Source of the DNA: Malacoraja senta
Taxonomy: Eukaryota
Assembly (NCBI GenBank): GCA_038087875.1
Contig: CM075998.1
Location: 1,116,001 to 1,180,000, forward strand
Length of the DNA stretch: 64,000 nucleotides
Direction of reading: 5' to 3'
A program made the translations under genes and the position numbers. Each line of letters opens with the position of its first letter. The first letter of the stretch is position 1. The notes under the pieces were generated by a model. That model was not told where the DNA came from and ran no database searches. It saw only the letters and a list, made by a program, of their open reading frames with translations. Positions 1-64,000 of this stretch are shown here, piece by piece.

Positions 1-185
1 TGTGGTCTCACCAGAGCCCTATACAACTGCAGAAGAACCTCTTTACTCCTATACTGAAATCCTCTTGTTATGAAGGCCAACATTCCATTAGCTTTCTTCA
101 CTGCCTGCTGTACCTGTAAGCCAACTTTCAGTGACCGGTGTACAAGGACGCCCAGGTCTCGCTGCACCTCCCCCTTACCTAACCC
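1..185 (-). mobile_element. CR1-type LINE RT fragment
   Basis: Reverse strand reads ...VQQAVKKANGMLAFITRGFQY...LYRALVRPH, the same family as 4230-4935 and 51351-52070. Confidence 0.85.
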
Positions 186-282
186 CATTGAGAAGGGCAG
201 TTGGCAAAGTGGGAAAATAAATCACAGCAGTCTACGTTTTAATAAACTATTATTGAAAATGCCAAATCAGTACTACTGATTT

Positions 283-1350
283 ATACTACACTTCTTCCCA
301 CCCTGCTTCCTGTAAGGACTCCATCCCCTACTCCTAATTCCTCTGACTACGCCGCATCTGCACCCAGGATGAGGTGTTCCACACCAGGGCATCGGAGATG
401 TCTTCATTCTTCAGGGAACGGGGGTTCCCCTCTTCTACTATAGATGAGGCTCTCACCAAGGTCTCCTCTATACCACGTGACTCTGCTCTCACTCCCCACC
501 CCCCCACTCGTAACAAGGGCAGAGTCCCCCTTGTCCTCACCTTCCACCCTACCAGCCGTCACATACAACAAATAATCCTCCGACATTTTCTCCACCTCCA
601 ATGTGATCCCACCACTTGCCACATCTTCCCATCTCCTCCCCTGTCTGCTTTCCACAGAGACCGCTCCCTCCGTAACTCCCTGGTCAATTCTTCCCTTCCC
701 ACCCGAACCACCCACTGTCCGGGCACTTTCCCTTGCAACCGCAGGAAATGCTACACTTGTCGCTTTACCTCCCCCCTTGTTGCTTTACCTCCCCTCCATT
801 CAAGGACCCAAGCAGTCTTCCCAGGTGCGGCAGGGGTTCACCTGCACCTCCTCCAACCTCATCTATTACATCCGCTGCTCTAGATGTCAGCTGTTCTACA
901 TCGGCGAGACCAAGCGTAGGCTTGGCGATCGCTTTGTCTAACACCTCTGCTCGGTTCACAATAACCAACCTGATCTCCCGGTGGCTCAGCACTTCAACTC
1001 CCCCTCCCATTCCGAATCCGACCTTTCTGTCCTGGGCCTCCTCCATGGCCAGAGTGAGGACCACCATAAATTGGAGGAGCAGCACCTCATATTTCACTTG
1101 GGCAGTTTGTATCCGAGTGGTATGAACATTGACTTCTCTAATTTCAGGTAGTCCCTACTTTCTCCTCCCCTTCTCAGCTCTCCCTCAGCCCACTGGCTCC
1201 ACCTCTTCCTTTCTTCTTCCTGCCCCCCCCCCCCCCCCCCACCCTCACATCAGTCTGAAGAAGGGTCTCGACCCGAAACATTGCCTATTTCCTTCACTCC
1301 ATAGATGCTGCCTCACCCGCTGAGTTTCTACAGCATTTTTGTCTACCTAC
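283..1350 (+). mobile_element. Penelope-like element, 5'-truncated and degenerate: RT thumb/linker, GIY-YIG endonuclease and 3' tail with hammerhead-like motif
   Basis: DSIPYS.FL.LRRIC, RVPLVLTFHP, CNRRKCYTC, NLIYYIRCSRCQLFYIGETKRRLGDRF and VAQHFN across frameshifts; tail CTGAAGAAGGGTCTCGACCCGAAA at 1255-1278. Confidence 0.9.
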
Positions 1351-1564
1351 AATAATTAGCAATCTCTTTTCATTAAAAAAGGGAGAGTGGCAAGTGGAAC
1401 AAGGTGTTCACTCAAAGCCTCTGCAATGTCATTTAAAAAAAATTGCTGATAATACAAAATCTCAGCACATATTTATGATGAACAAGGAATTCTGCGCAGT
1501 AGGGCTCAAGTAAGTTTAAACAGGCACAATCATAGATCCAATAACAGTGGAATAAAAGCCGTAC

Positions 1565-1695
1565 ATGCTCTCACAGAATTTTGTGAGCGTGCTGGGTTTA
1601 TCTTCGTTTCTCCGATGCCGAAACCAGCGCTGAATTTTGCGGATATCCCAGTCGAGCTGCTTGGACAGACCCTCGAGCCTTTTCTCATCAGGAGA
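1565..1695 (-). CDS. CERS5: Ceramide synthase exon 3 (131 nt, homeobox-like domain)
   Basis: Acceptor TTCTCAG|TCT; [43 protein letters not shown](M); donor AT|GTACGG. Confidence 0.95.
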
Positions 1696-2094
1696 CTGAG
1701 AAGAAACCAAAAAAATAAATAAAATTAGTGATGCACTAAAGCGTTTCCAAAATGAACTGCAGCAACCGCTAGCTGAACAATATATGAAACAGCTTGCCTT
1801 GGAAGCGAATGGGGTGGAGAGGGGCTGACATGGTCCCATACAAACAAGTACACCTTGTTAAACCACAAGCTCTGAGCATGCCTTTGGAAACAATTTCAAC
1901 AGAAATCTATGCAAAAACTTGAGGCCAATAGAATGTAATATTCAGTAACATTGCAATATGAAAGTGCAAATGTCCTTGGAGAAACTGTGTGTACATAGAT
2001 GAGTGCACCTCCCAGCCATCCTCAAGGGTCAGGAAATAAGAGGGTGATTTTGCTGTCGGAGAGGGAAGGCTCTGCAGAGTAGTGTGTTCGGCTA

Positions 2095-2340
2095 CACTCA
2101 CACCCCCCCCCCCTGCAGGATCTATACACCAGGAGGTGCAGATCCAGAGCCAGCAAGATCATGAAGGACCCCTACCACCCCAGCAACAGACTGTTCCAAC
2201 TGCTACGGTCAGGAAAGCGCCTCCGCTGTCACGCTGCGAAAACAGAGAGGATGAGACGGAGTTTCTTCCCGAAGGCCATCAGGACTGTAAACTCTGATCT
2301 CACCGAGGCGTAAATACTGTTGTGTCTTAAAAAAAAAAAA
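2095..2340 (+). mobile_element. Rex1/Babar-type LINE 3' fragment
   Basis: Reads LQDLYTRRCRSRASKIMKDPYHPSNRLFQLLRSGKRLRC...RMRRSFFPKAIRTVN, a typical Rex1 C-terminus. Confidence 0.75.
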
Positions 2341-2974
2341 TGTAAATACTGGTTCTGTTCTGTTGTTTTGCACAATCCCGCAGGCATCTTGGTCAGGCAT
2401 GGGCAAGTTGGGCCGAATGGCCCGTTTCTGTGCTGTCTGACTCCACTGTTGTTGGCTCTGCTTTGAACAGTTCTTTGAATTCACCTTGCTCTTAAACCAA
2501 GCATGTGGCCGCTCCCTCTGATACCATTTTCTCTGGCTTGGTGTTGGTTTGTTCAGTTACACCTTTGAAGGGCCTTATGTTCCTACTGTTCAGGGGGAAA
2601 AGAACAGGGGGAAAAGAAACAATGAAGCTTAAATTGATCCAGGGCTGGGGAGAGAGATCACAGCAACGCAATGTTTTGGACTGACATAATGGCTCAAGTG
2701 AGCCCCTTCAGATTGCAAGTACTTGCTAAATAAATTGCAAAACACCAAATTGAAAACCACATCAGTTAGGTTTAGGGTCAGAATTTATACTGGCAAGACA
2801 TTCACACCTCACTAGAGCAAATTACAAGCCACAAGCAATTTGGAAATCAGCAACAGTAGATTTCAATTTAACAGCTGTACTAAATGTTCCATCTTCCCAA
2901 ACAGACAAAAACAGTTACAATAACCTGGTCCAAGAGGTCAGCGTTACATCAACAGGTTCAACACAAATAGAACA

Positions 2975-3335
2975 GTACAGCAAAGGAACAGGCCCTTCAT
3001 CCCACAATGTGCACACCGATCATGATGCCAAGTTAAACCAATCTCTGTCACCTGCATGTGATCCATATCCCTCCATGTCTATGTGTCTATCAAAAAGCCT
3101 CCTAATTGCCACCTTTGTATCTGCCTCCAGCAGCACGTACCAGGCACCCAGCATCCTCTGCGTAAAAACCTTGCCCTGCACATCTCCTTTAAACTTTACC
3201 CCTCTCACTTTAAAGCTATGCCCTCCAGTCTGAATTTCACCCTGGGAATAAGTTTCTGAATGTCTACTCTATCATGCCTCTCATAATTGTATATACTTCT
3301 ATCAGGTCTTCCATAAATCTCTGACGTTCCAGAGA
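2975..3335 (-). mobile_element. CR1 LINE 3' end fragment
   Basis: ...RGVKFKGDVQGKVFTQR..GAW C-terminus plus 3' UTR. Confidence 0.75.
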
Positions 3336-3691
3336 AAAATAATTCACCAAAAGCTACACGACTCATTCTGACAGTTCTATAATTTATTAAGAAATGGGGA
3401 AGATTTATAGCAAACAATTTAAAATGAAGTATGATTGCATAACATGGAAAAAAATACAGCAGTGCGTCTTAGTCTGTGATGTGACTGTTTATGTAGAAGT
3501 AAAGATAAGATTTTATTGGTCTTTGCATAATAGCATGGAAACTCCATCTCTTCATACATTCACATTTACCATTTAAAGCATCTGCAGCTGCATCTCCTCA
3601 AAAGGTCCTGGAACTTTTAGCACAATCAGCACACTCCATACATGTACAAAAAGCACCGACACTAGTTTAACTGTTAAAGCAGTATAGGCTA

Positions 3692-4935
3692 TCATAGAAA
3701 CATAGAAAATAGGCAGAGTAGGCCATTCGGGCCTTTGAGCCAGCACCGCCATTCAATACGATCATGGATGATCATCCAAAATCAGTACCCCGTTCCTGCT
3801 TTTTCCGCCATATCCCTTGATTCCTTTAGCCCCAAGAGCTAAATCTAAAGGGCCTGTCCCACTGTACGAGGTAATTCAAGAGCTCTCCAGAGTTTTAAAA
3901 AAATCAAACTCGTGGTAAGTACGTAGAATGTACGTAGCAGCTACGTCAGAGCTTGTGAATGTCTTGTAGCGGCTCGTAATGCTAACAGCAGGTACTCAGG
4001 AAACGCGGTAACTCGTGAAGTTTTTTCAGCACTGTGAAAAATGTCCACGAGAGCCCCGAGTACCTACGAACGGCTATTACCGTAATTCTCCGAGTTCGAA
4101 TCAGGGGAAACTCGGGAGAACTCTTGAATTACCTCGTACAGTGGGACAGGCCTTTAACTCTCTCTTGAAAACATCCAGTCAATTGGCCTCCACTGCCTTC
4201 TGTGGCAGAGAATTCCACAGATTCACAACTCACTGGGTGAAATTTTTACTCATCTCAGTCCTAAATGGCCTGCCCCTTATTCTTAAACTGTGACCCCTGG
4301 TTCTGGACTCCCCCGACATCGGGAACATTTTTTCCGCATCCACCCTGTCCAATCCTCCAAGAATTTTATATGTTTCTATAAGATTCCCTCTCATCCTTCT
4401 AAATTCCAGCAAATACAAGCCCAGTCGACCCATTCTTTCATCATACATCAGTCCCACCATCCCGGGAATTAACCTGGTGAACCTACGCTGCACTCCCTCA
4501 ATAGCAATAATGCCCTTCCTCAAATGAGGGGACCAAAATTGCACACAATACTCCAGGTGCGGTCTCATCAGGGCCCTGTACAACTGAAGTAGGACCTCCT
4601 TGCTCCTAAACTCAAATTATCTTGCAATAAAGGCCAACATGCCATTGGCTTTCTTCACTGCCTGCTGTACCTGCTGCTTACTTTCAGTGACATTACAAGC
4701 ACACCCAGGTCTTGTTGCACCTCCTTCTCCTAATCTGACACCATTCAGATAATAATCTGCCTTCCTCTTCTTGCCACCAAAGTAGATAACCTCACATTTA
4801 TCCACATTATGTTGCATCTGCCATGCTTCTGCCCACTCACCCAACCTATACAAGTCACCCTGCAGCCTCATAGCATCCTCCTCGCAGCTCACACTGCCAT
4901 CCAGCTTTGTGTCATCCGCAAACTTAGAGATTTTA
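3692..4935 (-). mobile_element. CR1 (HER1-like) LINE 3' portion, interrupted by a MITE
   Basis: ISKFADDTKL, QVQQAVKKANGMLAFI, YRALMRPHLEYCVQFWSP and RTRGHSLRI; CTATGTTTCTATG tail at about 3692-3705. Confidence 0.9.
3849..4154. mobile_element. Non-autonomous DNA transposon (MITE), PIF/Harbinger-like, 306 bp
   Basis: Terminal inverted repeats A(G/A)GGCCTGTCCCACTGTACGAGGTAATTCAAGAG; TAA duplicated at 3846-3848 and 4155-4157; removing it restores the CR1 sequence seen near 20330. Confidence 0.88.
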
Positions 4936-5454
4936 CTTGAAGTAGAGATCGTTTTACTACACTGTTTGCATTGCCTCAATGTTTGAGTGTTGAAGTTTCG
5001 TAGCCATTGCAGTTTGCACACCCACTCCAAAGTCCCTTGAACACTTCAACTTACACCTTTAGCTACACGTTAAACCATTTACAAGAGCAAGTTTGCAGCT
5101 CCCTGTGCCAAGCCTGATTTGCCATTGAGATCAATTCAAGGCCATTTACAACCTCCCTGGCTTCAACCATGAACCCCCACTCCTCCATCTACAGAGATCT
5201 GCCCTGTATGCATCAAGTTTCCCAATCCAGAGAATTCTTAACCCCAACCCCTGGCCGCACAGGTGGCCACATTCCCTTCAGCCGACCACACCTCTATTCC
5301 TTATGTCAGCTCTAGCTAGGGGTTTGCAGAGAATTGATGAGGTTAGCTTTTTTTATTTTTTATAATAGTTCTCAGTATCTTAGCACGTCAATTCCTTAGA
5401 CATAGTCCAGTGTCCTTAATGGATAGGAGTGAATCGAACAATGCCCTAGCAGTT

Positions 5455-5975
5455 AAAAATGGAATACTATCCAACATCCATCGCAACCCACTAAACAAAA
5501 CCATATCAATGAGCAGTAAAATAATCGGACTGGAGCAGGAACCAATGATCAGTATTTACAATAGAAGGACTAAACTAAAAGGAACACAAATAGCCTCAGA
5601 CACCACTCACTCACTGCACAGCCAATACAGTCTTCTACCCTCAGGCCAGAGATACAGGTCACTCACATTCAGGACTAAGAGAGCCATGTCGAGTTTCGTG
5701 CCTACATCCATTAGACTCATGAATAGTTGATCTATTTATTTATTCATTTATTCATATATACATTTTATGTTTTTATTGCCTATTCTTCATGTATTGTGCT
5801 TTGCAAGTTTTACCTACTGACCACTGTTGGACTACTGGTATGTGATGTGTGTGGTATATTGTGTTGTGTTGCTGGGTACGTGAACTGTACACGCACTGAT
5901 GTTCTGCACAAATGAAGTTCCTAATGGATAAATAAAGTTCATTGAATTGAATTGAATTGAATGAATTGAATGAAT
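5455..5975 (+). mobile_element. Rex1/Babar-type LINE 3' end with (ATTGA)n tail
   Basis: IASDTTHSLHSQYSLLPSGQRYRSL..RTKRAMSSFVPTSIRLMN; AATAAA followed by ATTGA repeats 5941-5975. Confidence 0.8.
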
Positions 5976-6272
5976 ACAAGAGCACCAAGCCCATCATTGG
6001 TTAAATGAAACCACATCACTGGCTCTCTTTCTTACAGGACCTTAATATCAGCTCAGTACAATAATGTTACGACGACAATTACAAGAAGCAGAAAAGGACA
6101 TCATACCGCAGCCCTGAGCTATTGGAAGCCAGGTCAAAAAGGTCAATTGGCAGATATCTAGGAATGAATCCCCGTTCTACCTGCTCAGAGTCAGATGTGA
6201 GCAGGGCAAGAAAAAAAAGCATCAAAACAGTAGGAAAAAAATCTGAAGAAGTCTTGCGACAACAGCGCTCAC

Positions 6273-6378
6273 CTTTGTAATTGATGTAAAGACTTTCTCT
6301 AGAATAGCATTGGGCTGTGCTCTGCGTGGTCCGTTTGCTTGAATTCGAAGACTCACGGCGCATGGTTTGGCAATAAAC
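6273..6378 (-). CDS. CERS5: Ceramide synthase exon 2 (106 nt)
   Basis: Acceptor TCAG|G; [35 protein letters not shown]; donor AAG|GTGAGC; phase matches exon 1. Not shown in the ORF track in this frame. Confidence 0.95.
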
Positions 6379-9300
6379 CTGATTGAATAAAAATATACAC
6401 ACTAGTTTAGTGCAGTCATATGTGTTACACATTAAAGCCTTAAAGATACAGTCATCTTGATACTGGATGCTACTGGAAGCATGCAATGGATAAAAGTTTA
6501 CCAATGGAACAATTGCATCTGATCTTGTTTCAGTAACAGACAAGAAGTTAGGTCTATGCAAATTGGTCAGGAGTAGTGGTTGACGCAGCTACAAAGCTTT
6601 TAGAGCTGTTTCAGCAGCCTTAGAAACCTTGACTGCATGGCATTGCTCTGCAGTTTTCTTTTAAACAGAGTCACATTTGAAAGAAGTTTCCAACACCAGA
6701 CAGAAGCTGCTTTACGCAAAGACTACAAAGTCCAAGCTTTAAAAATGCAGAGTGGGCACTGTTACCATTGATAACAGCAAAATAAAAGGCAAACCTATAT
6801 TGCACATGTGTCCACAAGAGAGAGAGTCTGGTCTCATTACAATGGTTGCACACCAGAATAATTGAGCAAGGAATTGGCAGCACAGAAGCAGGCCATTTGG
6901 CTCAACTGGTCGATGGTAGCATTCACTCAAAGTTCCACATGAATTCTTCCTACATCTATTCTTTTTTTCAAATCATATCTTTATCTAGCTTCTGTTTAAA
7001 TGGATCTTGTTCATTTCAATCACTCTGAGCCTCTCTGTATCAGAGTCTCTGCTGCATTCCACATTTGGATTTATGAAATGACCATCCTGCTTTTGGGATG
7101 TCTGGAGGTTGTGAAAGGTTCAATAAAAATGCAAGTCTTTCTTCTCAAGTCAGGAATCAAGTGGCTGCATCCAAATTGCAAGAATCCCAACATGAAGGAA
7201 ACCCTTAGCAAGATTATAACGTTTCTATTCCTGAGAAATAGAAGTTGGATTTAGGAACATTATGTGGAGGGCAGGCATGGTGTGATTGCTCTCTCCAGGC
7301 TTGGCAGACATTAAGTTCTAGGTTGTCAGCTCAGACGTTTAAGGGGGAAAGAATACCACCAACCCACTTTTAACAAAACTGGGTAGCACTCAAGTATCAA
7401 GAGAGGAATGGAGGGGCAAAACAAAAACTTTTAAAGGAGGTGATTACTTGACTCCTCTCACATTAGCAACAAATGATTTGTTTTGGAAAATAAACTCCTG
7501 AATATCCCCCTTCCCCTAAAAGAGCAAATCACAAAAAGTATTTTGTCTCAAGGCAAACACCCTCTTAAACTTTTAGTCTGATCTCTACACACACCCTTAC
7601 TTGCTGAATTACTGAAAGCAAAGAATGAATCAAAGTAGGAATTTAATAGCATGGAGTAAATTTAGCACTTAAAGGAATTAACTTTTAATTTCAAAATGGA
7701 TTACACAATCAGTTTCAAACAATCCAGTTCCCTTTTGAACGATAAAAGCCAATAGCAGCCATGGCAAAGAATTCAACATTCTATTCACTGAAGGAAAACA
7801 CAAAGTACAAGAGTCAAGCTTGCTCCAAAGTGGAACCCAACAACTGGGTCTTAATGTTGAAATCTTTGTAAATGTTTTTTTTCCAGCAGAGTCTTCCAAA
7901 TCTCTCCCAACATTCAGCAATGAATTACTCATTCCAACCCACGTTTCTTCAGCCAGAAAATTGCATTCCACTTTTACATCTGCTTTTCACAAACAGAAAA
8001 CCAGCAGCCTTGCCCAGGAGCTGCTCCTCCCCATTAGCACAGTGACAGAGTCAAATTCATTTTCTATCACTGGGAATTCCTGTTTAGTTGGGCCTTGGAA
8101 TTAGTTTTGTGTTAAGCAGAACAGCTCAGAATTGACTAGATTCTCTTTCACATTCAGATCCTGTGAAACAGGAAACAAAATTCATCATGTCGGCAATTAG
8201 CAAAGGAACAGAGAAAAGGCGATGCAAAGAAAAACTTCTAAAAAATAAATGAGAACATGGAGAAGATCTGGAGAGCACAGCCAGGGGTGGTAGTAGAGGC
8301 CGACTCAATTGTATAGGTTCAAAAGGAAGGAATTTGTAAGGTTATGGGAAAGGCGAAAGAGCAAGATTATCTGCATTGCATCTACATGGAGCCGCACAGA
8401 TTCGACAAGCTAAACGGCTTCCTTCTGCACTGCAAACTTTGTGAAGTTGGAAAAAATAGACTTCAAGAAAAAGTACGAGGGACCTCGCTGGTATGCAACA
8501 ATTTCACACCAACCAGAAATTCAATTTACTTCAGTTTAAGTACAAGCAGGCTGGTTTAAATCTAGTCTTGGCAGGGATGAACAAAGTCCAAGGGTTGTAT
8601 GGTCAGCCTGCAAATTCACTGCACAATTCACATGCTTCAATCTAATTTTGGAAATTAAATAAAGGCGCATTTTCCCTTTGATTAGTATCATTTAACATTC
8701 GAAACATATGGCATGCCAAATGCATTTTAGAGCCAGTTTCCATCCTACTACCAAAAACAACTGATTTCCCATTTTTAAGAGCCATTTCATGACAAAAAAA
8801 ATCATAATCATCTTGAAACTGTAAAAGGAGGAGGAAAGGGGGACAATAGCCCGATTACTAACCACTGCACTCCAATATCAAACTCCCTAACACATTGGCC
8901 ATTATAATGCCTTGCTACCATGAAGCCCTCGGGGCCAATTTCTCGGCAAAGAACAGACCAGACATTATAAAAGCTGATATTTACTTCACAACACGTGCTA
9001 GAACCCACCTTCGGAAACAGCAACTTCTAAAAAGATATTCAAGTCACGCTCCTATAGAAAAGCAGACTTTAAAAAAAAAATGTAACAAGCACATACTAAA
9101 TTAAGCTTTAATCCACAAATATCCCCCATCCCAATTTGCAGCCTGTTGTCCCTCCCTGGTTAAATTAGCCGAGCTGGGGGGAGTGCAGATAAATGCGATA
9201 TATTAAGTTAACGAGATACCCTCACAAAACAAGCTCTCGTATCAAAATGGTGATTCTCCGCCAATTTGCTTTCCACCAAACTCCAAGAAAAAACCTGGAT

Positions 9301-11547
9301 GCCAACCTGGGGGGTGTACATGGAATGTAGTCGCTAGAGATAAGGATGTTTTCTTTTCTCCCACCCAGACAGTGGAGGGGATCAATAACTTGCCTGAAAA
9401 GGTGATGAAGGCAGAAATTCTCATCTCAGTGGAGCAGCGGAAGAGTTGTGCCTCACAGCGCCAGAGACCCGGGTACAGAGTTTTTATGTTTTTCTCTGAC
9501 CTGTGGTCAATTATTATCATATTGAATGCCCCAATCCTGCTTCTATTTTCTTGTGATCTCTGCATCTTTTCCCAATGTTTATAGCACTAGATTGTTTCTC
9601 AGTTCTAACTCCAAGCAACGAACTGTTCCCCCACCACCTCCACAACAAGTAGTGACCCACCATCACTGGGAAAATGAAGACAATGGTATTGCTTAGTTTT
9701 AGACTGCTCTGCACCTCTTCCAACCTCAACGGTGCCAGAGTACCCAAGGCTTAGGATCCACTGCAAGCCAGCAGCAGTTCACACCAGAGAATATTAACAG
9801 TAACCGTGGAGCTGCAATGCAAAGGCCCAGGTGTATACATAAGAACTTGCAGCAACCAAAGCTCACCCCTGCCCTTCACAAGATAAACTGTTTTGAGGAA
9901 GGGAGTATTAAAAATAATGACAAACTTGCAGAAGAAATGTGGGAAGAAACACCAAGTAAAATACTAATGCTTTTCCAGCTCATTAATGATACAAATAATT
10001 TAATGTTACCATGTTAGTTTTGGTACAAATACAAAACAGAGTTCTACGTGGCCGACACTTGTTTACACCTCAAAACATACATCAATTAAAATTGTTGTGT
10101 CAATGTCTAACCTACCTTTAATATCCTGCGGCCAACATTTATTCTTCAAATCAACCATCACTTAAAGGCAGATGTGATACCTTCTCAGAATCACATTCTT
10201 ATCCATGGGAGCTTGCAAAGTGAAAATTTCCTACACTACAGCAGTGAGCACACTACCAAAGTACTTCATCACTGCTTGGAAAGTACGGAGACAGCAGTGT
10301 CACGAAAGGCACCATAGGAAAGTTCATTTTCAAACCTACAAACCCTACATGACTCTGCTCTACCAATGCATTGCATCCAATTTTAATACAAGTTGTCCTC
10401 ACCTTCAATGCCAACAATAGAAGCAAAATATAGCAAGACTCATTAATTTGGCACCCTTGGGACTTCAGTGGTGCCAGGCTGGTAGATTTTCTGGACAATC
10501 GTATATTGCTCCTAGAAACCAGAAATGTCTCTTGCTCTTCACAGCCAATCAGGTCATCCAAGCACATACAAGCCCTACTTTATAAACATCTATGCAAGGA
10601 ACTCCTGTGTTTGCTCCAGGGTCCAAATATCCAGGATATATTCTCTGGCCCCTCCAGTCAACTAACCTTCCTTTGGACACATGGATATGGTAATAGTTTC
10701 TTCCAGCTCTCTCCTAATTTCTTCCATTAAACAGTGCGCCTGGAGTCACATATAAACTCAGTTTACTTCCTTTACTGCTTGCAAGTGACAGCATTTTATT
10801 TCCCCCAAAAATCCCAATTATTTGAATTTCAATCTTTGAACTGACATGCTATACATATTTGTGTATTTCAGAAATAATAGCCCACACCTCTAAATATTAG
10901 TTTAGTTTAGTAACTTCAACCACTATTGCAATAATATCCTCAGTATAGTCTTAACACAAGCACAGGGCAGAAAAGGTGAGCAAAAAAAAGCCCCCCTGAT
11001 ACAACACCCACATCCTACAACAGGGATGTTGATTAACAAGGCCCCCACCCATGCACTGTATTTGAGGTATACCCAAGTTCAGGCAAGGCATTTAATATCT
11101 ATAAAATGACCAAATATTTACTCGTTCATCAATGCAGTGTTCGAGAATCAATGACCTGTATTTACAATTCTTCAAAATAGGAAAGTGATAAGCCAGCTCC
11201 TCTGTACTGCTGATAACAGTTCAGGGAATTTACAGTGGAATAAATCAGATTCTTTACTTTCCCTTATATATTATAAAGCACTTAGTGCTGCAATTACAAA
11301 GCTATTGGGCTGTTACCCTTGCCTTTTACGTGACAATATTGCACTTTTATTATTGCCCGTATCTTGTTTACAACACATAATTGCAGTTCATGGATCATCT
11401 AAGATGACTGGAGCCACAAGTCAGTTGTTTTTCTATTTTCACATCCATAAACACAAGCGAGTGTTTCATCCATGTTCTAATATTTTCTCCCAATTCATTA
11501 TTTGCCTGTGCAGTTTATAATTTCCCAACAGGTCAAGCCAGGCAAAG

Positions 11548-11900
11548 ACTCACAAAAAGCTGGAGTAACTCAACAGGTCAGACAGCATCTCTGGAGAAAA
11601 GGAATAGATGACGTTTTGGGCAGAGACCCTTCTTCAGACTGAGAGTCAGGGGAATGGGAAATGAGAGATATAGACAGTGATGTTGAGAGATACAGAACAA
11701 ATGAGAGAGAGGGAATGCAGGGGTTACTTGAAGTTAGATAAATCAATAGTCATACCACTGGGGTGTAAGCTGCCCAAGGGAAATATGAGATGCTGTTCCT
11801 CCAATTTGCGTTTGGCCTCACTCTGACAATGGAGAAGGCCTAGGACAGAAAGGTCAGTGTGGGAATGGGAAGCGGAATAAAAATGTTTGGCAACCTCCAG
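11548..11900 (-). mobile_element. Penelope 3' fragment (end of GIY-YIG plus tail with hammerhead-like motif)
   Basis: VAKHF...DLSVLGLLHCQSEAKRKLEEQHLIF.LGSL.P.GM; tail motif about 11609-11637. Confidence 0.85.
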
Positions 11901-12094
11901 CCCTTCCTCCAGCTCATAAAATCTAGCCGAAAATAGAAACCTGCTTATCAGAGAATCATCAGCCATTATTCCACAGCACATTAATTCTTTGTTGCAATTC
12001 ATTACTTCGTTAGAGAGTCAGATTGGTGCTGCACAGAAATTGGTCCTTCCGTCTACCTCATCCATGCATGCCTTTTTGCACTAATCCATATCCT

Positions 12095-12356
12095 TCCCGT
12101 CCCGATGCGGGAGCATAGACCGCCCTGATGTGGGAGTTCGATCACCGGCTGCGGATGGTTCGACTCCCTCAACCGCGGGAGGAAAGGAGGAAAGAAGATA
12201 AGACTTTATTGCCTTCCATCAGAGTGGGGAATGTGGAGGAACTGCTGTGGTTGATGTTTATGTCAAATTTTTATGTAGTTGTGTGTCTTGTTCCTTTTTT
12301 GGTATGACTGTATGGCAAACCAAATTCCTCGTATGTTGCAATTATGATTATGATGA
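12095..12356 (+). mobile_element. Non-autonomous retroelement (GCCTTCCATCA hairpin family)
   Basis: Shares GCCTTCCATCA...CTGTGG..GATG and the T/G-rich 3' region with 25714-25924 and 59732-60158; ends in a (ATTATG)-like tail. Confidence 0.55.
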
Positions 12357-13379
12357 AAACTCCAGTACATCAAATCAGAAAATGCTGAGAATACTCGGTA
12401 TTGCCAATTTATTTTCACGTGTACCGATGTACAGTGAAAACATATCTGTAGGCTTAGCAGCCTTTGTGCCAAGAGAAACAAGGCTATCGTTTTAGGTTAA
12501 CAACCTTTAATCAGAATAGTTCTGATATAGGGCCATTGCCCTGAAACAAAATCATTTTCTCTCTCCTTTGATGCCCGATTCAGAGTGTTTCCAGCATTTT
12601 CTGCTTGTAGCTCTGATTTTCAGCACCTACAGTTACTGTTTTTCAGAAATCTGTACATACCATTCTTTCTCATCAATCTACCTGAATTAATCAAAAATTA
12701 AGACCTTTTGGAGACTGCATTTGATAACCGAATAGAAATGCAGTCTGACTACACACTTGGAAACAAGTGGAGAGCTCAAGTTCCTGTCACCCCACTGACT
12801 CCTGGGACTCTTGGGCCCATGGCAAAGTAGATAAGGAGCATTTGGGATGGTATGGAGAACCAAGGCCCATGTTTCAGGTGAACAGAGACACCCTGGTTAA
12901 GCACACCACCATATAAACTAACCACCTCCCCTCCCCATCAGCCCGTACCTGCCCCATCTTTGGAAGAGTCTGAAGTTTTTACATCATCTTCATTGCAAAC
13001 CAAGAAGCAGCAGCGACACCATTTCTCACACCTTCAGTGTTAAAGTTCTCAGTAAAAAGTACAATGTTCGACAGATCAATACAATTCCAGTGATTTCTCA
13101 ACTTTGGTCAGAGTGACACATCACTGCAGACCTTTAAAAACCTACACAAAATATTGGTAGACCATACTGGATGCAGGGTCTCCAAGAATGAAATCCATCG
13201 AGACTTTTGTCCCAAAAGGATCAACACAACATAAAATTAGTAGGGCAGCACAAGGTTGCACTACAGATACTGCCTGACCCACCAAGTTACTCCAACACTG
13301 TATCCTTTTGGAATACTACTCAGGCTTACACCGTCATGGTCTGGTTTACCTAGAATAACTGATAACTTACTGTTTGTGT

Positions 13380-13630
13380 GAAGACACACACCTCCAGATT
13401 CAGGGACAGTTTCTTCCCAGCTGTTATCAGGCAACTGAACCATCCTACCACAACTAGAGAGCAGTGCTGAACTACTATCTACCTCATTGGTGACCCTCGG
13501 ACCATCTTTGATTGGCTTTACCTTGCACTAAACGTTATTCCCTTACCCTGTATCCGTACGCTGTGAATGGCGTGATTATAATCATGTATTGTCTTTCCAC
13601 TGACCAAAACCTAAACTAAACTGAAACTAT
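13380..13630 (+). mobile_element. Rex1/Babar LINE 3' end
   Basis: TSRFRDSFFPAVIRQLN followed by 3' UTR. Confidence 0.7.
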
Positions 13631-13879
13631 ATTCAACGGCTGGTAAAGCTGCAGCAAGAAAGAATTTCATGGTTCGCGTCCGGGTGCACATGACAATTAA
13701 AGACAACTCTCAGGATGTCATTGATGGAGGTGGCATGCATGGCAACCACACTTTTTGACAATTATTTGTACCACTACCGGAAATAAATGCAAACACAACC
13801 GTTAACTTCTAGATTAGATATTTGCCTTTACCAAAATTCACCGAACTCTTAAGAGAGTGGATAATGATACCACTCGCTG

Positions 13880-14620
13880 ACCACACTTGCGCCTCAGACC
13901 CGCCCATTGCTGGCTGACAGATGGCATCCGTGAGCGACAGCGCTCGAGCGTCAATGGAAAGCGCGGGTGCCACGTGCAGCTGACAACGGAGACGACCAGC
14001 AGACCAATCAACGCCCCCGGTACTGCGTCGTCTCTTTCCCCCCCCCCCCGTTGCCGCTTACCCCCCCCCCCCCGGAGCCTCTCCGGCAGCGTGCGGCTGC
14101 GAGCACCGACTGATCTCGGCGCCGTGGCAGTCAACCACGATCTCTCTCCCCCACCCCACCCCACCCCCCCAAACCGCCAACTCAGCCCAATCCCTTCCTC
14201 CTTTACCCCCCCCACACCCCACAAGCAGCACCACAACCCCTCACCTCTCGAACGCCAAGCGGACGAAGAAGATGCCGATCGCCAGCGGGAAAGCGAAGTG
14301 CAAGTCGCTGGCCTGAGGGTATTCGGCGCCATCGGTATTCTTCAGGTCGGCCCAGGTGACGTTGTGAGGGAGCCAGAACCGCTCGTTCCAGAACCAGGCT
14401 GAGAAGCCGGCCATGTTTGCGTGAAGGTGCTGGAGTTCGGAGCCCACTTCTTTCTGGCGCTCCGTCTCTCCCAGGCGGGGCGGCGCCGAGCCGTCTAATA
14501 ACCACAGGCTGACGTCACCGTGAAGGGGCCCGGCCCTTCTCAGTGAACGTCATCTCACACGAAAAGATGCCCTGTGGCGCTGCAATCCGCCACCCGCTGC
14601 AACATGCATCGCAGGAAGGT
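13880..14620. promoter_or_regulatory. CpG island / promoter of the ceramide synthase gene
   Basis: GC- and CpG-rich block around exon 1; GC box GGGGCGG 14477-14483; perfect CRE TGACGTCA 14510-14517; CACGTG at 13971-13976 in intron 1. Confidence 0.7.
14245..14414 (-). CDS. CERS5: Ceramide synthase exon 1 (170 nt)
   Basis: ATG at 14414; [56 protein letters not shown](R), including the NVT glycosylation sequon; donor AG|GTGAGG. Confidence 0.95.
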
Positions 14621-16289
14621 TTTAATGAGACTCCTGCCACATATTAGGTACGAGTTATCGAGTCGATCTGTCAAGCAACGTTCCCATGGGACACTGACCC
14701 TCTCAGGACTTCGCTCAAATACAAGCATCCCAATAACCGACCAACCCCCCAAAGCAAAAGGCTGCAGACGCTGGCTATCTGAGGTAAAAACACAAAAGGC
14801 TGGAATACTCGACAGATCCAGAAGCATCTGTGGGAAACGGGTCACGCTTTCGATCCGTTTCTTCTTTGCAACACCCTCACGGCATTACAATTCCGATGAA
14901 GCATCATTGGCTTGAAGCATGAACTGTTTGTCCACTGATGCTGCCTGTCCTGCCGAGCATTTCCAGCACAGAGTAATTGAGCTGCATAGCATGGAAACAG
15001 GCCTTTCGGTTGAATTTGTCCATGCCGACCATGTTGGCATTCTGGGCTCGTCCCATTTGGCCCATGTCCCCTTAAACCTTTCCTACCTGTATGTCTAAAT
15101 GTATATTGAAAGTGGTAATTTTATATACTTCCACAACTTCCTCTGGCAGATCATTCAGATTTGGACAGGGAGCATTTCAGTCTTATTTTGTGCTGGGGTT
15201 TTTAAATGTAGATTTAACCACAAAATTAAATGATACCCAATTAACAATGTCATGGAGCTTTCATTTCTGTAAAATACAGCATGAATTTCAGGGTCTTCCA
15301 CACTGGTGACAAAAGCTTTCAAACACACCAGAGACAACCGGAGATCAATTCATTTAAAGTAGTATCTCCAACCTCCATATTCTTTCCAAAACCCTTAAAT
15401 GTATTGTCAATTCCCGAATCCATAAACTTCCATTCAGCAGCTCTGTGTTTGAATCTCTCTAATTAGTCATCCACCCCATCATAGTACTTAAAAAGTTCCC
15501 TCAGCGTCACAAGTTACGGTCTGTAATTGTGATAAACTATCCCTTCTCAACCATGTCAGCACAGGTGCAATCTTTGCCACAGTTCATGATAGAATGGCAA
15601 TTTAGGACAAATAAACTATTGATTTGTGGTATTCGTAGAGTCATACGGCACGGAAATTGGCCCAGCTTGCTCAAGGTACCCAAATACACGAGTCCCACCT
15701 GCCCACGTTTGGCCCATATCCCTCTAAACCTTTCCTATCCATGTCCTAATGACTTTTAAATGTTGTTGTAGTTTCTGCCTCAACTACCTTCTCTGGCAGC
15801 TCATTCCATACACCTCTGTGTGGAAAAAAGTGCCAGATAAAATAGAACGGGAAATATTCAGTCAAATCGCTCTTCCTGGCACTCTGTCTCGTTGTCAGTG
15901 TGCTAAAGAACCATGTTCCTGTCACGCATCACGCTCTACATTTGTTCCCATATAATGATGCTTCTAGGATGCCCCAGGTATTGCTATGGTAAAGGTTCTT
16001 TACAAAATTGTTGTGCTATCTGCCATCTTGTCCTAAATGAGTTGACATTTCCTCCAATTAACTTTTGAGAAAGACAACAGCATTGTCTTTAGTTCTAACC
16101 ACAAACTCTATTTTGTAGTCACCAATTCCAGCTCCTTCACTGAAGATGGTTGGTCCCAAGACACTGCCCCGAGGAACTCTTTCAGAGATCTCTGGAGGTC
16201 GATGAGCACAGCCATCATCTTTTATCAAGGTATGACCCTAGTTATTTGATCGTTTTCCCTTTGATGCCATTGTCTTCAGTTTTACAGTG

Positions 16290-17940
16290 TTTCCATGAAA
16301 CCGAGTTAACAGCATGGTTTTAGAGGTTGTCACCCTGCGGCTTAGGGAAAGGCCATGAAAGAAGGAATGGGTGATCGCCAGGGAAGAAAGGCAGGGAGCC
16401 AGAGAAACCTCAGAGTGCATCTCACTCCCAAACCATTTTTTTATGTTAGAAAATGGTGAGGGTGAATGCCTCTGGGGAGAGCAGCTAGAGCCAAGGTGAA
16501 GGCACCGTGTGTGGATCAACTGCATGAGGGGAGTGGAGCAAGAGTTCAAGGGCACTAGTGAGAGACTCAATCGTGAGGGGAAAAGACAAGCGCTTCTGTT
16601 ACCGCTGGCATGGGTCCAGGATTGTGCGTTACCTCCTTGGTACCAGGATCACGGATGTCACTAAATGGCTGCAGGTTATTGTAAAGGGGAGAGTGTTTCA
16701 CATTGGTACTAAATGCTTAGATAAAAAGAGGGATGGGGTCCTGTATTTTGACTTTTGACAATAGATTAAAAAACAGGACCTTACAAATTGGATGGATCGC
16801 ACCTGAACTAGAACAAGTCCCACATATTTGCAGGGAGGTTTGCTGGTGCTTTTGGGAAGGGTTTTAATTAATTTGGCTGGGGAATGGAACATAATGTGGA
16901 TGTGCAGTTGGGGAGGAGGGAATTGTGAAAGAAAAACAAAGTCAGTCCGGAATTGTACAAGGCTAATACAATTTAGCCTTGCATTAGCCTGAGGAGGAAT
17001 GCAAGGTTAAATTGCATCTATTTTAATACAAGGAGTCTGATTAGTAACACAGATGAACTGAAAGCATTGATTAGCACATGGGAAGATGATATTGTTGCAA
17101 TGACAGGGACATGGTTGAAAGAAGGGCAGGACTGGTAACTCAACATTTCAGGCTATAGAAACATCAGGCGTGATAGTGTGGGGATGTAAAAGAGGAGATG
17201 GCATTGCAATATTAATTAAGGAGTCCATTACTGCAGTAATGAGGTAGGATATCCTAGAAGGCTCTTCAAATGAGACCATATGGTTGGAACTTAGAAACAA
17301 AGAGGGAATGATCACTTTGCTATCCCCTTAACGTTGAACAGGATGAAAATGTTTATATGTAGGCAAATCACAGAGATTGTGTAAGAATAATAGCGTTATA
17401 GTAGCATTGGATTATAATTTCTCAAACATTAACTGGTAACACTTTAAAAGGTATAGAAGGGGGAAATTTAAAAAATGCATCCAGAATAGATTTTTGAGCC
17501 GGTACATAGATAGTCCAACTGCAGAAGGGGCAGTACTGGACCTAATCTTAGGGAATGTAACCGGGCAAGTAGTCTGAGTTTCAATGGGAGAGTACAGTCG
17601 AAATAGTCACCATAACTTTGCAGGTCTTAAGGTAGTTATGAAAATGGATAAGATTAGGCCAGAAATTAAAAATTTGGTGGGTGGTGGTTGATTTTGATTT
17701 CATAAGGCAGGACCGGACAAAAATAGACTGGGAGCAGCTACTGCAGACAAATATGCATTCAACAAGTAAGAGTTGTTCAAATGTGAAATAGTGAGCGTTC
17801 AGGGCCACTGTACTCCCTGAAAAGTAAAAGGTAACAAGAGAACCAGTCCTAGAAACCCTGGATGTCAATGGGATATTGAGGGTTAAATAAAACTAAAGAA
17901 GGAAGTGTATTGCAGGCACAGAAAAGTGAAAATGGGGGAA
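16290..17940 (+). mobile_element. Degenerate CR1 LINE 5' portion: ORF1 (SGNH esterase-like) and ORF2 APE endonuclease
   Basis: DSIVRGKDKRFC...GTRITDV...VFHIGT (ORF1 esterase blocks), then LNCIYFNTRSL..NTDELKALI...DIVAMTGTWL and PTAEGAVLDLILGN; many stops. Confidence 0.8.
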
Positions 17941-17949
17941 GCCTGATCA

Positions 17950-18430
17950 AATCATAGAGTCATACAGTGTGGAAACAGGCCCTTCGGTCCAACCTATCCA
18001 CACCTACTAACATGCCCCATCTACACTAGTCCCACCTGCCTGTGTTTGGTCCATATACCTCTAAACCTATCCTATCCATGTATCTGTCTTAATACCTTTA
18101 AAACATTAGGATAGTACCTGCCTCAACTACCACCTCTGGCAGCTCATTTCATACACCTACCACCCTTTGTATAAAAATAGTTGCCCCTCACATTAAATCT
18201 TCCCCCCTCACGTTAAACGCAAACCAATTCCTCTACTCTGGGTAAAATACGCTGTACATTGACCTTATCTATTTCTCTCATGATTTTGTACACCTCTGTA
18301 AGATCACCCCTCATTCCCCTGCGCTCCAAGGAATAAAGTCATAGCCTCATCCTCTCCCTATACCTCAGGCCCTCGAATACTGGCAACATCCTTGCAAATC
18401 TTCTCTGCACCCTTTCCAGCTTGACAACAG
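17950..18430 (-). mobile_element. CR1 LINE 3' end fragment
   Basis: 3' UTR GAAGGGCCTGTTTCCACACTGTATGACTCTATG and degenerate RT C-terminus. Confidence 0.75.
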
Positions 18431-18650
18431 GGGAACTGTGGTAGAGTGAAGTCCATTGGGGGTCTAAAGGGCAATCTGTGTTTGGAACAAGAGAACATAG
18501 GCAAGGAATTCAATTAATACTTCTCATCTGTATTCACTCTTTGGCTCCTCTATTCATTAGTCATTTTGTTATAGAACATATCATGATATCAGAAGAGTGT
18601 TAATGTAATGGACATTTGACATTGGAGGTACAAAACTATAGGAACATAAT

Positions 18651-18974
18651 CAACACCATCCAATCTGCCTGCTCTCAATCATCAACAAAGTGATGGAAGG
18701 TGTCATTGACAGTGCTCCCACTTACTCATCAATAACTCACTCACCGAGGACCAGTCTGTTCCTGACCTCATCAAAGCCTTGGCCCAAACATGGACCAAAG
18801 AGCTAAATTCCACAGTTGGGGTAAAATTGAGATCAATTGCCTTTGATATCGAGGAAGGATTTGACCCAGTGTGGCATCAAGGAGCTCTGGTAAAATTGAA
18901 GTCAATTGGCATTAAAGGGAAAATGTTCCAATGGCTGGAGTCATATTTTGCACAAATAATAATAGTTGTGTTTG
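18651..18974 (+). mobile_element. Internal RT fragment of a CR1/L2-clade LINE
   Basis: PICLLSIINKVMEGVID...IAFDIEEGFDPVWHQGALVKLKSIGIKGKMFQWLESY. Confidence 0.8.
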
Positions 18975-19319
18975 TTGGAGGTACAAAACTATAAGAACAT
19001 AATAATCATCATAGAATGATAACAGCAGGTTCAATTCACTGGGATGGAAGCTTCAGAAAAAGATGAGGCATTAAATACTTCATATTAGTTTATGTGGAGA
19101 GTTGGCTTTAAGTCTGAAACTATAACATTTTGGGAATTTTAATGCTATCATATGTTGCTCCTATGTAACATGGAAGTCTTTTGGCCAATCGTCATTTTAA
19201 GTAGTGAAGTAAACTTACCTTATAAATGGCATTGCACCTCTTTGAAGCATCTCAAATGCCTCCCTGTATAATGGAGCCTGATTGCACTTGCCTTCAATAG
19301 TTGCTGCCTCTGGACCAGC

Positions 19320-19870
19320 CACATAAATGCTGTGACTCCAAGAGCAGGTCACACACTGGGTATTCTGCGGCAGGTGACTCACGTCCTGACATCCCGTAGC
19401 CTTTCTATCTTCTGTAAGGCACAAGTCAGAAGCGTAATGGAATATCCTCTACTTGTCTGGATGAATGCAGCTCCAACATACTCAAGAAGCTTAATATCTT
19501 GCAGCCTGCTTGATTGGCACCCCATCCGCCACCCTCAACATTTATTCCCTCCACCACAGGCACGCTGTGGTTGCAACACGCAAACCAGTCACCTCTTCCA
19601 CCAAGGACAGGGGTAGCAAGCACAAGACAACACTGCCACCTGCAGGTTTCATTCCAAGCGGCACATTGTCCTGACCTGGAAATATATTGCTGTTCTTTGA
19701 TCATCACTGGGTCCAACTCTCTTCCTGACACCACTATGAGTACATCTTCAACAGAATGATTGCATCAGTTCAAGAAGATAGCTCACCACCACCTTCTCAA
19801 GGGCAATTAGATGTGAGCATAAAATGCTGGCCCTACCAATGATGCCCATGTTCCAAAAAGTGAATTAAAA
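19320..19870 (+). mobile_element. 3' portion of a CR1/L2-clade LINE, likely the same family as 18651-18974
   Basis: RAGHTLGILRQVTH.LT..SLSIFCKAQVRSVMEYPLLVWMNAAPT and a 3' UTR. Confidence 0.75.
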
Positions 19871-20184
19871 CATAACAGTCCCATTCGATCTAACAGACTG
19901 ACAAGCTGTGCCTTGGTTTAGCATCTGAGCCACAATACCTTCAAAGGTGCACGCTCCCTCAGTATGGTACTGAAATGTTGGTCGAGTTTTATTTTGCTTG
20001 ATTCCCTAGCGCTGAACTTGAATGTACAACCTTCTGACTCAGAGGCAAGAGGACTACAATGTGAGCTGACCTGATATGCCAACAACATAGCACATGTTGA
20101 TGAATAAATGGAAATGAGTTGTTGACAGCATTTTGTTTGCCTCAGGACTCCTCTCTCCCATTCAGCAAACTGTGATTTGTGGTT

Positions 20185-20445
20185 TAGAAACATAGAAAAT
20201 AGGTGCAGGAGTAGGCCATTCGGCCCTTTGAGCCAGCACCGCCATTCAATGTGGTCATGGCTGATCATCCAAAATCAGTACCCCGTTCTGGCTTTTTCCC
20301 CATATCCCTTGATTCCCTTAGCCCTAAGAGCTAAATCGAACTCTCTTGAAAACATCCAGTGAATTGGCTTCCACTGCCTTCTGTGGCAGAGAATTCCACA
20401 GATTCACAACTCTCTGGGTGAAAAAGTTTACCCTCATCTCAGTTT
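20185..20445 (-). mobile_element. CR1 (HER1-like) 3' end
   Basis: Nearly identical to 3695-3848 joined to 4158-4260. Confidence 0.85.
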
Positions 20446-21419
20446 AAATCCAAATCAAATCCAAGATTGACTTGAAAATTATTCCCTTTATCTTTAATAC
20501 TTTGCAATATCTCACAGAATATTCAAAACTATTATCAAAGGAATAGCAACCATTTGTTGCAGGATATATTAAGAGAGAGAAAGCTGTCAGCACTGCCTTG
20601 TATAACCAGCATGCATCTTAAACAATTTAGCGGTATTGGTAGAAACCCAAGATGTAACAAGCCCTGCCCTGAAATAAACAGCTCAATTCCATAATCTTTA
20701 CAATACAATTTGAGAAATTGGCATGATGTATGATACAGAGCAGATATTAATATTTTTCTTCCCTCTCAGAGGTATCTCCCAATACTACACTTTGCTACCT
20801 TTCCATTTGTGCTCACAGCCCATTGTACCACACCCAAACACCAATTCATCATGTATAAATCTTGACAGTCCTATTCAGGGAGCTGTTGGATCACAATTTT
20901 GTCCGCAGTGAATGATACTGTCTTCTGCCAGTAGAGGGGTGAATTATAAGCTGGCCAAAATCCTCCTCCCATACTGTGGATTGCTGAGGGGCAATGATCA
21001 CCCTGTTATGTTCTACCTCTCTGGTTGAATTTATTCACTGGCTAAACTTACTGAGCAATTAAAAGAGCTGATTTACAGTTTGAATGCAGAAAATATTATG
21101 CCATGGAGATTTATTAGCATCTAACTTCCTTCTTTTGCATAATTAGAGCCAATTTATTTTATATGTCAGTTTCCTCTGCTCTCCTACTGCTCCCCCCCCC
21201 ACACCCCAACCCCACAGGTACTCCCCCATCTTACAACATACAAAGTTTTCTTGCCAAATATAACATTCTAGCAAACATTCCCTTATTCATTAGGAAGGTA
21301 CAGCACCTAGATCATGATGAATATAACGATTCTGGCGTTTAGGTGGAGTGAGATTTTTCACCATGGTTTCCAGGCATGCGATTAAACATAATAAACATGG
21401 TTGACGGACAGCTTCTAGT

Positions 21420-23150
21420 GAAACAGGGGTATCCAGCCTCTCCTTGTAAGTAAAGCCTTCCATTCCAGGCAACATTCTGGTGAATCTCTTCTGCACTTTC
21501 TATTGCTACCACATCTTTTCTGTAGTGTGGCTTTATACAGCTGCATGACATCCCAATTCTTATACTTAATGCCTCAGCCTATGAAGGCAAGCCTGCGCAT
21601 TCCTTCTCTATGACTCCATCCACTTGTGTCACCATTTTCAAAGAGCTATGAACTTGCACCTCAGGCCTCTCTGTACATCAACACTCCGGAGATCCCTAGC
21701 ATTTGCTGTATATTTCCTGTCAGTACTTGATATCTCAAAATGTATTACCTGTCATTAACCAGTATAAAATCCTATATTTGGAGCAGAGATTAAAGACTTC
21801 AGAAGGTCGCTGAACAACACTTTGGGGAGTCACCAATATGACAGGAAGAATGTAAATTTTTGCACAATAAATGTTTTGAACATTATCTAAAGTGGTGATG
21901 GACTGATTCGTTTTCAGAGGAACTGCAAATAGAACTGAAGATTGCACAATATTTGAGTCATGGAGAGATACAGTGTGGAAACGGGCCCTTTAACCTACTG
22001 AGTCCATGCTGACCACCAAGCACCCACTTACTCGTGAACACCCACTCGTTTGACCTTATGAATGAGAGAAGGTCATTGAGGAAGCAGCTGAAGACAGTTG
22101 ACCTCAGAACCCTGCCCTGAGGTGCGCCTGCTACAATGTCCTGGATCTTAGATAATTGCCTCAAACAAGTACAACCATCTTTATATAGGAGAGGTACTAC
22201 CCCATCTGGTGGAGAGTATTGACTTGCTGGTTTCCATTGACTTCAACTTCACTGGAGCTCCTTGATCAAAAATTTGACCACACGCTTGGTCAAATGCTGC
22301 CTTGATATCAGGGTCTCTGTCTCTGAACGTTTTGAGCAAAAAACAAAGTGTTGAAGGCACTCAGTGGGTCAGGTATCATCTGTGGGGGGAATGAATTGAC
22401 GATGTTTCGGGTCGGGACCCTTCTTCAGATAGGCCCAGACTCTGAGCTTTTGTCCAGTAAGTAAGCTATAGTTGACATTTAAAGGATGACTATATAGAGT
22501 TTGTACAGCATAGAAACCTGGCCCTTCAACCCACCGTGTCTGTGTTGACCACTACGTTCATCTATATTAATACCAATTGCCTGCATTAATTTCATATCAG
22601 TCCTTGCTCATTCAAGTACCTATTCAGATGCCTCTTAAAGGATGGTACTGTTCCTGCCTCCATCACCTCCTCTGGCAGCTCATTCCCGATACCAACTAAT
22701 CTGTGTGAAAAACCTACACCTCAGATTCCTTTTAAGTTTCCTACCCACTTTATACCTATGGTCTCTAGTTTCAGATATTTCGACCATGCAAAATAAACTC
22801 TGGTTTCTCATAATTTTAGATACCTCTATAGTATCATCTCTCAGCTTCTTTCATACCAGGGTAAACAGACCCAGCCTATCCAATCTCTCCTTACAACTCA
22901 AGTCCTCCAATCCAACTTGCCCACACCGACCAACATGTCCTATCTATACTAGTCCGACCTGCCTGCGTTTGGCACAAATCCCTCTAAACCTGTCCTATCC
23001 ATGTTCCTGTCTAAATGTTTCTTAAACGTTGCGATAGTACCTGCCTCAACTACCATCTCCGGCAGCTCGTTCTATACACCCACCACTCTATGTGTGAAAA
23101 TGTTACCCCTCAGGTTCCTATTAAATCTTTCCCCATCACCTTAAACCTAT
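21420..23150 (-). mobile_element. Cluster of LINE fragments (CR1 RT and 3' ends, L2-clade RT piece) with one Penelope-tail copy at 22331-22430
   Basis: MQKRFTRMLPGMEGFTYKERL; GAPQGRVLRSTVFSCFLNDL; repeated CR1 3' UTRs. Confidence 0.7.
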
Positions 23151-24269
23151 GTCAAAATACAATAAAATCTTGTCAGAATACAATAAAGCACAATGGAGGG
23201 AGCTTCATACCTGACTATGTTATCTGAACTGAGAATACAGTACCTGACATTCACTGCCAAACCATCTTGTTAATCTGCTAATTTGACAAGTTCAAAATGT
23301 ATCAATTATAACTTAATCCAAAATGCCAACACGGATTTTGGTATTTGTGTTCTGGCAATGATATGGTGCATTAGCCACTTTCTGTAGCACTGTTTTTAAA
23401 CAGCTCAGCATGGCTCAATTTTGTATTTATAATTCATAATAAACTGTAGTGCAGGCAAAAAACATTTTCACATATTTCTCTTTGTATGCTTCCAGAGTGA
23501 AAATTATGAAACAAAAATTGGTCAATGGATTAAGTTAAAAGAACAAAACATTTCTGTTTTGCCAAACAGCAAAGACATACAATGGTTCCATCAGCCAGTT
23601 TGTATTGTACTGCACTTGTTCAAGGATGTGCATATCCTGCCCTGTTGTTTGTGACACATCCTGTAATGTCCTAGTTTTATACAACCACAATTTGATAAAA
23701 AGTTGTTAATGTAAAACCATAAGAACGATCCACAGTGCTTCAGTGTGATAACTACTTATAGTATGCGGCGCTGAAGGAGACAAAAGAACGGCTAACATAA
23801 AATAATAAAATTGATTTACTTTTTATCAATTTTGGTTAAGTGACTAAGTTAATCAACCAACAAAGGAGTTTATTACTAAGTAATTCAAGCTCAAATTCAC
23901 TTTCACACCTGATATTAATTCAATTGATGGGTCTTTGACCACATAATAACCCTTTGAAACAAAGTTTCAACTTGATCTAAAATTTAATTTCACTCTTTAC
24001 AAGTGCGAGGAAAAAAATCATACATATAAATTGATATTTCTCCAGCAGTGTGTAAAGAAGTTACCCCTCAGCTTCCTATTAAATCTTTCTCCCCTCACCT
24101 TAAACCTATGTTCTGTTGTTCTTGATTCCCCTACTCTGGGCAAAAGACTGCATTTACCCAATCTATTCCTCTCATGATTTTGTACCCCTCTATATAATTA
24201 TTCCTCATCCTCCTGCGCTCCAAGGAACCTATCCTGCTCAACCTCTCCATTTAGCTCAGGCCCTTGAGA

Positions 24270-24880
24270 GGTCAGTTCAAGAATCTGATAACGGTGGGAA
24301 AGAAGCTGTTCTTGAATCTGGTGGTACGTGCTTTCAACCTTTTGTGCCTTCTACATGACAGGAGAGGGGAGAAGAGAATGACTGGGGTGTGAGCGGTCCA
24401 TGATGTAGGCTGCTTTCCTGAGGCAGTGTGAAACATAGATGGAGCCAATGGAGGGGGAGGCTGCTTTGTACGATAGACTGTCGTTCACAACTCTGCAATT
24501 TCTTGTCATTTTGGGCAGAGCATTTGCCATACAAAGCTGTGATGTATCCTGATAGGATGCTTTCTATGGTGAATCTGTAGAAACTGATGAGTCATTGGAG
24601 ACATGTCGAATTTCTTTCATCTTCTGAGGAAGTAGAGACATTGGTGTGCTTTCTTAGGTGTTATCAATGTGGTTGGACCAGGTCACATTGTTGGTGAAAT
24701 TTACATTTAGGAACTTGAAACTCATATTCACCTCCACTTTAGCACCATTGATAAAGACTGGGGTGTGTAGTCCACTCCATTTCCTGAAGTCAATGACCAG
24801 TCCTTTATTTTGATGACATTAAGAGGGAGGTTGTTGTCCTGATACCATGCTCCTCGGCTCTCTATCACCTTTCTGTATAC
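24270..24880 (-). mobile_element. Rex1/Babar LINE 3' RT fragment
   Basis: Reverse strand reads KARTTRFKNSFFPTVIRFLN and KGLVIDFRK. Confidence 0.75.
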
Positions 24881-24948
24881 GTCCACCCCGGGTCCACCAC
24901 AGCAAGAACATAGCTAGGTAACAGTTACCACATGGCAGTTACCACATT

Positions 24949-25240
24949 GGCAGCACAGTGACACAGCGGTATAGTTGCTGCCTTACAGCGTCAGAGGCTC
25001 AGGTGCGATCCTGATTACGGGTGCTGTCTATGTGGAGTTTGCACGTTCTCCCTGTGACCGCATGGGTTTTCTCAGGGTGCTCCGGTTTTCTCCCACAATC
25101 CAAGGACATACAGGTTTGTAGGTTAATTGGCTTCTGTAATTGTAAAAATTGTCCCTATTGTGTAGGATAGCGCTAGTGTCGGCGCGGAATCGTTGGGCCG
25201 AAGGACCTATTTCCGTGCTGTATCTCTAAAGTCTAAAGTA
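24949..25240 (+). mobile_element. tRNA-derived V-SINE (HE1-like)
   Basis: tRNA-like head with A/B-box remnants, V-domain GTGGAGTTTGCACGTTCTCCCTGTG..., CR1-like tail GGGCCGAAGG.CCT.TTTCC.TGCTGTATCTCTAAA. Confidence 0.8.
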
Positions 25241-25713
25241 AAGAAGCCTGCAGTCCTGCAGTGCTGGCAAATCCATTCCACCAGTCTCTTAAACACTCGC
25301 TCATATGTACACGTTGTACGTTAGTCAGGAGTTTGTAACCTAGGGAGGACCTATATTATTTCAATGGAAATCAAATGACTGCAAATACTTCGAAATCTAA
25401 ATGAAAATGAATGAATGAATACTTTATTGTCATTATAACATGTAAACATGTACAACAAAATTAAAAATGCCAACCAGTCAGTGCACCATTCACACATTAT
25501 CTAAAAGCTAACGATACGTAAAAGAGAAATGTCTAAAATAAACAACTAAAATAAATAACATGAAAAAAAACCAAGCTGAACATGAACCTGGCACAAAGCC
25601 ATGCTGACTATCCCTATTCTGCCCTCACCTTTCAAATGCACATAGACTTTGTCAGAAGCCTTTCCAGTAACATATCCACCATAGTTGTGAGGCACCCGCT
25701 GAGTTTCTCCAGC

Positions 25714-25924
25714 GATGAGAGATTAGAGATTCCTTTATTTGTCATTCAGACCTTTCAGTCTGAACGAAATTTCGTTGCCTGCAGTCATACATATAATAAT
25801 AAATAACAAAACACACAATAAACACAAATTAACATCCACCACAGTGAGTTCACCAGGCACCTCCTCACTGTGATGGAGGCAAAAGTCTTAAAGTCTCTGT
25901 CTCTTCCCTCTTTGTTCTTCCTCT
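25714..25924 (-). mobile_element. Non-autonomous retroelement (hairpin family) with 22-bp TSD, nested in a Penelope-tail fragment
   Basis: GCACCCGCTGAGTTTCTCCAGC at 25692-25713 and 25925-25946. Confidence 0.8.
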
Positions 25925-26466
25925 GCACCCGCTGAGTTTCTCCAGCATTTTTGTCTACCTTCGATTTTCCAGCATCTGCAGTTCCTTCTTAAACACAGTT
26001 GTGAGGCTTACAGGTCTGTAGTTCCAAGACTTTTCCTTGTAGCCTTTCTTGAATAGATATCCACTGCTTCTACAGAAATGCAAGACTAGCTAGATGTAAA
26101 AACAAGTAACTGCAGATGCTGCCTTACCCAAAAGGACATAAAGAACTTGAGTAACTCAACGAGTCAAGCAGCATCTCTGGAGAACATGGCCAGGTGACGT
26201 TTCGGGTCGGGACCCTTCTGCAAGGCTATCTTGTACTTGTGATTTTTTAAAACACTAATGGGTGAGTTTCCCGTCCGGTCCCTATGTAAGTGTAAGTTTG
26301 GACAGGGGACACTTGCACCTGTACCAGGCCCCGTACCGAAGGTTTTGAATATTCAGAGCGGTGCTGAGTTCCTGCCAATGTGCCTGGTCCGTTCGATCAG
26401 TTGGGGAAATGGGGAGGAGGAGAATGATCGTGATCCCAGGGGCAGGACGGGTGTCACTGATGGCCC

Positions 26467-26493
26467 TGACAGACAGACAGACAGACAGACAGA
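26467..26493. repeat. (GACA)n microsatellite
   Basis: gacagacagacagacagacagacaga. Confidence 0.9.
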
Positions 26494-26699
26494 AAGATTT
26501 CCGTTTGGAAATGTCTTCCCGGGAGCAACTGCCTGCCCGGGGCTAAAGGTAGATGTTTGACGTTTCAATATCCCCTTCCGTCACCCTAGAAACCAAGGGA
26601 CGCCGGACAACAAAAAAACGCTTCCCTCTGCCGCTGATGTTTTGCTGCAAAGACCAGGAAATAAAACATGCGAGTGATAATGTCCCCCCCCCCCCCCCA

Positions 26700-27271
26700 T
26701 TATTCTTATCTCGCTTCAACACGGCGGGCACTCACTCACGTCTCACTTACACGCACACACACACAATATATAGCGCCAGGAGGGGCGGAGCCCAGGGAAC
26801 CGCGAGTCCGGCCTGGGTTTCCTCCCTTACCGAGTGGAAAGAGAGAGAGAGAGAGAGAGAGAGAGGGGGAGAGGGGGAGAGGGAGAGAGGGAGAGGGAGA
26901 GGGAGAGGGAGAGGGTGACTGCGGGGGGAAATGAGGCCTAATGACATTTGTTGTGCTTTCAGGGACACCTCTTATCGCGATGTGGACATTCGCACCAACG
27001 GGACCCAGCGTCCTGTGCCACCTCACAGGCGGGCGTTGCACGAACCATTGTTAGTTTTAGAGAAATATAACAATGGCAAACTTGTCGATTATACGACTGA
27101 GTGACAATGAAAGACTTGTTATGTATGTGTGAAAATAGTGACGAGCAGTTAGCGAAACGGTCCCTGTTCTCATATTGTGAGCTGTGTGTATGCGTGTGTG
27201 TCTGTGTATATATAAAGTTGCTGAGCGCTCTGTCCACAGCTGCCTCTCGCCGCATTGTGACTCACAGCATC
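26700..27271 (+). promoter_or_regulatory. Putative promoter of the kinase gene
   Basis: CpG-enriched; GC box GGGGCGGAGC near 26782; GA-rich tract; TATATATAAAG 27207-27217; AP-1 site TGACTCA 27258-27264. Confidence 0.5.
26841..26915. repeat. (GA)n / (GAGAGG)n polypurine tract
   Basis: About 75 nt of pure purines upstream of kinase exon 1. Confidence 0.95.
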
Positions 27272-27344
27272 ATGGCGGAAGAGCTGCTCGCCGGGTCCCA
27301 GTGGCCAAATTCAAGAGATGCCTATGAGCTTCAGGAAATCATCG
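27272..27344 (+). CDS. STK39: SPAK-like kinase exon 1 (73 nt)
   Basis: ATCATGG Kozak context; MAEELLAGSQWPNSRDAYELQEII(G); donor G|GTCAGT. Confidence 0.9.
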
Positions 27345-28474
27345 GTCAGTCTCTTCCTAATCATTTTAAGTAAAGGTGACGGATCTAAATAAATGTAACG
27401 ATCGCAATGGCATAGGAAATAATCCTTCCCTTGATTGTTTTTTGTAGTTCAATTTCAGTCTAGTATGTGCGGCATTATTAATTCTGAGCGATTTCAATCT
27501 TTGCATGTGCCCAGCCTGCACTATTAACTGGGTGCAGACGGACTGCGTCTTATTTTATTTTTTTAAAAACCGGCGCAGTTTTTCATGACATGTCAAAACA
27601 ACAACAAAAAACAAATCGGCTTTCTTTCTGATTTACATGCTGCAAACGTTCTGATTTATAAATGCATGTTTCGGGGTCGGGAATATGCAACAGAGTATGT
27701 TTCGCCCTGCTGTTTTCATTTTCTTCTCGGACTGGTTGATCCGGGTTCTGCAGTAATGAATGAAAGTTAAACATATTGAAAGTGGTTCTGATGACAATCT
27801 GTCTGCCAGCCCCCTCTTGACATGTTTGCTAAACCGCGACGCTGCTACATCATGTCAAACGGGATGCCCTGCAATAATCTTTTATATTTGAAGGTTTTCT
27901 AATATATATATATATACACATAGTGAAATGGCAGCTGATGCCCGCCACCATACGAAACGTAAGTATTTATATAAATCACAAAGTAATTCATCAGGGTTAT
28001 GGGGGTGGGTGTGGGGTCAGGTGGTCTCACGGCAAATTTGCATGAGGCAGAACGACGTTAAAAGCTTCTGGGAAAGTAAAAAGGGAGAGATTGTTTGTAC
28101 TCGTTGGTGAATCGGTAAAGAAGGGGCCGCGGCCTCAGAGTTGTCTAACTTTCTTCTTCAGACGATAATTTCTATGTACACAGCTAGTTGTCAGGACGTG
28201 GAACAGTTTGCCACATGTAGCTACTGTCGCAGAGAAGTTTGAAAAGCAATTGAAAGTTTATGAACAAAAATATTAAACAAAGTAAATGAGGCAAGAACAA
28301 GTGGATGGGAATGGACAACTCCAATAGCGAGCCAGCACAGATTTGATGGACTGAATGGCCTCATTCTGTACTATAAGATTGTTGATTCTTTAATTTGAGA
28401 TCAAGAATGCATGATACGAAATGTGACAGGGATTTAAATTGCCACCATGGAAGAACAAATAATCTAACCCCTTG

Positions 28475-28563
28475 GGCCACAGAGATGCTGCCTGGTCTGC
28501 TGAGTTACTCCAGGACTTTGTGTCCTTTTGTGTAAACCAGCATCTGCAGTTCCTTGTTTCTAA
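28475..28563 (+). mobile_element. Short Penelope-tail insertion with 14-bp TSD
   Basis: AATCTAACCCCTTG at 28461-28474 and 28564-28577. Confidence 0.8.
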
Positions 28564-30017
28564 AATCTAACCCCTTGTCTCTTTTTCCCTCATAAAAGAG
28601 TTAACTTAACTTGGTACCAACACACTTTCTTAGTGTTCAGACCTTGTTTTATTGCATTTGTCATTTTCTATGTAATTGTTGCCATCAAATGTTTCTGATT
28701 AACAACATTTTCATTCAGAGGTAAGGTTGATTTCATTACCAGCTCTGCAGATTAAACAATCACAGTTTCAAAAGCTGTTTTGTATTGTATTGGGTGCCCT
28801 CAGGTGGAATAGTTGCAAAGTGACAATGGACCTGCGATCACTATACAGTTTCACTTTGGATGGTAACAGTATTGCGTCTGGTTAGGACCCTCCTCATTAC
28901 CGAACACTGACCCAATATTGTTCTTCAGACTTGTTTTATATATCAGATATGATAGCGCTACTGGATCCCAGCAGAATGAATCTCTTGGTGTGTTTGAGAG
29001 AGCTGTACAAAAAAAAATCAGGTGTGGTACTGTTAAAACTGTAAGAAAATGCAGTGATTTGGTTGGTGGCATAATTGGACAGGTGAATATGTCTATCGTG
29101 GCACAATTGTAAACCTGTCTCTAAAATAAAACTGTTGAGTAAAAATAGTAGATTATGGAAGCTTGGACAGTTTAATGGATCTATCTTCTGTGTGAAATGT
29201 TTCACACAGCTGACGGGTTAGTGTTTTGGAGCAGGTTTCTCCAGGCTTCTTCAGAAGCCAATTAAGTCTGCCAGAGACTAGCCACTACCAGTGACTTCAC
29301 CCTGTAGCGTGTCAGCATGATTTTGCACAAAGCTGGATAAAGCCTCATATTGGGCCTCGGATCAAAATCAATACATTCAATTTTCAGTTCCTTTCACTAC
29401 TTGTCTCTGAAAGATGCTGACCCAGGCTGAGGGTGGGTTTCTTTGCACTGAGGTATTCTTTAATATAATGTCAGTTGTGGAGTTTAAGAAGGCTGTGGAG
29501 AGGGAAAATTACAACCAACTTTTAGCCAAACCCACATTTCTCCTCCTCCAATATACAAGAGGCTCTGACTATCAGCCAGAGGTGGGAGTGGAGTGTGGGT
29601 TGCACTCTCACTAGTCCATGGGTGCTGATACCAATTGGAGTGCCCATTTGCTGACCAGGCTGAGATCAGTTTACCTGGTACGGGACAGGGATCGGTCCTG
29701 GTACTTCCAATTTACATGGGTGAGATTAATGTTTAAAACTGTCTTTCACCATTGGTTGATTGGGAATGCAGGTACAGATAGCTATTGTACACTGGAGGGT
29801 ATCACAGCCAAGTCCAGTACTTTCCTATGAGTCAGACACAAAATGACCTTTTCAGCCAAATCTGATCCTGGACTGGGAATGGAATCTTGGCTTTCCTTAT
29901 CTTAGAGACATGAGTGTTAATTGTAAGGTTGGCCATTACCATCATTACAAATGCGATCAGTGAGCTCAACACAGGCTAATGCCAGGATCTTCCAAATCCG
30001 TAATAACAACAAACTCT

Positions 30018-30255
30018 TGATGCTGGTTTACGCAAAAGGACTGGAGTAACTCAGCGGATCAGGCAGCATCTCTGGAGAAAATGGATACGTGACGTTTCTG
30101 GTCCGGACCCATCTTCAGACCAAAATGAATAGGTGACATTTTGGGTCTGGACCCTTCTTCAGACCTGAAGAAAGTTCCCACCCCGAAATGTCACCAATCC
30201 ATTTTCTCCAGAGATGCTGCCTGACCCACAGAATCACTCCAGCATTTTGTCTCTA
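30018..30255. mobile_element. Fold-back Penelope-tail element (two minus units and one plus unit)
   Basis: Inversion junction CTTCAGAC|CTGAAGAA at 30164/30165. Confidence 0.8.
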
Positions 30256-30599
30256 TGCTTCCAAATCTGTGTTGAACACGTCAACACCGAAGCAATTGGG
30301 AAGGGACTGCACCCACTTACAACAGCTGACATTTACTTTATGCATGTTGGAGCAAAATAATATTTGGAAACTACACCATTTACTCTTTTCCTCTTGTACA
30401 TGGATTATTGTGTTGTATGTAGCGATTGGTACAACTAGATTCATAAATGATGGACAAATTTTGGCAGGTTGTGTGCTCCTTCTGCTCTTTGTTCATGACT
30501 TACTTCTGTGCTGTATTGTTTTTACAAAAGAATGATTTTCCCCCGTACAAAGATGCTGAAATGCATATGCCAATCCAGGAATCCAGTTGGCATCATTAT

Positions 30600-30771
30600 T
30601 TAGATGCAAGGAATTGCAAAAAAAAAGACACAAAATGCTGGAGTAACTCAGCCGGTCAGGCAGCATCTCAGGTCTGAGAAAGAGTCCTGACCCAAAACGT
30701 CACCTATCCATGTTCTCCAGAAATGCTGGCTGACCCGCTGAGTTACTCCAACACTTTGTGTCTTTTTATGC
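30600..30771. mobile_element. Fold-back Penelope-tail element with 9-bp TSD
   Basis: CATCATTAT at 30591-30599 and 30772-30780; inverted arms. Confidence 0.75.
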
Positions 30772-33044
30772 CATCATTATGCTATGGAGAAGGACAGCAA
30801 AGTAATCTAGAGTCTTGACAGCAGCCATTTGTCTGATTAAAACAGTTCTGTGTTTCCCCATTTAACCTGATCCCACTCTCCTGCTCACTCCTGATTTCCA
30901 TTAATATTCTTTATCAAGCAATTCCCTTTATATGAGGAAAAAAATGTACTTCATTTCAACAATAGTTTGTGACAGAAAGTTCCTCTTTCTAAAGCCCCTT
31001 TTTGTAAAGAAAATGTCACAGTCTCCCTTTTTAATTCTTTTGATGATTACTATCAGTTCAAACATGCAAAGAAGGACCTTTGCCCACAGCTTCTGCTAGC
31101 CACTGGTGCATAAGTGGAATTGCCAAAGTGCTGAGTCCGAGTCTCTTTCAGGAAGAACATAAAATGGATTACATTCTTATTTTGTAAGTTGGTGTGGGTG
31201 GGCGAGGGGGTGCTGACAGAACACAAAGCATTGTTGGTCTCACCATAATCTGCAATTTATGAGCCATAAATGTATATTTGAAAAAATCAATGCATTTAAA
31301 AATAAGGATAGAAAATACTTTCTTTTAATTAATTTGCATTGTATGTCATCATAAATCTCCTCTATCCACAATTAGTAAGAAAGTGATTAGGCTCAACATG
31401 GCAGTGTGTGGAGTGTTTTGGTACTGTACATTTTGTAGCACTCTGCACAATATTGATCGGTAACCCGCAAAGTGAAATTTAGTATGTTTTTTTTTAATCT
31501 TCCAGTTTTCAGCCCACTTTCCTTCCTGCCAGCATTTGTTTCAGGGCAAAGGCACAGTTTCACAGGTCCTTGCAGCCTATCGGCACCTCAGACATGGTAC
31601 ATGTGCCTTGCCAGTGAGTGTCAACAGATTCTTCAAATTAATATCTACTCAAATACACTTAACGGCAAGGGTTATTGAGATAGCAATCAGGTGTGGGAAT
31701 CTTAGCTCAAGAAGACAGCCATTCAGTTCTCGATTGTAATATGATTTATGATATTATCACTGATCATTAGAGAAGTTGATAGAAAGAGGAATAAAGAAAT
31801 GTAGGAATTTGGTGGAATTTATGATTACTATTAGTAAATACCGTAAACAGTGGTGTGCACTGGTTGATTGAATAGCCTCTTTTCTGCATTGTAATTTGTG
31901 TGCGGGTGCTCGGAATGGATGTCTGAGAGTGTATCAATCTATTCATGGGTATCTGTATGCAGGTGTGTGCACTGCAGTCCATAAAAATGCTGATCAGAAA
32001 CTGCAAGTGAAAATGGTTCATCAAAAAGAGGATCCCCTGGTCGTTTTGAACAAGTGGCAGATTCTTGAGAACTTGCCCATGAGCTCTCTGTTTCATGCTA
32101 TATAACTGTGTTACACAGCTAATCATTGTAGAGATTTGCAGGTTTCAATGCTAGCTGTATCACTGTTTCTTCTGTGTTATACATCAACATGACTGCTCCA
32201 TGTGAGCCATCAAGCATCACTCAATTTGGCAGGTAAACAAAATTTGTGAATAATTCATTAGTAATCCAAATTCTGTTGGAAGCGATGAAGAAAAGAGTGA
32301 TGGTAGTGATTTCCCAAAAATGCACTAGAAAGGACTGATTTTATCTGATGTTATTAACTTTCAAAGTTTGAACGGAGAATGTTTCCTCTTTGGGTAAAAG
32401 CAGATTTGGACTGAAAACATTAGCGGATTGGATTACACCCTGTCCCTCTTCCCCACGCCACAGCTTTGTTTGCAAAGATGGAATTGTCTGACCCCTGTTA
32501 CAGCACGTTCATCCATTGTGATTTTGCAATGCGATCTTTCATTGGTCTCAACATTTTGGTATCCAGTTGCCGTACTTTTTTTAAAATGTCCATATTTGAC
32601 TATTTTTAAATAGTTCTTTTCCCCACTTTAATGTAGTCTGCTGAAAGGAGCCAGAGGGCTGGTGCTGGGGAGGGAACAAGAGTAGGTTGAAGCATTTGCC
32701 AGTAGTACAGCCAAAAGGGGAACCAAATAAATCTGCAAAGGAACATAGGAGAGGAAAACACATAAAAACGCACAGCAAGGAAAAGCAACTTGAGAAAAAA
32801 AGTGTCTGCAAATGGAATTAGTACATTAAATAAGTACCCAGGAAGGGGATTTGCAAGTATAATAGCACCCAGTCAAGATTGAGAAACATCTCAGAACTGT
32901 TTTATGTGGAAGGAAGGTAGTTATTGCAACATGGGCTACTACAGTGGTCTCTTTTCAATATTTATACATAGCCCTGGTTATATTCCGAGTGGAATACTAT
33001 GAATAGTTGTGGGTACCACTCATTAGGAAGGGTAGACTGACTAG

Positions 33045-33505
33045 AGTGATGGTAGACACAAAATGCTGGAGTAACTCAGCAGGTGAGGCAGCATCTTTGG
33101 AGAAAAGGAATGGCCGACGTTTCGGGTCGAGACCCTTCAGACTGATGTCAGGGGAGGGGGCAGGACAAAGATAGAATATAGTCGAAGACTAGTGGGAGAA
33201 CTGGGAAGGGGAAGGGGATGGAGAGAGAAAGCAAGGGCTATCTGAAGTTAGAGAAGTCAATGTTCATACCGCTGGGGTGTAAACTACCCAAGCAAAATAT
33301 GAGGTGCTGCTCCTCCAACTAGCACTGGGCCTCACTCTGACAATGGAGGAGGCCCAGGACAGAAAGGTCAGATTGGGAATGGGAGGGGGAGTTGAAGTAC
33401 TGGGCCACCGGGAGATCAGCTTGGTTAAGAAGAACTGAGCGGAGGTGTTCAGCGAAACGATCGCCGAGCCTGCGCTTGGTCTCGCCAATGTAGAGAAGTT
33501 GACAC
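33045..33505 (-). mobile_element. Penelope 3' fragment (GIY-YIG plus tail) inserted in a CR1 remnant
   Basis: RCQLLYIGETKRRLGDRFAEHLRSV...VAQYFN; flanked by CTGACTAG at 33037-33044 and 33506-33513. Confidence 0.88.
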
Positions 33506-34699
33506 CTGACTAGGAGGGTTAAATTACGAGGAAATAACACACAAAAAAGAGTGAATGGGGATCATTTGACACCCTTTCCAAAGGTCAGGGACGAGGGGCC
33601 AGAGTTTGGAGGGTGTGGTTTGAAATCTTTTGACAGAGATACAGAAATTTGTAACTCCCTGCTGCAAATAGCAGCTGATGCCAAGTCAATTGATGATTTT
33701 AAATCTGAGACAGAGATTTTTGTTAATCAAAACTACTAAGGGATATGGTGAAAAGGGCAGCTGTGTGGAGTTAGGTAACAGGTCAGCCATCATCCAAATG
33801 AATAGCTGAACAGGCTTAAAAGCTCCTGTCGTCGCCCATTCCTTCTATCCAGAAATGCAACTGTCCCACTGAGTTACTCCAGCATTTTGTGTCTATCCTC
33901 TGGCAGAAAACCTTGCATGCCCTCAAGTAACAATGTAGAGAAATAAAATTGAGAAACACTTTCATTACTTCAGTATTTTGTTTTCTCTATATGTCTTACA
34001 GCAAAGTACTATAAAAAATAAACAGCTGACAAATACGGGTAAGAGAAGTAGATTTTAAAAAAGTCTCAACAGGAAAGCAAGAGCAATAAACCTTCATGTA
34101 CTAAACTCAAACATGTCCTTTGTAAAATTACAGGCTTTTATTCTGTCACTGAGACACTTACTGAGACATCAACTGTCACAAGTACTGCCAAGTGAATAGT
34201 GAACTGTACTGAGTTTAAGGTCTTGATATTTCAACACCTGTCTCTTGTGTATATATATAACACCTATGGCCTATCTCCACTAATCTTATTTGCTTATATT
34301 AGGCCCGTATTTCTCTATGCCTTTCTTATCTACGTACCTGTGTTGGAAGATCAAGACTTCAAGCTCACTACAGCTCACAATTCACTGGGCAGCAGTAATC
34401 CCCATGTGCCCAGATGCTTGAACCTTAGCAGCACCTTTTGCACACATCCTATGAATTGCCACATTTGCAGACTTCTTTTCTAACTTCATATCTGGGAACT
34501 ATTTAGAGCAGGGGGTAGTGCGTAACTAGTTAACAATAGAGTCAAAAGCAATCAGCAATTATCTTTCCATTATTTCTTTCTACTAGCAGTTGATTTTTTA
34601 CAAACATTCTTGTGTTTTTAGAGAATATTTTGCAAAAGATGCACGATTTTACCACTTTTTGCGCAGAAAAGAGGTTAACGTGGGCTGTGACGACACAAC

Positions 34700-36270
34700 C
34701 ATGAAACAGACCGAAGATAGACACAAAAAGCTTGAGTAACACGGGGGGTCAGGCAGCATCTCTGGAGAAAAGGAATAGGTGACGTTTCGGGTCAAGACCC
34801 TTCTTTTTCTCAGCCTCGATCCTTGAGATCTGCCAAACAGCTCAATCAAAATAATAGGTGGAGACCTGCCCACTAATTCTGAGGGACTAGCATGCACTGG
34901 GTAGCAAAATAAAAAATGGATAGAGTTAAATTTCCCCTGATGTAGGTGAATGATGGAATGTGTGAATAATACATTGCAGGGAATATTGGTGGTGAATGGA
35001 ATAGAGAAAGAAAAATGCTGGAAGGACGTGGCAGGTCAGGCAGCATTTGTGGAGACTTGACGGTTCAGGTTATTAGTTTGCATATCCTGTATCAAAATAA
35101 CACAAAAACAAACTCCTGGAAATGCTTTTTAAGACAGCATCTGTGGAGAGAGAAAACAGTTAATGGTTCATACTGATGACCTTTTGTCAGAACAGTTCCA
35201 GTCTTCAAATCTGTTCAGAAAGGAAAATGATTCTGAGAGCCCTTTATTATGTACAGTGGTGACGAGTGGCGTAGTAACTCTGAGCAGTGGCTGATTGTAA
35301 ATATGCAGCTCCTTGTCTGCTGCCAAGATTTAAAAAAGGACCACGTGAAGTGAAAATGATTGGAAGCATCTTTATTCACAGCTGAGCACTGGGCCATCAC
35401 GAACAGTGACTAAACAAAACAGATAACATAATCTGCGGCCTGGCCCTTACCAGGAGGAAACTCAATTATAAGAGTCTGCCTGGGGTCTATTACCTTTATT
35501 ACAACAATGTTTATACAACATTAAGAATGAGGCATTTAAACACTTCTGTTCCTCGCTCAAGGTGCTGAGTCATGCTGGAGAATTCAGTACTCTGGACACG
35601 GATATCTCTTCACAACCTTATTGTTTTTCACGAAGACAGCAAATGCTGTTATGTGCAGGAAGGAATTGCAGATGCTGGTTTACATCGAAGATAGACACAA
35701 AATGCTGGAGTAACTCAGCGGGACAGGCAGCATCACTGGAAAGAAGGAATAGGTGTCATTTCAGGTCGAGACCCTTCTTCAGACCGAGAGTCAGGGGAGA
35801 GGGAGTCTAGAGAAATGGAAGGGCAAGGCATGAAAACGACAGATCAAAGCAGACACTGCTCAAGGAAATGTAGAATGGTTTATCGTTGGTTGAAGAGAAG
35901 GTGACAACCCATGAATCGGGAGTCCAGTGGGAAATGAACAAATGATTAAGGGGTTTGAAATAGCTACAACAAGGTAAAATAAAACCTGTCTGGAGAGGCA
36001 GCCAGTGTGTGAGTGTGTGTGCACACAACAAGCTGAGCTTTGTTCTCCATGAACTAACTACATGACTAAAGGAGTCTGTGATTAAAGGTTTGAATATTGT
36101 AATCTGAAACCAAGTACTCTCTGATGGTCTCCAATCCAGACCGTGAAAATCAAAAGAAAATCTGCAGATGCTGGCAATCTAACATAAAAACAGAACATTA
36201 GGGCAACGTGCAGCACGTCAGGTGGCATCTGTGGGAAGAGAAACATAGTCAACATTGTGGGTCAAAGACT
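34700..36270 (-). mobile_element. Cluster of about five Penelope-tail copies of different ages
   Basis: Copies near 34711-34810, 35005-35060, 35110-35190, 35655-35910 and 36160-36270. Confidence 0.7.
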
Positions 36271-37004
36271 GTCGGCACTGGGATGGAGGGCAGAAACATT
36301 TAAAGATTTAGGGAGAGTGGATGAGGGGGGACGTAACAGCCTGGATGATAGACCCTGAATCCTCAACTATCTTTAGAGTGAAACTCGGGGGTACGTACAA
36401 ATCAGCAATAGAACCCACTTGACTGCAGGGATCTTGAGTGTGGCTGGTGGGGAAATCTCGTTGGTTATACTGATGACTGGTCCATATTGACATGCAGTGA
36501 ATGCCATATCTGGGTCAACGGATTATTTCGGCACTAATGTAGGAACAACAAGGAACCGCTGAAATGTGACGCTCTGCCTTGGAGCGCCAAGATTGATGAT
36601 TTGCGAAACTCCCAACCTTTGAGGTAAATAGAGGGATTCCGTATCCTTCCTTCCCTTTCTAAAGACAGGTGGAGAACCAACAGCAACAGCAGGAACTGTT
36701 GTCCACCTGGCTGATTGTCACTTTGCAATGGTACTTACAGCAATTAGGAGACTTCAGGTGAGACTTCAGGTGGATGCTGATTGCCAGCAGAGTGAGAGGG
36801 ACATCACTGAGCCATGGTCAGAAGAACTCTGCTGCCTTTGGGTCAATGAGGTAGTGCCTGCTGCTGCAGGGGGCTGACTACTTCGCACCATGCTTCAATT
36901 GCTTTTGAGAGTGACAATGGACATGCTGGACTGAAGGGGAACAGAGCCTGTGGACTCAGAAGTGAGAAAAGTAACGCTACGTTAAATCGTTAAAGTTTAC
37001 AAAG

Positions 37005-37305
37005 GTTTAGAGATACAGAGCGGACACAGGCCCTTCAGCTCACTGAGTCCGCGCCGACAAGCGATCCTCATACACTAACACTATCCTACACACACTAGGG
37101 ACAATTTACAATTTTACCAAGCCAATTAACTACAAACCTGTACGTCTTTAGATTGTGGGAGGAAACCGAAACACCCGTAGAAAACCCATGTAAGTCACGG
37201 GGAGAACATACAGACTTCGTACAGACAGCACCCGTAGTCAGGATTGATCCCGGGTCTCTGGTGCTGTGAGGCGGCAACTCTACCGCTGCACCACCGTGCC
37301 ACCCA
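37005..37305 (-). mobile_element. V-SINE (HE1-like)
   Basis: Reverse complement of the 24949-25240 family. Confidence 0.8.
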
Positions 37306-39421
37306 GGTAAAGGAATAATATTTCTCATGTACTGATGGAAGTAAATCCATTGTTATTGACACTACATATAAAATGGGGATGGGAAGATGATGAATTGTCT
37401 GAAGAGTTTAACCAGGTTGCATCATTGCACCAGAAGCAAGTTGCTTGTGAAGCCCACTGACATTCATAGTTGCCCACATGATGCCACCAGACTGGGCTTC
37501 AGACAGCTCATTGGAGCACTGTGCAGAGAGAGGATCGTTGGCTGGTTGTTACCGGGCTGAGCAAATGAATGTGGTGAGACATCCTTGCTTGCCCTGTGTG
37601 ATGCAAGGCACAGCACACGTGGTGGGATATTGCCTTCACTCCAAGTCCTTGTGCCACCATCTGCAACTTGTGTGCTCAAGGTATTGGAAAAGGCAGTTGT
37701 GGGCCATCTGCATTGTGGTTAAAGTGTCCCTTTATCTGTTTCAGATGGACAGACCATTGACTTGGCTGTTTCCTGAGGTGGCCCTGTGGAGGATCCTCAA
37801 AGGTGTGATGCACTCTCTTGGCTGTGCTTTTGCTGCTGGGTGAAGGTTCTCCTTATTGACTTCCCCTTCCTCTTCCATGACAGGGGAGCTCAGAGGCACC
37901 AATGCTGATGGGGAGTTAACTATGGAAGAAGCGCCTGCAGCGATGTGTAACAAAACACTTCACACTTTGTAAAGGAGCCTCAATATTTACTTACTCTTCA
38001 TTTCAAAACTAACCAGCAGTTCATTCTGATTCCATGATGCATGACCACTAAGCACTAGCCTTCTGTCCAGTTAGTGTCAGTTGCATCATTCGCATCTTGT
38101 CAATTCACTCGTCAAACATGCTACTAACCAGCTACACAACTCAATATTTATTTTCCAAAGATAAAGCATTTCTAAGATGTGACCACAGAATGGGCATTTA
38201 CTGAGAATACGGTTTCTTTAAGAAAAAGTATCTGCTGCATCGGTATTAGTTGTTTTTGACAAAAGTCTGTGTTGATGAACATGGACAGTGAACATTATAC
38301 TTGCATTGCAGGCATTATGCAACATGTTTGGAGCACAATGTTAGAGCAATATATGTAGGGACTGTCCCATGGATCTCAGGGATATGGGCGAGGCGTAGGA
38401 AAATGCTTGCATGGGGCATCTTGGTCGGCATGGACGAATTGGGCCGAAAGGCCTGTTTCCATGCTGTATGATTCTATGACTCTGTCCTTGCCACATTCAT
38501 GGGATGGTGGTGATGTTGGCCAAGGAAGGTATGCTGCTGTGGGAAAGGCATAAAGTGGATATGTCCAAAATGGGTGGTAATGACCCCTGGATGGCTCAGA
38601 CCCCTGAGGATGGGGCAGCCACGCAGAGAAAGTGTTGATGATGTCAATGAGCATGAAGACAAAGGATGCCAGCTGGGTGGGTGGGAGGACATTAAGGAAT
38701 GTGGATCTTTAGAGATGGACGTGGTGAGAACAGTCCAGGATGACAGGGTGTAAAAGCCGTTCGTGTGATTTGGTGAGGTGTCATCTGTTGGTGAATGAGC
38801 ACCAGTGTTGCGCTAGATGTGTTTGTACCACAGGCACTCCAAGGGTACAGAGATGGCATCTGTACCGATTTGTCCATGCTCTGTTTAGATTTGTGGTCTG
38901 AAGACGGTCATAGCCACTTAATCAGTAATAACCATTATAAGGGAGGTTATAAGCTGCATCAGGGAGCACCATAAGCTGGTTGTTTCTCCATTCTCCCACT
39001 CTCCCTGCGGCAGCGAGGATGTATGTATACCGGAATAGTTGAACCTGGACCACGCTGCATAATAACTGTTCCAAAAATTTGTGTTTGGCTGTGAGAGGGA
39101 AAGAGGGAGTGAGAATGATGTCTCCGCTTTGTGTGATGTACGTTGCTATAAATGGATTACCTTGCTACCGCTGCAAGGTCGGAACTTTAAATACTTAGAA
39201 AGCTGTTTGGTAGCCCATTTCTGTGGTGAAACTACGAGCATGGGTCAGCTCCAACACTAAATGACTGGCTCAGACTGAACACTTGAGCTGGAAAAGTGTC
39301 GAGTTGATGTGGAAGGAGTTTTGCTACCGCTCCGTTGTAAAAGTGAGAGTGGTTTTGCTGCTTAGTTCTGTGCTTTGCCACTTGTGATTGCTATTTGCGG
39401 GTTTTTCTTCTCTCACTACAG

Positions 39422-39534
39422 GCTGCGGGGCTACTGCCGTGGTGCAGGCGGCTCTCTGCAAACCCAAAAATGAGCGGGTGGCGATAAAGAGAATAAACCT
39501 GGAGAAATGCAACACGAGCATGGACGAGCTGCTG
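39422..39534 (+). CDS. STK39: SPAK-like kinase exon 2 (113 nt)
   Basis: CTACAG|GC; [37 protein letters not shown]; CTG|GTGAGT. Confidence 0.95.
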
Positions 39535-39819
39535 GTGAGTTGAAGCACCGGTCCTATCGGGGGGCTGTTTTTGCCAGTTGCTAACCTCTATGCGGCAAAT
39601 CTGGGTCTGCCCAAAAACCCACACAGCAAGTACCTGATCTATATTTGTTCACCACAAGCTACTGTGCGCAGCAGATTTAAATCTTATCATTGGATTTGTT
39701 AGCCACATGAAGTTAGAAATTACATTGCGACATGTGAGATTGGACATTGTACAAATGGGGGTGGAGTAATGGATGAAAACGATTGTTCAAAGGGTCCAAC
39801 AGGCCGCTCCATACAGTTA

Positions 39820-40025
39820 GAATCATAGAAAATAGGTGCAGGAGTAGGCCATTCGGCCCTTCGAGCCTGCATTCAATATGATCATGGCTGATCATCCAAC
39901 TCAGTATCCCGTACCTGCCTTCTCTCCATACCCCCTGATCACCTTAGCCACAAGGGCCACATCTAACTCCCTCTTAATATAGCCAATGAACTGGCCACAA
40001 CTACCTTCTGTGGCAGAGAATTCCA
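39820..40025 (-). mobile_element. CR1 (HER1-like) 3' end
   Basis: Matches 51105-51320. Confidence 0.85.
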
Positions 40026-40117
40026 GAGTTATAGTTCCAGAATTCCAGAGTTCTAGACAGAGAAGGGATTGAGCGCTGATGCTGTGAGACTGAGTAGCTG
40101 TTGTGGACAGAACAAAA

Positions 40118-40268
40118 CCCTTTCCCTTGACTCTCAGTCGGAAGAAGGGTCTCGCCCCGAAACGTCACCTATTAATTTTCACTAGAGTTGCTGCTTATCC
40201 CGCTGAGTTACTCCAGCTTTTTGTCATCTTCGGTTTAAACCAGCACCTGCAGTTCCTTCCTACACAAA
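40118..40268 (+). mobile_element. Penelope-tail copy
   Basis: CGGAAGAAGGGTCTCGCCCCGAAACGTCACC...GCTGAGTTACTCCAGC. Confidence 0.8.
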
Positions 40269-40789
40269 ATCTCCTGATGGGCTTCATGGGTCTCCCCTGT
40301 GCTAAATATTAGGATATAGACATTATTTTAAGCTTGTGGTGGTGGTAGGAAGGTGGTCTCACCTGCTAAGTGTGCTCATCAGCAATTCAGATGCCGTCAT
40401 TTTCCAAAGAAAGCAAGTTCTTCAGGACTGCGCTATCTTTTGATATTTATTGACTGGGATCCAGGACTGTGAATTTGCAAATTCAACCCCTTCAGAGTAC
40501 GTGCTGTGCATACATCATGAGAACTTATTGAAACAAAACAGAACAATGCCGCTCCATATTTTAAGCTGCTTGTCATTTTGAGTCAGGCCTGTAAATCTTT
40601 ATAAACTGGAGCTCAGTGTCAGGGCAACAGGCCTTGTGCCTAACTGGCAGAGGACCACAGCCAGCAGCTGCTTTCTGTAGCCTCGATCGAGTGGTTGCTG
40701 TTTGCTGAACGGGTCCAGACACTGCGTGTAGATTAGGCCAAAGGTTTCACAGCCAGGTTCACCTTATCCTCCTAATATATGTTCTCCCT

Positions 40790-41676
<887 letters not shown>

Positions 41677-43152
41677 TGAAATTGGGACAAATAGAAGATG
41701 GCCAGAATTGACTCAGTGGCCAGTTTATACTCTAAGCAAATTCCTTGCCCATTGAAGTGAGTTTGATGTGTGACCTCCCAAGGTGAATTTGTTCAATAGG
41801 ATGTAATGTACAAACTCTTCCTAAAGCTCTGAAAATGGCCATTGCTGTTGTACTGTTTACAATGAGAGGCTTGTACGCTCTAACAATATCTGCTGTTCTT
41901 CTCCCTGCAACTGCAGCAACTGACACTATAACTGCTGTCAATAACCTGACACTTGACCGCCACATTGCATCAGAGAGTTTGGTGATGTGTGGGCAAGCAT
42001 TAAAGATTATTCATGTATCAGGGAAATGTAAGATGGTATTAATCTGGAGCAAAACATCAACAAGATTTGTCTTGTTTCCCTCCTTGGCTGAGTGAGCAAC
42101 TACTGAGTGTTCTCTTGAGAGTTACAGGAAAGGGAGGTCCCAGGTTTGCCTGATATCTACGAAGAGCTAGCTGAGTTCCACAGGTAGGGAGGGAATGCAC
42201 AGCCTCAGCAAGGTTCCTTGCTCCCAATTTGTGTCGAGCATCCAGCGATACCTACTCGAGGCTGCATGTGTGTGTGTGGATGGCCGGTGAGAGCAACATT
42301 TGTATCCTATCAGCACTGGATACAGCAAAGGTTATAGGTCGAGGCAACCTCGCATCTGCAGCTCTGAGGGCCTGAACTCTTGAACTAGCTGTGCCTCTCT
42401 AACCAAGCTGTTCCAGTACAATCACAACACTGGCATCTACCCTACAATCTGGAACATTGCCCAGGGTGTCCCGTTGCCCAGACGTAGGATGTACAATGGG
42501 CAGTAATTCGCTGGAATCAGTCTTCTGTCAGTCATCAGCAATGTGATGGAGGTATCATTGACAGTGCTATTCTGTAGTGCGTACTCACTAATAACCTCTT
42601 CACCAAGCCCAGTTTGAGTATCATCTGGACCACTCAAACGTCAGGCCACCGCATTGTTCCAAACATGGTCCAAAAAGCTGAATTCTAGAGGTGAGGTTTA
42701 AGATGTCTGGGTATGTAATGGTAATTATGTATTCTAAAAATGGTAATTGCAAACGACAACCAGAAACTGGAAAAAAAAAATTTAAATAATGAGGGGGAAA
42801 AAAACAGCCCTTGACTCTGTCTCCTGTTCGCATTTAAAAGGCTTGGCATCTGGCAAGATTCCAGGAGCATCTGCTGCTTGTTGAGACACAACCCCAACAG
42901 ATTAGCCAAAAGCAGTTCTGCCAGTAGCTCAAATCTGTTTCTTGCACCACAAAAAGAGCCTGCCTGCTTCTAAACAGCGTTTTTTGTTTGAGAATGTAGT
43001 ATTGGCCAGTGCTAATTGCTCAGTTTCATCTTTTAAAAGTGCAGTCAATGTTTCGGTGGGAAAGCTTGGGGGGAGGAGGAACTGCAGAATGAGGTGATAG
43101 TGTAAGGCTGGGTGGGTTGAAAGGAGAGCAAGTGTAAGAGAGTGAATAGGAG

Positions 43153-44160
43153 TGTAGGAAGGAACTGTAGGTGCTGGCTTACACTGAACATAGACACAAA
43201 AAGCTGGATTAACTCAGCAGGTCAAGCAGCATCTCTGGAGAAAAGGAATAGGTGACGTTTGGGGTCGAGACCCTTCTTCCATCCCACTTTTTCATCCACA
43301 CACTACACGCTAGGGGCACTTTACAGAGACCAGTTAATCTTCAAACCCGCATGTCTTTGGGACGTGGGAGGAAACTGGAGAACCCGGAGGAAACCGGGAG
43401 TGAGAACATGGAAACTCCACACTGACAGAGCCCGTGGTCAGGATTGAACCCGGTTTTCTGGTCCTGTGGGGAGAGGTTTCCTGCAGTCTGCTCTGTCTAT
43501 ACCCCTCAATCTTATATACTGCCATCATCTCTCCTCTTGACTTCCTCAGGAAAAACAAACTCAATCTTTCCAGTCTCTCCTCATAACTGAAACACCATCC
43601 CAGGCAACATCTCCTCTGCACCCTCTTAAGCACTGCCCATCTTTCTTCAAGTGCAGTGAACAGACCTTCATGCAGTACTCCAGCTGATGTTTAACTATTG
43701 TTTTATACAGTTGGAGAATAACCTCTCTGCTCTTTTATTCAATGCCCCAACTAAAGAAGGCCATCATTCCACATGCCTTCTTAACCACCTTACCTAGCTG
43801 TGCTGTCACCTTCAAAGATCTATGGACGTGTACACAAAAGTCGCTGTGTTCTTCAATACCCCCTGGGTCCCAACCATTCGTGGCCTCTATAGTACTCCCA
43901 AAATGCATCATCTCTCATTTATCAGGATCAAACTCCATCTGCCATCTCTCTGCCCATTACACCAACACATTGACATGCTGATAAGTTGTAGGATACGTTG
44001 TAGGAGCAGAATTAGACCATTCGGCCCATCGAGTCTACTCCGCCATTCAATCGTGGCTTATCTATCTTTCCCTCTCAACCCCATTCTCCTGCCTTCTCCT
44101 CATAACCCCCGACACCCGTACTAATCAAGAATATGCCAATCTCCACTTTAAAAATATCAT
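43153..44160 (-). mobile_element. Penelope tail (43153-43280), V-SINE (43278-43470) and CR1 fragments (43470-44160)
   Basis: Similarity to the other copies in this window; FSYEERLERLSLF. Confidence 0.7.
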
Positions 44161-44365
44161 GCTGCAGCTTAAGACTCCCATCCACAATATCAACAACTCT
44201 GCTAATCTTTTATCTCATCAGTATTGGGGAAGAGCAGGAACAAAGAAGGTGAGAGAAAGACCACAGGAGTGGTAGGGGTCATGGGGGTGCATGGTGTAAT
44301 AGTAAAAAGAGAGTGTAAGACTTCTGCTTGGATACAAGGTGGACAGTCCTTTGCTTCCCTTTCAG

Positions 44366-44507
44366 GCTCTATGCTGGACATAATCAGGAAGACAGTGAGC
44401 AGGAATGAACACAGGACTGGCGTGCTGGATGAACCAGTGATCGCAACCGTTCTCAAAGAGGTGTTGGAGGGCTTGGATTATCTGCATAGGAATGGACAGA
44501 TACACAG
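44366..44507 (+). CDS. STK39: SPAK-like kinase exon 4 (142 nt)
   Basis: TTCAG|GC; [46 protein letters not shown](R); AG|GTGAAC. Confidence 0.95.
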
Positions 44508-45485
44508 GTGAACCTTCGAACCTTTGCTCCTAACTCGTACCGAGTCTCAATCTAAATCTGTTTATCAAACAAGAAAATGTCCTTAATAGGATGTTGCAGA
44601 TAAGATCCTGAGGGTCTTGACAGGTTATTTGTGGAGATGTTGTTTCCTCTTGTGGGTGAATCTGGAACTAAGGATCACTGTTTAAATATGAGCGGTCACA
44701 CATTTATGACAGAGGTGAGGTCAATTGGAGCACTGTTCCTCAAAGGGTGGTGGAAGCAGTCTTAATGAATGGTTTTAAGGAATAGGGAGGTTGATTCTTG
44801 ATAAGCAAGTAGAGAAAGTTACTGGGGGGTAGACGGAAATGAGGAGTTGAGGTTACAATCAGGTCAGCCTTAATCTTACTAAATGACAGAGCAGGCTCAA
44901 AGGATCAAATGGCCTACCAATTTGGGAGTTCAATAATCCATTTATTGAAGTACCGTCCAGTTCCTCCTGTAGAGGAGACAGCATTGCAGTGCAGTCTCAC
45001 AGCTCCAGATACTCAGATTCAATCCCAACCTCCGGTGCTGTCTGTGTGGAGTTTGCTCGTTCTCCCTGTGACCATGAGCAGAAAACAAATGGCTGGAGGA
45101 ACTCAGTGGGTCGGGCTATAATCTTGGTCAGGAACCCAGGCATATTATCTATTTGCGATGGGAGAGCAAGTGGGGCCTTGGTTTAATATCTCATCTGAAG
45201 GCAGGATGCTACACTGAGTGTCAGCCTAGATTTTTTGGCTCGGAGTCTCAACAACCCACTGGCCCAGGGACAACGGCACGTCCAATTCGACCGCAAACTG
45301 GTCAGTTCTTTGGCTGTGTCCTCCTTTGTTTAAAGGTTGATTAGCACAACCTCTTAAATAGAGAGGTTCATAAGCCGCAACTAACAAGGGAAGGGTGACT
45401 GAGGCAGTGGACAAAGCAAATGGACACAAGGTCTGACAACTCATCAGTAATCCTAATTGTTTTTTAATGTCTGTATTATTTTCAG

Positions 45486-45541
45486 GGACGTTAAAGCTGG
45501 TAATATTCTACTTGGAGATGATGGATCGATACAAATTGCAG
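45486..45541 (+). CDS. STK39: SPAK-like kinase exon 5 (56 nt)
   Basis: TTCAG|G; DVKAGNILLGDDGSIQIA; G|GTAGGT. Confidence 0.95.
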
Positions 45542-46897
45542 GTAGGTTGAGCAGATGCTAATGTCACTATTATAAATTAACTCAAAATAATGTCCTTAAT
45601 GTACTTTGCTTGCAAATTAAATGAATTAGGCCAGTGTAGATTATTACTAGAACAGAAAACAAACTTGATTATTTTTAACATCCCAGCATCTCCAATTGGT
45701 AAAGTGAGTAATGGTGACACAGACCCCAAAGTCTGCAGTGGTCTCGGCTTTGTGAGAATTGATTCTATTGCTGGCTCTACCCCCGAGCTGAAATCACAGT
45801 TCCTCCATAATCTAATCTCAGTAATAAACTGAAAGGTTAAAGCAATCAGTGCATATGCTATCTGAGTAGTGGGGACCGTTTTGAGTGCAAAATAATGTAA
45901 AGTAAGTGATAGCTGATTTTATATCTTTGCCCAAGTTTATTTCCAAAGAAACAAATGAAATACAAATGAGCTGCCAATTTGCTGTTGCCTATTTACAGCA
46001 TTGTATAAAACATGTTTACTTGTTGGAGTGCTAGTACTTGTTCAGTACCCAGTCTCCACTGAATTCTATTAAAGCAATAGCCAGTACTTTCAGGGAAAGG
46101 AAGGCAGAGAATGTTGTTACAAAAGTGTCCTTTGGAGACTGAGTTTTATGAAGCAACACTTGGATTTTTGTAGCATCTTTAACACAGCGAAAATATCTCT
46201 AGGCATTTCGAAGGAATGTTATTAGACAAAAAAACAATGATACAGGAGACCAAAATATCTGTCAAAGACATAGGTTTTACAGGGCCTCTTAAAGTGTGGG
46301 GGGGGAAAGAGGCAGGGCGATTTAAGGAGGAAATTCTGGAACGCAGGGAGCTGAAGGCAGAATGTGTGTTAAAGGAGGTGGGGAGTGATGGGGGGGGGGG
46401 GGGGTCGGCTTTCCAGGAACACAGACTCGGAGTGTTACAGGGCTAGAAGAGGTTGTGGATGAAGCAATCATGAGATTTGAACTGCAAGATGATCTTTAAA
46501 TCTGAGATGGACCGGGAGCCAGTGCCGGTAAACACAGGAATGATGGATGAATGACACTGAGGAGGCAGAGTTCTGGATGAGCGTAGTTTGTACTCCATAA
46601 TGTTTAATCTATATTTTTGTGTCTCCTGAGGTAATTAAATAACATTTCCTATTGTCACTGCAATAAAGGCAGACTTTAATACCAACCCTTTCATCACCAG
46701 GTATGGATGTGGAGGAGGAATCGAGTGGCTGCTAGTCTGTATACCTTCCCCAGCTGACTCACCCGTGCATACATTGCCTGAAGCTACACTGGCAGCTGAT
46801 AGCCCACATTGTGCTTCAGTGCCCCATGGCAATGTTACTGATGCAAAGATTTTTTTTTCCAGAGAACTGTGTAACAGTTGACTTCTTCCTTTGCTAG

Positions 46898-47007
46898 ATT
46901 TTGGCGTTAGTGCCTTTCTGGCTGGTGGTGGGGATATGACCAGAAATAAAGTGCGCAAAACCTTTGTGGGAACTCCATGCTGGATGGCCCCTGAAGTGAT
47001 GGAACAG
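46898..47007 (+). CDS. STK39: SPAK-like kinase exon 6 (110 nt, activation loop)
   Basis: GCTAG|AT; [37 protein letters not shown]; CAG|GTAAAT. Confidence 0.95.
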
Positions 47008-48539
47008 GTAAATCAAGGTTTCATGTTAACCTTTTGCTAAAGTAGGGCCTGGTTTGCATCATTTGTTTCGCAAACCCAGACTTTAACCTAATATGGCTTG
47101 ATCAGTTGTGGTTTACCAACTCAACCCTGATGCTTGCAGAGTGAATTAGGGAACCTGATTCACATCTCCCTTGTTGAGCGATGGGATCTCTAACTTTCCT
47201 GGGGCTGACGGGTATTAGGGAGTTTGAGCACTCATTTCACCTCCAAAACTGACCTAATCGAAGTCTGCTGGAAGTTGTGACAATCTGATTTGGGTGACAT
47301 AAGTTGGCAAACCTCAGTCCCTGTGGCCACCAAAGCATTGCTGCAGGAAATGCCCAATGTACCATGGTATTACTCTTCCTCATGCCTTATAATGGGGTTG
47401 TGCCATGGTTACTTCAGTGGACCAATGTAGATCATTGATGTCAAATTAAACTAATCCCTTGTGCCTGCATGTGAACCATGTCCCTGCATATTCATGTGCT
47501 TAACCAAAAGCCTCTTAAAAGCCACTATGGTATCTGCTTCCACCACCCCCCTGGTACCTTCCAGGTACTGTGAATAAAAAATGAGCCTTGGGAATGCAGA
47601 ATTGCACAACGTAAATACGATATCCTAATGTCCAAAACCGCTTCAATGCATACTCTCATATTTAAGCCTTCGCCTTGCTGTCTAATCCCATTTACCAACC
47701 GCAGAAATGATATTTCATCAGCTCTCAGTGCTTCACTGTGAGATCGTTATTCATGTGACAAGGCTTGTGGTGGATCAAGTGCAAAGGATGGGATGGTTGC
47801 AGCCAAATCATGAGGAAGGATTGTTACAAAATGGAGTGGGTGTACTATTAAAATATGGAATGGGTGTGTCGAATTGTACTCTGGGTGGGCTGTATCTTGA
47901 TCTGGTTTCATTGGAAGCTGTCAGTGCTGGATTTGGTGAAAGGCCAAAATGTGTTACATTTTATTCTTGGACAAATATCTCCTATCACAAAATGTGGTGG
48001 TGCAGCTACCGTTTGTTTTGCCTCAGTTAAGCACGGATTAGAAAATGCTGCATTTATACGTAACGTCAATGTGGAATGCAAACTCAGTCTCTAAAATCAG
48101 CCCTCTGTTAATTATCCAGCAATGACTTTTATTTGAATGCTTTCGGCCTTAAGCTGAATCTCTTCGCACATGTTGCCTGACCTGCCGTATCTCCAGCATT
48201 TTGATTTTATTTTATTTTTCCAGGGTTTTCCTATTTCCCTTTAAAAAATAAATTGCAATTGACCTCAGCAAATGATCTGCACTAAAATAGTAGCTGATTA
48301 TTTCCAGGAGCTGCATCTGTAGCCTGTGAGCCAGATGCAGCTCACATCCTCTGGGAGTCTGGCCTCTGGTATCAGAATCCTAGTTTCACTTGTGTTTGTT
48401 ACCCATCTGCTAATTTGGAGATGGCTCGACAAGATTGTCAGCCATTAGATAAATCCCAAATCATTTATTGCTATTCACAGCCCAACATGTACATTAAGGA
48501 TAGCATTTTGAAGCATCAAAAGGTTCCATAGTATACAAG

Positions 48540-49530
48540 GGAGACACAAGTGACTGCAGATGCTGAAATCTTGAGCAAAAAACAAAACTGAAATACTGGA
48601 GAGACTCGGTGGGTCTGACAGCATCTGTGGGGGGGAATGGACAAACAACATTTCGAGCCAGGGCTCTTTCTTCAGGCTGAGGGAATCTTCTTTCGTCTGA
48701 AGAAGGGTCCCAACCTGAAACATCGCCTGTCCATTTCCTCAACAGATGCTGCTTGACCCCCTGAACATTGCCAGAGCGAGGCCACACACACTGGAGGAAC
48801 CGCACCTCATATTCCACATAGGTAGCTTACAACCCAATAGTATGAACATTGAATTCTCCAATTTTAGGTCACCTCAAACAATCCCCCCCCCCCACCTTCC
48901 TTCTCTTCCCTGTGCCCTACCTGGATTTGCAGCAATTTCTCCCCTCCCCCTCCCACCTACATTCCTTCCTCTGGTTTCACAATTGACAACTCTTCTGTCC
49001 TTATCTCACACCTTCTGTCCTTTCATATCTGACTTTGTTCAATCATTCGCCTATCCAATAAAACCCCTCACCTGTATCACTTTATTCTCCCAATTGTGCT
49101 AGCCCTTGCTGTCTCCTCCCCTTCCTCAGCCCTCTGGCTGTCTCCTCCCATCCCTCAGCCCTCAGGCTCCTCCTCCGCCTTTTTCCTTTCTTCTCACCCC
49201 CCCCCCCACCCCTATCAGTCTGAAGAAGGGTTTCGGCCCAAAACGTTCAATAAAAAAATAAAATAAAAATTTAATTAAAAAAATATATATATATATTTCC
49301 TTCGCTCCATAGATGCTGCTGCACCCGCTGAGTTTCTCCAGCATTTTTGTGTACCTTCCACCAGGCTTTGTCTGTCTCTCCTTTCTTTCAGTTTTCTTCC
49401 CCCCCCCCCCCCTCACCCCACCACAATAAATCTGAAAAAGGGTTCTGCCCCGAAACATCACCTATCCATATTCTCCTTGTTTCCACTCCATGATTCCAAC
49501 ATCTGCAGCTGCAGTTCCTTGAGTTTCCAG
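48540..49530. mobile_element. Composite Penelope array: inverted tail, GIY-YIG end and three plus-strand tails
   Basis: LEEPHLIFHIGSLQPNSMNIEFSNF; hammerhead-like motifs starting at 48697, 49220 and 49432. Confidence 0.8.
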
Positions 49531-49614
49531 CAGATGTCAGCGTTGTGGTGAGCACACTACCTTTGCACAAGTCCCCATTTAGATGGTTTCCAGTTGTTTC
49601 AGACCAACTCCTGA

Positions 49615-49752
<138 letters not shown>

Positions 49753-49801
49753 TAGTTTGCACATTTGATGGATGTTCGGGAGTAAGTTATCTGGAGAGAA
49801 T

Positions 49802-49983
49802 GTGTCGGAAGGAACTGCTGATGCTGGTTTACACTGAAGAGAGATACAAAGTGCTGAGCAACTCAGCGGGTCAGGCAGCATCTCTGGAGAGAAGGAATGG
49901 GTGACGTTTCAGGTCCCGAAACGTCACCCATTCCTTCTCTCCAGAGATGCCACCTGACCCGCTGAGTTACTCAACACTTTGTC
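49802..49983. mobile_element. Fold-back Penelope-tail element, 65-bp arms, 14-bp TSD
   Basis: Arms 49846-49910 and 49918-49982 (4 mismatches); TATC(T/A)GGAGAGAAT at 49788-49801 and 49984-49997. Confidence 0.85.
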
Positions 49984-50535
49984 TATCAGGAGAGAATCCT
50001 GTATCACCAGGAGTGAGTGACACACAATCAGATGAGTTACATTTTTCCTTGCAAAATAAATCTAATCTAGGTTTGTGGGTTTTCTGGGAACTGTAAATCA
50101 AGATCTAACCTTCATAGCACCCTTAGCATAGCACCTAAATACTTAATTAGCAACTTTCTGGAGACAAAATGTATTAAGTTGCCTGTTTAAAACTAAAACT
50201 AAAAATGTTCAATCAGCCAGTAATCTATTTCAGAATTCCGATTTTATGCAAACTGATTACAATTTGACTTCATGATCCAAGCCCGTGACTGATTTGCATT
50301 GGAATTTGAACTAAGCTGTGTTTATTTCAATGTCAGAATGGAGCTGATTTTTTTTTTTTTTAGTTGCTAGGACCGGATTAAAGGAAAAAAGGTTGCAAGA
50401 AATGGAAACGGAGTTGAATGATAAAACAGCAGTTGGTGGCGGCTTGAATGTTTTGAGTACAGTGATGTTTTGGTTACAGTAGGAGAGCACTCCCAGTGCA
50501 CATTACAACTCGTCTCTCCTTTAACCCGGCTCCAG

Positions 50536-50669
50536 GTTCTGATGGTGACTCTCCAGAACGAGCCCCCTATTCTCGAGACGGGTGTAGAGGACAAGGAGAT
50601 GGTTAAGAAGTATGGCAAGTCCTTCCGTAAACTGATTGCCCTGTGCCTGCAGAAGGACCCTACAAAGAG
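50536..50669 (+). CDS. STK39: SPAK-like kinase exon 8 (134 nt)
   Basis: [44 protein letters not shown](R); AG|GTGTGT. Confidence 0.95.
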
Positions 50670-50861
50670 GTGTGTTCACTGACGTCAGTCGTAGACAGAA
50701 TGCAATAGGAAAGTAGGCCAGGAGACAGGGCTGTGGGCTCGGGATCAGCTGAAGCCATGACTCGGACCGATCGAATACTCAGGCCAACACATATTAGTGC
50801 CGCCTTCAAGACGAGGGCTGAAATCCAGCTGTAGAGAGAAAGGCGATTCCTGTTGATCACA

Positions 50862-51098
50862 AGCTGGTAGAGCTGCTGCCTCGCAGTGCCAGGTTCGATT
50901 CTAACCTCAGGTGCTGTCTGTGTGGAGTTTACAAGTTCTCCCTGTGATCACGTGGGTTTCCTCCCATATCCCAAAGACATGAGGATTTGTAGGTTAATTG
51001 GCCCTCTATAAATTGCCCCTGGTGTGTTGGAAGTGGATGAGAAAGGGGGATAACGTAGAACTAGTATTTTCAGGTGATTGCTGGTTGGCATGGACTCA
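50862..51098 (+). mobile_element. V-SINE (HE1-like); tail appears split by the following CR1 and resumes near 52084
   Basis: V-domain present; ...GGCATGGACTC at 51087-51097 continues as GACTCGCTGGGCTGAAGGGCCTGTTTCC at 52084. Confidence 0.7.
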
Positions 51099-52083
51099 TA
51101 CATAGATACATAGAAAATAGGTGCAGGAGTAGGCCATTCGGCCCTTCGAGCCTGCACCGCCATTCAATAGGATCATGGCTGATCATCCAACTCAGTATCC
51201 CGCACCTGCCTTCTCTCCATACCCCCTGATCCCTTTAGCCACAAGGGCCACATCTAACTCCCTCTTAAATATAGCCAATGAACTGGCCTCAACTACCCTC
51301 TGTGGCAGAGAGTTCCAGAGATTCACCACTCTGTGTGAAAAATGTTCTTCTCATCTCGGTCTTAAAGGATTTCCCCTTATCCTTAAACTGTGACCCCTTG
51401 TCCTGGACTTCCCCAACATCGGGAACAATCTTCCTGCATCTAGCCTGTCCAACCCCATAAGAATTTTGTAAGTTTCTATAAGATCCCCTCTCAATCTCCT
51501 AAATTCTAGCGAGTATAAGCCGAGTCTATCCAGTCTTTCTTCATATGAAAGTCCTGACATCCCAGGAATCAGTCTGGTGAACCTTCTCTGCACTCCCTCT
51601 ATGGCAATAATGTCCTTCCTCAGATTTGGAGACCAAAACTGTACGCAATACTCCAGGTGTGGTCTCACCAAGACCCTGTACAACTGCAGTAGAACCTCCC
51701 TGCTCCTATACTCAAATCCTTTTGCTATGAAAGCTAACATACCATTCGCTTTCTTCACTGCCTGCATCTCCCCTTTTCCTAATTGGCCACCATTTAGATA
51801 ATTGTCTGCTTTCCTGTTTTTGCCACCAAAGTGGATAACCTCACATTTATCCACATTATACTGCATCTGCCAAACATTTGCCCACTTACCCAGCCTATCC
51901 AAGTCACCTTGCAGTCTCCTAGCATCCTCCTCACAGCTAACACTGCCCCCCAGCTTAGTGTCATCCGCAAACTTGGAGATGTTGCCTTCAATTCCCTCAT
52001 CCAGATCATTAATATAAATTGTAAATAGCTGGGGTCCCAGCACTGAGCCTTGCGGTACCCCACTAGTCACTGCCTGCCATTGT
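51099..52083 (-). mobile_element. Young CR1 (HER1-like) LINE, 5'-truncated RT with 3' UTR
   Basis: ORF 51351-52070: SGVPQGSVLGPQLFTIYINDLD...ISKFADDTKL...RPHLEYCVQFWSP. Confidence 0.92.
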
Positions 52084-52740
52084 GACTCGCTGGGCTGAAG
52101 GGCCTGTTTCCCTGCTGTATCTCAGTATCGCTATAAGCTTTGACATTGAAGGATAGGATGAGTGCCTGTTCCTACTCTCGTCTACGAATGAACCATAACG
52201 AGCCATCCAGTTATAGCTGGGGGTTGCAAGTCATGAGGAAGCATGGGAACAGATGAGGAGGTGGGAACAGTGATCGCAAACCTCCAATAACTTGTGGCAA
52301 AAACAGCCTGATGCACCGTGCTGTGTGTGTGTGAAGTATGGATAACAACGTGGAAATGTGCCAGGTACTAAACCTTGTGGCTGGGGGTGGGTGAACGCAG
52401 AGCGTCTACTACACATGAACACAAGCGTCCCGTCCTGCCAGTGTTTAACTGACGACACTGTTCAGGCTTGGACACTGGGTGTCCAGTTTGCATTTCAATG
52501 TCACTCATTGCTCCCACACAGCCATGTGTGACTAGGGAGCACAAAGGGACGGCAGCCAACTCCCTCCACGAGGAGAAACTGGGGCAGAGGGTAGCGAGGC
52601 GGTAAAGAAAAGAGGAAGTGTGCTGCTGATGTCTGAAGTTTACCTGATGTGGCCTCCGGGCTGCCGGTTCATCGCAATGCCTCGACCCTTCCTCCCCGCT
52701 TTCAACGTGCCCAACTCACTCTGTAAACTCTATTTTACAG

Positions 52741-52789
52741 GCCCACTGCAGCAGAGCTGCTGAAGCACAAATTCTTTCAGAAATCAAAG
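52741..52789 (+). CDS. STK39: SPAK-like kinase exon 9 (49 nt)
   Basis: TTTTACAG|G; PTAAELLKHKFFQKSK; AAG|GTAAAT. Confidence 0.93.
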
Positions 52790-53609
52790 GTAAATGAGAG
52801 AGGAAAGTCAATAACCCAGTGGTGGCATGAACCGCGGCGAGAGTCTGTTTCAACAGTGACGCCCATGCCAGTCATTTACACGCGAGATGGAATTCCAGAC
52901 TACTGGTCTCATTGCACTTCTCAACAAAGCAGTCTTCACGCGTACAGTCATAGAGGCACACAGCACGCAAGCAGGCCATTCGGTCACCATGTCCATACCG
53001 ACCCATCCACATTAACCCCCTTTTCCATCACTTGGCTTGTAACCACCGAAGCCTGGGTGATTCCAGTGCACAATCATACAATGGTAACAGTGCAGGAGGT
53101 GGCCATTTGGCCCATGGTGCCAGTCCTGGCTCTCTACCACAGCAACACAGCCAGTCCACAAAGTCCTGTCATTTTTCTATTCAAAGTAATGATCCAATCC
53201 CTTTTGGAAAGCCCCTGTGAACTTTCATGCACCTGCCTTTACAAACAGCACCTTCCAACCATTAACCTGCTATACATGTGTTTGCCCCAATCCCAAACTG
53301 TATCTGATCCTTTGGAGCTGATTTTCCAGTTGATCTGTGGGAGCAGTGTGGAAAACCGGAAGAGGGAGAGTGGCAGTGGGGTGGCAGAGTTGATCATTCT
53401 TCAGCCGGGCATGCACCACTTCCACTGGGGGGCTGAGGATGCACGAGGACAAGCCGGGTAGAGGCAGAGTCCAACTGTGTGATACAAATGTGCATACCTG
53501 GCAAAGAATTGCTTTCCTCTTCCTGCTCCCACTGGATACATGTTGCTTTTTCAATTGAACCAATACTCCATAGCTGTGGATTTATGCAAAACCCATTGTC
53601 TTGTTTCAG

Positions 53610-53675
53610 AATAAAGATTATTTGATGGAGAAGTTGTTGGGACAACCACAATGCAGAGGCCAAAGGGACCCAAAG
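53610..53675 (+). CDS. STK39: SPAK-like kinase exon 10 (66 nt)
   Basis: TTGTTTCAG|AAT; NKDYLMEKLLGQPQCRGQRDPK (22 aa, aligns to NREYLIEKLL...RAKK); AAG|GTAAGG. Confidence 0.9.
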
Positions 53676-55219
53676 GTAAGGGCTGCTTGTCGGTCATTCT
53701 GGGAAGCTCGGGGTGGGGGAAGATTTGCATTTGCACTCTGGTGTCTAAAAACCTCTGCCTTCAAGTTTGGTTAACCTGCCTGAATTGAGCACTGCTAGTG
53801 GACCGGTGATACAGTAGTTTACGCAACACACTGATGAGCAAAGTGGTATACAAAGTACTAAAGAGGTGATGGAAACTTAGAAGGCAGATGTGTGCAAAGG
53901 TTGTGTATGGTGTCGTAGAACCAAAGCAAGCTGCTGTTGATTGGAGTAACAAACTGCTTGATGCTTTATAAAGGAGTCAGGAGTCTAATGGAGACAAACT
54001 AAGTCATAGCTGTTCACTGGCTTCAAGCCTTACTTTGTTCCTCGTCACCTACAACACAGGAAAATCCCTTGGGAAAGTGTCTACATCAGGCAATGGCAGG
54101 CAAACTGTTTGCTTTTCAGCTTCACTTGGACAACATGTCTCATTTCAAGCTTATGGTGCCCAGAGATGAGGCAAGAAAAGGCAATATTCTGAGATTTTAA
54201 ATCAGGCTTAAAAATCCATGAAGTTTGGGCCAAGGCGCAAAGAGACACTGCATGTAAAGAGGATGGATCTAGGTGCAGCACTTTGGACTGCTCAGAGGGA
54301 CACATCGATCCGTGCCTTTTCAACTCTATACACTGGCGCAAATAGACTTCTTCTATCTCCTTGCAGGCTGACAACACAGTGCAAGCTACTGGCACGATAC
54401 CAAAGTCTGCGAGTGAGCCCGGGCCTAGCAAAAAGGTCTGTATTTCCCGAAAGCGCCAGAGAATATTACCCAGCAGAGGCAGTGCAAGTTTTCACAACAG
54501 ATTGCCCAGACTCAAAGCAAGCACCATTTAGCACACTCTGCTCCACATCAAATGGTTGGCAAGGTCAAAGATGCCATCATTCGAATACAACATTAATCCG
54601 GTCTCCATCACCCTGTCCAGGTGGATGTTTAAAAACAAATATCAGCCAGCATTATTCAGTAACAGAAATGGGGCTGTTCTCTTGCCTAACATCCATCCCT
54701 GACCACACATTGCATTGCTGTTTGTAGATCATAAGCATAATCATGCTTTGCGCAAATTTCTGGCTGCAATTGTCTACGTAGCAATAGTAACGGCACTTAT
54801 AAAGGACGGCGTGTTTCTCACTGACATGTAACGACGGTGTAGAAATGCACTTTCATTCCTCGTGGATGTATCGCGTGTTTGTCACAGGATCACACTTTGG
54901 TATCAGTTAGAAACGAGCTGAAGTCTGTGCCAGCATTTATCATTTCCAGACCTGCTACCCCACCTTCATCAGGATAGAATTATCATTGTAGATCAACCCA
55001 TTCAGCTCCTCACAGCAGAGGTAAAGGTAGCATGTTGTTGAATCACAAGATGTTCACTAGTTACTTACAGTAGGGCAGTGGATGTAAGATGAAGGGTGAG
55101 AATCATGGCAAGCGTACAAAGTTCATATGACTTGTATTCCAAGCTCCAGTTCCCACCTCAGTAACTTGCCCTTTAGTAGTGGTGCTTTTCCTGTGCACTT
55201 CCTGTCCAACAGCAGATGG

Positions 55220-55958
55220 CTAGAACAAAGAACGGTACAGCGCAAGAGCAGGCCCTGCTGCCCACAATGTGTTGAACATGATGCCAAGATCATCTCTGAC
55301 CAATCATTGCCTGCACATAATCCACACCCCTTCATTCCCTGCATGTCCATAAGTTTCTTAAACGCCACGATCGTATCTGACTCCACCACAGCAGTGCATT
55401 CCAGGCACTCGCCAGCCTTTGTGTAAAAACAAAAACTTGCCCGCACATCTCCTTTAAACTTTGCCCCTCTCACCTTCAAGCTATACGCTCTGTGTGTAGG
55501 AAAGAACTGCAGATGCTGGTCTAAATCAAAGGTAGACATAAAATGCTGGAGTAACTCAGTGGGACAGGCAGCATCTCTGGAGAGAAGGAATGGGTGACGT
55601 TTAGGGTCAAGACCCTTCTTCAGACTGAAGGGCTAGAGAGCTATGCTCTCTAGATTTGAGTTTTTTCCATGCTGAGAGAAAAAAAAGTCTGCCTGCTGAC
55701 TCTATCTACCCCTCTCATAATTTTATATACTTATATCAGGACTCCCCTCAACTCGTTCCAGAGAAAACAATCCAAGTCTGTCTAACCTCTCCCTGTAGCT
55801 AACACCTCACAATCCAGGCATCATTCTGGTAAACCTTCTCTGCACCCTCTCCAAGGCCTCCACATCTTTCCTGTAACGGGGTGACCAGAACTGCATGCAA
55901 AACTCCAAACGCAGCCTAACCAAAGTCCTATAAAGCTTCATCATGACTTCCTGACTCT
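55220..55958 (-). mobile_element. CR1 3' fragment with a nested Penelope-tail copy (55493-55630)
   Basis: SLKVRGAKFKGDVR...; tail motif 55593-55623. Confidence 0.75.
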
Positions 55959-55959
55959 T

Positions 55960-56462
55960 ATTGAGGCAGTGCAGCGTAGGTTCACCAGATTGATCCCTTG
56001 GATGGCGGGACTGTCATATGAGGAAAGATTGAAAAGACTAGGCTTGTATTCACTGGAGTTTAGAAGGATGAGGGGGAATCTTATAGAAACATATAAAATT
56101 ATAAAAGGACTGGACAAGCTAGATGTGGGAAAAATGTTCCCAATGTTGGGCGAGTCCAGAACCAGGGGCCACAGTCTTAGAATAAAGGGGAGGTCATTTA
56201 AGACTGAGGTGAGAAAAAAAAAATTCACCCAGAGTTGTGAATTTATGGAATTTCCTGCCACAGAGGGCAGTGGAGGCCAAGTCACTGGATGGATTTAAGA
56301 GAGAGTTAGATAGAGCTCTAGGGGCTAGTGGAGTCAAGGGATATGGGGAGAAGGGAGGCACAGGTTATTGATAGGGGACGATCAGCCATGATCACAATGA
56401 ATGGCGGTGCTGGCTCGAAGGGCCGAATGGCCTCCTTCTGCACCTAATTTCTATGTTTCTAT
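55960..56462 (+). mobile_element. CR1 (HER1-like) LINE 3' end
   Basis: QRRFTRLIPWMAGLSYEERLKRLGLYSLEFRRMRG...; tail TTCTATGTTTCTAT. Confidence 0.9.
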
Positions 56463-56811
56463 ATTCAATGCCCTGATCTATGAATGCAAGCTAAAAGCAA
56501 GTGTCCTGTTTGCTGCACTGTGTGAGGGATAAAAACCCATACACGCACTAATAGAGCTCACGGCTAGCTCGTGGGTCGGCTCCGTGCATAACTGAAGTAG
56601 TGAGCAAGGGGAATGTCCACAAACAGTGGGGCAGGGTTGAGCTCCTGATGCTGTGGATGATAGGCAGTGTCTGGGCTTACGAAACAGGGTCCCTCGGGTC
56701 ATCGGTGCCTTTAGACGAAGGCAGGAGAAAACTGCCAGCAAGAAGTGTCGTCTTGGCAGGAAATCAAAATGCTGCCGACTAACCTTGCAGCTGCACTGTG
56801 ATTGCCTGCAG

Positions 56812-56934
56812 ACGATGCGCATGCAGGGGTCGAGCGGTCACTTGTACAAAACCGAGGACGGAGGCTGGGAATGGAGCGACGATGAATCAGGTGACGGATA
56901 CGATGAATCAAAACCTGCCGCCTATCAGAAAGCG
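56812..56934 (+). CDS. STK39: SPAK-like kinase exon 11 (123 nt, S-motif and WEW motif)
   Basis: CTGCAG|ACG; [41 protein letters not shown]; GCG|GTGAGT. Confidence 0.92.
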
Positions 56935-57083
56935 GTGAGTGCATCTGCCTCTTTCTTGCAGCTGGCAATAAACAACCTCCCCTTTCAAGTGAAGTAAAAT
57001 CAGATATATTCTTTCTTGACGGCTCCAGTTTAATCCAATCTGAATTATCTTCACAGACTGAGAGTCCGTGCTGACATCACTAA

Positions 57084-57400
57084 AGATAGATTCAAAATGC
57101 TGGAGTAACTCAGTGGGACAGGCAGCATCTCTGGAGAGAAGGGAATGGGTGACGTTTCGATTTGAGACCCTTCATACGGAGAGTCAGGGGAGATGGAGAC
57201 TGGAGATATGGAGGGGCAAGGTGTGAAAACGACAGATCAAAGCAGACTATGGTCAAGAAATGTAGAATGGTTCATTGTTGGCTGTGAGGAAGGTGACAAC
57301 AAGGCAAACAATCAGTAGTATTTAGTCAGGACAGTGAAACTAGTCTGAGAACTAGGATGGGGAGGGACGGAGAGAGAGGGAAAGCAAGAGTTACTTGAAG
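57084..57400 (-). mobile_element. Penelope 3' UTR/tail copy
   Basis: Matches 35690-35910 and 33053-33250. Confidence 0.8.
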
Positions 57401-58065
57401 ACGTTACTGAGGTTAGCTCCATGGCTGAGGCTCCTGGTCAGCAGTGACTGGGTCTATCTCACCCAGGGCCTTTGTGTGTGAGATGAACTGTCGGCCTGCA
57501 GAAACATCACAACTGGGATGGAAGTCGATGTTCACAGGTGCTTGTTTTCCCAAAAAAGTAGCAGGGGAGGTGAGATGAGTCAGTAGCTATAGAATGACAC
57601 AGCATAGGAGAAAGCATAAGATGAACTGTCGGCCTGTCCTTTTAAAAAAAGATATCCAGTTAGTTACCTCGTGCCTTCTGCACAGCCCACAACTTTTTTT
57701 CCTTTTCAACTTTTGATCTAATTCCCATCTGAAAATTCTAATTGAATCTATTTCCACAGCTCTTTGAGGTTGTGTGCTCCAGATTACAAAAATAATTATC
57801 TTGCCTGCACCAGTTATCTTCATTCAGTCAGTGGCAGTAGTTTCTCCCCAGTCTGCTCTACCCAAATCCCTCAATTTTGAGCACCAAATCTTCTTTAGCG
57901 TTCTCTGCTCCAGGTTGAACAAACTTAGCTTCTCCAGTCTCCCTGCAGCACTGCTGGTCAGTCCCTTCTCTGGCTTGGAGTTCGACCAAAAGTGTATCTC
58001 AGTCCACTTGACAATGATAAATCAATACCAGTTCTAATTAACATTTGCTATTTTGATTTTGCCAG

Positions 58066-58133
58066 GGGCCGTCAGGAAGTTCATCACATCTGATGAACCA
58101 GGGTGGACCTATTCTCCTTGTTCTAAGATTGAG
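58066..58133 (+). CDS. STK39: SPAK-like kinase exon 12 (68 nt, start of CCT domain)
   Basis: TTGCCAG|GGG; GPSGSSSHLMNQGGPILLVLRL(R); AG|GTAAGC. Confidence 0.88.
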
Positions 58134-58449
58134 GTAAGCAACATCCAGCCTCTGCTCAATGTCTTAGCAGGTTCCCTGCACACACTGGAATGAGCTGTTG
58201 CAATGGAGCAACTTTCAGTTGGTGCCGCCATGCCTGCAGCACCATTGCGGAGGCTTGCATGTTGGTGGGAGAGCATCTCTGCCGTTGAAGGAGGTTGACA
58301 AGGTCATCCTCCGAGAGAATCTTGTGGAGGGAGAGTCCTCCTCGACTGGGAGAATGTTCTACCATGTGCGAGAGACATTAACGGGTACTGGGAGAAGGGG
58401 AGGATTTTCAACAATATAATATTTTATATTGTATTAACTGTTTGCACAG

Positions 58450-58502
58450 GAATTTACAAAGGCAGTTGAATGACATCAGATTTGAGTTCACTCCAGGCAG
58501 AG
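58450..58502 (+). CDS. STK39: SPAK-like kinase exon 13 (53 nt)
   Basis: [31 protein letters not shown]. Confidence 0.95.
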
Positions 58503-59104
58503 GTAAGTCCCACTTTGTTCCTTTTTAAATTAGCAACTAGATGCTGGAGAATTGATATTTGTTAGCATCCATTTCTAGAACCACGCTGTCTGCTTATGCT
58601 AGCACCAAATCAGCCGTGTGTTGTCTTGGTTAGTGATGGGGCAGGACTAACTGGGACTGGGAACAGTAAAATAACTATTCGAGAGGAACAGTGGACAACT
58701 CTAAGAACAGCTCGCATTAACTGCAGAGGGACCAAAGGTATTTCTGACCTTAATGTCTAATGGACAAAGAATGGATGTTCACACAGAGGGCAGTCCATAT
58801 CTGGAAGGACCTGCCAGAGGAAGCTATAGAAGCCAATACAATTATGACGTTTAACAGACATTTGGACAGATCCGGATAGGAAGGGTTTAGACTTAGAGGG
58901 ATTAGGGCCAGGCAAAAGGCACCAGCGCAGAATGCCAACTTGGTTGGCGTGGACAAGGTGGGCTGAAGAGCCTGTTTCTGTGCTGCACGGCACTATGATA
59001 GTCAAGTTTGAGCTTCAGGCTGATGCTGTCCTAATATGTGCTGGAAACTATTTCACACAAGATTGTTTCATGCTGGAGCTCATTTCAAACATCTGTCCCT
59101 GCAG

Positions 59105-59173
59105 ACTCTGCCATCGGCGTTTCTCAGGAACTTGTTTCTGCAGGATTAGTGGACGAGTTTGACATGCTGGTTG
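59105..59173 (+). CDS. STK39: SPAK-like kinase exon 14 (69 nt)
   Basis: [38 protein letters not shown]. Confidence 0.95.
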
Positions 59174-59731
59174 GTAAGTCCCAATTGCAACATATTCAAC
59201 TTCCAGCTGAATGTATAGGCCAGAGCAGCAGTCAGGATAATGTTGGTGTTGGCACCTCCATGTTAGTGAGCAAGAAGAAAATCGATAGGATTCTCCCTTA
59301 GACCAGTTGGGCATATAATTCAGGGGACCAAATTAATAATTTTCTGAGCAGTGAGTTCAGATCCCACCACAGCAGATGGGAAATGTAAATTGTTATTTGT
59401 AAAGAAAATTGGCATTCAATAACGATAATGAAGCCACCAGCCTCCAGATAACCCGAGGGTTTTACCCGTGTCCTTTAGAGAACAGAATTTGCCACCTTCA
59501 TGATCTGACCCACGTGTGACTCCAGACCCAGAACAGTGTGATCAACTCCTAACCGAAAAGGTGCAGCGAGCCAGTTAATGAGGGATGGGGAGTAAACGCT
59601 GTCTGTCAACAGCACCCACACCCAGTGACTGAGCAATTGAAACAAACTGTTGGCCTCGGTAAGCCCCAGGTGAGAGTGGGTCAGAAAATGTGGCACAACT
59701 TTGGTCAGAATAGCTCTGCAGAATAGCTCTG

Positions 59732-60158
59732 CAACTCCCGCCCGAGTTGCGGGGTTGAAGCGCACCTGGAGCGGGGCTTTATCCCCCCGCGCGGCTTGGA
59801 ATGGCCACCGGACTTTGCGGGCGCGCGCCGGGGCTCTAACACCAAGACCCGGTGCGTGACCTTGCATCACCCGGCGTGGCTTTAATGGCTGCGGGACAAT
59901 CACCATCGCCCGCCGGGGGCTTTGACTTTGACTCTGACATCGGGGGGGGGGGGGGGGAGTGCAGTGGAGAGATACGTTTTTTTGCCTTCCATCACAGCGC
60001 TGTGATGGATGTATGTGTAAATTGTGTTGTGTCTCGGGTCTTCTTCGTTTTGTATTGTATATAATGTATGGCTGCAGAAACGAACGACATTTCGTTTGGA
60101 CCTCAAGGGGTCCAAATGACAAATTTGTCCAAAAGACAAATAAATTGAATTGAATTGA
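59732..60158 (+). mobile_element. CpG-rich non-autonomous retroelement (hairpin family) with (AATTG)n tail
   Basis: Perfect palindrome TCCATCACAGCGCTGTGATGGA 59988-60009; 3' stem-loop TTTGGACC-TCAAGG-GGTCCAAA; AATAAATTGAATTGAATTGA end. Confidence 0.7.
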
Positions 60159-60624
60159 TGGTCTTTTCACCTCCCACAACCAAAGTGTTGCTGAGTTGCG
60201 AGTGTAAATATCCATCACAGGCAGGTCAACTTGCTGATGATCTTGCCTGACGACAGAGAGCTGAAACCTCACTGGAGCCTGAGGGCTCGCAGTCCCCCTT
60301 AAGGGACATTGGGGGTTCGGTCCAGTAAACAGAACATGTGGACGGGCCGGACTTTGGAAGTGGCGCCAAAACATGGCGGCGCCTGCATGCGTAAATATGC
60401 AAAAAATATGCAAATCAAGCAGCATCGAACGATTAAGTTTCCCTTCCCTGCTGCTTCTGAATACGCTACATAGAGGGCATTAGCCCACTCCAACCCATTC
60501 ATTAGCTCAAGAGTGTTTTATTGTCATACGTCCCCAAACACAACGATTGAATTCTTACTTGCACGATATCTGGAGGATACAAGGTCCTGTTCCCTGCTAA
60601 TGTTGCTTTCTGTTGTTTCTTTAG

Positions 60625-60689
60625 TGGCTAACAACCTGCAGAGACTAATCGATGACCCTCATTCGAACAGGACACTCACATTTAGACTG
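60625..60689 (+). CDS. STK39: SPAK-like kinase exon 15 (65 nt)
   Basis: TCTTTAG|TG; VANNLQRLIDDPHSNRTLTFRL; CTG|GTAAGG. Confidence 0.95.
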
Positions 60690-63106
60690 GTAAGGAGACC
60701 AAAACAAACCTCTATCTCGGAACTTCTCAAAGATTTAAAGTGTTTCTTCGACCAGTTTTGCAGAATCTCGTGGATTGCGAACAGCTGTTGCTTTACCCAA
60801 CTTTTGCCAGACAGATGTTTTTAAAACTGGAGAATGAATCACGCTGTAATATTGAGTGGCCAAGTAAATGGACCCAGGCATGGTTCACTTTATAGTTCCC
60901 AAAAGAGCTGATTGGATTCTTTCACAGAACACTGGCATGAACTGCAGATTCTGGCAGTTGCTTCCCAATCGCCCTCTGACTGTGGCCCAGTTATCAAAAA
61001 CTATTTTGTACCCAGACGTCCGTTGCTATTCCAGGATTAGCGAGAGGTACGGACATCGCGAGGCTTTTCCTTTCAGTGACAGAGCTCCCTTGCCCCTCCC
61101 TCTTGTAATCTCCACACCAACTGGGAGAAACACATTGATGTTTCCATCTCAAAAACCAGGGCCATCTGAGTTTCCATCATCACAGCCTTGTCAATGCCAG
61201 CTCCACCTATTCCCACATTGCCTGCCCCCTCCTCGGCCCACCCACGCCCACTCTTCTTCCAATCTGCTTCACCCATTGCTCCAGTCCTTCACTGTGCTCT
61301 GCGCACTTTGACATTGCCTTCAGAAGCCCGGTCTGTAACCCACTTGGTCCGGTCTCTCACGTCCACAACTTTGTTCAGCTCCTGTTTTTCACACTCGTCT
61401 GACTTTGTACCAACACCGCTCCACCTTCCTGCCCTCTCCTCACCAACTACTGATTTGCATTTCATCTCTTTCCTCTAGAACTCACTCGCCAAATCCTTCC
61501 CCTCTTGCTACCTTCAGAATTCCCTTTCAATCGGTCACCTCTTGAATTCCTCCTGCTCCATTTTGCGGTGGCTGGTGCTTTGACGTCCTACACTCAGGAT
61601 GTTGCTTGGCTGGCTGTATTATTGTCTTACTGGTCTGTGCATTGATAGAAAGCCCAGCACGACTGTACATCAGGTTTCCTTGAAACAAAATCTCAATGCT
61701 GGGTTGGAGGAACCAACCCACACCCTGAGCACCGAGTATTTTGTATTATTAATGCAATGGCTTCAGGTTTTGGGTTCAGCCCAGACTCAAGGAATGAGGA
61801 GCTCGTGACTACTTGAAAGGGTCAAAATTGGCATGACTGGGTAGCCTCAGAACCATCTTAAAGTTCAAGGCAGCACAGCTTCACAATCTCTGAGGCCATG
61901 GGTAGTTGGCATCAGTGGAAAGGAGCAGAGTGGGATCTGGATGTGACAGACTCAGACACATGGTTAAATTGGGATATATCACACTACCTGACTGACCCCT
62001 CTCCCATACGTTTCACAGGCTCGTTCACCTCTTGGCAATTTTAACTGCCAAACTTTCAATGCATGACAGAATTCTATCCGGAATCATGAGGGCAAAATGT
62101 GCTCGGCTTTAAGTGTTTAAAGTTGTAAAATATAACCATTCTCTAAAGCAAGATTAAAAACGATCCTGAACGGAGGTGGTTTGAATGGCTTTTCTCTCGG
62201 GATAACACCCAGTATGTGATCATTGTGCATCACATTGCAGAGCTAGAGAAGCAACCTTGTTGGAAAGCCCCTGGTATGAATGATGTAAAAACTAAGTTCA
62301 GTTCTTAACACTGACCCATCCACATCCACCCCGCCATGGAATTGTGACCTGGATCTTTAAAGAAAATGCAACCCCAACTTTGTACTAAGCAGCAAGCGGC
62401 ATCACCTCACGGCAGAGTCCAAAGCAGGCTGACCTGGTCTCTCGGGCACGGACTCTCCCCTCGAACTAGCCTCTGCTGCCGCCAGGCACCTCTGCAAGAG
62501 GTCGGCCGGGCACTCGACGATCGTGGTGTCGTCAGGCTGGCTGGGCAACTAAGCACGTGAAAGAGTTCTCACAAGCAGCAAGCCAAAGTGCAAAGGTCGA
62601 GGCAAACGCCTTGAATGAAAATACATTTTGGAAATATCAAAGAATTTAAATTTGTAAAGATTATATTTTGAAATGTTTATCTAAGGAAATTACAACCAAC
62701 AGACAAAATGTAAGAGCAGTGTATGTTAACCACTAATTACAGTTCAGTGTGACATTTAAAACTCACTTAGATCTCGGCATCAAAGCCCAACCTTGTCAGA
62801 GTATTTAACAGCAGGACTAAATTCCACTAATTTCTTCAGACTCAGGCCAAACTGTGGAGTGCGGAGCCGAGTCAGTGACAGGAACCTTGAGATTTCCGCA
62901 TTCAATGACGTCCCTGTGGAAATCCCAAGGTTGCTCTCGGTTTCATGGAGTTTATGGATTTGATGGATTTGCCATTCGGGACCATTGTAGCCAAACCACC
63001 CCCTCTCTCCACACTTGCTATCTAGTTGTGCACATTGACTGCTCAATAACGGGTGGAAAGGAATGTCAGCCGCAAGCTCACTCTTCGCCCCTCGTTCTCC
63101 TCGCAG

Positions 63107-63178
63107 GTCTCTGGCTGTGAGGGTTACAGCCCAGACGAAACCAAACTGATTGGATTTGCACAGCTCAGCATGAGATGA
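63107..63178 (+). CDS. STK39: SPAK-like kinase exon 16 (72 nt coding, stop)
   Basis: CTCGCAG|GTC; VSGCEGYSPDETKLIGFAQLSMR then TGA; matches the family C-terminus KLIGFAQLSxS. Confidence 0.95.
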   Translation, partial: VSGCEGYSPDETKLIGFAQLSMR

Positions 63179-64000
63179 CAATCCTGCTCAGAAAGCGGTA
63201 CCAAAGAATTCTGGGACGCCTCTATCAACACGACCTGAACCTCCCCTGCCCTTCCCCAAGAGCACTTTATATGATTCTGTTTAATTCTCATGCTTCAACT
63301 ATCAATGTAGTAGACCTAGCACTAGAATCTGCTCCAAGTTCTTAGCCATATGCAATGGGCTTATGCCTCCTTGAATAGAGTCAAGTGTCTTAATTAAATT
63401 GCGGAATTATAAAATAGAGGCAAGTTCATCCCCCTCCCTCTTGCAGTCTAGGTTCAGCATTAGGGTAAGAAAAGGTCTTAGAAAAGGACTGTACTCAGGT
63501 CATTTCATTTTTATTATTAAAATTTCCCCTCTGGGTTTGGAGCAATCATACCCTCTTGTCCTGCCCAGAATTGGCATTTGAAAATTGTTTTTTGGGCTTA
63601 ATTTTCCTTAAGGTAGATATACAAATGCTGCAGTACCAGTTGGTATTATACTTTGATACATTCTCAACAGTGAGATTATTCAGTATGGCTTAACCATTCT
63701 CATGCCCTCAGAACTCAGTCACCAATTAAAAATAGGAGGAGAATTCAGTCAGTGGCAATATAGGAAGATTAAAGAACTACCGTTAGAAATGGTCAGTCTC
63801 TTGCAGTGGTTGAGTGAGAGCAGTGTGTGTGTGGAAGGATTGTTATGGGTGAGGTAGTTACAAAATATACCAGATGGTTGGATCCCTATCTGACTGGTTA
63901 GAACAGAGGCCCCTTCTCCTGCTTAGCAAATATCTGCTTCTTGCAAGCCAGATGTTTTCAGTGCAAAACCTGACCCTGTGCCAGTGTTTGTCACAGTATG

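Follow-up and report, generated by a model that had tools for sequence, protein, structure and literature searches.

A candidate third SPAK/OSR1-type kinase beside a CERS5/6-type ceramide synthase gene in Malacoraja senta

To our knowledge, all accounts of WNK–SPAK/OSR1 signalling present it as a system of two kinases, and a third vertebrate SPAK/OSR1 member is not mentioned in the literature that we searched. A 64,000-nucleotide stretch of Malacoraja senta contig CM075998.1 (the window) carries a kinase gene of this type beside a ceramide synthase (CERS) gene. Is this kinase STK39, OXSR1 or a further paralogue? Here we weigh its gene structure, divergence, phylogeny and neighbour, and argue that it is probably a third paralogue, distinct from both.

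An intact kinase gene, expressed in relatives

We rebuilt the kinase gene exon by exon on the plus strand (Table 1). It has 16 exons, every intron is GT–AG, and the open reading frame runs from the ATG at 27272 to the TGA at 63176–63178 (coding sequence 1404 nt, 467 aa, span 35.9 kb), bearing out the preliminary description of an intact, compact (36 kb) SPAK/OSR1-type gene encoding a protein of the same length. The protein begins MAEELLAGSQWPN; we infer this exact start, because in-frame ATGs further upstream traverse a simple repeat.

Table 1 Positions of the kinase gene, the ceramide synthase exons and the spacer within the window
Feature	Position	Strand	Remarks
Kinase exon 1	27272..27344	+	ATG; N-terminus to start of glycine-rich loop; GT donor
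Kinase exon 2	39422..39534	+	G-loop GCGATA, VAIK lysine
Kinase exon 3	41482..41590	+	
Kinase exon 4	44366..44507	+	Last residue is the H of HRD
Kinase exon 5	45486..45541	+	Catalytic loop RDVKAGN
Kinase exon 6	46898..47007	+	DFG to APE; contains T-loop threonine
Kinase exon 7	49633..49734	+	
Kinase exon 8	50536..50669	+	
Kinase exon 9	52741..52789	+	Kinase domain end; LLKHKFF, without the STK39-type Cys
Kinase exon 10	53610..53675	+	
Kinase exon 11	56812..56934	+	S-motif; covered by transcript contigs of two related species
Kinase exon 12	58066..58133	+	Short linker and CCT domain start, LLVLRL
Kinase exon 13	58450..58502	+	CCT: LNDIRFEFTPGR; weak OSR1_C match
Kinase exon 14	59105..59173	+	CCT: RFxV-pocket-lining Asp, Val, Glu, Leu, Ala, Leu
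Kinase exon 15	60625..60689	+	CCT
Kinase exon 16	63107..63178	+	LIGFAQLSMR, stop; 3′ UTR runs on rightward
Ceramide synthase exon 1	CDS 14245-14414, 5′ UTR to at least 15077	-	96.7% identity in alignment to a transcript of a relative
Ceramide synthase exon 2	6273..6378	-	
Ceramide synthase exon 3	1565..1695	-	Homeodomain start; remaining gene lies left of the window
Spacer between the divergently transcribed genes	15078..27271		At most ~12.2 kb; simple repeats inside

Pfam matched Pkinase on single exons of the gene, and alignment revealed a complete Ser/Thr kinase domain, in which the VAIK lysine and the HRD and DFG motifs are all present. The T-loop threonine that WNKs target and the S-motif serine (GSSG.L.KT) are also conserved. 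The OSR1_C match on exon 13 alone (17.7 bits, E 0.004) falls under the cut-off because this exon encodes only a fragment of the domain; exons 12–16 align with STK39 and the springtail protein across the whole CCT domain, and exons 13–15 with deer OSR1. The CCT pocket residues are retained (the Arg-Phe of IRFEF, the Asp of GRD, and VSQEL..AGL), with a numbering that we take to follow the OSR1 CCT structure. Exon 6 shares 95–97% identity with family members, and the kinase matches both vertebrate paralogues at 211 of the 257 columns that could be compared. Judged by its sequence, the kinase is a member of the SPAK/OSR1 (GCK-VI STE20) family.

The gene is spliced and expressed in relatives of the source species, in tissues that the records leave unnamed. 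Transcript contigs from two related species (1461 nt and 586 nt) join exons 11, 12, 14 and 15 at the modelled junctions; positions 645/646 of the transcript record are contiguous at exon 12, and both contigs carry 54 nt between exons 12 and 14 that fit the 53-nt exon 13. The two exon differences listed between window and transcripts (56889 A>G and 59136 T>C) are both synonymous. Between 63100 and 64000, 0.2–0.4 of the words were found in transcriptome-like runs of relatives. Although high divergence, a shortened linker and the change of LATGGD to LAGGGD in the activation segment are what a decaying or non-functional copy (a pseudokinase or pseudogene) might display, the open frame over 16 exons with canonical splice sites, the retention of all catalytic and regulatory residues, and the finding of spliced mRNA in two relatives, where the differences are synonymous, make such a copy extremely improbable.

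Divergence from STK39 and OSR1

The best overall match of the kinase is bird STK39, at 74.6% identity. Its kinase domain is 87% identical to that of STK39 and 85% to that of OSR1, and its CCT domain is 67% identical to that of STK39; between mouse and chicken STK39, the same domains are 96.4% and 97% identical, respectively. The STK39 proteins of sturgeon, frog, bird and mouse are 91–97% alike (94% for sturgeon against mouse, over 202 recovered residues). In exon 2, the window kinase reaches 89.5% identity to mouse and sturgeon STK39, whereas these two are 100% identical to each other. The springtail CCT is 62% identical to that of STK39, and the window and springtail proteins share 74% identity over their kinase domains and 56% over the CCT.

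The window kinase differs at 32 columns where bony-vertebrate STK39 and OSR1 are both invariant, carrying an outgroup state at 10 and a unique residue at 22; outgroup-like states in the alignment include EKCN, IATV and TGTAPYH. The preliminary description had read its residues as an STK39/OXSR1 mosaic. Both kinds of state do occur among the 14 columns that are diagnostic for STK39 versus OSR1 (four and two, respectively), but 8 of the 14 match neither. STK39-specific features kept from sturgeon to mouse (SPVHVQ and the Cys of LLKCKFF) are missing, and exon 1 has neither the SPVHVQ motif, seen in sturgeon and mouse, nor a proline/alanine-rich box, the corresponding N-terminal extension having been seen in mouse STK39. 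By these sequence comparisons, the divergence is far too large for an ordinary STK39.

Maximum-likelihood trees of the kinase, an approach suggested in the preliminary description, place it outside both bony-vertebrate clades. The kinase trees comprised bony-vertebrate STK39 and OSR1 with outgroups. The STK39 clade, supported at 83/86 (94/86 with sturgeon included), and the OSR1 clade (99/98) both exclude the kinase. The best tree sets the kinase outside STK39 and OSR1 together (support 79–81). Its terminal branch measures 0.30, against 0.05–0.10 for sturgeon and carp STK39 and a range of 0.05–0.13 within the STK39 clade, and this long branch may draw it towards the outgroups. An approximately unbiased (AU) test did not reject the window kinase as sister to STK39 (p 0.24–0.27). 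A genuine shark STK39 orthologue would be expected in that same sister position.

A probable second kinase–ceramide synthase pair

The head-to-head orientation reported in the preliminary description was confirmed: CERS exons 1–3 lie on the minus strand, and the two genes are separated by at most ~12.2 kb, not 27 kb. In sturgeon, true STK39 lies head-to-head with CERS6, ~2.7 kb apart, and human 2q24.3 holds B3GALT1, STK39 and CERS6 (PMC4474914). From these two arrangements it follows that the kinase–CERS pairing is ancestral. The window probably holds a second version of it, and the locus looks like a duplicate of the ancestral STK39–CERS6 pairing. Because 2q24, 3p22 and 12q13 form a set of paralogous, Hox-linked sodium-channel regions, a family member would be expected at the equivalent of CERS5 (12q13).

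Comparisons of the ceramide synthase rest on exons 1–3, the part of the gene inside the window. Exon 3 is 91% identical to bird CERS5, 84–88% to CERS6 and 84% to chimpanzee CERS5; after sharks, its best named matches are bird CERS5. The sole named relative of the locus is a CERS fragment from Scyliorhinus torazame. The earlier suggestion that exon 2–3 residues favour CERS5 holds for exon 3; against the homeodomains of mouse CERS5 and mouse CERS6, this exon ties. Exon 1 (77% to human CERS6) and some of exon 2 bear a closer resemblance to CERS6. Across exons 1–3, the signatures of the bony-vertebrate CERS6 clade are all absent from the alignment of the window gene. TAITKHPD and FRQRRNQEKP are CERS6 signatures.

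In a tree of 135 residues that included shark sequences, the CERS6 clade from sturgeon to human was recovered (98/100, stem 0.22) with the shark sequences outside. Grouping the shark gene with CERS5 or with CERS6 changed the log-likelihood by 0.01, and the CERS5 sequences form no clade with it. The residues that the window gene shares with CERS5 may be ancestral states.

The window could instead be the shark STK39–CERS6 locus itself, with both genes unusually fast or keeping ancestral states, and with the bony-vertebrate signatures of STK39 and CERS6 arising only after the split from cartilaginous fishes. Its layout is the same as that of sturgeon STK39–CERS6, the AU test permits the grouping with STK39, several kinase states (including SSGH) are those of STK39 and not OSR1, and CERS exon 1 has its 77% identity to human CERS6 together with ADLKNT and QANGP. 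Yet this would require two neighbouring genes to have accelerated roughly two- to three-fold, and the cartilaginous-fish lineage in which it would fall evolves slowly. The kinase is 75% identical to STK39, whose orthologues are 91–97% alike, and the ceramide synthase is ~77% identical to sturgeon CERS6, against ~89% between sturgeon and human CERS6 over exons 1–3 (counted from aligned sequences). The 32 changes at columns that never vary in STK39 or OSR1, a CCT as distant from that of STK39 as an arthropod CCT, and an exon 3 that resembles bird CERS5 more than it does any CERS6 also speak against it, and we regard this explanation as unlikely.

We consider it less likely still that the kinase–CERS block was duplicated segmentally within cartilaginous fishes, with the copy then coming under relaxed or new selection. 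A young redundant copy could have the long terminal branch and the 22 unique changes at otherwise invariant sites, and limited searches, short of a survey, found no orthologue outside sharks, the S. torazame fragment being the one named relative. However, a recent CERS6 copy would be expected to carry CERS6 signatures, and the neighbour has none and is closest to bird CERS5; the best tree, moreover, sets the kinase outside STK39 and OSR1 rather than with STK39.

Discussion

The window kinase, set next to a CERS5-type gene, is probably a third SPAK/OSR1 paralogue, separate from both STK39 and OXSR1. The earlier proposal of a third family member is strengthened by the divergence, the position outside both clades, the neighbour without CERS6 signatures and the ancestral pairing, although the trees are also compatible with a sister relationship to STK39. 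Under this reading the gene would encode a functional third vertebrate member of the family, retained in elasmobranchs. Its pairing with the CERS5-type gene would be a duplicate of an ancestral block whose other surviving copy is STK39–CERS6; the duplication most likely stems from the early vertebrate genome duplications, and the kinase copy would subsequently have been lost in mammals. The source genome would then also carry separate STK39 and OXSR1 genes.

By analogy with SPAK/OSR1, the C-terminal CCT of the kinase would bind RFxV/I motifs in WNK kinases and in SLC12 cotransporters. Phosphorylation of its T-loop threonine and S-motif serine by WNKs would activate it, and it would then phosphorylate N(K)CC/KCC transporters. 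On balance we lean towards a scenario in which the earliest jawed vertebrates had three or more SPAK/OSR1 kinases, of which two lay in pairs with CERS5/6-type genes, and in which elasmobranchs still express the CERS5-linked one, with a short linker, a re-tuned CCT and maybe a separate WNK output. Speculatively, such an output could serve salt handling in the rectal gland, gill or kidney.

If a third copy was indeed retained, three family copies rather than two would have followed the early genome duplications, with loss towards mammals. The kinase would provide a naturally occurring variant whose docking domain has diverged, of use for studies of CCT specificity, and a new candidate regulator of salt secretion driven by NKCC1, a transporter first studied in sharks. 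The locus would also be a clean example of a conserved bidirectional kinase–ceramide synthase pair kept in duplicate.

Comparison with known systems

With STK39, the window kinase shares the exon plan, the domain order (kinase domain, S-motif, CCT), the head-to-head position next to a CERS5/6-type gene and several residues set against OSR1, SSGH among them. It differs in an N-terminus without the proline/alanine-rich part or SPVHVQ, a linker ~40–60 residues shorter, a His where STK39 has Cys (LLKHKFF versus LLKCKFF), a CCT at 67% where STK39 orthologues reach ~97%, a position outside the bony-vertebrate STK39 clade and a neighbour without the CERS6-clade signatures. It resembles OXSR1/OSR1 in its short N-terminus, HRDVK catalytic loop, conserved T-loop and S-motif, and 85% kinase-domain identity, but has just 2 of the 14 diagnostic columns in the OSR1 state and lies outside that clade (99/98); we know of no OXSR1 next to a ceramide synthase. 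The neighbour is like bird or mammal CERS5 in its DKP (exons 2–3) and YP...PLA-GIF (exon 1), and like CERS5 it is compact (introns of 8 and 4.5 kb), but it retains ADLKNT and QANGP, as CERS6 does. Finally, the kinase keeps 10 states of the single-copy, Fray-type invertebrate homologues (springtail and horseshoe crab) that were replaced in both vertebrate paralogues, although it falls clearly within the vertebrate clade (100/99–100).

Structure and transcripts of the kinase gene

The SPAK/OSR1-family kinase gene in the window is complete. Its 16 exons have compatible phases, all introns start with GT and end with AG, and the window contains no runs of N. The reading frame of 1404 nt encodes 467 residues, and exon-by-exon reconstruction thus recovered the product length of 467 aa given in the preliminary description. 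Because in-frame ATGs 5′ of 27272 traverse a TG-type repeat, this position is the most plausible, if unproven, start. Pfam searches with single exons returned Pkinase, with a weak match of exon 13 to OSR1_C, the C-terminal docking domain (CCT).

Four small, transcriptome-like runs from related species supplied contigs for comparison with 56750–60750. Exons 11, 12, 14 and 15 are covered by a 1461-nt contig (run X23) and by a 586-nt contig from another organism (run X25), in both of which the record coordinates run on without a gap at the modelled exon junctions. Exon 13 (53 nt) is matched by a 54-nt contig stretch between exons 12 and 14, and unique intron sequence in the interval has nearly no contig coverage. 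Because runs of 90–180 million letters are too small for a DNA assembly to recover a single-copy gene in a multi-gigabase genome, these contigs represent spliced mRNA; the direct joining of exon 11 to exon 12 in them confirms the unusual short linker. The comparison gave two exon differences (56889 A>G and 59136 T>C), both at third codon positions and both synonymous as the codons read. For the last kinase exon and the 3′ UTR, 0.2–0.4 of words are present in the runs of the same relatives. Beside an intact frame and spliced transcripts, the reading of this locus as a dead gene appears extremely improbable.

Coordinates of genes and repeats in the window
Feature	Coordinates	Strand	Basis or remark
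SPAK/OSR1-family kinase gene, complete	27272–63178	+	Motif search and tblastn with family proteins, boundaries set on DNA
CERS5/6-type ceramide synthase, 5′ part, exon 1 CDS	14245–14414	−
CERS5/6-type ceramide synthase, exon 2	6273–6378	−
CERS5/6-type ceramide synthase, exon 3	1565–1695	−
Simple repeat (GACA)7.5	26468–26497		Few hundred bases 5′ of the kinase ATG
Simple repeat (AG)37	26840–26913		Few hundred bases 5′ of the kinase ATG
LINE-type reverse transcriptase remnant	3–221	−	Open frame
LINE-type reverse transcriptase remnant	4233–5045	−	Open frame
LINE-type reverse transcriptase remnant	51354–52121	−	Open frame
LINE-type reverse transcriptase remnant	55885–56295	+	Open frame
Interspersed repeat, kinase intron 11	57018–57400		Very high copy number; no match in Rfam

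The LINE-type remnants, located in intron 2 of the ceramide synthase and in kinase introns, have a recurring string of 21 residues in common. The intron-11 repeat reaches a summed contig depth of up to ~9e5 across the relatives' four runs, where loose ends and internal joints number in the hundreds.

Conserved residues and a proposed mechanism

The VAIK lysine, HRD and DFG are all present in the kinase alignment, as are the T-loop threonine, within a 14-residue segment, and an S-motif of 20 residues. The CCT domain is full-length and has IRFEF, GRD, VSQEL and AGL, residues that, from work on OSR1, presumably line the RFxV pocket. From these conserved residues alone, the kinase likely follows the family mechanism: it would dock on WNKs and SLC12 transporters, would be activated by WNK and would then phosphorylate SLC12 transporters. 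The osmoregulatory role proposed earlier for this gene is hypothetical.

Divergence from STK39 and OSR1

The identities of the kinase to both known family members are below those between vertebrate STK39 orthologues (see table); for sturgeon STK39, recovered from genomic DNA, identity to mouse is 94% across 202 residues.

Protein identities between the window kinase and its relatives
Comparison	Overall	Kinase domain	CCT
Window versus bird STK39	74.6%
Window versus OSR1	74.3% (first 362 residues)	85%
Window versus mouse/chicken STK39		87%	67%
STK39 versus OSR1		89.6%
Mouse versus chicken STK39		96.4%	97%
Springtail versus STK39		72–74%	62%

Column counts were limited to positions that do not vary among bony-vertebrate STK39 sequences or among those of OSR1. 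All sequences are identical in 211 columns, and the window deviates in 32 columns in which STK39 and OSR1 agree, with the outgroup state in 10 of them. At the 14 columns that distinguish STK39 from OSR1, the window is STK39-like in four, OSR1-like in two and like neither in eight. Two features common to sturgeon and mouse STK39 are absent from it, the N-terminal SPVHVQ motif and the Cys in LLKCKFF, and so is the proline/alanine-rich extension of mouse STK39.

In maximum-likelihood trees (LG+C20; STK39 and OXSR1 sampled outside the chondrichthyans), support was 100/99–100 for the vertebrate clade, 99/98 for OSR1 and 83/86 for STK39, or 94/86 with sturgeon included. The window falls outside both paralogue clades, and a grouping of STK39 with OSR1 to its exclusion is supported at 79–81. 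Its terminal branch measures 0.30, versus 0.05–0.13 in fish and frog STK39, and long-branch effects on its placement are possible. AU tests rejected neither a union with STK39 (p 0.24–0.27) nor one with OSR1 (p 0.12–0.13). Since a true shark STK39 would also be expected as sister of bony-vertebrate STK39, topology by itself does not settle the matter; the anomaly lies in how much the kinase has changed and in what way. That the window is the orthologous STK39–CERS6 locus, evolving fast, agrees with the AU result and has to account for the 32 deviating columns; we consider it unlikely.

The best 120 matches listed in a protein search with bird STK39 were bird, lizard and mammal STK39, with no shark sequence among them. 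A representative search with exon 6 returned reference proteins but no window-like full-length one, 50%-identity clusters merging the paralogues. The open frame at exon 9, used as query in a region search, gave no candidate. Three database entries considered as members of a third paralogue were rejected, frog P0056 being a mispredicted STK39, carp P0066 stk39 and hake P0059 OSR1, and the fragment P0019 led only to a 4.5-kb contig. In a profile from one rare scaffold and window exon pieces, MAFFT misaligned short fragments; with well-aligned ones only, STK39 still came first in a simulated ranking.

The neighbouring ceramide synthase

A 1345-nt transcript contig of a close relative (L003) aligns at 94–97%, joins exons 1–3 of the ceramide synthase and carries the 5′ UTR to at least 15077. 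These exons and this UTR place the kinase and the ceramide synthase in divergent transcription, at most ~12.2 kb apart. Against window 1321–1697, the same transcript extends into intron 3 (intron retention or unspliced RNA), so the C-terminal end of its predicted protein, P0279, consists of intron-encoded residues.

The preliminary description held that exon 2–3 residues of this neighbour favour CERS5, and the evidence upholds that in part. By identity, the exon 3 open frame matches the relative's transcript (100%), a Scyliorhinus torazame fragment (93%) and bird CERS5 (91%), followed by CERS6 of bird, sturgeon and mammals (84–88%) and chimpanzee CERS5 (84%). Most diagnostic states also point to CERS5 (TSITK, KSPD, RKIQ, FRH, DKP, YP and GIF, versus CERS6 states at ADLKNT and QANGP), and part of these CERS5-like states may be ancestral. 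Exon 3 is equally close to the homeodomains of mouse CERS5 and mouse CERS6, and in a comparison with solved structures exon 1 shares 77% identity with human CERS6. A tree of 135 residues (exons 1–3; three shark sequences, CERS6 sampled outside the chondrichthyans) recovers a CERS6 clade from sturgeon to human (98/100) on a long stem of 0.22 that excludes the sharks, which share a comb with CERS5 sequences from birds, lizards and mammals; constraining them to CERS5 versus CERS6 changes the log-likelihood by only 0.01. A fair reading of these sequences is that the neighbour is not CERS6-like and leans towards CERS5.

In S. torazame (GCA_003427355.1), the counterpart fragment (172 aa) spans 49 kb, versus ~13 kb for the same exons in the window, showing that intron sizes at this locus vary strongly among sharks.

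A probable second copy of an ancestral gene pair

The regions 2q24, 3p22 and 12q13 are paralogous and Hox-linked, with sodium-channel clusters, and a third kinase copy in the CERS5 region is therefore expected. With kinase trees sampled outside the chondrichthyans, a duplication of the kinase–CERS block within cartilaginous fishes seems distinctly improbable. We conclude that the window kinase is probably a third SPAK/OSR1 paralogue retained beside a CERS5-type gene, which is the best explanation of the locus. We found no description of a third vertebrate member in the literature, and automatic genome annotations may already list this kinase under a ‘-like’ name. Eight papers mention CERS5, LIMA1 and COX14 jointly in title or abstract, several of them on 12q13-type association loci. 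The stretches reached at skink and godwit CERS5 and at bamboo-partridge CERS6 held neither the upstream exon 1 nor a kinase and are uninformative on pairing.

A look-up with a sturgeon CERS6 fragment led to a 30.7-kb locus with a kinase-domain gene head-to-head ~2.7 kb upstream. This gene is STK39: its exon 2 is identical to mouse at 38/38 positions and its exon 1 has SPVHVQ. On this contig (VSKV01001747.1), 3950–7350 contains 787 N and holds stk39 exon 1 twice (7350–7261 and 6595–6506) and exon 2 twice (4910–4797 and 4063–3950), the result of either a duplication in the assembly or a tandem repeat at this site. Exons 4–5 were not found there. Human 2q24.3 likewise holds B3GALT1, STK39 and CERS6 together (PMC4474914). 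The sturgeon and human STK39–CERS6 pairs thus suggest that the pairing is ancestral and that the window is another version of it. In each of its two genes, the distance from the STK39–CERS6 version is roughly double that between sturgeon and human.
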